In this document: positions 1 to 64,000 of the stretch, in pieces
Position numbering within the stretch: the first letter of the stretch is position 1
Layout: each line of letters opens with the position of its first letter
Source of the DNA: Malacoraja senta
Lineage: Eukaryota
Direction of reading: 5' to 3'
DNA length: 64,000 nucleotides
Assembly: GCA_038087875.1 (NCBI GenBank)
Contig: CM075994.1
Coordinates: 10,728,001-10,792,000 of the forward strand
Notes under the pieces: generated by a model
What the model saw: the letters and a program-made list of their open reading frames with translations, nothing else
Database searches by the model: none
What the model was told of the DNA's origin: nothing
Program-made: the position numbers and the translations under genes

Positions 1-190
1 ATGAAGTGGGATAAGTACATGAGGATTCCTGGAATTTGGGGCATTATTGCCCGATGTGGTGAGTAGATGGAACAGACGGAACATTGACCCAGTACTGAAT
101 TACTGGTGAATGCATAATTTATTTCTGGGCTTTAACCCACCATTTTGTGACTGCACTTTCCCTTCACCAAACTGTAGTGTAACCCCTCAC

Positions 191-1876
191 CTTCAGAAAT
201 AACACGCCGTCCTTGTGGTCTGTCTGTTCTTGTAGCTTTGAGAGTTCCTCATGAATGGAATTTATATACTCTTGAATCTCTTGAAGATTTTTCTCCATTG
301 TTTTTACAATCAACGCCTCTTCTTCCCGGATATCTCCGAGTACGCGCCGCTCTTTCTCGGTGAGAATCTGGTGCAGTTCAGCAAACTGGGATGTGGTCTG
401 TGACTGAAGGTTGCGTGACGCTTCCTGTCAGATGAAAGATGAGAATCAATATATTGTGTCACTCTGCTCTGTTTCCTCCTGACGGGGAAGGTGACATTTG
501 GCTAATCAATGTCGAGTCCTGGAGTGCAGAAATATGCCATTCTGCCCAACAAGCCCGCGCTGGGCTCTGTACGTATCTACATTAATTCCATTTGCATGTA
601 TTCAATCCGTAGTTTTCACTACCGTGGCTAATCAAGAGCTCGTCTTGATAATTCTGAAATACTTGGTGAAAGTAATGTACAAGCAAGTCATTCCCATTTC
701 CCAAGTACAATTCCCTGCAACTTATTCCATTTTGTGTGTCGATTAACCCTCAGTGAACAGAACCAGGTCACCAGAACTAGCAGACAGCAGCACCACTTAG
801 AATGACAGACTTCATAGAGTCATACAGCAAGGGGTGTTAGATACCGACCAAGACGCCCCAACTGCGCTTTATCCACCTGTCCGCATTTGGCCCACCTGGT
901 TCTAAAATGTTCTCTCCACGAACTTGTTCAAATATCTTTTAAATATTGTTATGGTTCGTGAATCAACTACCTCCCCTGGCAGCGCGTTCCATATGCCCAC
1001 TACCAAAGTTGCCCTCTCACCTTAAACCTATGCCCTCGCATGTTGGACGTCCTACATAGTGTAAAAGACTGCGAATTCACCCTAACATTTCGTTTCATGA
1101 TATAATACACCTGCAATAGATCAGACTCCTGCGCTCCAGTGAGTAAAGTCCTTGGCTGCCCAAACGCCACCTAGATCTCGGCCCCTCGACTACTGAGCTC
1201 TATAGAGGTGCCCACTTATTACACGCGACACAGGGATCAAATTTACACAAAAACATTAAATCGATAGTACAAAGTCTCACCTGAACTCCAGAAATGCTCT
1301 CTTTCTGTTTCTGCTCCATTTGCTCGATCTCTGATTTACTTTCTGTGAGAGAGTTGAAAGAAGATTTCACCTGTTCCTGCGGTTCGATTTCAGACGGAGA
1401 ATAAAAATGTCAGACAATAAAGAAAAGATTACACATTTATGCAATCAAAATCGATTTGGTTTTACCTTGTAGAATTCAATTGCTTCTTCTATCATCATTA
1501 AGCTGTGAGACTTGTGTTCCCGCTCAGTGGCGCAAATCACACAGATCAGTTTCTTGTCCGTTTCACAAAACAGCTTCAGTTCTTCCTGATGTTTCTCGCA
1601 GTGAAGTTTATTTTCCTTCTCTTTGAGATTCAGGCTCAGTGCTCGAGCTTTCTCAGCCAGTCTAACCAAGGCCCGATTCACCCTGAGGGTGCGGTCTACA
1701 AACTCCTCACTACATTCCGGGCAGGAGTTTCTCGCCTCCCTGTCCCAAGTCTGTGTGATACAGGAGCGGCAGAAGTTGTGCCCACACTCCAGTGACACCG
1801 GATCGGTGAAGAAATCCAGGCAGATGGGACAAACTACCTCCTCGGTTAAACTCTCGACCTGGTCTTTCGAAGCCAT
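191..1876 (-). CDS. TRIM gene A (RING-B-box-coiled coil; TRIM39/A33-like), 5' part only. Exons 1466-1876, 1281-1376, 191-424; the rest lies off-window
   Basis: C3HC4 RING ([21 protein letters not shown]) and B-box2 ([19 protein letters not shown]). GT/AG sites give phase-0 exons of 411, 96 and 234 bp encoding coiled-coil-like sequence. Confidence 0.92.
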
Positions 1877-1907
1877 TCCGCCACTTCCTGGTTCAAAATG
1901 TGTTCAC

Positions 1908-1944
1908 TGACGTGGAGCTGCTCAATATGAGCGCTCACGTGACC
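1908..1944. promoter_or_regulatory. Candidate CRE/UPRE-like (TGACGTGG) and E-box (CACGTG) sites just upstream of the gene A start codon
   Basis: Motif match only; TGACGTG is retained upstream of A, B, C and E. Confidence 0.3.
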
Positions 1945-2206
1945 GTCACGGTGGCGCAGCGGTAAAGTTGCTGCTTTACAGCGAATGCAGCGCCGGAAAA
2001 CTGAGTTCGATCCTGACTTGGGGTGCTGTCTGTACGGAGTTTGTACGTTCTCTCATGACCTGCATGGGATTTCTCCGCGATCATCTGTTTCCTCACACAC
2101 TCCAAGGCTTGGGAAATGTAGTGTTAATGGCCGGGGATCGCTGGTCGGCGAGGACCTGGTGGGCCGAAGGGCCTGTTTGCGCGCTGTATCTCTAAACTAC
2201 ATTAAA
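1945..2206 (+). mobile_element. HE1/V-SINE-like tRNA-derived SINE, head-to-head with gene A
   Basis: A box (gtggcgcagcgg), B box (gagttcgatcc), central body gagtttgtacgttctc, CR1-type tail gggccgaagggcctgttt..ctgtatctctaaa. Confidence 0.8.
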
Positions 2207-4279
2207 CCCAACCCCTACGCCCGTGTCGCTGCGCCCGCTGCCGCCCCGGGCAATGAATGCTATCTGGCTGCAAGTGTTCAGTGTGATAGATGTCCTGGCC
2301 GCTTCCAGCTCATCTCACACGAGGGAGGGGTAGATTGGACATTAAGCTGGTCTGAATATGGACGAGAAAGACCAAGGCAGGACAGAAAGGGACGGGGCCG
2401 GCGCGAAGGAAGCCTCGGGTATAACTTGAGGAGGCGTTGCACCTGTTGGGCAGTGGAACCCGCCGCCCGCATCTCCGTTCACAGCCCGGGATCAGGATGG
2501 ACGGAAACCTCCCTCCGCCCTTATTTTATTCAACAACAAGTGCACCTATCTCTCATGCAGCAGACTTCGGGGCAATCTATTGTTTAAATGGTATTATATG
2601 ACCCTCTAAAATTCATTGCAGATTGCAAAGGTTTACTTTGTCTGTCTGAAGAAGGCTCTCGACCCGAACCGTCGCCCATTCATTCTATCCATAGATGCTG
2701 CCTTACCCAATGAGTATCTCCAGCAGTTTTGTCTATCAGTTTCTTTGTCTGCCGATCAGTTTAGTTTAGTTTAGCTTTGAGATACATCGCGGAAACAGTC
2801 CTTTCGGCCCACCGAGTCCGCAACAACGAGTGACATATGTACATATTACAATCGCCCCACACTCTTAAATCTCTACTCCCACCTCAACATTTCTCACTTT
2901 AACTATGATCGGACTTTGCTGGTTTAGCCTTGCACTAAACGTTATTCCATCATCGAGCATCTGTACAATGTACGTGGATCGATTGTCACCATGTATTGTC
3001 TTTCTGCTGACTGGATTTCACTGTACCTCGATACACGTGACAATAAACTAAGCTGGGAAGCCTTATTACCCTTCGATAGGCACTAAATGCTGGAGTAACG
3101 CAGCGGGACAGGTTGCATCTCTGGAGAGGAGGAATGGGTGACTTTTCGCTGAGTTACTCCAGCATGTTGTGTCCATCTTCGGTTTAAACCAGCATCTGCT
3201 TTTTGTGACTATGTCCTGATGTTATACTCTGGGCCTTCATTGATGAGGTTCTGGATTCCCGTTGCCATTACTGGCTGCACTTCAATGTGATTTACGCAGG
3301 TAAAGCACTCTGTGGTCTCCGACAAGAGATGCGAGGACATTGTATAAATGTTAGCGGGTTGTGACGCTGCAATGCTGAGAACTATATGCTGCACATTGTA
3401 ACTGTCCCTTTCCCCTATCTATTGTTCTGGAATTTGACTTGATTGTAATCAGTGGCACTATCCAGGGACACAATTTTAAATATTTCCCCCCACCATAAAT
3501 ACAATTAATCACCTCAAATGCTAGAAAGAAAGAAACTGTCTGAAATACAATCACCGCAACTCTCTTATTTTGTTTATGATCCAGCTCGTTCAAAGCGGTT
3601 GAAGATCAAATGTCCTTGGAGGTACACAAAAATGCTGGAGAAACTCAGCGGTTGCAGCAGCATCTATGGAGCGAAGGAAATAGGCAACGTTTCGGGCCGA
3701 AACCCTTCTTCAAACTGTTCTTGGAATTGGCCGAGCGATCTACTCAGAGGGCAATTAGTGATGAGCAGTAAATGCTGGTCTTGCAGCGACATCTACACCC
3801 TGAGAAATTGATCACTCACTTACATTAATTCCTTAATAAGAAGGTTAAGTTTTGTTTATTAAGAACAGTATTGTATTAACTAGTGAAGTTGATGAAAAAC
3901 AAGGCAAATAATAGCACAAAGTATTACTTAAGCTACACAACCAGGTAGCTCTTGAGGTCTCTCCTGTTCGTTTCTCTCGTCGTGCCGGATTGTGTTTCAG
4001 TCACCGCCGCTGCTCGCACGTCGATGACGGCCTCCAGCATCGGAATCTGTTCATTCTCTCTGCCCAAGATTCACCATCCCCCAGGCAATTGGTTAATATT
4101 TCGGCCGATTCCGCAGTATCGGAATTCCACAAGCAGAGAATTCCACAAATGTACCCACTCTTTGGGTGAAAAAGTTTGTCCTCATCTCAGTTCTAATGGT
4201 TAGTCAGTTTGAGATGAGACTAACACTGGTTAAAATAATTGTCCCCAGTGAGTAGGATAGTGTTAATGAGAATCGAGAA

Positions 4280-4725
4280 TCGTCCGACAGGTCTAATATT
4301 CACTGGAATTTAGAAGGATGAGAGGTTATCTTATGGAAACATATTTTTTTAGAGGATTCGACAGGCTGGATACGGGAAACATGTTCCCGATGTTGGGGGA
4401 ATCCAGAACCAGGGGTCACAGTTTAGGAATAAGGAGTAGGTCATATCGGACTGAGATGAGGGGGAACCTTTTCACCCGGAGAGTTGTGAATCTGTGGCAA
4501 CCTCTGCCAACGAAGGCAGTAGCGGCAAATTCATTGGGTGTACTCAAGAGAGAGTTAAGTATAGCTCTGGGGGTTAACGGAATCAAGGGACATGGGGGAG
4601 AAGGCAGGAACAGGCTGCTGATTTTGGATGATCACCCATTGTCAAATTAAATGGTCCTCGGTCGAAGGGCCGACTGGCCTACCCGTGCACCTATTTTCTA
4701 TATTTCTATGTTTCTACGTTTCTAT
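4280..4725 (+). mobile_element. CR1 3' fragment (paralogue at ~31075-31503)
   Basis: [18 protein letters not shown] and a (tttctatg)n tail. Confidence 0.8.
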
Positions 4726-5039
4726 GGTGACATTTTGGAGAGTGAATCTATTTATCTGGGATGGAATTGGGCCAATGGGCGGATTAATGGCTGATTTATT
4801 TAACTCGGATAAGTGTGATGCAAGTTGGTGTAACAGGCCAGGGCAGATTATACACATTAAACAGTTACGCCCTGTGTTATTTTTAGCAGATTAGAGAGAT
4901 ATTGGAATTCAAACATACAGCTCCATGAACATTGCACCAGGGATGGGCAGGGTGGTGACGAAGGCGTTTGGCACATTTGCTGGGTCCGTGAGGGTATGAA
5001 ATACAGGATTTGATACAACTGTACAAGACAACTGTAAGA

Positions 5040-5320
5040 CCCACACCTCCAGATTAAGGGAGTTTCTTCCCAGCTGTTCTCGGGCAACTCACTCATATGT
5101 TCACAACCAGACAGCCGTGCTGAACTACTGTCTACCTCTGAGGTGACCCTCGGACTTGATCGGACTGTGCTGGCTTTACTTTGCACTAAACGTCCTTCCC
5201 TTATCATGTATCTATACATTGGAAATGGCTTGATTTTCTGCTAATTGGACAGCACGCATTAAGAGATTTTCACAGTGGCTCGGTACACGTGACAACAAAC
5301 TAAACTGAACAACTGAACTA
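5040..5320 (+). mobile_element. Rex1/Babar-like LINE 3' fragment (paralogues at ~11042, 32715, 50014, 62505)
   Basis: Degenerate TSRF/LRxSFFPAVxxQL C-terminus followed by a gtgacaa(t)aaactaaactgaa tail. Confidence 0.6.
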
Positions 5321-5329
5321 ACTACATTG

Positions 5330-5617
5330 ATAGTACCTTCCCCCTCACATCCAGGGATCACAGCCGTCCTTCCTAATGAGACAGAGGTTCACGGTCGCCT
5401 CATCTACTGCATCCTGGATTCCTGGTGACGCCTGGTGCACATTCGTGTTAAAGTCCAGACTCGCCGACCATTTGGCTGAACACTTGCACTCGGTCCGGCA
5501 AGGGCAGCCGGATGCCAACCTCCTCTTCCCATTCCCACGTTGACCATTCTCTCCTGGCCCTTCTCCGTGTCCAGAGTGAGGCCATACACAAACTAGAGGA
5601 ACAGTGCCTCATATTCC
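5330..5617 (+). mobile_element. Old Penelope GIY-YIG fragment (paralogues at ~11340, 32965, 50312, 62788)
   Basis: Degenerate QRFT..DHLAEHLHSV..HFNS..KLEEQCLIF, similar to the 44723-45892 protein. Confidence 0.7.
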
Positions 5618-6305
5618 AATCTCTACCAATAAAAGTGTATTTTATGTGCAGCAGGATTGACAGGGTCAGGGCAAATTTCGACCAGAGACTCGGAATGCTT
5701 ACTCATGTCCTCTCTCCGCAGATCCTGCCTGACCAACTTCGGACCCATCCCACGCCCACTTGACTATCTCAGCTTTGTCCACCCACACAACAGAGGTCTG
5801 GGCTCAGGCAAAAAGGTCTGTCTGAGATTTTGCAACCCACTTTGTTGGGAGTTGGGAATGCTGATTCCAAATCTGGAAGATTACGGACATGGGGGGTGGA
5901 ATGGCAACATCCCTTGAATGAGGAGTGAGGATTATTTACGAACAATGGAATCAGGAAGAGAAGTTGTGTGGCCCGCAGTTTAAGGATGGACAGTTGTGAG
6001 GAGTGATATAGATGCAAACACAGATTAAGGACTAGTAAGAATTTCATTACTCCGCCTCGGTCCATATGACAAGTAACGACTCATGACAATTTCTCTCTCT
6101 TGGGCTGAGGGCGGCGATCGATTGGGTGAAATAAGGGAAGAAATCGAGGCAGATAATCAGAGGAGACATGTAAAATTAGTTGGTTCATTGAAATCAAACA
6201 CACGTACAATATTGTAGGTCAGTAGATTAATACAACAGATACATTTAATACCCTGTTGTTGAAGTTGGATAATTCGCACGACCAGTAACATTCATAAGAA
6301 CCGAA

Positions 6306-6945
6306 CATTCATATATGATGTTTTATATATGAATGCATCTTCATAATGCCTACAGTCTTTGCGCACGCTACCACGGAGCACTGAGATTTGTTACTAATTT
6401 TAAAACCCTCACGCACCACTGCTCTTTGTATGCCCAAGTTGGATGGTTTGCCCTGCCCACCCGCAGACTCCATCATTGGCATATTCTTATTTATAAGACT
6501 ATCCTCGGTGTTCTTCCTTCATACCTGCAGAAGTATGTAATTCGAAAAAGCACAGGAATTTATCAGCTCCGCTCTGAGGACTTGTTCTTACTAACTGTAC
6601 CTAAAGTCCGTACTGAACTGGGGAAAAGGGCATTTAGTTATGCTGCTCCCTTCGCATGGAACCAGCTGCAGAATGAACTGAAACTTAAGGAGCTGGTTTC
6701 TATAAACAGATTTAAATCCCTTCTTAATGATGTTGAAGCGGGCTCTTCTGTCTGTACATGCTTTGTTTGATGATCTTCTGACTGTGACTCTATTTATATG
6801 TTCTCTGTTGTTTTTAAATTATTGTCTGTAACTGTGGAACTGTGCTGCTGCCTGTCTTGGCCAGGACTCTCTTGTAAAAGAGATTTTTAATCTCAATGAG
6901 ACTTCTCCTGGTGAAATAAAGGTTCAATAAAATAAAATGAAAAAA
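6306..6945 (+). mobile_element. LINE 3' fragment (L2-group/RSg-1-like) with an A-rich tail, present in this copy only
   Basis: ORF 6333-6770 is a LINE ORF2 C-terminus (VPKVRTELGKRAFSYAAPFAWNQL). The empty site cataagaaccgaa|tagaaag is present at ~12325, ~33932 and ~63785. Confidence 0.85.
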
Positions 6946-8127
6946 TAGAAAGATTGTGTTTATTTGCATTATGTGCTTGGTGCTTCTAATACTCCAATTG
7001 AAATAAACCCAAATCGCTTTGGACAGTATAGCTTGTTTTTAAACTCTGTCTGTGAATGTTCCTGTCTGCAAACAGACTCCTGCTTTTCAGTTGCCATTCC
7101 TGGCTGCACTTCAAAGAGAATTCCACCAGTAAAGCACTTTGGGGTCTCCTAGAAGAGATGCGAGGACATTGTGTAAATGTAAGCGGGATGTTGCTGTCGG
7201 CACTCGATCTTGGAGGGAATAATCCATTTCCGATGCCCAAACAGGGGTCGTGGATAGACGAAGTAGCCGCTGGCGTCCGCGGGCTTGGAATGGACTTTGG
7301 TCACTCGCGTTTTCTCGAGACGGCGAGAAAGCGAAGGGAAGAGTCGGGGCTCGAGTAGAGGAAAGTGGGAGCAGGTTGGAGACTGGCAGTGAGGGAGATG
7401 AAGCGTCAAAGCGGTGACCGAGAGCAGGAAACAGCACCGAGACAGGCATGATGTACCCAAGAGAGAAGTGAGGGAGGGGTCTCTCAGCGACAGAAACAGG
7501 GAATGATCTACGTATCCTACAGAGAGACAGGCAGAGCCTGAGCACAACGGGCTTCCACTTGGAACCGGGAATTCGGTTTGAACCCATTCTTCCAAAGATC
7601 CGGGCATTGAATGCTATTTTACTGCAAGTGTTCAGTGCGAAGCTTTCCTGGCCGCTTCCAACTCATCTCACACGAGGGAGGGGCATGATTGCATAAAATT
7701 GCACTGGCCTGAATATGGACGAGAAAGACTAAGGCAGGACAGAAAGGGACGGGGCCCGGCGTTAAAGAAGCCTCGGGTGGAACCTGAGGAGGCGTTGCAG
7801 CTGTTGGGCAGTGGAACCCGCCGCCCGCATCTCCGTTCACAGCCCGGGATCAGGATGGACGGAGACCTCCCTCCGCCCTTAATTTATTCCACAAACGTGC
7901 ACCTGTCTCTCATGCAGCAGTCTTCGGGGCAATCTATGTTTGCGTTTATTTTTTAAACGATATTATATGACCATCTAAAATTCATTCCAGTTTGCAAAGG
8001 TTTACTTTGTCTGTCTGAAGAAGGGTCTCGACCCGAAACGTCGCCCCGAAAATTCTATCCATAGATGCTGCCTCACCCAATGAGTATCTCCAGCAGTTTT
8101 ATCGACCAGATTCTTTGTCTGCTGATC

Positions 8128-8431
8128 AGTTTAGTTTAGTTTAGTGTAGAGATAGTTTTGAAATCAGGCCACTCAGTCCACCGAGTCTGCACCAACCAGC
8201 GATCCCCACAAATTAAAACTATCCTGCACACGCTAGGGACAAATTTACACATCAAGCCAATTAACCTACATACCTGTACGCCTCTGGAGTGTGGGAGGAA
8301 ACCGAAGATCTCGGAGAAAACCCACGCGGTCACGGGGTTGAACGTACAGACAGCACCCGTAATCGGGATCGAACCCGGGTCTCTGGCGCTGCAAGCGCTG
8401 CAAGGCAGCAACTGTACCGCTGCGCACCGTG
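8128..8431 (-). mobile_element. HE1/V-SINE-like SINE
   Basis: Reverse strand has a tRNA head (ccgggttcgatccc), the SINE body and a (ctaaa)n tail. Confidence 0.8.
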
Positions 8432-9964
8432 GAATCAGTGAGTGTGGAACACGGAACACTCAGATTCGAAAGCCCAATTGGCAGCATTTCCTCCCCCCCT
8501 GTAGGTCATTCTTGCCGCTAATGCTTCCGAGATGGCGCCTAACCAAGGCGTCTATTTGCGTGCGATGCAGATCTACAATCACATATTACAATCGCCCCAC
8601 ACTCTTAAATCTCTACTCCCACCTCAACATTTCTCACTTTAACTATGATCGGACTTTGCTGGTTTAACCTTGCACTAAACGTTATTCCATCATCGAGTAT
8701 CTGTACACTGCAAGAGGCTCGATTATAATAATGTATCGTCTTTCTGCTGCCTGGATAGCACGCAACAAAAGTATTTCACTGTACTTCGAAACACGTGACA
8801 ATAAACTAAACTGAAAAACCTTATTCTCCTTAGATAGGCACAAAATGCTGGAGACCGTCTCGACCCGAAACGTCATCCATTCCTTGTCTCAAGATATGCT
8901 GCCTGTCCCGCTGAGTTACTCCAGCATATTGTGTCTATCTTCGGTTTAAACAAGCATCTGCAATTCTGCCTACACGCCGAGCCATTTTCCCCTTGTTGCT
9001 TCTCTATCTCAATTCTGTGCCTATTTGATCCTCGCACAGATGGAAAGACGCCCCCCCCCCCCGCTCCCATTCCCCGTCTCCACACCGGATCCGAGCTTGA
9101 ACCCTCTGTGAAAGCTTTCAAATTTCCTTCTCCACAGAGAACCTGCACCCGCTTCTCCGGCCTCGACCTCGACCCGAATCTCCTCATCCTTGAAACCATT
9201 CCAGTGAATATCTCCTGCGCCCTCCCGGTGATCATCGCTTCATTCATTAAGTTTGGTGACCAGAAATAGGCTTGAAGCACCAGTTGCGTCCAAACCTTTT
9301 ATTTTATACTGATTCAACATAACCTCCTGATGATGTAGGGAGGAACTGCAGAAGCTGGTTTAAATCGAAGACAGTTCCAAAATGCTGGAGTATCTCAGCA
9401 GGGCGGGCAGCATCTCAGGAGAGAAGGAATGGCTTACGTTTCGGGTCCGGACCTTTCTTCGGAATCTTTCACACAATTCTTTCTACATCTCTTTATATCA
9501 CCGTCTATATCTCTCGCTTCCCTTTCCCCTGACTCAGTCTGCAGAAGGGTCTCGTCCCGAAACGTCACCCACTCCTTCTGTCCAGAGATGCTGCCTGTTC
9601 CGCTGAGTTACTCCAGCTTTTTGTGACTATGTCCTGATATTGTACTCTGGGCCTTCATTGATGAGGTTCTGGATTCCCGTTGCCATTACTGGCTGCACTT
9701 CAATGTGATTTACGCAGGTAAAGCACTCTGTGGTCTCCGAAAATAGATGCGTGGACATTGTATAAATGTTAGCGGGTTGTGACGCTGCAATGCTGAGAAC
9801 TATATGCTGCACATTGTAACTGTCCCTTTTCCCTATCTATTGTACTGGAGTTTGACGATTGTAATTAGTGGCAGATGGCTTGCCACAGGGCTCGGTGCTG
9901 GCTCAACTGATGACCATTGTTTTAAATTTAAACGATTTGGATGTGTATGTTGGTGACATGGTTA

Positions 9965-10712
9965 CTTACATAGATACATAGAAAATAGGTGCAGGATTAG
10001 GCCGTTCAATGTGATCATGGCTGATCAACCACAATCAGTACCCCGTTCCTGCCTTTTCCCCATATCCCTTGATTCCTCTTGCCTGACGGGCTCTATCCAA
10101 TGAATCGGACTCCATTGCCATCTGAGGCAGAGAATTCCACAAATTCCCCCAACTCTCAGGGTGAAAAAGTTTGTCCTCATCTCATTTCTAATGGTTAGTC
10201 AGTTTGAGATGAGACTAACATTGGTTAAAACAATTGTCCCTAGTATGTTGGATGGTGTAAGTGAACGTCCGACAGGGCTAATATTCACGGGAATTTAGAA
10301 GGATGAGAGGAGATCTTATGGAAACATATAATTTTTTTTAGAGGATTGGACAGGCTGGATGCAGGAAAAATGTTCCCGATGTTGGGGGAATCCAGAACCA
10401 GGGGGCACAGTGTAAGAATAAGGGGTAGGTCATATAGGACTGAGATGTGGTAGAACCTTTTCACCCGGTGAGTTGTGAATCTTTGGAATTCTCTGCCTAC
10501 GAAGGCAGTTGAGTCCAATTCACTGGGTGTATTCAAGAGAGAGTTAGATATAGCTCTTAGGGATAATGGAATCAAGGGATATGGGGGAGAAGGCAGGAAC
10601 AGGGTACTGATTTTGGATGATCAGCCATGATCAAATTAAATGGCCCTCGCTCGAAGGGCCAAAAGGCCTATTCCTGCACCTATTTTCTATGTTTCCATGT
10701 TTCTACTTTTCA
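9965..10712. mobile_element. Two CR1 3' fragments in opposite orientation (~9965-10190 minus, ~10270-10712 plus); paralogues at ~48845-49682 and ~61405-62172
   Basis: catagaaaataggtgcagg at the left end is the reverse complement of cctgcacctattttctatg at the right end. Confidence 0.78.
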
Positions 10713-12831
10713 ATGGTGACATTTTGGAGAGTGAATCCATTGATATGGAATCGAACATGATTCTCATGAACTGGGCCAATGGGTGGATTAAAGGCTGATT
10801 TATTTAACTCGGTTAAAAATGATGCGTTGGAAAGACATGACAGGGTAGATTATACACATTAAAAAGTTACCCCCTGTGTTATTTTTAGCAGACTAGGGAG
10901 ACATTGGAATGCAGACATACAGCTCCATGAAAATGGCACCAGGGATGGGCAGGGTGGCGACGGAGGCGTTTGACACATTTGCTGGGTCCTTGAGGGTATG
11001 AAATACAGGATTTGATACAACTGTACAAGACACTAGTAAGATCACACCTCCAGATTCAGGGACAGTTTCATCCCAGTTTATATCAGGCAACTGAATCATA
11101 TTTCCACAATCAGACAGCAGTGCTGAACTACTATCTACATTTATGGTGACGCTCGGACTGTACATGAGCGGACTTTGCTGGCTTTACCTTGCACTAAACG
11201 TTATTTCCTTATCATGCATCTATACACTGGAAATGGCTGATTTTCTGCAAATTGGATAGCACGCAACAAGAGCTTTTCACTGTAGCTCGGTACACGTGAC
11301 AATAAACTAAACTGAACAACTGAACTGACTGCATTGATAGTACCTTCCCCCTCACCTCCATCCTGGGATCACAGTCTCCTTCCAAATGAGACAAAGGTTC
11401 ACGGTCACCTCACCCACTGCATCCTGTATTCCTGGTGACGCCTGTTGCGCATTCGTGTGAAAGTCCGACCATTTGGCTGAACACTTGCACTCGGTCAGCC
11501 AAGGGCTGCCGTATGTCAACCATTTTAACTCATCTTCCCATTCCCACGTTGGCCTATCTGTCCGGGGCCTTCTTCGTGGCCAGAGTGAGGCCATACACAA
11601 ACTGGAGGAACAGTGCCTCATATTCCCAACAACATCAATAACAGTAATGTTTTTATGTGCAGCAGGACTGACAGGGTCAGGGCAAATTTCGACCAGAGAC
11701 TCGGAATGTTAACTCATGTCCTCTCTCCGCAGATCCTGCCTGACCAACTGCGGACCCATCCCAAGCCCACTTGACTATCTCAGCTTTGTCCACCCACACA
11801 ACAGAAGTCTGGGCTCAGTCAAAAACGCCTGAGTCAGAGATTGTGCAGCCCACTTTGTTGGGATTTGGGAATGCTGATTACAAATCTGGAAGATTACGGA
11901 CATGGGGGGTGGAATGGCAACATTCCTTGAATGAGCGAAGATTATTTACTAACATTGGAGCCAGGAACAGAAGTGTGTCCCGCAGTTTAAGGAGGGTAAG
12001 TTGTGAGGAGTGATGTAGATGCAAACTCAGATTAAGGACAAGTAAGAATTTCATTACTCTGCCTCGGTACAGATGACAATTAACAACTCATGACAATCTC
12101 TCTTGGGCTGAGGGCGGCGATTAAAGTTTCAGCTGATGGATTGGGTGAAAGAAGGGAAGAAACAGAGGCAGATAATCAGAGAAAAATATGTAAAAGGCGT
12201 TGGTTCATTGAAATCAAACCCACTTACAATATTGTAGGTCAGTAGATTAATACAACAGATACATTTAATACCCTGTTGTTGCAGTTGGATAATTCGCACG
12301 ACCAGTAACATTCATAAGAACCGAATAGAAAGGTTGTCTTTATTTGAATGATGTGTTTGGTGCTTCTAATACTCCAATTGAAATAAACCAAAATCACTTT
12401 GGACAGCATAGCTTGCTTTTAAACTCTGTGAATGTTCCTGTCTGCAAATTGACTCCTGCATTCCAATTGCCATTCCTGGCTGCACTTCAAAGAGAATTGC
12501 ACCAGTTAACCACTTTGGGGTCTCCTAAAAGAGATGCGAGGACATTGTGTCAATGTAAGCGGGTTGTTGCTGTACGCACTCGATCTTGGATGGAATAACC
12601 CATTTCCGATGCAGAAACAGGGGTAGTGGATAGACGAAGTAGCCGATGGCGTCCGCGGGCTTGGAATGGACATTGGTCACTCGGGTTTTCTCTGAATTGG
12701 AGAAAGAGACGGCGAGAAACAAAGGGAAGAGTCGGGGCTCGACCAGAGCAAAGTGGGAGCTGGTTGGAGACTGGCAGTGAGGGAAATGAAGGGTTAAAGT
12801 GGTGAACGAGAGCAGGAAACAGCACCGATAC

Positions 12832-13360
12832 TCATCTATTGCATCCACTGCTCTAGATGTCAGCTGATCTACATCGGTGAGACCAAGCATAGGCTTGCCG
12901 ATCGTTTCGCCGAACACCTCCGCTCGATCCGCAAAAACCAACCTGACCTCCCGGTGGCTCAGCACTTCAACTCCCCCTCCCATTCCGTATCCGACCTCTC
13001 TGTCCTGGGTCTCCTCCATGGCCAGAGCGAGCAACACCTGAAATTGGAGGAACAGCACCTCATATTCCGCTTGGGGAGTCTGCATCCTGGGGGCATGAAC
13101 ATTGAATTCTCCCTAATTTGCTAGCCCCTGCTGTCTCCTCCCCTTCCTATCTCCCTCAGCCCTCGGGCTCCTCCTCTTCCTTTTTCCTTTCTTCTCCCTG
13201 CCGCCCCCCCCCCCCCAACCCCCTATCAGTCTGAAGAAGGGTTTCGGCCCGAAACTTTGCCTATTTCCTTCGCTCCATAGATGCTGCTGCATCCGTTGAG
13301 TTTCTCCACCATTTTTGTGTACCTTCAATTTTCCAGCATCTGCAGTTCCTTCTTAAACAC
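12832..13360 (+). mobile_element. Penelope 3' fragment (GIY-YIG end + terminal repeat)
   Basis: Close match to ~45598-46138; flanked by a caccgatac duplication; absent at the paralogous sites ~7437 and ~34395. Confidence 0.88.
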
Positions 13361-13768
13361 CGATACAGACATGATGTACCCGAGAGAGAGGTGAGGGAGG
13401 GGTCGGGCGGTGACTGAAACAAGGAATGATCTACGTACCGTACAGAGAGACAGACACAACGGGCTCCCATCTGGAAAGGGGAATTCGATTTGAACCCATT
13501 CTTCCAAAGATCCGTTCGAAGAAAACTAATCTGTTGTGTGGAATCAAATGCTGCAAACACGCTATAAATTCACTGAATCTATGAGTCGCCGGACTTTAGG
13601 AATGGGGGAGCCCGGAGCTTAGGACCCGCCGCCCCCGGCTGCTGCTGAACCTGCGGGAAGGGCGATTGTTTCAATCTTTATATTTTCACAAAAGTAATTT
13701 CTGTTCCTTTACCGGACGCGGTTAACGCGTTAAAATGAATGGATAGGCAGCTCTGATTTTAGTTGCTG

Positions 13769-13811
13769 TTTATTTCACTCTTCCCACATTTACATTCCCC
13801 CTGGTTTTATT
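13769..13811 (-). terminator. Two candidate AATAAA polyadenylation signals of gene B (conserved after C, D and E)
   Basis: tttatt on the + strand at 13769 and 13806, about 140-180 nt after the stop codon. Confidence 0.55.
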
Positions 13812-13949
13812 TCCGCGCTCAGTGGGGTTTCACGAAGCGGAATTTGGGGATTAAATGGGAGCCGTTCAGCGCTGACCTGTTGTTCACCGGGTTTCTGCCC
13901 CACATCCCCTGAGCCCCGCACCTAACGCCGGTCCCAGGACCCGACTCTT

Positions 13950-16900
13950 TTACACACCAGGAGCGGAACCGGTGCAGATTGTCAGCCACAGGTTTTCCTC
14001 CCAAGTCCAGAAGAAAGGATAAAGTTTCTCCGTGAATTTATTCCCAGTGAAGGTGTGGAGAAGGGACTTGGTGTCCGCGTCGTAAAGTGAAACTGTCCCG
14101 GACTCATAACTGAGATAAATTCCCACCTTCCCGGGGATGGGACGGGCGGGGAGACGGGATAGAGGGGAGGTATGTGCAACAAACTCGTCACTCTGCCGCC
14201 CGATGCTCCAGACTCCAGTCTCCGTGGACGGTGGATCCTCTCCATTCCTCTCCACAGACTCTGCGGCGACTCCCAGACTCCAGCCACGACACTCCGCCAC
14301 CTCCACCTCCCAGTAGTGTCTCCCCGATGTGAATCCCTCCGATCCCAGCACACACTCCCAGGATCTAAATCTCTTCTCGGTGTCAGGGAGATCCACGCAG
14401 GTCTCGGTACATCTCACCCTCTTCCGATCCTCAGACACCTCAAGCTGCGGACCTGCTGTTTCCGCATCCAGGGTGAGGGAGACTGGGGGGAGAAGCAGAG
14501 AATCAGAGAGTCCCCGGGGGTCTGGGAGAGACTCGGGCGGCGCGGTCCCGGGACCGGGGAGAAGCCGCTCGGCCTCAGACACTGTCGGTCTGATAACTGA
14601 ATCCTTGCTCGAGGTTTCACCCACAACAACATCAAAATAGATAACAGACATCTTTCCCGGAGTGTCCCAACCGGCCAGGTAAGGGGAAATTCGCGGGTTA
14701 TCTGGAATGGGCGGGAGCTGGTGGACGAGGAAAACGAATGCGAAAAGTGAGGATAAACGAGAGATTGCGGGAGGGGATGGAGAAATAAGGCGGATATTTA
14801 AATATCTTAATATAGAAATATAGAAAATAGGTGCAGGAGTAGGCCATTGGGCCCTTCGAGCCTGCACCGCCATTCAATATGATCATGGCTGATCATTCAA
14901 CAATATCCTGTTCCTGCCTTCTCTCCATACCCCCTGATCCCTTTAGCCACAAGGGCCACATCTAACTCCCTCTTAAATATAGCCAATGAACTGGCCTCAA
15001 CTACCTTCTGTGGCAGAGAATTCCACAGATTCACCACTCTCTGTGAAAATGTTTTTCTCATCACGGTCCTAAAAGACTTCCCCCTTTTCTTCAAACTGTG
15101 ACCCCTTGTTCTGGACTTTCCCAACATCGGGAACAATCTTCCTGCATCTAGCCTGTCCAACCCCTTAAGAATTTTGTACGTTTCTATAAGATCCCCCCTC
15201 AATCTTCTAAATTCTAGCGAGTACAAGCCGAGTCTATCCAGTCTTTCTTCATATGAAAGTCCTGCCACCCCAGGAATCAGTCTGGTGAACCTTCTCTGTA
15301 CTCCCTCTCTGGCAAGAATGTCTTTCCTCAGATTAGGAGACCAAACTGTACACAATACTCCAGGTGTTGTTTCGCCAAGGCCCTGTACAACTGCAGTAGA
15401 ATCTCCTTGCTCCTATACTCAAATCCTTTTGCTATGAATGCTAACATACCATTCGCTTTATTCACTGCCTGCTGCACCTGCATGCCTACTTTCAATGAAT
15501 GGTGTACCATGACACCCAGGTCTCGTTGCATTTCCCCTTTTCCGAATCGGCCACCATTTAGATAATAGTCTACTTTCCTGTTCTTGCCACCAAAGTGGAT
15601 AACCTCACATCTATTCACATTATATTGCATCTGCCATGCATTTGCCAACTCACCCAACCTATCCAAGTCACCTTGCAGTCTCCTAGCATCCTTCTCAAGC
15701 TAATACTGCCCCCTAGCTTTGTGTCATCCGCAAACTTGGAGATGTTGCATTCAATTCCCTCGTCCAAATCATTAATATATATTGTAAATAGCTGGGGTCC
15801 CAACACTGAGCCTTGCGGTACCCCACTAGTCACTGCCTGCCATTCTGAAAAGTACCCGTTTACTCCTATTCTTTGCTTCCTGTCTGCCAGCCAGTTCTCT
15901 ATCCACATCAATACTGAACCCCCAATACCATGTGCTTTAAGTGTGCATATTAATCTCTTATGTGGGACCTTGTCAAAAGCCTTCTGAAAGTCCAGATATC
16001 ACACATCCACTGGTTCTCCCTTATCCACTCTACTAGTTACATCCTCGAAAAATACTATAAGATTCGTCAGACATGATTTACCTTTCATAATTCCATGCTG
16101 ACTTTGTCCAATGATCTCACCACTTTCCAAATGTGCTGCTATCCCATCTTTAATAACTGACTCTAGCAATTTCCCCCACTACCGATGTTAGACTAATGGG
16201 TCTGTAATTCCCCGTTTTCTCTCTCCCTCCTTTTTAAAAAGTGGGGTTACATTAGCTACCCTCCAATCCTCAGGTACTACTCCAGAATCTAAAGAGTTTG
16301 GAAAAATTATCAATAATGCATCCACTATTTCTGCGGCTACCTCCTTAAGTACTCTGGGATACAGCCTATCTGGCCCTGGGGATTTATCAGCCTTTAATCC
16401 ATTCAATTTACCTAACACCACTTCCCGACTAACCTGGATTTCACTCAGTTCCTCCATATCATTTGACCCCCGGTCCCCTGCTATTTCCGGCAGATTATTT
16501 ATGTCTTCCTTAGTGAAGACAGAACCAAAGTAGTTATTCAATTGGTCTGCCACATGATCAATTCACCTGTTTCCGACTGCAAGGGACCTACATTTGTTTT
16601 AACTAATCTTTTACTCTTCACATATCTATAAAAACTTTTGCAGTCAGTTTTTATTTTATCTGCCAGTTTTTATGTTATCTGCCAGTTTTCTTTCATAATC
16701 TATTTTCCCTTTCCTAATTAAGCCCATTGTCCTCCTCTGCTGGACTCTAAATTTCTCCCAGTCCTCTGGTAGGCTGCTTTTTCTGGCTAATTCGTATTCT
16801 TCATCTTTTGTTTTTATAGTATCCCTGATTTCCCTTGTTATCCACGGATGCACTACCTTCCCTGATTTATTCTTTTGCCAAACTGGGATGAACAATTGTT

Positions 16901-19900
16901 GTAGTTCATCCATGCAGCCTTTAAATGCCTTCCAATGCATATCCACCATCAACCCTTTAAGAATCAATTCCCAGTTTATCTTGGCCAATTCACGTCTCAT
17001 ACCCTCAAAGTTACCTTTCTTTAAGATGAGAACCCTTGTTTCTGAATTAATTATGTCACTCTCCATCCTAATGAAGAACACAACCATATTATGGTCACTC
17101 TTGCCCAAGGGGCCACGTACAACAAGACTGCTAACTAACGCTTCCTCCGTACTCAATACCCAGTCTAGAATAGCCTGCTCTCTCGTTGGTTCCTCTACAT
17201 GTTGGTTTAGAAAACTATCCTGCATACATTCCAAGAAATCCTCTTCCTCAGCACCCCTGCCAATTTGATTCACCTAATCTATATGTAGATTGAAGTCACC
17301 CATTATAACAGCTTTAGCTTTGTTGCACGCATTTCTAATTTCCTGTTTGATGCCATCCCCAACTCCACTACTGCTGTTAGATGGCCTGTACACAACTCCC
17401 ACTAGCGTTTTCTGCCCCTTAGTGCTTCGCAGCTCTATCCATATTGATTCCACATCCTCCAAGCTAATGTCCTTCCTTTCTATTGCGTTAATCTAACCAG
17501 CAACGCTACCGCACCTCCTTTTCCTTTCTGTCTATCCCTCCTGTATATTCAATATCCCTGGATGTTCAGCTCCCAGCCTTGGTCACCCTGGAGCCATGTC
17601 TCCGTGATCCCAACTATATCGTATTCATTAATAACTATCTGCACATTCAACTCATCCACCTTATTACGAATGCTCCTTGCATTGAGACACAAAGCCTTCA
17701 GGCTTGATTTTACAACACTCTTACCCCTTATACAATTATGTTGAAAAGTGGCCCTTTTTGATTTTTGCCCTGGATTTGTCTGCCTGCCACTTTTACTTTT
17801 CACCTTGCTACCTTTTGCTTCTACCCTCATTCTACACCCCTCTGTCTCTCTGCTCATGCTCCCATCCCGCCTGCCACATTAGTTTGCCAGTAGATGGCTT
17901 GGGAGAGGCAGATTAGAAGATGAGGAAACTGGTGTGAGTGTTAATTAGAGGTGGTTAAAGAGGATGTAGAGATGTGGGGTGGAGTTGCCATGATCATATT
18001 GAACGGGAGTGGACTGGACGCACGAGGCCATCTGCTACTTTCCTTACTTTCTTTAGAGGAGGATGGATTTGATGCGTCTGTACAACCAAGAACACTATGA
18101 TCTCATTGTGAAACAATATGTGAACTTTGCTGGGGGACCAGACAATGTTTTGCATGTAAGGCTGGTCCAGAAAGTGAAGGCAGGTGGGATCCCAGATGAG
18201 TTGTAAAATGGTTCCAAAATTGTCTTGGTGGTTGGAGGTGGAAGGTAGCAGTGGAAGCATGTTCTGCTTGGAGGTCTGTGACTGGTGGTGTGCAGCAGAG
18301 ATCGGTGCTGCAACCTTTGCAGTTTATTTTCTATTTTCGTGGCTTGGATGTGAATGTAGGAGGTGTGAAAAGTACATTTGTGGAGAATGGGAAATGTTGT
18401 GGATAGCGAGGAAGTCTGCCAAAGTCTGCAACAAGATATAGGCTAGATCATCGAAACCTTATTGTCATGCAGGGATATCAATATTGGAGGACGTAATTTT
18501 GTTCACGCACAGAGTTGTAAGAAGTATCAGTTTTACCTCGTTTGATGATATCAGATGTTTCTCTCAATGCCATGTTGTGGAAAAAAGTGAGATCAAACTT
18601 TTCAATCGGTAACGCACCCTCTATCACACCATCTACTACACACATTGTTTGAGCTTCATCACTAAACCTGCAAATATTTAACAGCTGGTTAGAAACTGAG
18701 CATTCGCTGTTTTTTTTTAGCTGTACTATAAAAACATACATTGTTTCAGACAAAAGCATGTCCTACCTCCTCTTGCGAACAGCTTGCTCCTGAAAAAAAT
18801 AAAACACAAATCTAAATAGACTGAGATGGATCATGATCCCGACGGTAGTTATTTCACCAAATTGCTACAAAAAAACCCCTCTGATAATTCCAATTTCCCA
18901 ACTCTTTGCCGCTCTCCCACAGAGAGAAAGTGGATATTGTCGTGGAGAAATCAAACACGGGGGGAAGCATTACTGCGAGTATGCAACTTACGAATCAAAC
19001 CGGGCAGGTCGTGGGATTTTATCTGGAGAAGATGCCAGAGATAATAGGATGGAATATTTTAAGGTCAGCGGTGGATTTAAATGGGTGGGGGTTGGAAATA
19101 TTATCACTACTTGTGGGAAAAAGAAAGATAAAGCCTGGAATGTATGATGGCCTTTAATAAATTCCACAAGAAATGTAGTAAAGAGAACGTGGAACTCGCA
19201 GGGTGGGCTGGACTATATTGCAGATAAATTTAAGTTGAAATGGGATAAATACATGAGGATTCCTGGAATTTGGGGCATTTTTGTCGGTTGTGGTGAGTAG
19301 ATTGACAGATGGAACATTGACCCAGTACTGATTTACTGGTAAATGCAGCATTTATTTCAGTAATTTAACCCACCATTTTGTGACTGTGCACTTTCACTTC
19401 AACAAACTGTAGTGTAACCCCTCACCTTCAGAAATATCACGCCGTCCTTGTGATCTATCTGTTCCTGTAACTTTGAGAGTTCCTCCTGAATGGAATTTAA
19501 ATTATTTTGTATCTCTTGAACATATGACTCCATTGTTTTTACAATTTTCTTCTCTTCTTCCTGGATATCTCCGAGTAAGCGCTGCTCTTTCTCCACGAGA
19601 ATCTGGTGCAGTTCAGCAAACTGGGATGTGACCTGTGACTGAAGGTTGTGTGACTCCTCCTATCAGAGAAAGATAAGATTCAATATATTATGTCACTCTG
19701 AGTGCAGGAAAATGCCATTCGGCCCAACATGTCCATGAGCTTCGTATGTATCTACACTAATCCAATTTTCATGTATTTAATTCGTAGCTTTCATTACCGA
19801 GGCAATTCAAGAGCTTCTCTCAATAATTCTGAAATATTTTGTGAAAGTTATGTACAATCACATAATTCCCATTTCACCAATTCAATTCCCTGCAACCTAA

Positions 19901-21096
19901 ACCATTTATATGTCCATTGACCCTCACAGGACAGAACTAGGTCACCAGAACTAGCAGACAGCAGCACCACTTAGAACAGACTTCATAGAGTCATACAGCA
20001 AGGGGCGTTAGATACCGACCAAGGCGCCCCATCTGCGCTAATTCCACCTGCCCGCATTTGGCCCAGATAGCTCTAAAACTTTTCTCTCCACGAATCTGTT
20101 CAAATACTTTTCAACTGTTGTTATGGTACCTGACTCAACTACCTCTTCTGGCAGCTCGTTCCATGTACCCACTATCAAAGTTGTCCTTCACGTTCCTTTT
20201 AAATCTTTTCCCTCTCACCTAAAACATATACCCTCATATTCTCGCCCACCCCCCTGCTAAGGGTAAAAGACTGACCATCCAACGTATCATTTCGTTTCAT
20301 GATATTATACACCTGCCACAGACAATTCTTCAGACTCCTGCGTTCCAGGGAGTAAAGTCTTTGGCTGCTCAACCTCTCCCAAGAGTTCTGGCTCTCGACT
20401 ACTGTGCTCTATAGAGGTGCCAAATTGTTGCACACATCAAAGGGATTAAATCTACACAAGAACATTAAAGCGACAGCACAAACCTGAACGTCAGAAATGC
20501 TCCATTTCTGTCCTCGCTCCAATCCCTGGATGTATGATTCCGTTTCTGTGAGAAATTTGAAGGTAGATTTCATCTGAGCCTGGGGTTGGGTTTTCAGATC
20601 AGAGAATAAAAATGTCAGAAAATGAACACGACATGACACAATGAAGTGATCAGAATCGGTTTGCTTTTACCTTGTAGTTCGCAACAGCTTCATCTACCGG
20701 CATGACGCTGTGAGACTTGTGTTCCCGCCCAGCTGCACAAGTCACACAGATCAGTTTCTTGTCCGTTTCACAAAACAGCTTCAGTTCTTCCTGATGTTCC
20801 TCGCAGTGAGGTTTACTTTCCTTCGCTTTGAGATTCAGGCTCAGTGTTCGCGCTCTCAGTGTTCGCGCTTTCTCAGACAGTCTCGCCAAGGCCCGATTCA
20901 CCCTGAGGGTGCGGTCTGTAAACTCCTCTCTACATTCCGGGCAGGGGTTTCTCCTCTCCCTGTCCCAACTCCGTGTGATGCAGGAGCGGCAGAAGTTGTG
21001 CCCACACTCCAGTGACACCGGATCGGTGAAGAGATCCAGGCAGATGGGACAAACTACCTCCTCGGTCCAACTCTCGACCTGGTCTTTCGCAGCCAT
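13950..21096 (-). CDS. TRIM gene B, apparently intact RING-B-box-CC-PRY/SPRY protein (~480 aa). Exons 20671-21096, 20484-20579, 19426-19659, 18767-18789, 18537-18667, 13950-14482
   Basis: All six exons have GT/AG boundaries; 426+96+234+23+131+533=1443 bp in frame. Last exon has B30.2 motifs ([32 protein letters not shown]). Confidence 0.92.
14809..17883 (-). mobile_element. CR1-clade LINE (APE endonuclease + RT ORF2, frameshifted) in intron 5 of gene B
   Basis: ORF pieces [24 protein letters not shown] (APE) and [17 protein letters not shown] (RT), plus a CR1 C-terminus ([18 protein letters not shown]). Empty site visible in gene C at ~25508. Confidence 0.93.
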
Positions 21097-21172
21097 TTTA
21101 AATCCTCCACTAACTGCTTCAAAATGTATTCACTGACGTGGAGCTGCTGAATATGGTCATGGTCAGGTGACC

Positions 21173-21445
21173 GTCACGGCGGCGCAGCGGTAGAGTTGCT
21201 GCAATGCAGCGAATGCAGCGCCGGAGAACTGAGTTCGATGCTGACTACGGGTGCTGTCTGTACAGAGTTTGTACGTTCTCCCGTGATCTGCGTGCTTTTT
21301 TCTCCGAAATCTTGGGTTCTTCAGAGGCTTGGCAAAAGTAACAAATGTCCCTAGTGGCTGTAGGATGGTGTTAATGTGCGCGGATCGCTGGTCGGCGCGG
21401 ACCCAGTGGGCCGAAGGGCCTGTTTGCGCGCTGTATCACGAAACT
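21173..21445 (+). mobile_element. HE1/V-SINE-like SINE upstream of gene B
   Basis: Paralogue of 1945-2206. Confidence 0.8.
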
Positions 21446-21871
21446 CAACAGTACTGTGTCGCTGCGCCCGCTGCCGTCCCGGGCAATGAGCGCTATTTTA
21501 CCTCAAGTGTTCAGTGTGAAGATTTCCTGGCCTCCAACTCATCTCACACGAGGGAGGGGCAGATTGCACATTAAACTGGCCTGAATATGGACGAGAAAGA
21601 CTAAGGCAGGACAGAATGGGACGGGGCCCGGCGCTGAGGAAGCCTCGGGTGGAACCTGAGGAGGCGTTGCACCTGTTGGGCAGCGGAACCCGCCGCCCGC
21701 ATCTCCGTTCACAGCCCGGAGACCTCCCACCGCCCTTATTTTATTCCACAAACGTGCACCTGTCTCTCATGCAGCAGTCTTCGGGGCAAACTATGTTTGC
21801 GTGTATTGTTTAAACGATATTATATAACGATCTAAAATTCATTGCAGTTTGCAAAGGTTTACTTTGTCTGT

Positions 21872-21899
21872 CTGAAGAAGGGTCTCGACCCGAAACGTC
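21872..21899 (+). ncRNA. Putative minimal hammerhead motif (identical cores at 8015, 23469, 59449)
   Basis: CTGAAGA-A-GGGT(CTCG)ACCC-GAAA-C-GTC. Confidence 0.55.
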
Positions 21900-21984
21900 A
21901 CCCATTCATTCTATCCATAGATGCTGCCTCACCCAATGAGTATCTCCAGCAGTTTTGTCGACCAGATTCTTTGTCTGCTGATCA

Positions 21985-22292
21985 GTTTAGTTTAGTTTAG
22001 TGTAGAGATAGTTTAGAAATCAGGCCACTCGGTCCACCGAGTCTGCACCAACCAGCGATCCCCACAAATTAACACTATCCTGCACACACTGGGCACAATT
22101 TTACACACCCACCAAGCCAATTAACCTACATACCTGTACGTCTTTAGAGTGTGGGAGGAAACTGAAGATCTCGGAGAAAACCCACGCGGTTACGGGATTC
22201 AACATACAGTCAGCACCCGTAGTCGGGATCGAACCCAGGTCTCTGGCGCTGCAAGCGCTGCAAGGCAGCAACTCTACCGCTGCGCCACCGTG
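21985..22292 (-). mobile_element. HE1/V-SINE-like SINE
   Basis: Paralogue of 8128-8431. Confidence 0.8.
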
Positions 22293-24659
22293 GAATCAGT
22301 GAGTGTGGAACACGGAACACTCAGATTCGAAAGCCCAATTGGCAGCATTTCCTCCGCCCCTGCGGGTCATTCTTGCCGCTAATGCTTCCGAGATGGCGTC
22401 CAACCAAGGCGTCTATTTGCGTGCGATGCAGATCTACAATCACATATTACAATCGCCCCACACTCTTAAATCTCTACTCCCACCTCAACATTTCTCACTT
22501 TAACTACGATCGGACTTTGCTGGTTTAACCTTGCACTACACGTTATTCCATCATCGATTGTAATCATATATTGTCTTTCTGCTGACTGGATAGCACGCAA
22601 CAAAAGTTTTCACTGTACCTCGAAACACGTGACAATAAACAAATCTGAAAAACCTTATTCTCCTCAGATAGGCACAAAATGCTGGAGACCGTCTCTACCC
22701 GAAACGTCACCCATTCCTTCTCTGCAGAGATGCTGCCTGTCCCGCTGAGTTAATCCAGCATTTTGGGTCTATCTTCGGTTTAAACCAGCGTCTGCAATCG
22801 TTCCTACACTCCGAGCCATATTCCCCTTGTTGCTTCTCTCTCTCTAATTGGTGCCCATTTGAACAAATTTGGACATTTCAGATGCCCTGGTGTGGAACGC
22901 CTCATCCTGGGAGCAGATGCGGCGTAGACGGAGGAATTGGGAGTAGGGGATGGAGTCGTTACAGGAAGGAGGGTGGGAAAAACACCCCCCCCCCATCCCC
23001 AATTCCCCCTCTCCACACCGGACCCGAGATTGAACCATGAGAAAGCTTTCAAATGCCCTTCTCCACAGAGAACCTGCACCCGCTTCTCCGGCCTCACCCT
23101 CGACCCGAATCTCCTCATGCTTGAAACCATTCCAGTGAATATCTCCTGCGCCCTCCCGATGACCCTCGCTTCATTCATTAAGTTTGGTGACCAGAAATAG
23201 GCTTGATGCACCAGTTGGGTCCAAACCTGTGTTTTATACAGATTTAACGTAACCTCCTGATGATGTAGGAAAGAACTGCAGATGCTAGTTTAAATCGAAG
23301 ATAGACACAAAATGCTGGAATATCTCAGCAGGACAGGCAGCATCTTAGGAGAGAAGGAAAGTGTGACGTTTCGGGTCGAGACCCTTCTTCGGACTCTTTC
23401 ACTCATTTTTTTCTACGTCTCATTATATCACCGTCGATATCTCTCGATTCCCTTTCCCCTGACACAGTCTGAAGAAGGGTCTCGACCCGAAACGTCACCC
23501 ACTCCTTCTGTCCAGAGATGCTGCCTGTTGCGCTGTGTTACTCCAGCTTTTTGTGACTATGTCCTGATGTTGTACTCTGGGCCTTCATTGATGAGGTTCT
23601 GGATTCCCGTTGCCATTACTGGCTGCACTTCAATGTGATTTACGCAGGTAAAGCACTCTGTGGTCTCCGAAAAGAGATGCGAGGACATTGTATAAATGTT
23701 AGCGGGTTGTGACGCTGCAATGCTGAGAACTAAATGCTGCACATTGTAACTGTCCCTTTCCCCTATCTATTGTACAGGAGTTCGACTTCATTGTATTTAT
23801 CTTTGGTATTATCTAATTTGACTGGATAGGATGCAAAACAAAACCTTTGGACACGTGAAAATGATGAACCTAAACCAGTTTGGGACTGAAGACAGGTGGG
23901 TCATGGTGGTGGGGGTTAGTGCCGGGGGTTGGAGGGGGGCGGGTTGTGGAGGGTCATGGATGTTTTACGGTTCGACTCGTGATCCTCAGACTTGATGGAC
24001 GATTGGCTTCTTGTATTTTAAATCGTGCGTAAAAAAGATCAAGCCTTTACAGAATTTACACGGGGTAGTGGATGGACAACTACCTGAGAGAGAGGTGAGG
24101 GAGGGGTCTGGCGGCGACTGAAACAAGGAATGTTCTACGTATCCTACAGAGAGACAGACAGAGCCTCAGCACAACGGGTTTACACCTGGAACCGGGAATC
24201 CGGTTTGAAACCATTCTTCCAAAGATCCGTTTCGAAGAAAACGAATCTGTTGTGTGGAGAGCAAATGCTGCAAACACGATATAAATTCTTCGAGTCGGCG
24301 AACTTTAGGACCCGGGTGAGCCTGGAGCTCAGGACCCGCCGCCCGCGGCTGCTGCTGAACCCGCGGGAAGGGCGATTGTTTCAATCTTTATATTTTCACA
24401 AAAGTAATTTCCGTTCCGTTGCCGGACGCGGTTAACGCGTTAAAACGAATGAATCGACAGCTCTGAATTCAGTTGCTGTTTATTTCACTCTTCCCACATT
24501 TACTTCCCCCCTGGTTTTATTTCCGCGCTCACTGGGGTTTCACGACGCGGAATTTGGGGTTTAAATGAGCGCCGTTCAGCGCCGACCTGTTGTCTACCGG
24601 GTTTCTGCCCCACAGCCCCTGAGCCCCGCTCCTGACGCCGGTCCCGGTACCCGACCCTT

Positions 24660-27600
24660 TTACACACCCGGAGCGGAACCGGAGCAGATTCTCAGCCACT
24701 GGTTTTCATGGCAAGTCCAGAAGAGAGGATAAAGTGTCTCCGTGAATTTATTCCCGGTGAAGGTGTGGAGATGGCACTTGGTGTCCGCGTCGTAAAATGA
24801 AACTGTCCCGGACTCGTAACTGAGATAAACTCCCACCCTCCCTGGGATGGGACGGGCGGGAAGATGGGATGGAGGAGAGGAGAGAGCAATAAACCCGTCA
24901 TCCAGCCGCCAGATGCTCCAGACACCATTCCCCGGGGTCAGGTCGTCCTCTCCTTTCCTATCCACAGACTCTGCGACGACTCCCAGACTCCAGATCCGAT
25001 TCTCCGCCACCTCCACCTCCCAGTAATGTCTCCCCGATGTGAATCCCTCCGATCCCAGCACACACGGATAGTCTGTAAATCTCTTCCCGGTGTCAGGGAG
25101 ACTCCTCCGGGTCTCGATCCGTCTCACGCTCTTCTGATCCTTAGACACCTCGAGCTGCGAATGCGCTGTTTCCACATCCAGGGTGACGGAGACTGGGGGG
25201 AGAAGGAGAGAATCAGAGAGTCCCCGGGGGTCTGGGGGAGACTCGGGCAGCGCGGCCCCGGGACCGGGGGAGAAGCCGCTTGGCCTCAGGCACAAGCGGG
25301 CGGTCAGCCCAGCAACATCGGATGGCCAAAAGATATATCTTTCCCTGAGCTTCACGACCGGGCACCGCTGGAGAGGGGGGAATTCTGCGGGTTATTGGGA
25401 ACGGGAGGGGGTGGTCCGTACGGACGTGGAAAACGAATACGGAAAGTGAGGATGAACGGAAGATTGTGGGTGGGGACAGATAAATAAGGCGGCTATTTAA
25501 ATATCTTGCCAGCAGATGGCGAGGGAGAGGCAGATTGGAAGATGAGGAGACGGGTGTGAGTGGTAATTAGAGGTGGTTAAAGAGGATGTAGAGATGTGGG
25601 GTGGAGTTGCCGTGATCATACTGAACGGGAGTGGACTGGACGAGCGAGACAATCTGCTACTGTTTAATTGCTTTCTTTACTGGAGGGTGTAATTGGTGCG
25701 TCTGTACAACCAAGAACACTCTGATCTCATTGTGAACCAATATATGAACTTCACTGAGGGATTTGACAATGGTCCGCATGTAAGGCTGGTCCGGAAGCGT
25801 CTTGGATCCCACCTGCGAAAGCAGGTGGGATCCAAGACGAGTTGTAAAATTGTTCCAAAAGTGTCTTGGTGGTTGGAGGTGGAAGGTAGCAGTGGAAGGA
25901 TGTTCTGCTTGGAGGTCTGTGACTGGTGGTGTGCAGCAGAGATCGGTGCTGCAACCTTTGCTGTTTATTTTCTATTTTCGTGGCTTGGATGTGAATGTAG
26001 GAGGTTTGAAAATTACTTTTGTGGAGAATGGGAAATGTAGATAGCGATGAAGTCTGTCAAAGTCTGCAACAAGATATAGGCTAGATCATCAAATTGTCAT
26101 GTAGGGATATCAATACTGGAGGACGCAGTTTTCTTCACACAAAGAGTTGTTAAGAGGTATCAGTTTTACCTCGTTTGATGATGTCAGATGTTTCTCTCAA
26201 TGCCATGTTGTGGAAAAACGTGAGATCAAACCTTTCAATGGGAAACGCACCATCTACCACCAACATTGGTTTGGTTTCATCACTAACCCTGCAAATATTT
26301 AACAGCTGGTTAGAAACTGAGCATTAGCTGTTTTTTTGAGCTGTACTATAAAAACATACATTGTTTCAGTCAAAAGCATGTCCTACCTACTCTTGCGACC
26401 AGCTTCCTCCTGAAATAAATAAAACACAAATCTCAATAGACTGAGATGGATCATGATCCCGACGGCGGGTATTTCACCAAATTGCTGGAAACCCCTCCAT
26501 GATAATTCCCATTTCCCAACTATTTGCCGCTGTCACACAGACAGAAAGTGGATATTGTCATAGAGACATCGAACACGGGGGGAAGCATTAGGAATATCGA
26601 TGAAAATAACTGCGAGTATACAACTTACGAGTGGGCAGATCGTGGGATTTAATCTGGAGAAGATGTCAGAGATAATAGGATGCAATATTTTAAGATCAGC
26701 GGCGGATTTAAATGGGTGGGGATTGGAAATATTATCACGACTTGTGGGGAAAATAAAAATAAAGCCTGGAATGTATGATGGCCTGTAATAAATTCCACAA
26801 GAAATGTAGTAAAGAGAACGTGGAACTCACAGGCTGGCCTGAAGATAATATTGCAGATAAATGAAGAGGGATAAGTACATGAGGATTCCTGGAATTTGGG
26901 GCATTATTGTCGAATGTGGTGAGTAGATGGAACAGACGGAACATTGAGCCAGTACTGAATTACTGGTAAATGCAGCATTTATTTCAGAAATTTAACCCAC
27001 CATTTTGTGACTGCACTTTCCCTTCACCAAACTGTAGTGTAACCCCTCACCTTCAGAAATAACACGCTGTCCTTGTGGTCTGTCTGTTCTTGTAGCTTTG
27101 AGAGTTCCTCCTGAATGGAATTTAAATACTCTTGAATCTCTTGAAGATTTTTCTCCATTGTTTTTACAATCATCGCCTCTTCTTCCCGGATATCTCCGAG
27201 TAAGCGCTGCTCTTTCTCGGTGAGAATCTGGTGCAGTTCAGCAAACTGGGATGTGGTCTGTGACTGAAGGTTGCGTGACGTTTCCTGTCAGATGAAAGAT
27301 GAGAATCAATATATTGTGTCACTCTGCTGTGTTTCCTCATGACATGGAAGGTGACATTTGGCTAATCAATGTCGAGTCCTGGAGTGCAGAAATGTGCCAT
27401 TCTGCCCAAAATGCCCATGCTGGGCTCTGTACGTATCTACATTAATCCCATTTGCATGTATTCAATCCGTAGTTTTCATTACCGTGGCTAATCAAGAGCT
27501 CGTCTTGATAATTCTGAAATACTTGGTGAAAGTAATGTACAAGCAAATCATTCCCATTTCCCAAGTACTATTCCCTGCAACTTATTCCATTTTGTGTGTC

Positions 27601-28743
27601 CATTAACCCTCAGTGAACAGAACCAGGTCACCAGAACTAGCAGACAGCAGCACCACTTAGAATGACAGACTTCATAGAGTCATACAGCAAGGGGTGTTAG
27701 ATACCGACCAAGACGCCCCATCTGCGCTATATCTACCTGTCCGCATTTGGCCCACCTGGTTCTAAAATGTTCTCTCCACGAACTTGTTCAAATATTTTTT
27801 AAATATTGTTATGGTTCGTGAATCAACTACCTCCCCTGGCAGCGCGTTCCATATGCCCACTACCAAAGTTGCCCTCTCACCTTAAACCTATGCCCTCGCA
27901 TGTTGGACGTCCTACATAGTGTAAAAGACTGCGAATTCACCCTAACATTTCGTTTCATGATATAATACACCTGCAATAGATCATTCTTCAGACTCCTGCG
28001 CTCCAGTGAGTAAAGTCCTTGGCTGCCCAACCGCTACCTAGATCTCGGCCCCTCGACTACTGAGCTCTATAGAGGTGCCCACTTATTACACGCGACACAG
28101 GGATCAAATCTACACAAAAACATTAAATCGATAGTACAAAGCCTCACCTGAACTCCAGAAATGCTCTCTTTCTGTTTCTGCTCCATTTGCTCGATCTCTG
28201 ATTTACTTTCTGTGAGAGAGTTGAAAGAAGATTTCACCTGTTCCTGGGGTTGGATTTCAGACGTAGAATAAAAATGTCAGACAATAAAGAAAAGATTACA
28301 CATTTATGCAATCAAAATCGATTTGGTTTTACCTTTTAGAATTCAATTGCTTCTTCTATCATCATTAAGCGGTGAGACTTGTGTTCCAGCTCAGTGGCGC
28401 AAATCTCACAGATCAGTTTCTTTTCAGTTTCACAAAACAGCTTCAGTACCTCCTGATGTTTCTCGCAGTGAAGTTTATTTTCCTTCTCTTTGAGATTCAG
28501 GCTCAGTGCTCGAGCTTTCTCAGCCAGTCTAACCAAGGGCCGATTCACCCTGAGGGTGCGGTCTGTAAACTCCTCTCTACATTCCGGGCAGGAGTTTCTC
28601 CCCTCCCTGTCCCAACTCTGTGTGATACAGGAGCGGCATAAGTTGTGCTCACACTCCAGTGACACCGGATCGGTGAAGAAATCCAGGCAGATGGGACAAA
28701 CTAGCTCCTCGGTTAAACTCTCGACCTGGTCTTTCGAAGCCAT
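24660..28743 (-). pseudogene. TRIM gene C with a premature stop (TAC>TAA, 28336-28338) at the end of exon 1. Exons 28333-28743, 28148-28243, 27051-27284, 26387-26409, 26170-26288, 24660-25192
   Basis: Paralogues end exon 1 with ..YK|GT; C reads IEF*K|GT. The other exons and splice sites look intact. Confidence 0.82.
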
Positions 28744-28787
28744 TCCGCCACTTCCTGGCTCAAAATGTTTTCACTGACGTGAAGCTG

Positions 28788-29058
28788 ATGCAGCGCCGGA
28801 GAACTGAGTTCGATCCTGACTACGGGTGCTGTCTGTACGGAGTTTGTACGTTCTCCCGTGACCTGCATGGATTTTCTCCGAGATCATCTGTTTCCTCACA
28901 CACGCCAAGGCTTGGGAAATTTAAAAAATTGGCTTTGTAAATGTAAGAAATGTCCCTAGTGGATGTAGGATAGTGTTAATTGCCAGGGATCGCTGGTCGG
29001 CGAGGACCTGGTGCGGCGTAGGGCCAGTTTGCGCGCTGTATCTCTAAACTACATTAAA
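28788..29058 (+). mobile_element. HE1/V-SINE-like SINE upstream of gene C (5' end deleted)
   Basis: Paralogue of 1945-2206. Confidence 0.78.
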
Positions 29059-29929
29059 CCCAACCCCTACACCCGTGTCGCTGCGCCCGCTGCCGCCCCG
29101 GGCAATGAATGCTATCTGGCTGCAAGTGTTCAGTGTGAAGATGTCCTGGCCGCTTCCAGCTCATCTCACACGAGGGAGGGGTAGATTGGACATTAAACTG
29201 GCCTGAATATGGACGAGATAGACTAAGGCAGGACAGAAAGGGACGGGGCCGGCGCTAAGGAAGCCTCGGATATAACCTGAGGAGGCATTGCACCTGTTGG
29301 GCAGTGGAACCCTCCGCCCGCATCTCCGTTCACAGCCCGGGATCAGGATGGACGGAGACCTCCCTCCGCCCTTATTTTATTCCACAACAAGTGCACCTGT
29401 CTCTCATGCAGCAGTCTTCGTGGCAATCTATTGTTTAAAGGGTATTATATGACCCTCTAAAATTCATTGCAGAATGCAAAGGTTTACTTTGTCTATCTGA
29501 AGAAGGGTCTCGACCCAAACCGTCGCCCATTCATTCTATCCATAGATGTTGCCTCACCCAATGAGTATCTCCAGCAGTTTTGTCTACCAGTTTCTTTGTC
29601 TGCCGATCAATTTAGTTTAGTTTAGCTTTGGATACATCGCGGAAACAGTCCTTTCGGCCCACCGAGTCCGCAACAACGAGTGACATATGTACATATTACA
29701 ATCGCCCCACACTCTTAAATCACTACTCCCACCTCAACATTTCTCACTTTAACTATGATCGGACTTTGCTGGTTTAACCTTGCACTAAACGTTATTCCAT
29801 CATCGAGTATCTGTACACTGTACGTGGATCGATTGTAATCATGTATTGTCTTTCTGCTGACTGGATTTCACTATACCTCGATACACGTGACAATAAAATA
29901 AGCTGGGAAGCCTTATTCCCCTTCGATAG

Positions 29930-30130
29930 ACACTAAATGCTGGAGTAACGCAGCGGGACAGGTTGCATCTCTGGAGAGGAGGAATGGGTGACTTTTCGGG
30001 TCGAGACCCTACTTCAGACAGTCTTGACCCGAAACGTCACCAATTCCTTCTGTCCAGAGAGGCTGCCTGTCTCGTTGAGTTACTCCAGCATGTTGTGTCC
30101 ATCTTCGGTTTAAACCAGCATCTGCAATTC
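29930..30130. repeat. Inverted pair of Penelope terminal repeats forming a long hairpin (also ~47630-47825; spaced versions at ~9340-9625, 23265-23555, 48205-48497, 60775-61060)
   Basis: atgctggagtaac..gggtgac..tcgggtcgagac faces gacccgaaacgtcacc..gttactccagcat. Confidence 0.75.
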
Positions 30131-30161
30131 TTCCTACACTCCGAGGCATATTCCACTTGTT

Positions 30162-30164
<3 letters not shown>

Positions 30165-30210
<46 letters not shown>
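30165..30210. repeat. (CT)n microsatellite
   Basis: About 23 uninterrupted CT units. Confidence 0.95.
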
Positions 30211-30212
<2 letters not shown>

Positions 30213-31503
30213 AGTTTGACTTGATTGTAATCAGTGGCACAATCCAGGGACACAATTTAAATTATTTCCCCCCACCTTAAATACAGTTAATCACCTCAAA
30301 TGCTAGAAATAAATAAACTGTCTGAAATACAATCACCGCAACACTCTTATTTTGTTTAAGATCCAACTCGTTCAAAGCGGTTGAAGATCAAATGTCCTTG
30401 GAGGTACACAAAAATGCTGGAGAAACTCAGCGGGTGCAGCAGCATCTATGGAGCGAATGAAATAGGCAACGTTTCGGGCCGAAACCCTTCTTCAGACTGT
30501 CCTTGGAATTGGCCGAGCGATCTACTCAGAGGGCAATTAGTGATGAGCAGTAAATGCTGGTCTTGCAGCGACATCTACACCTTGAGAAATTGATCACCTA
30601 CTTACATTAATTCCTTAATCAAATGGTTAAGTTTTGTTTATTAAGAACAGTATTGTATTAACTAGTGAAGTTGATGAAAAACAACGCAAATAATAGCACA
30701 AAGTACTACTTAAGTTAGACAACCAGGTAGCTCTTGAGGTCTCTCCTGTTCGTTTCTCTCGTCGTGCCGGATTGTGTTTCAGTCACCGCCGCTGCTCGCA
30801 CGTAGATGCCGGCCTCCAGCATCGGAATTTGTTCATTCTCTCTGCCCAAGATTCACCATCCCCACAGGCAATTGGTTAATATTTCGGCCGATTCCGCAGT
30901 ATCGTAATTCCACATGCAGAGAATTCCACAAATTCGCCCACTCTTTGGGTGAAAAAGTTTGTCCTCATCTCAGTTCTAATGGTTAGTCAGTTTGAGATGA
31001 GACTAACATTGGTTAAAATAATTGTATTTAGTGAGTAGGATAGTGTTAATGAACGTGTGATCGAGAATCGTCCGACAGGTCTAATATTCACTGGAATTTA
31101 GAAGGATGAGAGGTTATCTCATGGAAACATATTTTTTTAGAGGATTGGACGGGCTGGATACGGGAAACTGTTCCCGATGTTGGGGGAATCCAGAACTAGG
31201 GATCACAGTTTAAGAATAAGGAGTAGGTCATATCGGACTGAGATGAGGGGGAACCTTTTCACCCGGAGAGTTGTGAATCTGTGGCATTCTCTGCCAACGA
31301 AGGGAGTAGCGGCAAATTCACTGGGTGTATTCAAGAGAGAGTTAAGTATAGCTCTGAGGGTTAACGGAAACAAGGGACATAGGGGAGAAGATAGGAACAG
31401 GCTGCTGATTTTGGATGATCACCCATGGTCAAATTAAATGGCCCTCGGTCGAAGGGCCGAATGGCCTATCCGTGCACCTATTTTCTATATTTCTACGTTT
31501 CTA

Positions 31504-32392
31504 ACATTGGTTATAATAATCGGTGGGCGGCGCGACTCTCGTCAGCAGCGGCCTCTGCATTCCGTCTGTCTTTTTATTATTTTTGTCTCGTTTCTATGTA
31601 GGTTTTTTTTGTTTTTTTGTCGGGGTATGTGTGTGGGGGGTGGGGGTGGGGGGGGGACTTTAAAATCTTTCCCCTGCACGGGAGACCCGACCTTTTCTTT
31701 GTCGGGTCTCCGTTGTCGTTGGGGCTGGGCAACGTGGAGCGGCCTCCAGCAGGAACGACCTGGGGCTCCAGTTGCGGAGCTGCGGACTACTCACCGTCGC
31801 GGGGCTGGCCGAGTCCGGAGCGGGTGGAGCTGTGGTGGAAACAATCGCTGCTGCTACCCGACCCCCGGAGATTCGGAGGCTACAACCGCGGGTCTGGCGG
31901 ACGGCAACAACGGAAGCCCGCGGGTCCCTGGTGGGAGACCGCTTTTCGGAGCTTCCGCAGCGGCGACCTCTCCCGCCCGAGTTGCGGGGTTGAAGAGCAC
32001 CTGGAGCGGGGCCTTACATCGTCGCCCCGCGCGACCTGGAGTGGCCGCGGTGCTTTGCGAGCGCGCGCCGGGGCTCTAACACCTAGACCCGGTGCGCGAC
32101 CTTGCATCACCCCGCGTGGCTTTAATGGCCGCGGGATAATCACCATCGCCCGCCGGGGGCTTTGACTTTGACTCTGACATCGGAGGGGGGGGGGGGAGTG
32201 CAGTGGAGAGATACGTTTTTTTGCTTTCCATCACAGCGCTGTGATGGATGTATGTGTAAATTGTGTTGTGTCTCGGGTCTTCTTCGTTTTGTAATGTATG
32301 TCTGCAGAAACGATATTTCGTTTGGACCTCAAGGGGTCCAAATGACAAATTTGACCAAATGACAAATAAATAATAATTGAATTGATAATTGA
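31504..32392 (+). mobile_element. Unclassified CpG-rich, probably non-autonomous retroelement
   Basis: Absent from the paralogous site at ~4720; ttcta TSD; 3' stem-loop and (aattg)-like tail; no recognisable protein. Confidence 0.7.
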
Positions 32393-34877
32393 TTCTATGG
32401 AGACATTTTGGAGAGTGAATCCATTTATCTGGGACGGAACTGGGCCAATGGGCGGATTAAAGGCTGATTTATTTAACTCGGATAAGTGCCATGCAAGTTG
32501 GTAAACAGGCCAGGGCAGATTATACACATTAAAAAGTTACCCCCTGTGTTATTTTTAGCAGACTAGAGAAATATTGGAATTCAAACATACAGCTCCATGA
32601 ACATTGCACCAGGGATGGGCAGGGTGGTGACGAAGGCGTTTGGCACATTTGCTGGGTACGTGAGGGTATGAAATACAGGATTTGATACAACTGTACAAGA
32701 CAACTGTAAGGCCCACACCTCCAGATTAAGGGAGTTTCTTCCCAGCTGTTCTCGGGCAACTCACTCATATGTTCACAACCAGACAGCTGTGCTGAACTAC
32801 TATCTACCTCTGAGGTGACCCTCGGACTTGATCGGACTGTGCTGGCTTTACTTTGCACTAAACGTCCTTCCCTTATCATGTATCTATACATTGGAAATGG
32901 CTTGATTTTCTGCTAACTGGACAGCACGCATTAAGAGATTTTCACTGTGAAAATCTCTTAATGCCGTCCTTCCTAATGAGACAGAGGTTCACGGTCACCT
33001 CATCTACTGCATCCTGTATTCATGGTAACGCCTGGTGCACATTCGTGTTAAAGTCCAGAGTCGCCGACCATTTGGCTGAACACTTGCACTCGGTCCGCCA
33101 AGGGCTGCCGGATGCCAACCATTTTAACTCCTCTCCCATTCCCACGTTGACGTTTCTGTCCTGGCCCTTCTCCGTGTCCAGAGTAAGGCCACACACAAAC
33201 TAGAGGAACAGTGCCTCATATTCCAATCTCTATCAATAAAAGTATTTTTAATGTGCAGCAGGATTGACAGGTTCAGGGCAAATTTCGACCAGAGACTCGG
33301 AATACGAACTCATGTCCTCCCTCCGCAGATCCTGCCTGACCAACTGCGGACCCATCCCAAGCCCACTTGACTATCTCAGCTTTGTCCACCCACACAACAG
33401 AGGTCTGGGCTCAGGCAAAAATGTCTGTCAGAGATTTTGCAACCCACTTTGTTGGGAGTTGGGAATGCTGAATCCAAATCTGGAAGATTACGGACATGGG
33501 GGATGGAATGGCAACATTCCTTGAATGAGGAGTGAGGAATATTTACGAACTTTGGAATCAGGAAGAGAAGCTGTGTGGCCCGCAGTTTAAGGAGGGAAAG
33601 TTGTGTGGAGTGATATAGATGCAAACTCAGATTAAGGACAAGTAAGAATTTCATTACTCCGCCTCGGTACAGATGACAATTAGCAACTCATGACGATTTC
33701 TCTCTCTTGGGCTGCGGGGCGGCGATTAAAGTTTCAGCTGATGGATTGGGTGAAAAAAGGGAAGAAGCAGAAGCAGATAATCAGAGAGGTAAATATGTAA
33801 AAGGCATTGGTTCATTGAAATCAAACCCACTTACAATATTGTAGGTCAGTAGATTAATACAACAGATACATTTAATACCCTGTTGTTGAAGTTGGATAAT
33901 TCGCACGAACAGTAACATTCATAAGAACCGAATAGAAAGATTGTGTTTATTTGAATTATGTGCTTGGTGCTTCTAATACTCCGATTAAAATAAACACAAA
34001 TCGCTTTGGACAGTATAGCTTGCTTTTAAACTCTGTTTGTGAATGTTTCTGTCTGTAAATTGACTCCCGCATTTCAGTTGCCATTCCTGGCTGCACTTCA
34101 AAGAGAATTCCACCAGTAAAGCACTTTGGGGTCTCCTAGAAGAGATGCGAGGACATTGTGTAAATGTAAGCGGGTTGTTGCTGTAGGCACTCGATCTTGG
34201 AGGGAATAATCTATTTCCGATGCCCAAACACGTCCGCGGGCTTGGAATGGACTTCGGTCACTCGCGTTTTCTCGAGACGGCGAGAAAGCGAAGGGAAGAG
34301 TCGGGGCTCGAGTAGAGGAAAGTGGGAGCTGGTTGGAGACTGGCAGTGAGGGAGATGAAGCGTCAAAGCGGTGACCGAGAGCAGGAAACAGCACCGAGAG
34401 AGGCATGATGTACCCGAGAGAGAAGTGAGGGAGGGGTCTCTCAGCGACAGAAACAAGGAATGATCTACGTATCCTACAGAGAGACAGACAGAGCCTGAGC
34501 ACAACGGGCTTCCACTTTGAACCGGGAATTCGGTTTGAACCCATTCTTCCAAAGATACGTTCCGAAGAAAGCGAATCTGTTGTGTGGAGAGCAAATGCTG
34601 CAAACACGCTATGAATCAACAGAATCGGCGGACTTTAGGACGCGGTAAACGCCTTAAAATGAACGGATGGACAGACAGCTCTGATTTCAGTTGCTGTTTA
34701 TTTCACTCTTAACACATAAACCTTCCCCCTGGTTTTATTTCCACGCTCACTGGGGTTTCACGCCGCGGAATTTGGGAATTAAATGGGAGCCGTTCAGCGC
34801 CGACCTGTTGTCCACCGGGTTTCTGCCCCACAGCCGCTGAGCCCCGGACCTGACGCCGGTCCCGGGACCCGACCCTT

Positions 34878-37800
34878 TTACACACCCGGAGCGGAACCGT
34901 AGCAGATTCTCAGCCAGCTTCCATCATTTGTTTCGAAGAAAGGATAAAGTTTCTCCGTGAATTTATTCCCAGTGAAGGTGTGGAGATGGGACATGGTGTC
35001 CGCGTCGTAAAATGAAATTGTCCCGGACTCGTAACTGAAATAAATTCCCACCCTCCCGGGGATGGGACGGGCGGGGAGAGGGGATGGAGGGGAGGTGAGT
35101 GCATTAAACCTGTCACCCGACCGCCCGATGCTCCAGACTCCAGTTTCCGGGGTCAGTGTGATCTCTCTCTTCCTCTCCACAGACTCTGCGGCGACTCCCA
35201 GCCTCCAGACCCGACTCCCCGCCACCTCCACCTCCCAGTAATGTCTCCCCGATGTGAATCCCTCCGATCCCAGCACACACCGCCAGTATGTAAACCTCTT
35301 CCCGGTGTCAGGGAGCTTCCACATGGCCCGGGTCCATCTCACCCTCTTCCCATCGCCAGACACATTGAGCTGCGCATGCGCTGTTTCCACATCCAGGGTG
35401 ATGGAGACTGGGGGGAGAAGCAGAGAATCAGAGAGTCCCCGAAGATCGGTGGGGGGGGGGGCGACTCTGGCCCCGGGACCGGGAATAGCCGCTCGGCCTC
35501 AGGCAGAGGCGGGCGGACAACTGAAACCTTGCCCGGTGTTTCACAGCCCCACACACCCCCCCCCTCCACACTCCCTCCCCCCCCCCCTCCAACAACATCG
35601 GATGGACAACAAACATCTTTCCCGGAATTTTTCTCCCGGTTAAAGAGGGAAATTTCATGGGCATTGGGGAACCGGAGTAGCGGCGCCGTGAGATTGGGGC
35701 GGGGATTTCAAAAGGGCGTGGACAAGTGCGGACAGTGAGGATGGACGAGAGATTGTGGTTGTCGTTAACAAATGACGAGGTGTATTCAGAATCTCGGGAC
35801 CCTTCTTCTGAATTTCGGAAGTATTCCGATATCTTGCTGGTCGTGGTGGTGGTGGTGGTGGTGGGAGGGGGGGGGGGGAGAGATTGTAGGAAGAGGAGAT
35901 TGATGCGAGTGGTAATTAGAGGTGGTTAAAGAGGAGATAGAGTTGTGATGGAGTCGCCGTGATCATACTGAACAGGGGGGACATGAGGTGCCAGGTGACG
36001 TGCTCCTGTTTTCTTGAGAGGCGGTGAGACAGAGGGAGGGTGTGCCTGTCGTTTATGTTCAGGGATCTCGCATCTCCAGCTGCCCGTGTGAAAGTGAACC
36101 TTCCCGGCAGCTGCGTTTGCTACTGGAATAAAACGACAATTCCCCCTCAGCCCATAATTAAACACCAGCGCTGCATCTACACGTTACTCAGATGTGTCTG
36201 ATAAACGAGGAGAAATAAATCTATGTCCGTTTTATTTGACAGAATGAATTGCAGATGCAAGTTTACTAAAGAGACAGAATGTGCTGAAGTAATTAACAGA
36301 GGCTGGGTCAGCATCTTTGCAGAACATGGATACGTTTTGTTTCAAAGGTAGACACAAAATGCTGGAGTAAATCAGCGGGACAGGCAGCATCTCTGGAGAG
36401 AAGGAATGGGTAACGTTTCGGGTCGAGACCGAAGTTATGGGAGAGAGAGATACCGAGATAAGGAAGGGCAAGGTGTGAAAACGAGACCAAGGGGATGGAG
36501 CACAATGAAAATGCAGCATAGATCATTGTTAGCTGGGAGAAGGTAACAACAAAGCAAACAGAGATAAAATGTTGTCGGAGACAGTCAAACTGGTCGGAGA
36601 ACTGCGATGGGGAGGGATGTGGAAAGGAAGGATTACTTAAAGTTAGAGAAGTCAATATTCATACCGCTGGGATGTAAGCTGCCCAAATTGAATATGAGCT
36701 GCTGTTCCTCCAATTTGCGTTTGGCCTCAGACTGACAATGGCTGAGGGCCAGGACAGAAATATTAGTGTAGGAATGGGAGGGAGAGTTAAAGTGTTTAGC
36801 AACCGGGAGATCAGGTATATTTAGGCGGACTGAGCGGAGGTGTTCAGCGAATCGGTCGCCGAGCCTGCGATTTGTCCCGTCATATAGACAATTAACAATA
36901 GATGTAGGAGGAGGCCATTCGGCCCTTCGAGCCAACACCGCCATTCAATCTGATAATGGCTGATCATCCACAATCAGTAACCGACAATATACAGGAGTCC
37001 ACACCTGCTACTGTGGATACAGTAGATGAGGTTGGAGGAGGTGCAGATGTACCTCTGCCTCACCTGAAAAGACTGTTGGGGTCTTTGGACGGAGTCGGAG
37101 AGGGCAGGTATAGGGACAGGTGTTGTATCTCCTGCGGTTGCAGGTTGAAGTATCTGGAGGTTGGGTGGTTTGGGTGGGGACGAGTTAACCAGGGAGTTGC
37201 GGAGGGAACGATCTGCGGAAAGCGGAAAGGGGTGGAGATGGGAAGTTGTGGCTAGTGTTGGGATTCAATCTCTACCCAACGCCAGTGAGAGGCGGACACC
37301 AGCGAGAGGATAGTTTTGAAAGGCCAATTGTTGTATTAATGCCAGAGATGAAAAGACAAAAGGTGTGAGATAAGGATAGAAGGTGTGTGAATGGTAAAGC
37401 CGTAGGAATCGTAGGAATTTCCGTGCAGGATGTGGTGGAGGGGAGACATGGATAGCAGTGCAGGCAGAGTATTCTACATTCATACCGTCAATTTGAAGGC
37501 TACTCCGCTTAATGGCATCAGCTATTTCTCTTATCATTGTGCTAAACTCAAAGGGGTGATAGAACGTTTCAAAGGCCGGGGCAGCATCTGTCGCTACCAA
37601 TGATTCAGTATCATCACTCGCACTGCAAATAGTAAACACATGGTTATAAATTGAGCATGTAATTTTTGTTACATTACACATCCACACAGAGTTTCAGTCA
37701 AGAGCATATCCTACCTGCTCCCTCGACCAGCTTCATCCTGAAATTAATAAAACACAAAGCTCAATTCATTGAGGTACAAGAAATACAAAATGCCGTCTTA

Positions 37801-40800
37801 TATAAAACACCAAGTGCAGGAACACAGCGTAGCAGGCAGCATTTCACGAGGATGTGGATTGGTGACGCTTCGGTTCGGCCCCCTCCTGTACATCGTTGAG
37901 ACCAAGCGTAGACTAAGCGAACCAGATCCGTGGAACATCCCGGTTGCACAACATTCCAACTCCACTTCTCATTTCCATATTGTCCTACGCAAAATGGAGG
38001 ATCAGCACCTCATATTCCGTTCGGGTAGTTTACAACACAGCAGAATGAACATTGAAATCTCCAATTTTAGGTAACTCCATCTGTCTCCCCTTTACCCTAT
38101 TTCTTCCATGTGCCCAGCCTAATGAGCTTCCACTTTTCGCACCAACCCACTCTCTTTCCCACCCCTCCCCAGAACCCTTACTCCTCCAATCCTCCATCTG
38201 GCTTAACATATCTCTCCTCTTTTCTTACCTGACCTCCTTTTCTATACTTTTCATTTCTAGCCGATGTCCACCCAACTGCCAGGCGAACCTCCCTCGCCTG
38301 TATCCTTTGCTTGTCATGAGGCTTTGACAAACTCCATCGCTTTTCCAGCTCCCCACCCCTCACAACAACAATCTGAAGAAGGGTCCCGACCCGAAATGTC
38401 ACCCATCCAAATCCCCCACAGATGTTGCCTAACCCGCAGAGTTCCTCCAACACTTGTTTTTTTCCCTCAGTTTATTAGGAATGATGGTTCACATCACAAC
38501 AGAAACAATTCTGTAGAACTTTAGAAGCTGCTGAAAATTCCCATTTCCCCACTCTGACCCCTGCTGACATGGATTGAGTATATTACACGAATGGACAAAG
38601 AACCAAGGGAGCATGTGTAAGGAGTGTTAGTGAACAATCTGCCATTAATCTGAGGATCAAACTTACCGGAAAGACTGCACACTTCGTGTGCTTTTTGGGC
38701 TAATAAAAGGGAAATTAATGGAATTTAATATTATCTGGTTTAGAACATGTGTCAGGGGTGTGGGCAGAAAGCAGGAGAATATGATTAGGACAGGTAGATC
38801 AGCCACGATTGAATGGCGGAGTAGACTTGATGGGCGAATTCTGTTCCTATCACTTCTGATCGTATGAACTTATTATTGTCACGTGTACTGAGGTACGGTG
38901 AAAAGCGTTTGTTTACATGCTGTCCTGTCAAAGAAAATACTGTACATGAATAAAAATAAGCCGACCAGTGTAGAGATAAAGGGTACAACATTTAGTGCAA
39001 GATTATACATTGAAATATCAGGTAATGATAAGAAAGTGAATTGAAGATAAAAGATCAGGTGGTCTTTCAAAAGTTCCAATAGAGATTTAGTCAAGATAAT
39101 ATAGAACCCTCTACCACAGGAGTGGTAATTTCATGGGGAGGTGGATAAAGGTGGATAACCACGAGAGATGTGGCAACTGTGGGCACTGCTGGTGGATGTT
39201 GTGAGTAGGTGGGGAGAGGCTTGTGCGGATCAGGACAACTGACAGCAGTGGATGGGCGGAATGTCCATGATGTAGAGAGGGGAATTTGGGGCATTATTGT
39301 CGGATGTGGTGAGTAGATGGAACAGACGGAACATTGACCCAGTACTGAATTACTGGTAAATGCAGCATTTATTTCAGAAATTTAACCCGCCATTTTGTGA
39401 CTGTGCACTTTCACTTATCCATACTGTAGTGTAACCCCTCACCTTCAGAAACATCACGCCGTCCTTGTGGTCTATCTGTTCCTGTAACTTTGAGAGTTCC
39501 TCTTGAATAGAGTTTAAATTCTCTTGAATCTCTTGAAGATTTTTCTTCATTCTTTTTACAATCTTTTTCTCTTCCTCCCGGATATCTCCAAGTAAGCGCT
39601 GCTCTTTCTCAGTGAATATTTGGTGCAGTTCAGCAAACAGGGATGTCATCTGTGACTGAACGTTTTGTGACTCTTCCTGTCAGATGAAAGATCAAAATCA
39701 ATATATTATGTCAATCTGCTGTGTTTCCTCATGACATGGAAGGTGACATTTGGCTAGTGAATCACGAGTCCTGAAGTGCAGAAATAAGCCCTTCGGACCA
39801 CAATGTCCGTGCTGGACTCTGTACGTATCTACACTAATTCCATTTACCCATAAGTTATCCATAGCTTGGCAATTCAAGAGCGCGTCTTGATAATTCTGAA
39901 ATATCTGGTGAAAGTAATGTAACCGACCAAGACCTTATCTAATCGGTTTAATTGTGTAATTAACCGGATTTGATAAAGGGAACTTGAGGTTAAGAAGCCA
40001 TTAGGAGGAAGTGACCATAATATGGTAAATTTTAATCTGCAATTTGAGAGGGAATAATACAGAAGGTGCAGGATCAGTTTATTCCAAAGAGGAATAAAGA
40101 AACCAATGGGAATAAGGGGTGAGCATGGCTGACAAGGGAAGTCATGGACGGTATAAAAATAAAAGAGAAGTACAACGCAGCAAAGATAAGCGGGATGGAA
40201 GAGGATTCAGTAATGTTTAAGCAGCAACAGAAGATACCAAAAAGGCAACACGGGGAGAAAAATGAGGTCCGAATGTAAGCGAGCCAAGTATATAAAAGAG
40301 GGTAGTAAAAGCTTATTTTGGTATGTGAAGAGGAAAAAATTAGTTAAGACCACAGATGGACCCTTGAAGGCCGCAAAGGTGAATTTATTATGGGGAACAA
40401 GGAAATGGCAGAGGAGTTGAAAATGTACTTTGGATCCGTCTAAGGATGAAACAAATAAGCTTCCTGAAGTACTAGTGGCCACAGGATCTGGGGTGACGGA
40501 TGAACTGAAGTCCACCTTAGGCAAGAAATGGTGTCGGGTAGACTGATGGAACTGAAGGTTGATAAATCCCCAGGGCCTGATCGTCCGCATCCCACGGTAC
40601 TTAAGGAAGTGGCTCTAGAAATCGTGGACGCATTGGTGATAATTTTCCAATGTTTTACAGATTCAGGATCAATTCCTGTGGTTTGTAGGGTAACTAATGT
40701 TATCCCACTTTTAAGAACGGCGGGAGAGAGAAAACAGGGAATTATAGACCAGTTAGCCCTACATCGGTGGTGGGGAAGATGCTGGAGTCAATTATAAAAG

Positions 40801-43800
40801 ATGAAATAGTGGCACATTTGGATAGCAGTAACAGGATCGGTCCGAGTCAGCATGGACTTACGAAGGGGAAATCATGCTTGACTAATCTACTGGAATTTTT
40901 TGAGGATGTAACTAGGAAAATGGACAAGGGAGAGCCAGTGGATGTAGTGTACCTGGACTTTCAGAAAGCATTTGATAAGGTCCCACATCGATCAGTAGGC
41001 AAAATTAGGGTACATGGTATTGGGGGTAGAGTGCTGACATGGATAGAAAATTGGCTGGCAGACAGGGATTAACGGGTCCCTTTCAGAATGGCAGGCAGTG
41101 ACTAATGGGGTACCGCAAGGCTCAGTGCTGGGACGGTATCTATTTACAATATACATCAATGATTTAGACGAAGGGATTCAAAGTAACATTAGCAAATTTG
41201 CAGATGACACAAACCTGGGTGGCAGTGTGAACTGTGAGGAGGGTGCTATGAGAATGCAGGGTGACTTGGACAGGTTGAGTGAGTGGGCAGATGCATGGCA
41301 GGTGTAGTTTAATGTGGGTACATGTGAGATTATCTACTTTAGTAGCTAAAACAGGAAGGCAGATTATTATCTAAATGGTGTCAATTTGGGAAAAGGGTAG
41401 TAAAACAGGATCTGGGGTTCCTTGTTCAACAGTCAATGAAAGTAAGCATGCAGGTCCAGCAGGCAGTGAAGAAAGCGAAGTTGGCTTTCATAACAAGAGA
41501 GTTTCAGTATAGGAGCAAAGAGGTCCTTCTACAGTTGCACAGGGCCCTACTGAGACCACACCTGGAGTATTGTGCGCAGTTTTGGACCCTAATTGGAGGA
41601 ACGACTTTCTTCCTATTGAGGGAGTGCAGTGTAGGTTTACAAGGTTAATTCCCAGGATGACGGGACTGCCATATGCTGATAGAATGGAGTGGCTGGGCAT
41701 GTATACACTAGAAGTTAGAAGGATGAGACATATTGAAACATATAAGATGATTAAGGGTTTGGACACGCTATAGGCAGGAAATATGTTCCCGATGTCGGGG
41801 GAGTCCAGAACCAGGGTCCACAGTTTAATAATAATGGTTAAGCCATTTAGAACGGAGATGAGGAAACACTTTTTCACACAGATAGTTGTGAGTCTGCGGA
41901 ATTCTCTGCCTCAGAGGGTGGTGGAGGCTGGTTCTCTGGATACTTTCAAAAGGGAACTAGATAGGGTTCTTAATGATAGCAGAGTCAGGGGGTATGGGGA
42001 GAAGGCTGGAACGGGGTACTGATTGTGGATGATCAGCCATGATCGCATTGATGGTGGTGCTGGCTCGAAGGGCCGAATGGCCTACTCCTGCACCTATTGT
42101 CTCTTGTCTATTGTGTATTGTCTATTGTCCATTGCCCCATCTGCGCTATTTCCACCTGACCCACCTGGTTCTAAACCTTTCTCTCCACGAATTCGTTCAA
42201 ATATATTTTAAATATTGTTATGGTACCTGAATCAACAACCTCCCCTCACAGCTTGTTCCATATGCGCACTACCAAAGTTGCCCTAAACTGTTCCCTCACA
42301 CCTTAAACCTATGCCCTCGCATGCTCGATGCCCTACTTAGTGTAAAAGACTGAGTATTCACCCTGACATTTCGTTTCGTGATATTATACACCTGCAATTA
42401 TCCTCTTAAAATGAAGGCGAGCCGTGGCTCAATGATACCACCAGAGCCCTAAGAAGAGAATGCAGAAAATCAGAACGGTACAAATCTGATAAGCTTAAAA
42501 TTTCCTTTGAACTCCTGAAAAATAATCTTCACAAATACCAGGAAATAGTAAAATCTGCAAGAACTAAATACTTTTCCTCCCTTATCTCCAAAAACGCGCA
42601 AAATTCCAACGTCCTTTTTAGCACCATCACCTCCATAATTTGTCCTGCCACCAGCACCAGCTTAACTGTGTCCCCTGCTAAGTGCGAGGAATTTACCACA
42701 TTTTTCACCAGCAAGGTAAAGAACATAAGAACGAATATTTCCCCTCCCACCCGTGACCTGGCTGTCTCATTGGTCTGCTCTTCAAAATTAGACTGTTTCC
42801 AAACCGTTACTCTACCCTCCCTTCTAAAACTGATCACCACCATGAAACCTACTACCTGCCCCCTCGACACTGTCCCCTCTGCCCTCCTAAAGGATGTCAT
42901 TACAACAGCTGGTCCCAGCATCCTCGCCATCTTCAACAGCTCTCTGGCCACTGGCACTGTACCTACCTGCTTCAAGCATGAGGTGGTCCAACCACTCCTG
43001 AAAAAAACCTAACCTCGACCCCACCTTGCCAAGCAAATACAGACCCATTTCTAAACTGCCTTAACTCTCAAAAGCCCTTGAAAAGGTAATGTTAAGTCAA
43101 CTTATGCCTTACCTTCACCAAAACACTATTTTGGAAACTTTCCAATCAGGTTTTAGGGCTCACCATAGCACAGAGTCTGCCTTGTTGAAGGTACATAACG
43201 ACCTACTGCTCACCGTTGACTCCGGCGACTGTGCAATCCTGATCCTTCTTGACCTCAGCGCAGCATTTCATACTGTCGACCACACCATCCTAATTGACTG
43301 TCGCCGTTATGGAGTTGGTATTGATGGCATTGCCCTGAGCTGGTTCATCTCCTACCTCAAAGGTAGGAGTTTCTTGACTAACATAGGCAACTCTTTCTCC
43401 TCCCCAGCTAATCTCTGCTGTGGGGTTCCACAAGGTTCCATCCTTGGCCCCATTCTGTTCTCCCTGTATATGCTCCCCTTAGGCCAAGTCATTGAAAGGC
43501 ACGGCATTTCCTTCCATTGCTACGCAGACGATACACAAATCTATCTCCCCCTGAAGCCCAAAAACCAATCAAATCTGCTTAAACTTACCCGCTGCCTCGA
43601 GGATATAAAGTGTTGGATGGCCCAGAACTTCCTCCAACTAAACGAGAGTAAGTCTGAGGTCATCCTTCTCGGCCCCTCGGACTCAATCAAAATGATAGCA
43701 GGCAGCCTTGGAAGCCTTACCCCACTACTCAAACCTCACGTCAAAAACCTTGGCGTGATATTTCACTCGGCACTGAGATTTGACAAACAAGTCAATGCCG

Positions 43801-46800
43801 TGATAAAAGCTAGCTTCTTTCAGCTTCGGACGATAGCTAAAATCAAAAACAATTCCTCCAGTTTGATGACCTCGAAAAGATCATCCACACATTCATCCCC
43901 TCCCGCCTAGATTACTGCAACTCCCTTTACACTGGCATCAGCCAATCTTCCCTGTCCCGCCTGCAACTGGTTCAAAACGCCGCAACGAGACTCCTGACGG
44001 GCACCCGAATAAGGGACCACATCACCCCTATCCTGGCCTCTCTCCACTGGCTCCCTGTGCGGTTCCGTATGAACTTCAAGATCCTCCTCCATGTCTACAA
44101 AGCCCTCAATGGGCTTGCCCCCACCTACATAAAAAGTCTTCTCACCCACCACTCCACCTCCAGGCCCCTCAGATCGGCCGACTTGGGGTTGCTGAATATC
44201 CCACGGTCTAGGCATAAGCTCAGGGGCGACCGCGCCTTTGCGGTAGCAGCCCCTAGACTGTGGAACAGCATCCCCTTTCCCATCAGAACTGTCCCCTCCA
44301 TCGACTCTTTTAAGTCAAGACTAAAAACGTATCTATACTCCCAAGCTTTTCCTGACGTCCTCTGAGTGAGGGCTACATGTATATATGTATATAGTTTGTT
44401 TTGTTTATGCTATTCTTATAACAAATGTAAAGCAATTTGGCCAACGAGAGTTGTTTTTTAAATGTGCTATATAAATAAATGTGACTTGACTTGACTTGCA
44501 ATAGATCATTCTTCAGACACCTGCACTCCAGGGAGTAAAGTCCAGTCACTGTACACCTCCATCCCCCACCAGGATGGTCTCAAAGCCCTCCGTTTTTTCC
44601 TCGACCGTAGAAGCAATCTATACCCGGCCACTGACACCCTCCTCCGCCTAGCGGAGCTGGTACTTACACTTAATAACTTTTCATTTGACTCCTCCCATTT
44701 CCTCCAAATACAAGGCGTAGCTATGGGCACACGCATGGGCCCCAGCTACGCGTGCCTCTTTGTCGGGTACGTAGAACAATCCTTGTTCAATGCGTACCAG
44801 GGCCCCATCCCCGACCTCTACCTCCGCTACATCGATGATTGTTTTGGTGCCACATCCTGCACCCACACACAACTGACTGACTTCATCCGCTTCACCACCA
44901 ACTTCCATCCGGCACTCAAATACACCTGGACCATTTCCGACACTTCCCTACCATTCCTTGACCTCACTATCTCCATCGCAGGTGATAGACTCCTTACCGA
45001 CATCCACTACAAACCTACTGACTCCCATGGCTATCTGGACTACACTTCTTCCCACCCTGCTTCCTGTAAGGACTCCATCCCCCACTCCCAATTCCTCCGT
45101 CTACGCCGCATCTGCTCCCAAGATGAGGCGTTCCACACCAGGGCATCTGAAATGTCCTCATTCTTCAGGGAACGGGGGTTCCCCTCCTCCACCATAGATG
45201 AGGCTCGCACCAGGGTCTCTGCCATACCCCGCAACACTGCTCTCTCTCCCCATCCCCCCACTCACAACAAAGGCAGAGTCCCCCTAGTCCTCACCTTTCA
45301 CCCCACCAGCCGTCACATACAACAAGTGATCCTCCGTCAGTTTCGCCACCTCCAACGTGACCCCACCACTCGCCACATCTTCCCATCTCCCCCTATGTCT
45401 GCCTTCTGCAAAGACCGCTCCCTCCGTAACTCCCTTGTCAATTCTTCCCTTCCCTCCCATACCACCCCCTCCCCTGGTACTTTCCCTTGCAACCGCAAGA
45501 GATGCAACACTTGTCCCTTCACTTCCCCCCTCCACTCCATTCAAGGACCCAAGCAGTCGTTCCAGGTGCGACAGAGGTTCACCTGCATCTCCTCCAACCT
45601 CATCTATTGCATTCGCTGCTCTAGATGCCAGCTGATCTACATCGGTGAGACCAAGCGGAGGCTTGGCGATCGTTTCGCCGAACACCTCCGGTCAGTCCGC
45701 AATAACCAACCTGAACTCCCGGTGGCTCAGCACTTCAACTCCCCCTCCCATTCCGTATCTGACCTCTCTGTCCTGGGTCTCCTCCATGGCCACAGCGAGC
45801 AACACCGTAAATTGGAGGTAATGCACCTCATATTCCGCTTGGGCAGTCTACATCCTGGTGGCCTGAACGTTGAATTCTCCCAATTCTGCTAGCCCTGGCT
45901 GTCCCCTCCCCTTCATCAGCCATCTGGTCGTCTCCTCCCCTCCCCCAGCCCTCGGGCTCCTCCTCCGCCTTTTCCTTTTTTCCTTTCTTCTCCCCACCCC
46001 CTATCAGTCTGAAGAAGGGTTTCGGCCCGAAACGTAACCTATTTCCTTCGCTCCATAGATGCTGCTGCACCCGCTGAGTTTCTCCAGCATTTTTGTGTAC
46101 CTTCGATTTTCCAGCATCTGCAGTTCCTTCTTTTACACAAAGTCCTTGGCTGCCCAACCGCTCCGAAGATCTCGGGTCCTCGACTACTGAGCTCTATAGA
46201 GGTGTCCATTATTACACGCATCACAGGGATCAAATCTACTCAAAATAATTCAATCGATAGTACAAAGCCTCACCTGAACTCCAGAAATGCTCTCTTTCTG
46301 TTCCTGCTCCATTTGCTCGATCTCTGATTTCCTTTCTGTGAGCGATTCGAAAGAAGATTTCGCCTGTTCCTGGGGTTGGATTTCAGATCAGAGAATAAAA
46401 ATGTTAGACAAAAAAGAAAATATTAAACAATGAAATGTTGAAAATTGATTTGGTTTTACCTTGTAGAATACAATTGCTTCATCTACCGGCATTAAGCTGT
46501 GAGTCTTGTGTTCCCGCCCAGCTGCACAAATCACACAGATCAGTTTCCTGTCCGTTTCACAAAACAGCTTCAGTTCTTCCTGATGTTTCTCGCAGTGATG
46601 TTTACTTTTCTTCTCTTTGAGATTCAGGCTCAGTGCTCGCGCTTTCTCAGCCAGTCTAACCAAGGCCCGATTCACCCTGAAGGTGCGGTCTACAAACTCC
46701 TCTCTACATTCAGGGCAGGAGTTTCTCCCCTCCCTGTCCCAACTCTGTGTGATGCAGGAGCGGCAGAAGTTGTGTCCGCACTCCAGTGTCACCGGATCGG

Positions 46801-46870
46801 TGAAGAAATCCAAGCACGTGGGACAAACTGCCTCCTCGGTTAAACTCTCCACCTGGTCTTTCGAAGCCAT
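34878..46870 (-). CDS. TRIM gene D, apparently intact (~476 aa). Exons 46460-46870, 46274-46369, 39443-39676, 37715-37737, 37486(or 37504)-37622, 34878-35407
   Basis: RING/B-box exon, 96 and 234 bp coiled-coil exons, 23 bp mini-exon, exon 5 and PRY/SPRY exon join in frame. Intron 2 is expanded by three retroelements. Confidence 0.88.
36345..37262 (-). mobile_element. Degenerate Penelope element in intron 5 of gene D, interrupted by a CR1 3'-end fragment (~36880-36985)
   Basis: Reverse strand encodes RRLGDRFAEHLRS..VAKHFNS..LEEQQLIF; terminal repeat at ~36345-36430; embedded aggccattcggcccttcgag CR1 tail. Confidence 0.75.
37820..38460. mobile_element. Penelope-derived remnants (GIY-YIG fragment and terminal repeats) in intron 3 of gene D
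   Basis: tacatcgttgagaccaagcg, cagcacctcatattccg and ctgaagaagggtcccgacccgaaa motifs. Confidence 0.65.
39934..42133 (+). mobile_element. 5'-truncated CR1 LINE in intron 2 of gene D
   Basis: RT fragments ([25 protein letters not shown]) and a (ctattgt)n tail. Flanks ccgaccaagac|gccccatctg are contiguous in gene C. Confidence 0.92.
42399..44496 (+). mobile_element. 5'-truncated L2-clade LINE in intron 2 of gene D
   Basis: QSGFRAHHSTESAL, LDLSAAF, GVPQGSILGP, YADDTQIY, GDRAFAVAAPRLWNS; (tgact)n tail; TSD tgcaat at 42393-42398 and 44497-44502. Confidence 0.92.
44544..46138 (+). mobile_element. Penelope-like element (RT C-terminal half, Cys linker, GIY-YIG endonuclease; Neptune-like) with a 3' hammerhead-bearing terminal repeat
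   Basis: Open ORF 44723-45892 with AMG, RYIDD, CNRKRCNTC and NLIYCIRCSRC..YIGET..RFAEH; TSD aaagtcc at 44537-44543 and 46139-46145. Confidence 0.92.
46009..46036 (+). ncRNA. Putative minimal type I hammerhead ribozyme motif in the Penelope terminal repeat
   Basis: CUGAAGA-A-GGGU(UUCG)GCCC-GAAA-C-GUA: conserved core, stem II and a palindromic ACGU stem III. Confidence 0.6.
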
Positions 46871-46950
46871 TTTAAATCCGCCAGAAACCCTTCCTAGTTC
46901 AAAATGTTTTCACTGGCGTGGAGCTGCTGAATATGGAAGGTCACGTGACC

Positions 46951-47018
46951 GTCACGGTGTAGAGTTGCTGCCTTACAGCGAATGCAGCGCCCCATAGACA
47001 CGGGTTCGATCCTGACTT
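46951..47018 (+). mobile_element. SINE head remnant upstream of gene D
   Basis: gtcacggtgtagagttgctgcc..gggttcgatcctgac; the body is deleted. Confidence 0.65.
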
Positions 47019-49344
47019 CTCGGTTCACAGCCCGGGATCAGGATGGACGGAGACCTCCCTCCGCCCTTATTTTAATCCACAACAGTGCACCTGTCTCTCA
47101 TGCAGCAGTCTTCGAGGCAATCTATGCGTGTGTTATTTAATGGGTATTATATGACCCTCTAAAATTCATTGCCGTTTGCAAAGGTTTACTTAGTCTATCT
47201 GAAGAAGGGTCTCGACCCGAAACGTGGCCCAGTCATTCTATCCATGGTTGCTGCCTCACCCAATGAGTATCTCCAGCAGTTTTGTCGACCAGATTCGTTG
47301 TCTGCCGTTCAGGTTAGTTTAGTTTAACTTCGAGATACATTGCGAAAACGGGACCTTCGGCCCACGGAGTCCGCACCAACGAGCGACATATCTACATATT
47401 ACAATCGCCCCACACTCTTAAATCTCTATTCCCACCTCAACATTTCTCACTTTAATTATGATCGGACTTTGCTGGCTTAACCTTGCACTAAACGTTATTC
47501 CATCATCGAGTGTCTGTACGTGGCTCGATTGTAATCATGTATTGTCTTTCTGCTGACTGGATTTCACTGTACCTCGATACACGTGAGAATAAACTAAACT
47601 GGGAAGCCTTATTCCCCTTCGATAGGCACTAAATGCTGGAGTAACGCAGCGGGACAGGTTGCATCTCTGGAGAGGAGGAATGGGTGACGTTTCAGGTCGA
47701 GACCATACTTCAGACAGTCTCGACCCGAAATGTCATCAATTCCTCTCCAGAGATGCTGCCTGTCCCGCTGAGTTATTCCAGCATGTTGTGTCTATGTTCC
47801 GTTTAAACCAGCATCTGCAATTCTTCCTACACTCCGAGGCATATTGCACTTGTTGCTTCTCTCTCTCTCTCTCTCAATTCTGTGCCCATTTGATCCTCGC
47901 ACAGATGGGAAAGACCCCCTCGCCCCCACCTCCCCCCCCCCCATTCCCCCTCTCCACATCGGACCCGAGCTTGTACCCCTGTGAAAGCTTTCAAATTCCC
48001 TTCTCCACAGAGAACCTGCACCCGCTTCTCCGTCCTCACCCTCGGCCCGAATCTCCTCATCCTTGAAACCATTCCAGTGAATATCTCCTGCGCCCTCCCG
48101 ATGATCATCGCTTCATTCATTAAGTTTGGTGACCAGAAATAGGCTTGATGCACCAGTTGGGTCCAAACCTGTGTTTATACAGATTTAACATAACCACCGG
48201 ATAATGTAGGAAGGAATTGCAGATACTGGATTAAATCGAAGACAGTTACAAATTGCTGGAGTATCTCAGCAGGACAGGTAGCGTCTCAGGAGAGAAGGAA
48301 AGTGTGACGTTTCCGGTCGAGACCCTTCTTCGAATCTTTCACTCATTTTTTTCTACATCTCATTATATCACCGTCTATATCTCTCGCTTCCCTTTCCCCT
48401 GACTCTCAGTCTGAAGAAATGGTCTCGACCCGAAACGTCACCCACTCCTTCTGTCCGGAGATGCTGCCTGTCCCGCTGAGTTACTCCAGCTTTTTGTGAC
48501 TGTGTCCTGATGTTATACTCTGGGCCTTCATTGATGAGGTTCTGGGTTCCCGTTGCCATTACTGGCTGCACTTCAATGTGATTTACGCAGGTGAAGCACT
48601 CTGTGGTCTCCGAAAAGAGATGCGAGGACATTGTATAAATGTTAGCGGGTTGTGACGCTGCAATGCTGAGAACTATATGCTGCACATTGTAACTGTCCCT
48701 TTTCCGTATCGATTGTACTGGAGTTTGACTCGATTGTAATCAGTGGCAGATGGTTTGCCGCAGGGCTCGGTGCTGGCTCAACTGTTGACCGTTTAAAAAA
48801 AAAACGTAAACGATTTGGATGTGTATGTGGGTGACATGGTTACTTACATAGATACATAGAAAATAGGCGCAGGATTATGCCATTCGCCCCTTGGAGCCGG
48901 CACCGCCGTTCAATGTGATCATGGCTGATCAACCACAATCAGTTCCCCGTTCCTGCCTTCGCCACATATCCCTTGATTCCTCTTGCCTGAAGGGCTCTAT
49001 CCAGTGAATCGGCCTCCATTGCCTTCTGAGGCAGATAATTCCACAATTTCCCCCAACTCTCAGGGTGAAAAAGTTTGTCGTCATCTCAGTTCTAAAGGAT
49101 AGTCAGTTTGAGATGAGACTAACATTGGTTAAAACAATTGTCCCTTGTGTGTTGGATGGTGTTAGTGAACGTGTTATCGAGAATCGTCCGACAGGGCCAA
49201 TATTCACAGGAATTTACAAGGATGAGAGGAGATCTTATGGAAACATAAGGATGGATTGGACAGGCTGGATGCAGGAAAAATGTTCCCGATGTTGGGGGAA
49301 TCCAGAACCAGGGGTCACAGTTTAAGAATAAGGGATAGGTCACA

Positions 49345-49403
49345 TAATAATAATAATAATAATAGATTTTATTTATATAGCGCTTTTCAGGACTCAAAGT
49401 CGC
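49345..49403 (-). mobile_element. Extremely 5'-truncated L2-type 3' end with a (tat)n tail
   Basis: Reverse strand reads agcgactttgagtcctgaaaagcgctatataaataaaatctattattatt; absent from paralogous CR1 fragments. Confidence 0.65.
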
Positions 49404-52058
49404 TAGGACTGAGATGAGGGAGAACCTTTTCACCCAGAGAGTTGTGAATCTTTGGAATTCTCTGCCACCGAAGGCAGTAGAGTCCAATTCACTGGGTGAA
49501 TTCAAGAGAGATTTAGATATAGCTCTTAGGTTTAATGTAATCAAGGGGTATGGGGCAGAAGGCAGGAACAGGGTACTGATTTTGGATGATCAACCATGAT
49601 CAAATTAAATGGCCCTCGCTCGAAGGGCCGAAAGGCCTATTCCTGCACCCATTTTCTATGTTTCCATGTTTCTACTTTTCTATGGTGACATTTTGGAGAG
49701 TGAATCCATTGATATGGGATGGAACAAGATTTTCATGTGCTGGGCCAATGGGCGGATTAAAGGCTGATTTATTTAACTCGGATAAAAATGATGCAAGTTG
49801 GAAACACATGACAGGGCAGATTATACACATTAAAAAGTTACCCCCTGTGTTATTTTTAACAGACTAGGGAAACATTGGAATGCAGACATACAGCTCCATG
49901 AAAATTGAACCAGGGAAGGGCAGGGTGGCGACGAAGGTGTTTGACACATTTGCTGGGTCCGTGAGTGTATGAAATACAGGATTTGATACAACTGTACAGA
50001 CACTAGTAAGATCCACACCTCCAGATTCAGGGACAGTTCTTTACCAGTTGTTATCGGGCAACTGAATCATACTTCCACAACCAGAGAGCAGTGCTGAACT
50101 ACTATCTACATTTATGGTGACCCTCGGACTGTACATGATCGGACTTTGCTGGCTTTACCTTGCACTAAACGTTATTTCCTTATCATGCATCTATACACTG
50201 GAAATGGCTTGATTTTCTGCAAATTGGATAGCACGCAACAAGAGCTTTTTCACTGTAGCTCGGTGCACGTGACAATAAACTAAACTGAACAACTGAACTG
50301 ACTGCCTTGATTGTACCTTCCCCCTCACCTCCATCCAGGGATCACAGCCATCCTTCCAAATGAGACAAAGGTTCACGGTCAACTCATCCACTGCATCCTG
50401 TATTCCTGGTGACGCCTGGTGCGCATTCGTGTGAAAGTCCAGAGTCGCCGACCATTTAGCTGACAATTGCACCAAGGGCTGCCGGATGCCAACCATTTTA
50501 ACTCATCTTCCCATTCCCACGTTGGCCTTTCTGTCCTGGGCCTTCTCCGTTGCCAGAGTGAGGCCATACACAAACTGGAGGAACAGTGCCTCATATTCCC
50601 AACAACTTCAATAACAGTAATGTTTTTATGTGCAGCAGGACTGACAGACCCAGGGCAAATTTCGACCAGAGACTAGGAATGTTAACTCATGTCCTCTCTC
50701 CGCAGATCGTGCCTGACCAACCGCGGACCCATCCCAAGCCCACTTGACTATCTCAGCTTTGTCCACCCACACAACAGGGGTCTGGGCTCAGGCAAAAACG
50801 CCTGAGTCAGAGATTGTGCAGCTCACTTTGTTGGGATTTGGGAATGCTGATTACAAATCTGGAAGATTACGGACATGGGGGGTGGAATGGCAACATTCCT
50901 TGAATGAGCGAAGATTATTTACTAACATTGGAGCCAGGAACAGAAGTGTGTCCCTCAGTTGAAGGAGGGAAAGTTGTGAGGAGTGATATAGATGCAAACT
51001 CAGATTAAGGACAAGTAAGAATTTCATTACTCCGCCTCGGTACATATGACAATTAACAACTCATGACTATTTCTCTCTCTTGGGCCGAGGGCGGCGATTA
51101 AAGTTTCACCTGATGGATTGAGTGAAAAAAGGGAAGAAACAGAGGCAGATAATCAGAGAGAAAAAATGTAAAAGTGGTTGGGTCATTGGAATCAAACCCA
51201 CTTACAATATTGTAGGTCAGTAGATTAATACAACAGATACATTTAATACCCTGTTGTTGCAGTTGGATAATTCGCACGACAAGAAACATTCATAAGAACT
51301 GAATAGAAAGATTGTGTTTATTTGAATTATGTGTTTGGTGCTTCTAATACTCCAATTGAAATAAACCCGAATCGCTTTGGACAGTATAGCTTGCTTTTAA
51401 ACTCTGTCTGTGAATGTTCCTGTCTGCAAATTGACTCCTGCATTTCAATTGCCATTCCTGGCTGCACTTCAAAGAGAATTCCACCAGTTAACCACTGTTT
51501 CGGGCGGCGACTGAAACAAGGAATGATCTACGTACCGTACAGAGAGACAGACAGAGCCTGAGCACAACGGGATCCCACCTGGAAAGGGGAATTCGGTTTG
51601 AACCCATTCTTCCAAAGATCCGTTCGAAGAAAACGAATCTATTGTGTGGAATCAAATGCTGCAAACACGCTATAAATTCACTGAATCTATGAGTCGGCGG
51701 ACTTTAGGACGGGGGAGCCCGGAGCTCAGGACCCGCCGCCCCCGGCTGCTGCTGATCCTGCGGGTAGGCCGATTGTTTCAATCTTTATATTTTCACAAAA
51801 GTAATTTCTGTTCCGTTGCCGGACGCGGTTAACTTGTTAAAATGAACGGATCGACAGACAGCTCTGATTTCAGTTGCTGTTTATTTCACTCTTCCCACAT
51901 TTACATTCCCCCTGGGTTTATTTCCGCGCTCAGTGGGGTCTCGCGAAGCGGAATTTGGGGATTAAATGGGAGCCGTTCAGCGCCGACCTGTTGTCTACCG
52001 GATTTCTGCCCCACAGCCCGAGCCCCGCTCCTGACGCCGGTCCCGGGACCTGAACCCT

Positions 52059-55000
52059 TTACACACCCGGAGCGGAACCGGAGCAGATTCTCAGCCACAG
52101 GTTTTCCTCCCAAGCCCAGAAGAAGGGATAAAGTTTCTCCGTGAATTGATTCCCAGTGATGGTGTGGAGAAGGGACTTGGTGTCCGCGTCGTAAAATGAA
52201 ACTGTCCCGGACTCGTAACTGAGATAAATTCCCACCTTCCCGGGGATGGGATGGGCAGGGAGACGGGATAGAGGGGAGGTATGTGCAACAAGCTCGTCAC
52301 CCTGCCGCCCGATGCTCCAGACTCCAGTCTCCGTGGACGGCGGTTCCTCTCCATTCCTCTCCACAGACTCTGCGGCGACTCCCAGACTCCAGCCACGACA
52401 CTCCGCCACCTCCACCTCCCAGTAGTGTCTCCCCGATGTGAATCCCTCCGATCCCAGCACACACTCCCAGGATGAAAATCTCTTCTCGGTGTCAGGGAGA
52501 TTCCTGCAGGTCTCGGTACATCTCACCCTCTTCCGATCCTCAGACACCTCGAGCTGTGGCCCCGCTGTTTCCGCATCCAGGGTGAGGGAGACTGGGGGGA
52601 GAAGCAGAGAATAAGAGAGTCCCCGGGGGTCAGGGGGAGATTCGGGCAGCGCGTCCCCGGGACCGGGGAGAAGCCGCTCGGCCTCAGACACAGTCGGTCT
52701 CATAACTGAATCCTTGCTCGAGGTATCACCCACAACAACATCGGATGGCTAAGAGACATCTTTCCCGGAGTGTCCCAACCGGCCAGGTAAGGGGAAATTA
52801 CGTGGGTTATCGGGAACGGGCGTGGGCGTGCGGACGAGGAAAGCGAATGCGTAAAGTGAGGATAAACGAGAGATTACGGGTGGGGATGGAGAAATAAGGC
52901 GGGTATTTAAATATCTTAATATAGAAGTATAGAAAATAGGTGCAGGAGTAGGCCATTCGGCCCTTCGAGCCTGCACTGCCATTCAATATGATCATGGCTA
53001 ATCATCCAACTCAATATCCTGTACCTGCCTTCTCTCCATACCCCTTGATCCCTTTAGCCACAAGGGCCACATTAACTCCCTCTTAAATTTAGCCAATGAA
53101 CTGGCCTCAACTACCTTCTGTGGCACAGAATTCCGCAGATTCACCACTCTCTGTCTGAAAAATGTTTTTCTCATCTCGGTCCTAAAAGACTTCCCTCTTT
53201 TCTTCAAACTGTGACCCCTTGTCCTGGACTTCCCCAACATCGGGAACAATCTTCCTGCATCTAGCCTGTCCAACCCCTTAAGAATTTTGTAATTTCTATA
53301 AGATCCCCCCTCAATCTTCTAAATTCTAGCGAGTACAAGCCAAGTCTATCCAGTCTTTCTTCATATGAACGTCCTGCCATCCCAGGAAAAAGTCTGGTGA
53401 ACCTTCTTTGCACTCCCTCTATGGCAAGAATATCTTTCCTCAGATTAGGAGACCAAAACTGTACAAATACTCCAGGTGTTGTTTCACCAAGGCCCTGTAC
53501 AACTGCAGTAGAACCTCCCTGTTCCTATACACAAATCCTTTTGCTATGAATGCTAACATACCATTCGCTTTATTCACTGCCTGCTGCACCTGCATGCCTA
53601 CATTCTATGAATGGTGTACCATGACACCCAGGTCTCATTGCATTTCCCATTTTCCTAATCGGCCACCATTCAGATAATAGTCTACTTTCCAGTTCTTGCC
53701 ACCAAAGTGGATAACCTCACATTTATTCACATTATATTGCATCTGCCATGCATTTGCCCACTCACCCAACCTATCCAAGTCACCTTGCAGTCTCCTAGCA
53801 TCCTTCTCGCAGCCAATACTGCCCCCTAGCTTCGCGTCATCCGCAAACTTGGAGGTGTTGCATTCAATTCCCTCGTCCAAATCATTAATATATATTGTAA
53901 ATAGCTGGGGTCCCAACACTGAACCTTGCAGTACCCCACTGCCTGCCATTCTGAAAAGTACCCGTTTACTCCTACACTTTGCTTCCTGTCTGCCAGCCAG
54001 TTCTCTATCCACATCAATACTGAACCCCCAATACCGTGTGCTTTAAGTTTGCATATTAATCTCTTATGTGAGACCTTGTCGAAAGCCTTCTGAAAGTCCA
54101 GATATAACACATCCACTGGTTCTCCCTTATCCACTCTACTAGTTACATCCTCGATAAATACTATAAGATTCGTCAGACATGATTTACCTTTCATAAATCC
54201 ATGCTGACTTTGTCCAATGATTTCACCACTTTCAAAATGTGCTGCTATACCATCTTTAATAACTGACTAGCATTTTCCCCCACTACCGATGTTAGACTAA
54301 CGGGTCTGTAATTCCCCGTTTTCTCTCTCCCTCCTTTATAAAAATTGGGGTTACATTAGCTACCCTCCAATCCTCAGGAACTACTCCAGAATCTAAAGTG
54401 TTTTGAAAAATTATCAATAATGCATCCACTATTTCTGGGGCTACTTCCTTAAGTACTCTGGGATGCAGCCTATCTGGCCCTGGAGATTTATCGGCCTTTA
54501 ATCCATTCAATTTACCTAACACCACTTCCCGACTAACCTGGATTTCACTCAGTTCCTCCATCTCATTTGACCCCCAGTCCCCTGCTATTTCCGGCAGATT
54601 ATTTATGTCTTCCTTCAATTGGTCTGCCATGTCAATTCACCTGTTTCTGACTGCAAGGGACCTACATTTGTTTTAACTATTCGTTTACTCTTCACATATC
54701 TATAAAACTTTTGCAGTCAGTTTATGTTATCTGCCAGTTTTCTTTCATAATCTATTTTCCCTTTCCTAATTAAGCCCACTGTCCTCCTCTGCTGGACTAA
54801 ATTTCTCTGGTAGGCTGCTTTTTCTGGCTAATTTGTATGCTTCATCTTTTGTTTTTATAGTATCCCTGATTTCCCTTGTTATCCACGGATGCACTACCTT
54901 CCCTGATTTATTCTTTTGCCAAACTGGGGTGAACAATTGTTGTAGTTCATCCATGCAGCCTTTAAATGCCTTCCAATGCATATCCACCATCAACCCTTTA

Positions 55001-58000
55001 AGAATCAATTGCCAATTCACGTCTCATACCCTCAAAGTTACCTTTCTTTAAGATGAGAACCCTTGTTTCTGAATTAATTATGTCACTCTCCATCCTAATG
55101 AAGAACACAACCATATTATGGTCACTCTTGCCCAAGGGGCCACGCACAACAAGACTGCTAACTAACCCATCCTCCATACTCAATACCCAATCTAGAATAG
55201 CCTGCTCTCTCGTTGGTTCCTCTACATGTTGGTTTAGAAAACTATCCCGCATACATTCCAAGAAATCCCCTTCCTCAGCACTCCTGCCAATTTGATTCAC
55301 CTAATCTATACGTAGATTGAATTCACCCATAATAACAGTTTTACCTTTGTTGCATGCATTTCTAATTTCCTGTTTGATGCCATCCCCAACACTACTACTG
55401 TTAGGTGGCCTGTACACAACTCCCACTAGCATTTTCTACCCCTTAGTGCTTCGCAGCTCTACCCATATCGATTCCACATCCTTCAAGCTAATGTCCTTCC
55501 TTTCTATTGCGTTAATCTAACCAGCAACGCTACCCCACCTCCTTTTCCTTTCTGTCTATCCCTCCTGAACATTCAATATCCCTGGATGTTCAGCTCCCAG
55601 CCTTGGTCACCCTGGAGCCATGTATCCGTGACCCCAACTATATCATATTCATTAATAAATATCTGCACATTCAACTCATCCACCTTATTACGAATGCTCC
55701 TTGCATTGAGACACAAAGCCTTCAGGCTTGTTTTTACAACACTCTTACCCCTTATACAATTATGTTGTAAAGTGGCCCTTTTTTGATTTTTGCCCTGGAT
55801 TTGTCTGCCTGCCACTTTTACTTTTCACCTTGCTACCTATTGCTTCTACCCTCATTTTACACCCCCTCTGTCTCTCTGCTCATGCTCCCATCCCCCTGCC
55901 ACATTAGTTTGCCAGTAGATGGCGAGGGAGAGGCAGATTAGAAGATGAGGAGACTGGTGTGAGTGGTAATTAGAGGTGGTTAAAGAGGATGCAGAGATGT
56001 GGGGTGGAGTTGCCGTGATCATATTGAACGGGAGTGGATTGGACGCACGAGGCCATCTGCTACTGTTTCCTTACTTTCTTTAGAGGAGGGTGGATTTGAT
56101 GCGTCTGTACAACCAAGAACACTATGATCTCATTGTGAAACAATATGTGAACTTTGCTGGGGGACCAGACAATGTTTTGCATGTAAGGCTGGTCCAGAAA
56201 GTGAAGGCAGGTGGGATCCAAGACGAGTTGAAAAATGGTTCCAAAATTGTCTTGGTGGTTGGAGGTGGAAGGTAGCAGTGGAAGGATGTTCTGCTTGGAG
56301 GTCTGTGACTGGGTGGTGTGCAGCAGAGATCGGTGCTGCAACCTTTGCTGTTTATTTTCTATTTTGCTCCTGAAATAAATAAAACACAAATCTAAATAGA
56401 CTGAGATGGATCATGATGCCGACGGCAGTTATTTCACCAAATTGCTACAAAAACCCTCTGATAATTCCAATTTCCCAACTCTTTGCAGCTCTCCCACACA
56501 GAAAGTGGATATTGTCGTGGAGAAATCGAACACAGGGGGAAGCCTTACTGCGAGTATGCAACTTACGAATCAAACCGGGCAGGTCGTGGGATTTTATCTG
56601 GAGAAGATGCCAGAGATAATAGGATGGAATATTTTAAGGTCAGCGGTGGATTTAAATGGGTGGGGGTTGGAAATATTATTACTACTTGTGGGGAAAAGAA
56701 AGATAAAGCCTGGAATGTATGATGGCCTTTAATAAATTCCACAAAAAATGTAGTAAAGAGAACGTGGAACTCGCAGGGTGGCCTGAAGACAATATTGCAG
56801 ATAAATTTAAGTTGAAGTGGGATAAATACATGAGGATTCCTGGAATTTGGGGCATTTTTGTCGGATGTGGTGAGTAGATGGAACAGATGGAACATTGACC
56901 CAGTACTGAATTACTGGTAAATGCAGCATTTATTTCAGTAATTTAACCCACCATTTTGTGACTGTGCACTTTCACTTCAACAAACTGTAGTGTAACCCCT
57001 CACCTTCAGAAATATCACGCCGTCCTTGTGATCTATCTGTTCCTGTAACTTTGAGAGTTCCTTCTGAATGGAATTTAAATTATTTTGTATCTCTTGAAGA
57101 TTTTCCTCCATTGTTTTTACAATTTCCTTCTCTTCTTCCTGGATATCTCCGAGTAAGCGCTGCTCTTTCTCCACGAGAATCTGGTGCAGTTCAGCAAACT
57201 GGGATGTGACCTGTGACTGAAGGTTGTGTGACTCTTCCTATCAGAGAAAGATAAGATTCAATATATTATGTCACTCTGAGTGCAGGAAAATGCCATTCGG
57301 CCCAACATGTCCATGAGCTTCGTATGCATCTACACTAATCCAATTTACATGTATTTAATTCGTAGCTTTCATTACCGAGGCAATTCAAGAGCTTCTCTCA
57401 ATAATTCTGAAATATTTTGTGAAAGTTATGTACAATCACATAATTCCCATTTCACCAATTCAATTCCCTGCAACCTAAACCATTTTATATGTCCATTAAC
57501 CCTCACAGGACAGAACTAGGTCACCAGAACTAGCAGACAGCAGCACCACTTAGAACAAAAGACTTCATAGAGTCATACAGCAAGGGGTGTTAGATACCGA
57601 CCAAGGCGCCCCATCTGCGCTAATTCCACCTGCCTGCATTTGGCCCAGATAGCTCTAAAACTTTTCTCTCCACGAATCTGTTCAAATACTTTTCAACTGT
57701 TGTTATGGTACCTGACTCAACTACCTCTTCTGGCAGCTCGTTCCATATACCCACTATCAAAGTTGTCCTTCACGTTCTTTTTAAATCTTTTCCCTCTCAC
57801 CTAAAACATATACCCTCATATTCTCGCCCCCCCCCCTACTAAGGGTAAAAGACTGACCATCCAACGTATCATTTCGTTTCATGATATTATGCACCTGCCA
57901 CAGACAATTCTTCAGACTCCTGCGTTCCAGGGAGTAAAGTCTTTGGCTGCTCAACCTCCCCCAAGAGTTCTGGCTCTCGACTACTGTGCTCTATAGAGGT

Positions 58001-58661
58001 GCCAAATTGTTGCACACATCAAAGGGATTAAATCTACACAAGAACATTAAAGCGACAGCACAAACCTGAACGTCAGAAATGCTCCAATTCTGTCCTTGCT
58101 CCAATCCCTCGACGTTTGATTCCGTTTCTGTGAGAGATTTGAAGGTAGATTTCATCTGAGCCTGGGGTTGGGTTTCAGATCAGAGAATAAAAATGTCAGA
58201 AAATGAACACGACATGAAACAATGAAGTGATCAGAATCGGTTTGCTTTTACCTTGTAGTTCGCAACAGCTTCATCTACCGGCATGACGCTGTGAGACTTA
58301 TGTTCCCGCCCAGCTGCACAAGTCACACAGATCAGTTTCTTGTCCGTTTCACAAAACAGCTTCAGTTCTTCCTGATGTTCCTCGCAGTGAGGTTTACTTT
58401 CCTTCGCTTTGAGATTCAGGCTCAGTGCTCGAGCTTTCTCAGCCAGTCTCGCCAAGGCCGATTCACTCTGAAGGTGCGGTCTGTAAACTCCTCTCTACAT
58501 TCCGGGCAGGAGTTTCTCCTCTCGCTGTCCCAACTCCGTGTGATGCAGTAGCGGCAGAAGTTGTGCCCACACTCCAGTGACACCGGATCGGTGAAGAGAT
58601 CCAGGCAGATGGGACAAACTACCTCCTCGGTCCAACTCTCGACCTGGTCTTTCGCAGCCAT
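52059..58661 (-). pseudogene. TRIM gene E (paralogue of B) with a 1-bp frameshift in exon 1 and deletion of exon 5 and most of exon 4. Remaining exons 58252-58661, 58066-58161, 57004-57237, 52059-52591
   Basis: Exon 1 is 410 bp (aaggccgatt vs aaggcccgatt in paralogues, ~58458) and is split into two ORFs. The junction at 56365/56366 joins sequences equivalent to B 18337 and 18786. Confidence 0.85.
52918..55908 (-). mobile_element. CR1 LINE in intron 5 of gene E, a duplicate of the insertion in gene B
   Basis: Same junctions (aaatatctt|aatatag ... acattagt|ttgccag) and nearly the same sequence as 14809-17883. Confidence 0.93.
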
Positions 58662-58737
58662 TTTAAATCCTCCACTTACTGCTTCAAAATGTATTCACTG
58701 ACGTGGAGCTGCTGAATATGGTCATGGTCAGGTGACC

Positions 58738-59001
58738 GTCACGGCGGCGCAGCGGTAGAGTTGCTGCAATGCAGCGAATGCAGCGCCGGAGAACTGAGTT
58801 CGATGCTGAGTACGGGTGCTGTCTGTACAGAGTTTGTACGTTCTCCCGTGATCTGCGTGCTTTTTTCTCCGAAATCTTGGGTTCTTCAGAGGCTTGGCAA
58901 AAGTAACAAATGTCCCTAGTGGCCGTTAATGTGCGCGGATCGCTGGTCGGCGCGGACCCGGTGGGCCGAAGGGCCTGTTTGCGCGCTGTATCTCGAAACT
59001 C
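58738..59001 (+). mobile_element. HE1/V-SINE-like SINE upstream of gene E
   Basis: Paralogue of 21173-21445. Confidence 0.8.
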
Positions 59002-59561
59002 AACAGTACAGTGTCGCTGCGCCCGCTGCCGTCCCGGGCATTGAATGCTATTTTACTGCAAGTGTTCAGTGCGAAGATTTCCTGGCCGCTTCCAACTCAT
59101 CTCACACGAGGGAGGGGCATGATTGCATAAAATTGCACTGGCCTGAATATGGACGAGAAAGACTAAGGCAGGACAGAAAGGGACGGGGCCCGGCGTTAAG
59201 GAAGCCTCGGGTGTAACCTGAGGACACGTTGCAGCTGTTGGGCAGTGGAACCCGCCGCCCGCATCTCCGTTCACAGCCCGGGATCAGGATGGACGGAGAC
59301 CTCCCTCCGCCCATATTTTATTCCACAAACGTGCACCTGTCTCTCATGCAGCAGTCTTCGGGGCAATCTATGTTTGCGTTTATTGTTTAAACGATATTAT
59401 ATGACCCTCTAAAATTCATTGCAGTTTGCAAAGGTTTACTTTGTCTGTCTGAAGAAGGGTCTCGACCCGAAACGTCGCCCCGAAAATTCTATCCATAGAT
59501 GCTGCCTCACCCAATGAGTATCTCCAGCAGTTTTATCGACCAGATTCTTTGTCTGCTGATC

Positions 59562-59857
59562 AGTTTAGTTTAGTTTAGTGTAGAGATAGTTTTGAAATCA
59601 GGCCACTCAGTCCACCGAGTCTGCACCAACCAGCGATCCCCACAAATTAAAACTATCCTGCACACGCTAGGGACAAATTTACACATCAAGCCAATTAACC
59701 TACATACCTGTACGCCTCTGGAGTGTGGGAGGAAACCGAAGATCTCGGAGAAAACCCATGCGGTCACGGGGTTGAACGTACAGACACCACCCGTAATCGG
59801 GATCGAACCCGGGTCTCTGGCGCTGCAAGGCAGCAACTCTACCGCTGCGCCACCGTG
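59562..59857 (-). mobile_element. HE1/V-SINE-like SINE
   Basis: Paralogue of 8128-8431. Confidence 0.8.
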
Positions 59858-62800
59858 GAATCAGTGAGTGTGGAACACGGAACACTCAGATTCGAAAGCC
59901 CAATTGGCAGCATTTCCTCCGCCCCTGCAGGTCATTCTTGCCGCTAATGCTTCCGAGATGGCGCCCAACCAAGGCGTCTATTTGCGTGCGATGCAGATCT
60001 ACAATCACATATTACAATCGCCCCACACTCTTAAATCTCTACTCCCACCTCAACATTTCTCACTTTAACTATGATCGGACGTTGCTGGTTTAACCTTGCA
60101 CTAAACGTTATTCCACCATCGAGTATCTGTACACTGCAAGTGGCTCGATTATAATAATGTATCGTCTTTCTGCTGCCTGGATAGCACGCAACAAAAGTAT
60201 TTCACTGTCCTTCGAAACACGTGACAATAAACTAAACTGAAAAACCTTATTCTCCTTAGATAGGCACAAAATGCTGGAGACCGTCTCGACCTGAAACGTC
60301 ATCCATTCCTTGTCTGAAGAGATGCTGCCTGTCCCGCTGAGTTACTCCAGCATATTGTGTCTATCTTCGGTTTAAACCAGCATCTGCAATTCTGCCTACA
60401 CGTCGAGCCATTTTCCCCTTGTTGCTTCTCTATCTCAATTCTGTGCCCATTTGATCCTCGCACAGATGGAAAGACGCCCCCCCCCCCCCCCCCCCCCGCT
60501 CCCATTCCCCTCGTCTCCACACCGGACCAGGGCTTGAACCCTCTGTGAAAGCTTTCAAATTCCCTTCTCCACAGAGAACCTGCATCCGCTTCTCCGGCCT
60601 CGACCTCGACCCGAATCTCCTCATCCTTGAAACCATTCCAGTGAATATCTCCTGCGCCCTCCCGATGATCATCGCTTCATTCATTAAGTTTGGTGACCAG
60701 AAATAGGCTTGAAGCACCAGTTGGGTCCAAACCTTTTATTGTATACTGATTCAACATAACCTCCTGATGATGTAGGGAGGAACTGCAGAAGCTGGTTTAA
60801 ATCGAAGACAGTTACAAAATGCTGGAGTATCTCAGCAGGGCGGGCAACATCTCTGGAGAGAAGGAATGGGTGACGTTTCGGGTCGAGACCCTTCTTCGGA
60901 CTCTTTCACACATTTGTTCTACATCTCATTATATCACCGTCTATATCTCTCGCTTCCTTTTCCCCTGACTCAGTCTGCAGAAGGGTCTCGTCCCGAAACG
61001 TCACCCACTCCTTCTGTCCAGAGATGCTGCCTGTTCCGCTGAGTTACTCCAGCTTTTTGTGACTATGTCTTGATATTGTACTCTGGGCCTTCATTGATGA
61101 GGTTCTGGATTCCCGTTGCCATTACTGCCTGCACTTCAATGTGATTTACGCAGGTAAAGCACCCTGTGGTCTCCGAAAAGAGATGCGAGGAAATTGTATA
61201 AATGTTAGCGGGTTGTGACGCTGCAATGCTGAGAACTATATGCTGCACATTGTAACTGTCCCTTTTCCCTATCTATTGTACTGGAGTTTGACTTGGTTGT
61301 AATTAGTGGCAGATGGTTTGCCGCAGGGCTCAGTGCTGGCTCAACTGATGACCATTTTTTAAAATGTAAACGATTTGGATGTGTATGTGGGTGACATGGT
61401 TACTCACATAGATACATAGAAAATAGGTGCAGGATTAGGCCATTCTCCCCTTGGAGCCGGCACCGCCGTTCAATGTGATCATGGCTGATCAACCACAATC
61501 AGTACCCCGTTCCTGCCTTCTCCCCATATCCTTTGATTCCTCTTGCCCGAAGGGCTCTATCCAGTGAATCGGCCTCCATTGCCGAGGCAGAGAATTCCAC
61601 AAATTCCTCCAACTCTCAGGGTGAAAAAGTTTGTCCTCATCTCTGTTCTAATGGTTAGTCAGTTTGAGATGAGACTAACATTGGTTAAAACAATTGTCCC
61701 TAGTATGTTGGATGGTGTAAGTGAACGTCCGACAGGGCTAATATTCACGGGAATTTAGAAGGATGAGAGGAGATCTTATGGAAACATATAATTTTATTTA
61801 GAGGATTGGACAGGCTGGATGCAGGAAAAATGTTCCCGATGTTGAGGGAATCCAGAACCTGGGGGCACAGTGTAGGAATAAGGGGTAGGTCATATAGGAC
61901 TGAGATGTGGTAGAACCTTTTCACCCGGTGAGTTGTGAATCTTTGGAATTCTCTGCCACCGAAGGCAGTTGAGTCCAATTCGCTGGGTGTATTCAAGAGA
62001 GAGTTAGATATAGCTCTTAGGGATAATGGAATCAAGGGATATGGGGGAGAAGGCAGGAACAGGGTACTGATTTTGAATGATCAGCCATGATCAAATTAAA
62101 TGGCCCTCGCTCGAAAGGCCGAAAGGCCTATTCCTGCACCTATTTTCTATGTTTCCATGTTTCTACTTTTCAATGGTGACATTTTGGAGAGTGAATGCAT
62201 TGATATGGAATGGAACAAGATTCTCATGAACTGGGCCAATGGGCGGATTAAAGGCTGATTTATTTAACTCGGTTAAAAATGATGCGTTGGAAAGACATGA
62301 CAGGGTAGATTATACACATTAAAAAGTTACCCCTTGTATTATTTTTAGCAGACTAGGGAGACATTGGAATGCAGACATACAGATCCATGAAAATGGCATC
62401 AGGGATGGGCAGGGAGGCGACGGAGGCGTTTGACACATTTGGTGGGTCCGTGTGGGTATGAAATACAGGATTTGATACAACTGTACAAGACACTAGTGAG
62501 ATACACACCTCCAGATTCGGGGACAGTTTCTTCCCAGTTTATATCAGGCAACTGAATCATATTTCCACAACCAGACAGCAGTGCTGAACTACTATCTACA
62601 TTTATGGTGACCCTCGGACTGTACATGATCGGACTTTGCTGGCTTTACCTTGCACTAAACGTTATTTCCTTATCATGCATCTATACACTGGAAATGGCTT
62701 GATTTCCTGCAAATTGGATCGCACGCAACAAGAGCTTTTCACTGAACAATAAACTAAACTGAACAACTGAACTGACTGCATTGATAGTACCTTCCTCCTC

Positions 62801-64000
62801 ACCTCCATCCAGGGATCACTGCCTTCCTTCCAAATGAGACAAAGGTTCACGGTCACCTCATCCACTGCATCCTGTATTCCTGGTGACGCCTGGTGCACAT
62901 TCGTGTGACAGTCCAGAGTCGCTGACAATTTAGCTGACACTTGCACTCTGTCAGCCAAAGCTGCCGGATGCCAACCATTTTAACTCCTCTTCCCATTCCC
63001 ACGTTGGCCTTTCTGTACTGGGCCTTCTCCGTTGCCAGAGTGAGGCCATACACAAGCTGGAGGAACAGTGCCTCATATTCCCAACAACTTCAATAACAGT
63101 AATGTTTTATGTGCAACGGGACTGACAGACTCAGGGCAAATTTCGACCAGAGACTCGGAATGTTAACTCATGTCCTCTCTCCGCAGATCCTGCCTGACCA
63201 ACTGCGGGCCCATCCCAAGCCCACTTGACTATCTCAGCTTTGTCCACCCACACAACACGGGTCTGGGCTCAGGCAAAAACGCCTGAGTCAGAGATTGTGC
63301 AGCCCACTTTGTTGGGATTTGGGAATGCTGATTACAAATCTGGAAGATTACGGACATGGGGTGTGGAATGGCAACATTGCTTGAATGAGCGAAGATTATT
63401 TACTAACATTGGAGCCAGGAACAGAAGTGTGTCCCACAGTTTAAGGAGGGAAAGTTGTGAGGAGTGATGTAGATGCAAACTCAGATTAAGGACAAGTAAG
63501 AATTTCATTACTCCGCCTCGGTACAGATGACAATTAACAACTCATGACAATCACTCTCTCTCTTGGGCTGAGGGCGGCGATTAAAGTTTCAGCTGATGGA
63601 TTGGGTGAAAGAAGGGAAGAAACAGAGGCAGATAATCAGAGAAAAATATGTAAAAGGCGTTGGTTCATTGAAATCAAACCCACTTACAATATTGTAGGTC
63701 AGTAGATTAATACAACAGATACATTTAATACCCTGTTGTTGCAGTTGGATAATTCGCACGACCAGTAACATTGATAAGAACCGAATAGAAAGGTTGTGTT
63801 TATTTGAATGATGTGTTTGGTGCTTCTAATACTCCAATTGAAATAAACCCAAATCACTTTGGACAGCATAGCTTGCTTTTACACTCTGTGAATGTTCCTG
63901 TCTGCAAATTGACTCTTGCATTCCAATTGCCATTCCTGGCTGCACTTCAAAGAGAATTGCACCAGTTAACCACTTTGGGGTCTCCTAAAAGAGATGCGAG

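Follow-up and report, generated by a model that had tools for sequence, protein, structure and literature searches.

What are the repeated coding sequences in this window of the Malacoraja senta genome (the whole stretch of DNA analysed, 64,000 nucleotides), how did the copies arise, and what might their products do? We find five minus-strand class IV TRIM genes, A to E, arranged in tandem, all with the domain order RING–B-box–coiled-coil–B30.2 and a six-exon plan with exon lengths of 411 (426 in B), 96, 234, 23, 119-137 and 530-533 nt. Splice sites are AG/GT at all exon boundaries examined. The gene models agree with an earlier note on this DNA, which had described five co-oriented paralogues on one exon plan, two intact (B, D), two disabled (C, E) and one (A) cut by the window edge, here the left one, and all lie at the limits it gave (A exon 3 ends at 191; the E ATG is at 58661):

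191..1876, minus strand: TRIM A, open frame; only exons 1-3 (1466-1876, 1281-1376, 191-424), the remainder lying past the left window edge
13950..21096, minus strand: TRIM B, intact, 480 aa, no internal stops; exons 20671-21096, 20484-20579, 19426-19659, 18767-18789, 18537-18667, 13950-14482
24660..28743, minus strand: TRIM C, pseudogene interrupted by a single TAA at codon 136 (28336-28338); exons 28333-28743, 28148-28243, 27051-27284, 26387-26409, 26170-26288, 24660-25192
34878..46870, minus strand: TRIM D, intact, chimeric, 476 aa, no internal stops; exons 46460-46870, 46274-46369, 39443-39676, 37715-37737, 37486-37622, 34878-35407
52059..58661, minus strand: TRIM E, pseudogene, sister of B, with an exon-1 frameshift and a ~450-bp deletion; remaining exons 58252-58661, 58066-58161, 57004-57237, 52059-52591

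Exon 1 of E is 410 nt long, with a 1-nt loss near 58458, and the deletion at 56364/56365 leaves E without exon 5 and most of exon 4. For D, we ruled out a shorter exon 5 that would use a weak GT, preferring the longer form because the skate proteins P0076 and P0108 carry the same six-residue extension.

The Pfam scan of exon 1 covered A-D, the frameshifted exon of E being left out: zf-C3HC4 RING and zf-B_box exceeded the cut-off in all four ORFs, and the RING of E is legible upstream of its frameshift. PRY and SPRY passed in all four last exons (B-E), and TRIM_CC reached 31.2 bits against a cut-off of 30 in exon 3 of D, the sole exon-3 ORF scanned. The 96- and 234-nt coiled-coil exons are present in all five copies, across which the aligned B-box ligand pattern is unbroken. 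The Pfam domains and gene models bear out the class IV TRIM identity proposed earlier, and we hold this RBCC-B30.2 gene structure to be practically certain. Viral coiled-coil matches were set aside as low-scoring heptad similarity; Rfam and ARAGORN gave no matches in the window.

The spacers around the genes are themselves duplicated, as had been reported, with 93.6-95.2% BLAST identity between copies; the blocks pair 1-7602 with 26861-34559, 7600-12540 with 59034-64000, and 13403-22862 with 51500-60454. Spacers and introns hold the following features:

7600..7601, no strand: deletion junction ('ghost' unit), from sequence alignment
7601..12540, no strand: spacer copy of 59036-64000
59036..64000, no strand: upstream spacer of E, of a type followed in 4 of 5 cases by the 3' end of another TRIM
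14809..17883, minus strand: decayed ~3.1-kb LINE-like insertion in intron 5 of B, also in E, not in C
52918..55908, minus strand: copy of that insertion in E, from alignment
40307..45892, no strand: stack of retroelement remnants in intron 2 of D, with an RT fragment and a 465-aa ORF

The clean deletion junction at 7600 is absent from the earlier note. Here a D-type 3' flank (match to 34557) abuts E-type upstream spacer (match from 59036) with an overlap of 0-1 nt, and the loss amounts to one or more complete TRIM genes. Four of the five analogous spacers in the window enter a gene and one enters this deletion; by alignment, a predicted sixth TRIM would have its stop about 0.5-1.4 kb beyond the right edge. 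We take the LINE-like insertion of B and E to be CR1-like. In D the RT fragment (43065-43907) matches Pfam RVT_1 at 5e-28 and the ORF (44495-45892) gives a weak GIY-YIG match and is Penelope-like. TRIM D is a chimera of exon blocks from two skate lineages, and mosaicism among the array copies is strong (chi-square p 1e-18). Unequal crossing-over generated the copies, exchanged blocks of exons from one lineage to another (D) and excised one unit (7600). Two pseudogenes, one excised unit and the insertion common to B and E uphold the tandem birth-and-death evolution claimed earlier, and four modes of turnover are seen inside 64 kb: duplication, exon-block chimerism, point decay and whole-gene excision.

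Could part of the duplication be false, with A, ghost and B on the left and C, D and E on the right representing two diverged haplotypes assembled one after the other? Substitutions between these two blocks amount to only 2.2-4.4% (A/C 64/1920; ghost/E-upstream 143/4907; B/E 60/2680 and 212/4838), a level attainable between MHC-linked haplotypes. We nevertheless consider this highly improbable: exon 6 of B, C and D is only 85.5-86.2% identical, which requires at least three loci under any reading, the window contains three instances of E-type upstream sequence (7601, 21479 and 59036) and no N gap, and other skates carry tens of copies. The reading that we prefer is a real tandem array.

Where does the array belong among TRIMs? 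Among the best 120 of 1723 protein matches, 113 are chondrichthyan and 78 are from skates (51 Rhinoraja, 27 Leucoraja), with 34 of the 51 listed Rhinoraja proteins on one 41.5-Mb sequence; in a further search, the best 150 of 17579 matches were considered. The closest relatives, among the matches listed, are skate 'A33-like/TRIM39-like' proteins, and B matches skate proteins at 75-77% over its full length. RefSeq entries named 'zinc-binding protein A33-like / TRIM39-like / nuclear factor 7-like' form arrays with many copies per genome in Leucoraja erinacea, Rhinoraja longicauda and Pristis pectinata (chr34); they share the architecture (~470 aa) and the clade of the array genes and have 74-79% full-length identity to B, C and D, and a one-to-one orthologue was absent among those fetched. 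These entries are automatic annotation, and we found no paper analysing these skate and ray arrays; in the whale shark paper, TRIM, B30.2 and butyrophilin are absent as whole words.

In the phylogenies, B, C and D fall in a skate clade inside a clade of chimaera, shark and ray sequences, whose restriction to chondrichthyans is supported by FastTree (0.997; 29 of 59 skate units kept, each covering at least 400 residues) and by SH-aLRT (98.9; 47 chosen sequences, deeper nodes poorly supported). With names looked up for 30 of 141 unnamed library proteins, all named clade members are chondrichthyan, one member, P0126, being outside that count. The comparison with other TRIMs that the earlier note had suggested gave a chondrichthyan-only clade, and one-to-one orthology was not found with the bony vertebrates sampled, nor with any other non-chondrichthyan protein in the sample. 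The chondrichthyan-specific expansion postulated there stands in its clade restriction; the lineage itself is old, with Callorhinchus among its members, and it is just the copies found here that are young and restricted to skates.

A comparable expansion on the MHC chromosome of cartilaginous fish is already published under the name 'TRIM69': PMC7677710 gives an average of ~18 copies, with 13 on the bamboo shark MHC chromosome. The array and the bamboo shark expansion are likely the same family, a candidate identity in keeping with two relatives of the array genes that RefSeq calls TRIM69-like. The coiled coil of TRIM69 is the best solved-structure match of exon 3, though weak (E 0.0009), whereas for exon 1 TRIM21 (1e-31) lies far above TRIM69 (9e-15), so TRIM69 orthology is unsupported; the trees contain no named tetrapod TRIM69. 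Orthology with TRIM39 was rejected, since in a tree without zebrafish btr or mammalian TRIM39 the Rhineura TRIM39 joins sauropsid TRIMs (SH-aLRT 99.5) outside the chondrichthyan clade. Membership of the finTRIMs was likewise rejected because exon plan and B-box count disagree: according to PMC2657112, these teleost-specific genes have two B-boxes, a first exon of 555-594 nt and linker exons of 154/60 nt, against one B-box, 411 nt and 23/119-137 nt here. Teleost finTRIM (ftr), btr and trim35/hltr genes are also clustered and pseudogene-rich, with B30.2 under positive selection and coiled-coil exons of 96 and 234 nt (PMC2657112, PMC3137616). The class IV likeness drawn in the earlier note holds, and the likelier parallel is an MHC-region TRIM cluster, not TRIM5 or finTRIM.

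MHC-region TRIM-B30.2 clusters exist in mammals (TRIM10/15/26/31/39/40) and in chicken (TRIM7/27/39/41). They have class IV architecture in common with the array, and the sawfish relatives occupy a similar position on that animal's MHC chromosome, where butyrophilins lie close by. In the supplement of PMC10751288, sawfish chr34 has LOC127585816/818/820/821/825 at 3.25-3.63 Mb, with TNF/LTA on one side of them and TUBB/MDC1/CCHCR1/TCF19 on the other, and also bears TAP1, PSMB8 and MHC-Ia; the main text of that paper nowhere mentions TRIM or butyrophilin. No MHC framework gene lies within the 64-kb window, and we consider it probable that the array resides in the MHC region of a skate-like batoid. 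Reptile TRIM39 and bird and reptile TRIM7/27/11-like proteins form a clade separate from the array genes, indicating a separate expansion and not gene-for-gene orthology. Gene order in sawfish, together with the chondrichthyan clade, suggests that the MHC already contained a TRIM-B30.2 cluster before the split of sharks and bony fish, and that the cluster has expanded separately since.

Is the array diversifying? Among B, C and D, dN/dS of the B30.2 is 1.36–1.75, with borderline significance. At 33 hypervariable sites, defined from 75 other skate B30.2 domains independently of B, C and D, the 95% interval of their mean pN-pS is 0.054-0.394, against -0.047 to 0.054 at the B30.2 sites outside the 33; the interval touches zero for the whole domain (-0.002 to 0.101 without transition weighting) and is non-significant for a stricter 22-site set (-0.028 to 0.377). 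An amino-acid excess between A and C (21 non-synonymous versus 2 synonymous changes, p 0.11) is also non-significant. Amino-acid sites in the B30.2 ends diverge faster than silent sites, a borderline and suggestive signal that comes from three sequences, one of them (C) a pseudogene. Relaxed constraint or gene conversion may contribute to it, as dN/dS lies near 1 at the non-hypervariable B30.2 sites. Parts of the coiled coil and of the RING also have dN/dS near 1.

These values near 1 also speak for a real array that is mostly the recombination-driven churn of a non-immune TRIM family (for example oocyte, blood-cell or housekeeping), with high dN/dS reflecting relaxed constraint and conversion. 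The strong mosaicism and the loss of two of the four complete copies point the same way, as do the zebrafish gene bloodthirsty, linked to erythropoiesis in PMC3137616, and the ISRE-like motifs, which scans found at chance level (3 versus 1.97 expected; 1 versus 1.08), with none upstream of the array genes. We judge this explanation unlikely, as the amino-acid excess is found at the sites that other skates had independently marked as hypervariable, the B30.2 core hardly varies, and zinc ligands and E2-binding residues are retained. E12, E13 and D21 line up in all five copies with the UBE2N anchor of TRIM21 (PMC6776665), and the linchpin Arg is present in four of five, being Ser in A. We thus favour, with reasonable though not full confidence, the reading that the window is part of an extensive, probably MHC-linked tandem array of class IV TRIM E3 ligases ('A33-like / NF7-like / TRIM39-like') with fast-changing B30.2 ends.

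By analogy, an immune role appears somewhat more plausible than not. TRIM21 is the best solved match of exon 1, with E12, E13 and D21 at identical positions, and the predicted B30.2 model of D (pLDDT 91) has the same fold (Foldseek TM 0.92 to BTN3A1 and to TRIM21), but B30.2 identity to TRIM21 is only 37-39%; TRIM21 and TRIM5/TRIM30 are mammalian lineages, unlike the array, and a common ligand does not follow. On the model of TRIM21 and TRIM5, an intact protein would dimerise via its coiled coil, use the variable face of its B30.2 to bind a cytosolic target, cluster through B-box and RING and, as a predicted E3, build ubiquitin chains, likely K63 with UBE2N. The paralogues would probably recognise different pathogen-derived or immune-signalling targets.

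Four skate butyrophilin-like models contain six B30.2 units, five of which share 86-92% identity with the B30.2 of a skate TRIM (the median among skate TRIMs is 84%); these five nest within the TRIM clade. We tentatively raise the rather doubtful idea that a pool of diversifying B30.2 modules in the skate MHC region recombines among cytosolic TRIMs and into membrane butyrophilins; if true, the ligands sensed by TRIM ligases would overlap with those of gamma-delta T-cell regulators in the most ancient lineage that has adaptive immunity.

Class IV TRIM arrays specific to one lineage are a familiar kind of vertebrate immune gene cluster, so finding one here is no surprise. Our analysis adds the 7600 deletion, the chimerism of D, B30.2 dN/dS, the kept E2 residues and the sawfish relatives on the MHC chromosome, and the array is valuable as a clean case in a cartilaginous fish that lends itself to testing.

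By comparing the window, which is without N bases, with itself and reading it in six frames, we found five related genes, all on the minus strand and termed A to E from left to right:

1876-191, minus strand: TRIM A, runs off the window after exon 3
21096-13950, minus strand: TRIM B, open frame of 480 aa
28743-24660, minus strand: TRIM C, single TAA at codon 136
46870-34878, minus strand: TRIM D, open frame of 476 aa
58661-52059, minus strand: TRIM E, 1 base gone from exon 1 and ~450 bp gone further on

All splice boundaries, taken directly from the sequence, are AG/GT, and the exons of the joined models measure 411 (426 in B), 96, 234, 23, 119-137 and 530-533 nt. The ~450 bp missing from E comprise most of exon 4 and the whole of exon 5. 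Pfam matches to RING and B-box were obtained for all four exon-1 ORFs scanned, to PRY and SPRY (together the B30.2 domain) for all four last exons, and to TRIM_CC for exon 3 of D; the predicted structure of the last exon of D (mean pLDDT 91) has a TM score of ~0.92 to the B30.2 domains of both BTN3A1 and TRIM21. The gene models and Pfam matches bear out the earlier note's description of an array of five co-oriented paralogues, two intact, two disabled and one cut by the edge. B alone carries a 15-nt tandem duplication (20840-20869), which adds five residues between the RING and B-box.

The copying unit is the gene and its spacer together. Intron 5 of B and of E carries a shared ~3.1-kb LINE-like insertion, absent from C; B and E differ by 2.2-4.4% substitutions, and A and C by 3.3%. 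The left block (1-7600) tracks the upstream spacer of C up to the 3' flank of D, and at 7600 changes, with an overlap of 0-1 nt, to a copy of the upstream spacer of E. Since the corresponding right block holds 24.5 kb, including D and E, between the same two points, at least one whole gene was excised at 7600; a loss of one or of two fits equally.

The genes of the array are also mosaics. In exons 1, 3 and 6, unique sites are evenly distributed among B, C and D, but exon 2 and the start of intron 2 are skewed to B (39 B-unique versus 10 D-unique sites) and the stretch from exon 4 to exon 5 to D (8 versus 67); the regional skew is significant overall (Fisher p 4e-15) and in introns alone (8e-7). 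Exons 1-3 of D are 81-86% identical to the Leucoraja protein P0062 and only 50-73% to the skate proteins P0076 and P0108, whereas its linker is 74-77% identical to the latter two and 30% to P0062. D is therefore a chimera of two older skate lineages, with its breakpoint in intron 3. Exon 2 of B (20484-20579) and of E (58066-58161) shares only 75-76% identity with exon 2 of A, C and D, its peptide is at best 59% identical to other skates, and the adjoining intron is skewed too, which suggests either an imported block or fast local change.

A 465-aa open frame at 44495-45892 (plus strand), Penelope-like with a weak GIY-YIG match below the cut-off, is apparently young and has a partial 85% copy at 12831-13360 in the 3' flank of B. 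A second type of LINE has left reverse-transcriptase remnants at 42410-44365 (with an RVT_1 match of 5e-28 at 43065-43907) and at 6333-6770, both on the plus strand; the segment 6306-6943, upstream of A, occurs only once in the window and resembles a private insertion. The few hundred bases 5' of each ATG consist largely of short-repeat (SINE-like) pieces (~1900-2450, 21120-21700, 28770-29320, 46900-47050 and 58690-59260), the stretch upstream of D being ~530 bp shorter than in the other copies. A motif scan found ISRE-like motifs at chance level only.

Exon 1 aligns with TRIM21 (E 1e-31), with no shift in position at the start. In TRIM21, E12, E13 and D21 confer UBE2N specificity and R55 is the linchpin (PMC6776665). 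The three acidic residues are matched in all five copies; the linchpin is Arg in B-E but Ser in A (codon 56, 1709-1711), and among 56 skate RINGs counted it is Arg in 52 and Ser in 2. A may be a weak ligase. By analogy, the array proteins most likely work in the standard TRIM manner: they would dimerise via the coiled coil, the B30.2 domain would capture a target, and clustering would follow, upon which ubiquitin chains would be made.

Nei-Gojobori dN/dS for the B30.2 domain was 1.36-1.75 in five of six pairs and 0.54 for B-E; mean pN/pS values for RING/B-box, coiled coil and linker were 0.78, 0.77 and 0.71, respectively. Across 33 sites that are hypervariable in a set of 75 distinct B30.2 units from other skates, B, C and D gave a positive mean pN-pS (95% interval 0.054-0.394), while at the remaining B30.2 sites it was not positive (-0.047 to 0.054). 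For a stricter set of 22 sites the interval included zero; for the whole domain it was -0.002 to 0.101, moving to 0.009 to 0.116 when transitions received double weight. The variable positions group at residues 10-12, 24-30, 40-42, 65-68, 80-84, 92-103 and 158-164, in loops and some strands of the model, and presumably form one binding face, as we assume from TRIM21 and TRIM5. As it comes from three sequences that have recombined and include one pseudogene, this signal of diversification is no more than suggestive.

When longer proteins were searched with the B30.2 domain of D, chondrichthyans supplied 113 of the 120 matches listed (Rhinoraja 51, Leucoraja 27); B, C and D are 74-79% identical to skate proteins over their full length, which makes a skate the very probable source of the window. 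Outgroups were drawn from a search of 50%-cluster representatives, 30 of them named. Two trees place B, C and D in a skate clade, within a batoid clade, within a clade including sharks and Callorhinchus (FastTree, retaining 29 of the 59 skate units, support 0.997 for the chondrichthyan clade; SH-aLRT 97.8, 99.8 and 98.9, respectively, with 47 sequences). Lungfish, axolotl, coelacanth and gar proteins fall outside it, as do those of sauropsids, a reptile TRIM39 among them, in a sampling without named mammalian and zebrafish TRIMs and with weak support at deeper nodes. The chondrichthyan-specific expansion proposed earlier is upheld as a clade, but the nesting refines it: the lineage is old and chondrichthyan, and only the copies seen here arose by recent expansion within skates. 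Many "uncharacterized" proteins from rays and sharks, 900-1600 aa long (P0003-P0010, P0015-P0025 and similar), hold two or three TRIM units per model, and are probably neighbouring array genes joined by automatic annotation.

The skate butyrophilin-like models P0011, P0013, P0043 and P0092 contain six B30.2 units, of which five reach 86-92% identity to a skate TRIM B30.2 domain and fall within the clade of skate TRIMs; in sharks, too, butyrophilin units lie near TRIMs (70%). This likeness may reflect either exon exchange between TRIM and butyrophilin genes or gene-model fusion.

The literature searched, with most subscription journals outside it, yielded no paper dedicated to TRIM arrays of skates or rays. 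A review reportedly covers B30.2-family expansions in fish. The bamboo shark genome report describes the expansion of a "TRIM69" family in cartilaginous fish, averaging 18 copies, with 13 on the bamboo shark MHC chromosome (PMC7677710). Expansions of finTRIM, btr and trim35 in teleosts likewise combine clustering, decay and selection on B30.2 (PMC2657112, PMC3137616). Among the matches listed, the sawfish proteins nearest the clade in the tree are LOC127585816 and LOC127585818, which the supplementary gene table of PMC10751288 places, with three further matches, at 3.25-3.63 Mb of chr34. By the same source, this run consists of A33-like and NF7-like genes flanked by TNF/LTA and by TUBB, MDC1, CCHCR1 and TCF19, with butyrophilin-like genes at 1.4-2.0 Mb and TAP1, PSMB8 and MHC-Ia at ~17.2 Mb; its main text does not mention TRIMs. 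TRIM-B30.2 clusters are also described in the human and chicken MHC regions (PMC8813856). From the position of the sawfish relatives, MHC linkage of the window is probable. We consider this probable MHC position worth keeping as an addition to the picture of the array, together with the excised unit, the chimeric D and the sharing of B30.2 domains with skate butyrophilin models.

Follow-up and report, generated by a model that had tools for sequence, protein, structure and literature searches.

A 64-kb stretch of the genome of Malacoraja senta, analysed as a whole and referred to here as the window, carries a tandem array of minus-strand TRIM genes that encode a RING, a B-box and a coiled coil and end in a B30.2 (PRY/SPRY) exon. 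We consider it probable that in this class IV TRIM array the B30.2 exons, found in two intact and two broken genes, have changed their amino acids at a rate clearly exceeding neutrality in the predicted ligand pocket, and that the remainder of the exon is likely held similar between the TRIM genes and their butyrophilin-like neighbours by gene conversion. The pocket has likely diversified because the ligands of pathogens drive its change.

The B30.2 exons of genes B, C, D and E measure 533, 533, 530 and 533 nt, each has an AG acceptor and a stop codon, and the reading frame is open in all four; their coordinates and strand, as well as all the peptides quoted in the original prediction, proved exact on re-check. 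Gene B (13950..21096, minus strand like all genes described here; exons 21096-20671, 20579-20484, 19659-19426, 18789-18767, 18667-18537 and 14482-13950) has an open spliced frame with GT-AG in every intron and would encode a 480-aa TRIM, with PRY, SPRY and the stop in exon 6 (13950..14482) according to profile matches and the spliced frame. Gene D (34878..46870; exons 46870-46460, 46369-46274, 39676-39443, 37737-37715, 37622-37486 and 35407-34878) likewise has an open spliced frame, for a TRIM of 476 aa, and its B30.2 exon (34878..35407, profile matches) is shorter by one codon, missing at position 164, in agreement with the predicted one-residue indel. Gene C (24660..28743; exons 28743-28333, 28243-28148, 27284-27051, 26409-26387, 26288-26170 and 25192-24660, the last being the B30.2 exon by profile matches, 24660..25192) is a probable pseudogene: codon 136 (28338-28336) is TAA in the assembly sequence and TAC in its four paralogues. 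Gene E (52059..58661; B30.2 exon at 52059..52591 by profile matches and alignment) appears in the assembly as a pseudogene duplicate of B, with the loss of 1 nt at about 58457 that shifts the frame of exon 1 and, at about 56365, a deletion of 448 bp covering most of exon 4 and the whole of exon 5. Only B and D thus look intact among the four B30.2-bearing genes. At the left end of the window lie exons 1-3 of gene A (191..1876; 1876-1466, 1376-1281 and 424-191), a recent duplicate of C whose B30.2 exon falls beyond the window. A junction at about 7600 (7540..7660, minus strand), where the flank preceding the RING is fused straight to the flank following the B30.2 with a 3-base microhomology, reads as the scar left by complete deletion of the gene of one repeat unit. 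The array shows birth and death, with duplications (A/C, B/E) and losses (C, E and the deleted unit). No butyrophilin gene was found within the 64 kb, and a search of sequencing runs for the window listed 24 runs, none with half of its words and none listed as an RNA holder.

The predicted architecture, RING-B-box-coiled coil-B30.2, is that of class IV TRIM genes. Pfam zf-C3HC4_4 and zf-B_box scored above cut-off on exon 1 of gene C, the best match of gene D exon 1 was the TRIM21 RING-B-box (E 1e-31), TRIM_CC (PF25600) was above cut-off on gene D exon 3, and PRY and SPRY profiles matched all four terminal exons; a single open spliced frame spans all the domains in B and D, and is interrupted in C by the stop and in E by the frameshift and deletion. 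The names under which homologues are annotated vary (A33-like, TRIM39-like, TRIM69-like, TRIM21-like, nuclear factor 7-like), and in a comparison of RING matches TRIM69 scored 9e-15 and the TRIM21 RING 2e-18. Membership of the finTRIMs was rejected: the best 120 homologues are all chondrichthyan, and TRIM25 is a weak RING match beside TRIM21.

The B30.2 proteins of B and C, and those of B and D, are 72% identical, while B and E share 93%; as a recent near-duplicate of B, E is no independent member of the comparison. Six patches had been described as differing strongly (positions 24-30, 39-42, 63-66, 79-86, 94-99 and 158-164; in gene B, 14411-14391, 14366-14355, 14294-14283, 14246-14223, 14201-14184 and 14009-13989), and they do: 31 of their 36 sites vary among B, C and D, they contain 15 of the 22 three-state sites, and variable sites are clustered along the sequence (57 close pairs against 42.9 when shuffled, p=0.002). 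The description of the scaffold as nearly invariant was overstated. Half of the 62 variable sites (31 of the 140 non-patch positions) lie there, including further variable groups at positions 10-21 and 100-109, and omega outside the patches is 0.76, indistinguishable from 1 (p=0.3), so a strongly conserved scaffold was rejected. Purifying selection was seen only in the 87 most conserved columns (omega 0.47, p=0.02). Much of the apparent invariance follows from low overall divergence (dS of 0.09-0.12 among the B, C and D exons), and the sameness of the scaffold likely reflects youth and homogenisation more than strong constraint.

Selection was analysed on the four exons with GY94 codon models in our own implementation, rather than PAML, checked by simulation; B and E being near-duplicates, the sample amounts to three independent lineages only. 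The M1a-M2a comparison gave 2dL 21.7 (p=2e-5), with roughly 36% of codons in a class of omega about 4, M7-M8 gave 2dL 24.0 and M8a-M8 gave 2dL 21.4 (p 4e-6), with similar results under all three frequency models. When double and triple nucleotide hits were allowed, 2dL was 15.5 (p 4e-4), and none of 54 null simulations exceeded 6.3. An independent class of sites was chosen by entropy over 149 homologous domains, with the window sequences excluded. At these 38 sites omega is 4.7 (p 3e-10), 2.7 with their own synonymous rate (p 0.01) and 3.7 when E is left out (p 0.002); their dN is 0.53-0.77 in the five non-sister pairs, against 0.09-0.12 both for exon dS and for the divergence of the 3' flank. 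The intact pair B-D alone reaches omega 8.6 (p 8e-10, shared dS). The youngest pair, B-E, shows no amino-acid excess (omega 0.62). Omega is 0.85 in exon 1 and 1.05 across exons 1-3, and exons 2-3 likewise have a site class above 1 (p 8e-4); constraint is thus weak along the whole gene, and the contrast with the B30.2 is one of degree. The diversifying selection proposed for the recognition surface is supported by the site models, the independent sites, the multi-hit model, the simulations and the B-D pair, which all put omega above 1.

To place these sites, the six ligand-pocket residues of the BTN3A1 B30.2, as given in PMC4303140, were aligned to positions 41, 68, 83, 101, 107 and 158 of the window domains. 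All six vary among B, C and D, against a base rate of 35%, and their mean entropy is 2.40 versus 0.85 (p 3e-5). Alignment to this pocket and secondary structure point to the predicted ligand-binding face as the location of the selected sites. An AlphaFold model of the gene D B30.2 has a pLDDT of 89.8; an earlier, weaker model (4 sequences, pLDDT 70) matched the fold of the BTN3A and TRIM21 B30.2 domains with TM about 0.75. Positions 25-42, 79-86, 94-109 and 158-164 may be the counterparts of TRIM5alpha v1-v4. The variable sites are not confined to loops: predicted strands carry 11 of the 38 hypervariable columns, with i, i+2 alternation in many cases. As for a recognition repertoire, the pocket positions do vary and we infer differing ligands for the domains, but those of C and E lie in broken genes, so the working repertoire in the window comes down to two domains, B and D.

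Could the same pattern arise in a decaying array whose surface residues merely drift under relaxed selection, with no adaptive repertoire? Two broken genes out of four, a deleted unit and the near-neutral omega of exons 1-3 and of the non-patch positions would fit, but drift cannot carry omega above 1, and the M8a-M8 test and the B-D pair led us to reject pure drift; the four open B30.2 frames and the constrained core columns also speak against this account, which is largely refuted and which we regard as highly improbable. A subtler alternative, improbable in our view, is that there is no positive selection and the scaffold has been converted while old or imported divergence was left in the patches, so that a dS drawn from the scaffold inflates dN/dS. 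It draws on the synonymous rate, which is about 1.5-2.2x higher at variable sites, on the 58 skate TRIMs, whose mean identity is 95% in the B30.2 scaffold and 79% in the RING/B-box, and on the 23 most variable sites, at which omega above 1 is not significant in the four genes once they have their own synonymous rate (p 0.09). Yet with a separate synonymous rate omega is 2.35-3.9 in all six fits, five of them significant at 0.05, hypervariability falls on the same columns in separate lineages (rho 0.48-0.59 for four TRIM sets), and sites that escape conversion would themselves need selection.

Positive selection at the pocket remains our preferred reading, and the same domain appears to be shared beyond the TRIM genes. 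The homologues compared are proteins only, from automatic gene models, the best 120 per list chosen by similarity, and the 124-row B30.2 tree is a quick one. In B30.2 trees, sequences group by lineage, with TRIM genes and one set of butyrophilin-like genes mixed in skates (support 100/99), stingrays and mantas (96/89), horn shark (100/98), carpet sharks (100/94), lamniforms (99/94) and sawshark (96/85). An AU test rejects TRIM monophyly for the B30.2 (p 1e-6). The B30.2 domains of a second butyrophilin subfamily form a clade of their own (100/100), and 243 of 248 lineage-diagnostic cells agree with the TRIM of their own lineage. These trees point to a lasting exchange of the B30.2 exon, likely in many lineages of sharks and rays, between TRIM genes and the butyrophilin-like immune genes next to them; linked B30.2 exons would exchange through conversion or unequal crossover. 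The higher identity of the B30.2 scaffold than of the RING/B-box among the 58 skate TRIMs fits this too. The window itself shows no mosaic structure among its four exons, where all 23 informative sites back one tree; in their 3' flank three of five sites conflict. Linkage among the 58 skate TRIM domains is flat with distance (r2 about 0.035, permutation p 0.50), which is compatible with conversion and with recurrent mutation alike and does not discriminate between them. Divergence between B and E is 0.04-0.09 around the B30.2 exon and 0.01-0.03 over exons 1-5, but as it is 0.01-0.05 in intron 5, the excess is not counted as evidence of conversion.

It might be argued that selection is real and that the apparent sharing comes from chimeric gene models, or from one-off exon capture repeated several times, with no continuing exchange. 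Fused models are many in these clusters, the lists were built by similarity, the set of shared butyrophilins was named only once the tree was known, and the shared domains are carried by at least two Ig types, as repeated capture would have it. Against this, the membrane anchor and linker preceding the butyrophilin B30.2 are homologous in skates, rays and sharks, identity between a butyrophilin B30.2 and that of any TRIM in the set never exceeds 92%, and the pattern recurs in 11 of 11 stingray/manta and five of six skate butyrophilins; four Rhinoraja butyrophilins are 91-98% alike in their Ig domains and only 82-86% in their B30.2. We give this explanation a small probability.

On the preferred explanation, and by analogy with TRIM5, TRIM21 and harbiTRIM, the two intact proteins, dimerised by way of their coiled coils, would use the B30.2 face to capture a microbial target in the cytosol and the RING to attach ubiquitin to it. 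Gene conversion among TRIM and butyrophilin-like neighbours would homogenise the exon outside the diversifying sites. A bolder and doubtful idea is that in sharks and rays cytosolic TRIM ligases and the cytoplasmic tails of butyrophilin-like receptors draw on a single common pool of B30.2 pockets, which is reshuffled all the time and is under positive selection, so that a pocket evolved against a pathogen could lead either to degradation within the cell or to inside-out signals for gamma-delta T cells. If true, the oldest jawed vertebrates would have a germline-diversified sensing repertoire in which butyrophilin signalling is connected with innate restriction. Pocket entropy, 0.37 in five skate butyrophilins versus 1.77 in those of stingrays and mantas, makes the skates a poor fit to a simple shared-pocket story.

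The pattern is of a known kind, seen in finTRIM, zebrafish NLR-B30.2 and squamate harbiTRIM; since positive selection in B30.2 loops is expected, our finding mainly extends it to cartilaginous fish, for which our literature search found no report of this kind. The cross-family TRIM-butyrophilin result outweighs it in importance. If B30.2 exons are re-synchronised in each lineage, B30.2 trees are unusable for assigning orthology in the region, the derivation of the butyrophilin B30.2 from TRIMs is still going on in sharks and rays, and two protein contexts become available for testing pocket variants; the short list of pocket positions and the two intact genes, B and D, lend themselves to ligand or restriction screens.

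The teleost finTRIM, btr (trim39-like) and trim35 families are, like the skate array, expanded class IV arrays with positive selection (M1a/M2a and M7/M8) concentrated in the B30.2 variable loops, and recombination breakpoints are described in ftr and btr (PMC2657112, PMC3137616). The selected fraction is 4.5-18% there and about 36% here, from four sequences only; finTRIMs, which did not turn up in elephant shark, are related to trim16/25, and the skate array is not of that clade. Sharing with butyrophilins is not the subject of those papers, in whose available text the word occurs once and zero times. The shark expansion annotated as TRIM69 on the MHC chromosome (on average 18 copies, with 13 on chromosome 37 of the bamboo shark; PMC7677710) is probably the same family as the A33-like, TRIM39-like and TRIM69-like homologues used here; 'B30.2' and 'SPRY' are absent from its available text, which points to no selection analysis at the domain level at which the skate array was studied. 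As in concerted evolution of the harbiTRIM and NLR-B30.2 type, the B30.2 protein tree here conflicts with family membership. For squamate harbiTRIM a function, flavivirus capsid restriction, is demonstrated, and MHC-region TRIMs are described in that work as having limited recombination (PMC12262214); the homogenisation proposed here follows lineage in six or more groups of sharks and rays, coupled to omega strongly above 1. In zebrafish NLR-B30.2 genes (10.1101/027151) the B30.2 exon is converted across gene groups with distinct N-terminal parts and its exposed residues are positively selected, which resembles the exchange and selection proposed here, but conversion there runs across NLR groups and here its partners would be an E3 ligase of the cytosol and an Ig-domain receptor of the membrane. 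Primate TRIM5alpha (PMC11281341) also shows positive selection in the B30.2 loops, and some in the coiled coil, as does the skate array; it is a single gene that differs between species with large loop indels, whereas the skate array diverges among paralogues, with compact loops (a one-codon indel) and changes in strand residues of the pocket floor.

The window carries a tandem array on its minus strand, with long blocks that resemble one another, and each of the four stretches is a terminal exon, with PRY and SPRY content, of a TRIM gene whose preceding exons run RING/B-box, 96 nt, 234 nt, 23 nt and 119-137 nt. Genes B (B30.2 exon 13950-14482; 480 aa) and D (34878-35407; 476 aa) are intact. 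Gene C (24660-25192) has a TAA at codon 136, and gene E (52059-52591) lacks one base in exon 1 and has lost exons 4-5 to a 448-bp deletion, which would break its frame even if the missing base were an assembly error. A fifth gene, A, extends past the left end of the window. The pairs B/E and A/C arose by recent duplication (mostly 1-6% divergence), and between A and B a junction at ~7600 is the mark of a further unit, which appears to have lost its whole TRIM gene. Units are born and die in this array, which likely continues beyond both window ends.

At the ~7600 junction, a segment from ~370 bp upstream of the RING exon in B/E abuts one from a few hundred bases downstream of a B30.2 stop, with CGG microhomology; at the right end, 58800-64000 is the upstream flank of another unit, 95% like 7600-12540. 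Between exon 1 of C (28333-28743) and the matching exon of A, its twin, there are 14 replacements against 2 silent differences, with RING and B-box positions among those affected, a pattern that fits decay once the stop was in place. In gene B, five codons between RING and B-box are tandemly duplicated (exon 20671-21096), and exon 5 (18537-18667) carries four inserted codons. Gene D seems pieced together from different paralogue types: its exons 4-5 (37486-37737) are of a type unlike B and C, its exon 5 donor lies 18 bases further on, as in the Leucoraja homologue P0037, and its exon 3 has dS 0.22-0.27 to the other genes, against ~0.10 in exon 1. Introns (14809-18337, 40307-45900, 52918-56365) contain decayed reverse-transcriptase-like frames, presumably of LINE and Penelope type, and the one inserted in intron 5 is common to B and E.

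The original prediction held that the B30.2 domains vary in patches on a nearly invariant scaffold; every peptide it quoted is correct. B, C and D differ from one another at 62 of 176 positions, comprising 31 of the 36 patch positions and 31 of the 140 others, and variable sites cluster above chance, as anticipated (p 0.002). Omega outside the patches is, however, 0.76 (p 0.3 against 1), with purifying selection only in the 87 most conserved columns (omega 0.47, p 0.02). The patches are thus genuine, on a scaffold that is young and not frozen. The B/E lineage (13953-14480, 52062-52589), on a long branch (0.76-0.79), departs from homologues at positions that hardly vary among them (L2, A6, E35, T86, L140).

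GY94 site models, run in our own code on the four exons, bear out the proposed diversifying selection (M1a-M2a 2dL 21.7, p 2e-5; M7-M8 24.0; M8a-M8 21.4); the selected class takes in 36% of sites and has omega 4.2. The result agrees across three frequency models, persists with double and triple hits allowed (2dL 15.5, p 4e-4) and exceeds the maximum of 54 null simulations (6.3). Circularity was avoided by defining site classes independently, according to entropy across 149 domains that belong to 118 of the 120 homologues, the window's own domains excluded. The 38 variable columns gave omega 4.7, or 2.7 (p 0.01) with their own synonymous rate, which is about twice the scaffold's; the intact pair B-D alone gave 8.6 against 0.92. 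For non-sister pairs, exon dS equals 3' flank divergence (both 0.09-0.12), and variable sites reach dN 0.53-0.77. Three results weigh on the other side: the free-synonymous-rate test on the 23 top columns in four genes was not significant (p 0.09), the B-E pair showed no excess (omega 0.62), and omega is 1.05 overall in exons 1-3, where exons 2-3 have their own class above 1 (3.8, p 8e-4). Taken alone, positive selection is in our judgement very probable. In exon 2 (coiled coil; 20484-20579, 58066-58161), B/E differ from A/C/D by ~20 replacements in 32 codons (dN 0.32-0.36).

In a predicted structure of D (38 sequences, pLDDT 89.8), patches 24-30 and 39-42 lie in one long loop, 63-66 and 79-86 in loops, and 94-99 and 158-164 at strand ends and hairpins; strands carry 11 of the 38 hypervariable columns. 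The patches may correspond to TRIM5alpha v1-v4. The available text on BTN3A1 gives its phosphoantigen pocket as H351, H378, K393, R412, R418 and R469 (PMC4303140), which fall, by counting along sequence alignments, at domain positions 41, 68, 83, 101, 107 and 158. B, C and D differ at every one of the six, whose mean entropy is 2.40 vs 0.85 (p 3e-5); three (68, 101, 107) lie outside the patches first proposed. Replacement is in excess at this pocket.

The nearest single-domain homologues (best 120 of 1381) are 76-81% identical and come from the skates Rhinoraja, Leucoraja and Amblyraja, under A33-like, TRIM39-like or TRIM69-like names. Since butyrophilin-like proteins were also among these closest matches, more were gathered (best 120 per search). 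Once fused and partial gene models were removed, 318 proteins came down to 211 (200 of them distinct), each with a single B30.2 behind a clean front end of RING or Ig type. A quick tree of a 124-row subsample and a careful one of 37 rows, hand-picked after inspecting the first, both sort the B30.2 domains according to the animal's lineage, and TRIM and butyrophilin copies are intermixed in skates, stingrays and mantas, horn shark, carpet sharks, lamniforms and sawshark. Monophyly is rejected for the TRIMs (AU p 1e-6) and also for the mixed butyrophilins (5e-28), a group defined after the tree was seen. A second butyrophilin subfamily, serving as internal control, forms a separate B30.2 clade (100/100). 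The window domains fall inside the skate clade (100/99) on long branches (0.86-0.89 scaffold identity), and the nearest path for D in the 37-row tree leads to a Leucoraja butyrophilin.

In columns separating the lineage TRIM consensuses, the butyrophilin consensus matches its own lineage's TRIM in 243 of 248 cells and the other lineage's in 3, counted over ten lineage pairs with columns reused between pairs, for butyrophilins selected after front-end sorting and the 124-row tree (skate 5/6, stingray/manta 11/11, catshark 4/6, lamniform 4/7, sawshark 1/3). Butyrophilin-TRIM scaffold identity is 0.93-0.97 within and 0.82-0.91 between lineages; among 58 skate TRIMs the scaffold averages 0.95, against 0.79 for RING/B-box. 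The B30.2 domain is shared lineage-wise between TRIM and butyrophilin. Physical linkage of the two gene families fits the data; among the matches listed, the longest contig is often of equal length for TRIM and butyrophilin records of one species. Four Rhinoraja butyrophilin-like paralogues (P0054, P0114, P0121, P0122) have Ig domains 91-98% alike and B30.2 domains 82-86% alike, which places their diversity on the cytoplasmic side.

The scaffold is probably homogenised, and variants are probably spread, through conversion or unequal exchange between linked B30.2 exons, while ligand selection, most likely by pathogen ligands, would maintain pocket differences; by analogy with class-IV TRIMs, B30.2 would bind the target and RING ubiquitinate it. 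No DNA exchange tracts were seen in the four window exons, which support one tree. We consider the whole explanation (array, pocket selection and B30.2 exon exchange) reasonably likely. A literature search covering few subscription papers or supplements found no report of selection on, or TRIM-butyrophilin exchange of, B30.2 in cartilaginous fish; the available part of one paper describes a TRIM69-annotated expansion on a shark MHC chromosome, there without domain analysis (PMC7677710). The positive-selection pattern is real in this unstudied group, and expected: the accessible texts report positively selected B30.2 loops in finTRIM, btr and trim35 (PMC2657112, PMC3137616) and in TRIM5alpha (PMC11281341), and conversion with selection in the B30.2 of zebrafish NLR-B30.2 genes (10.1101/027151). 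The extension across families, drawn from protein sequences, is more surprising and stands as a candidate; at the squamate harbiTRIM locus, as far as the available text describes it, TRIM, butyrophilin and orphan PRY-SPRY domains recombine (PMC12262214).
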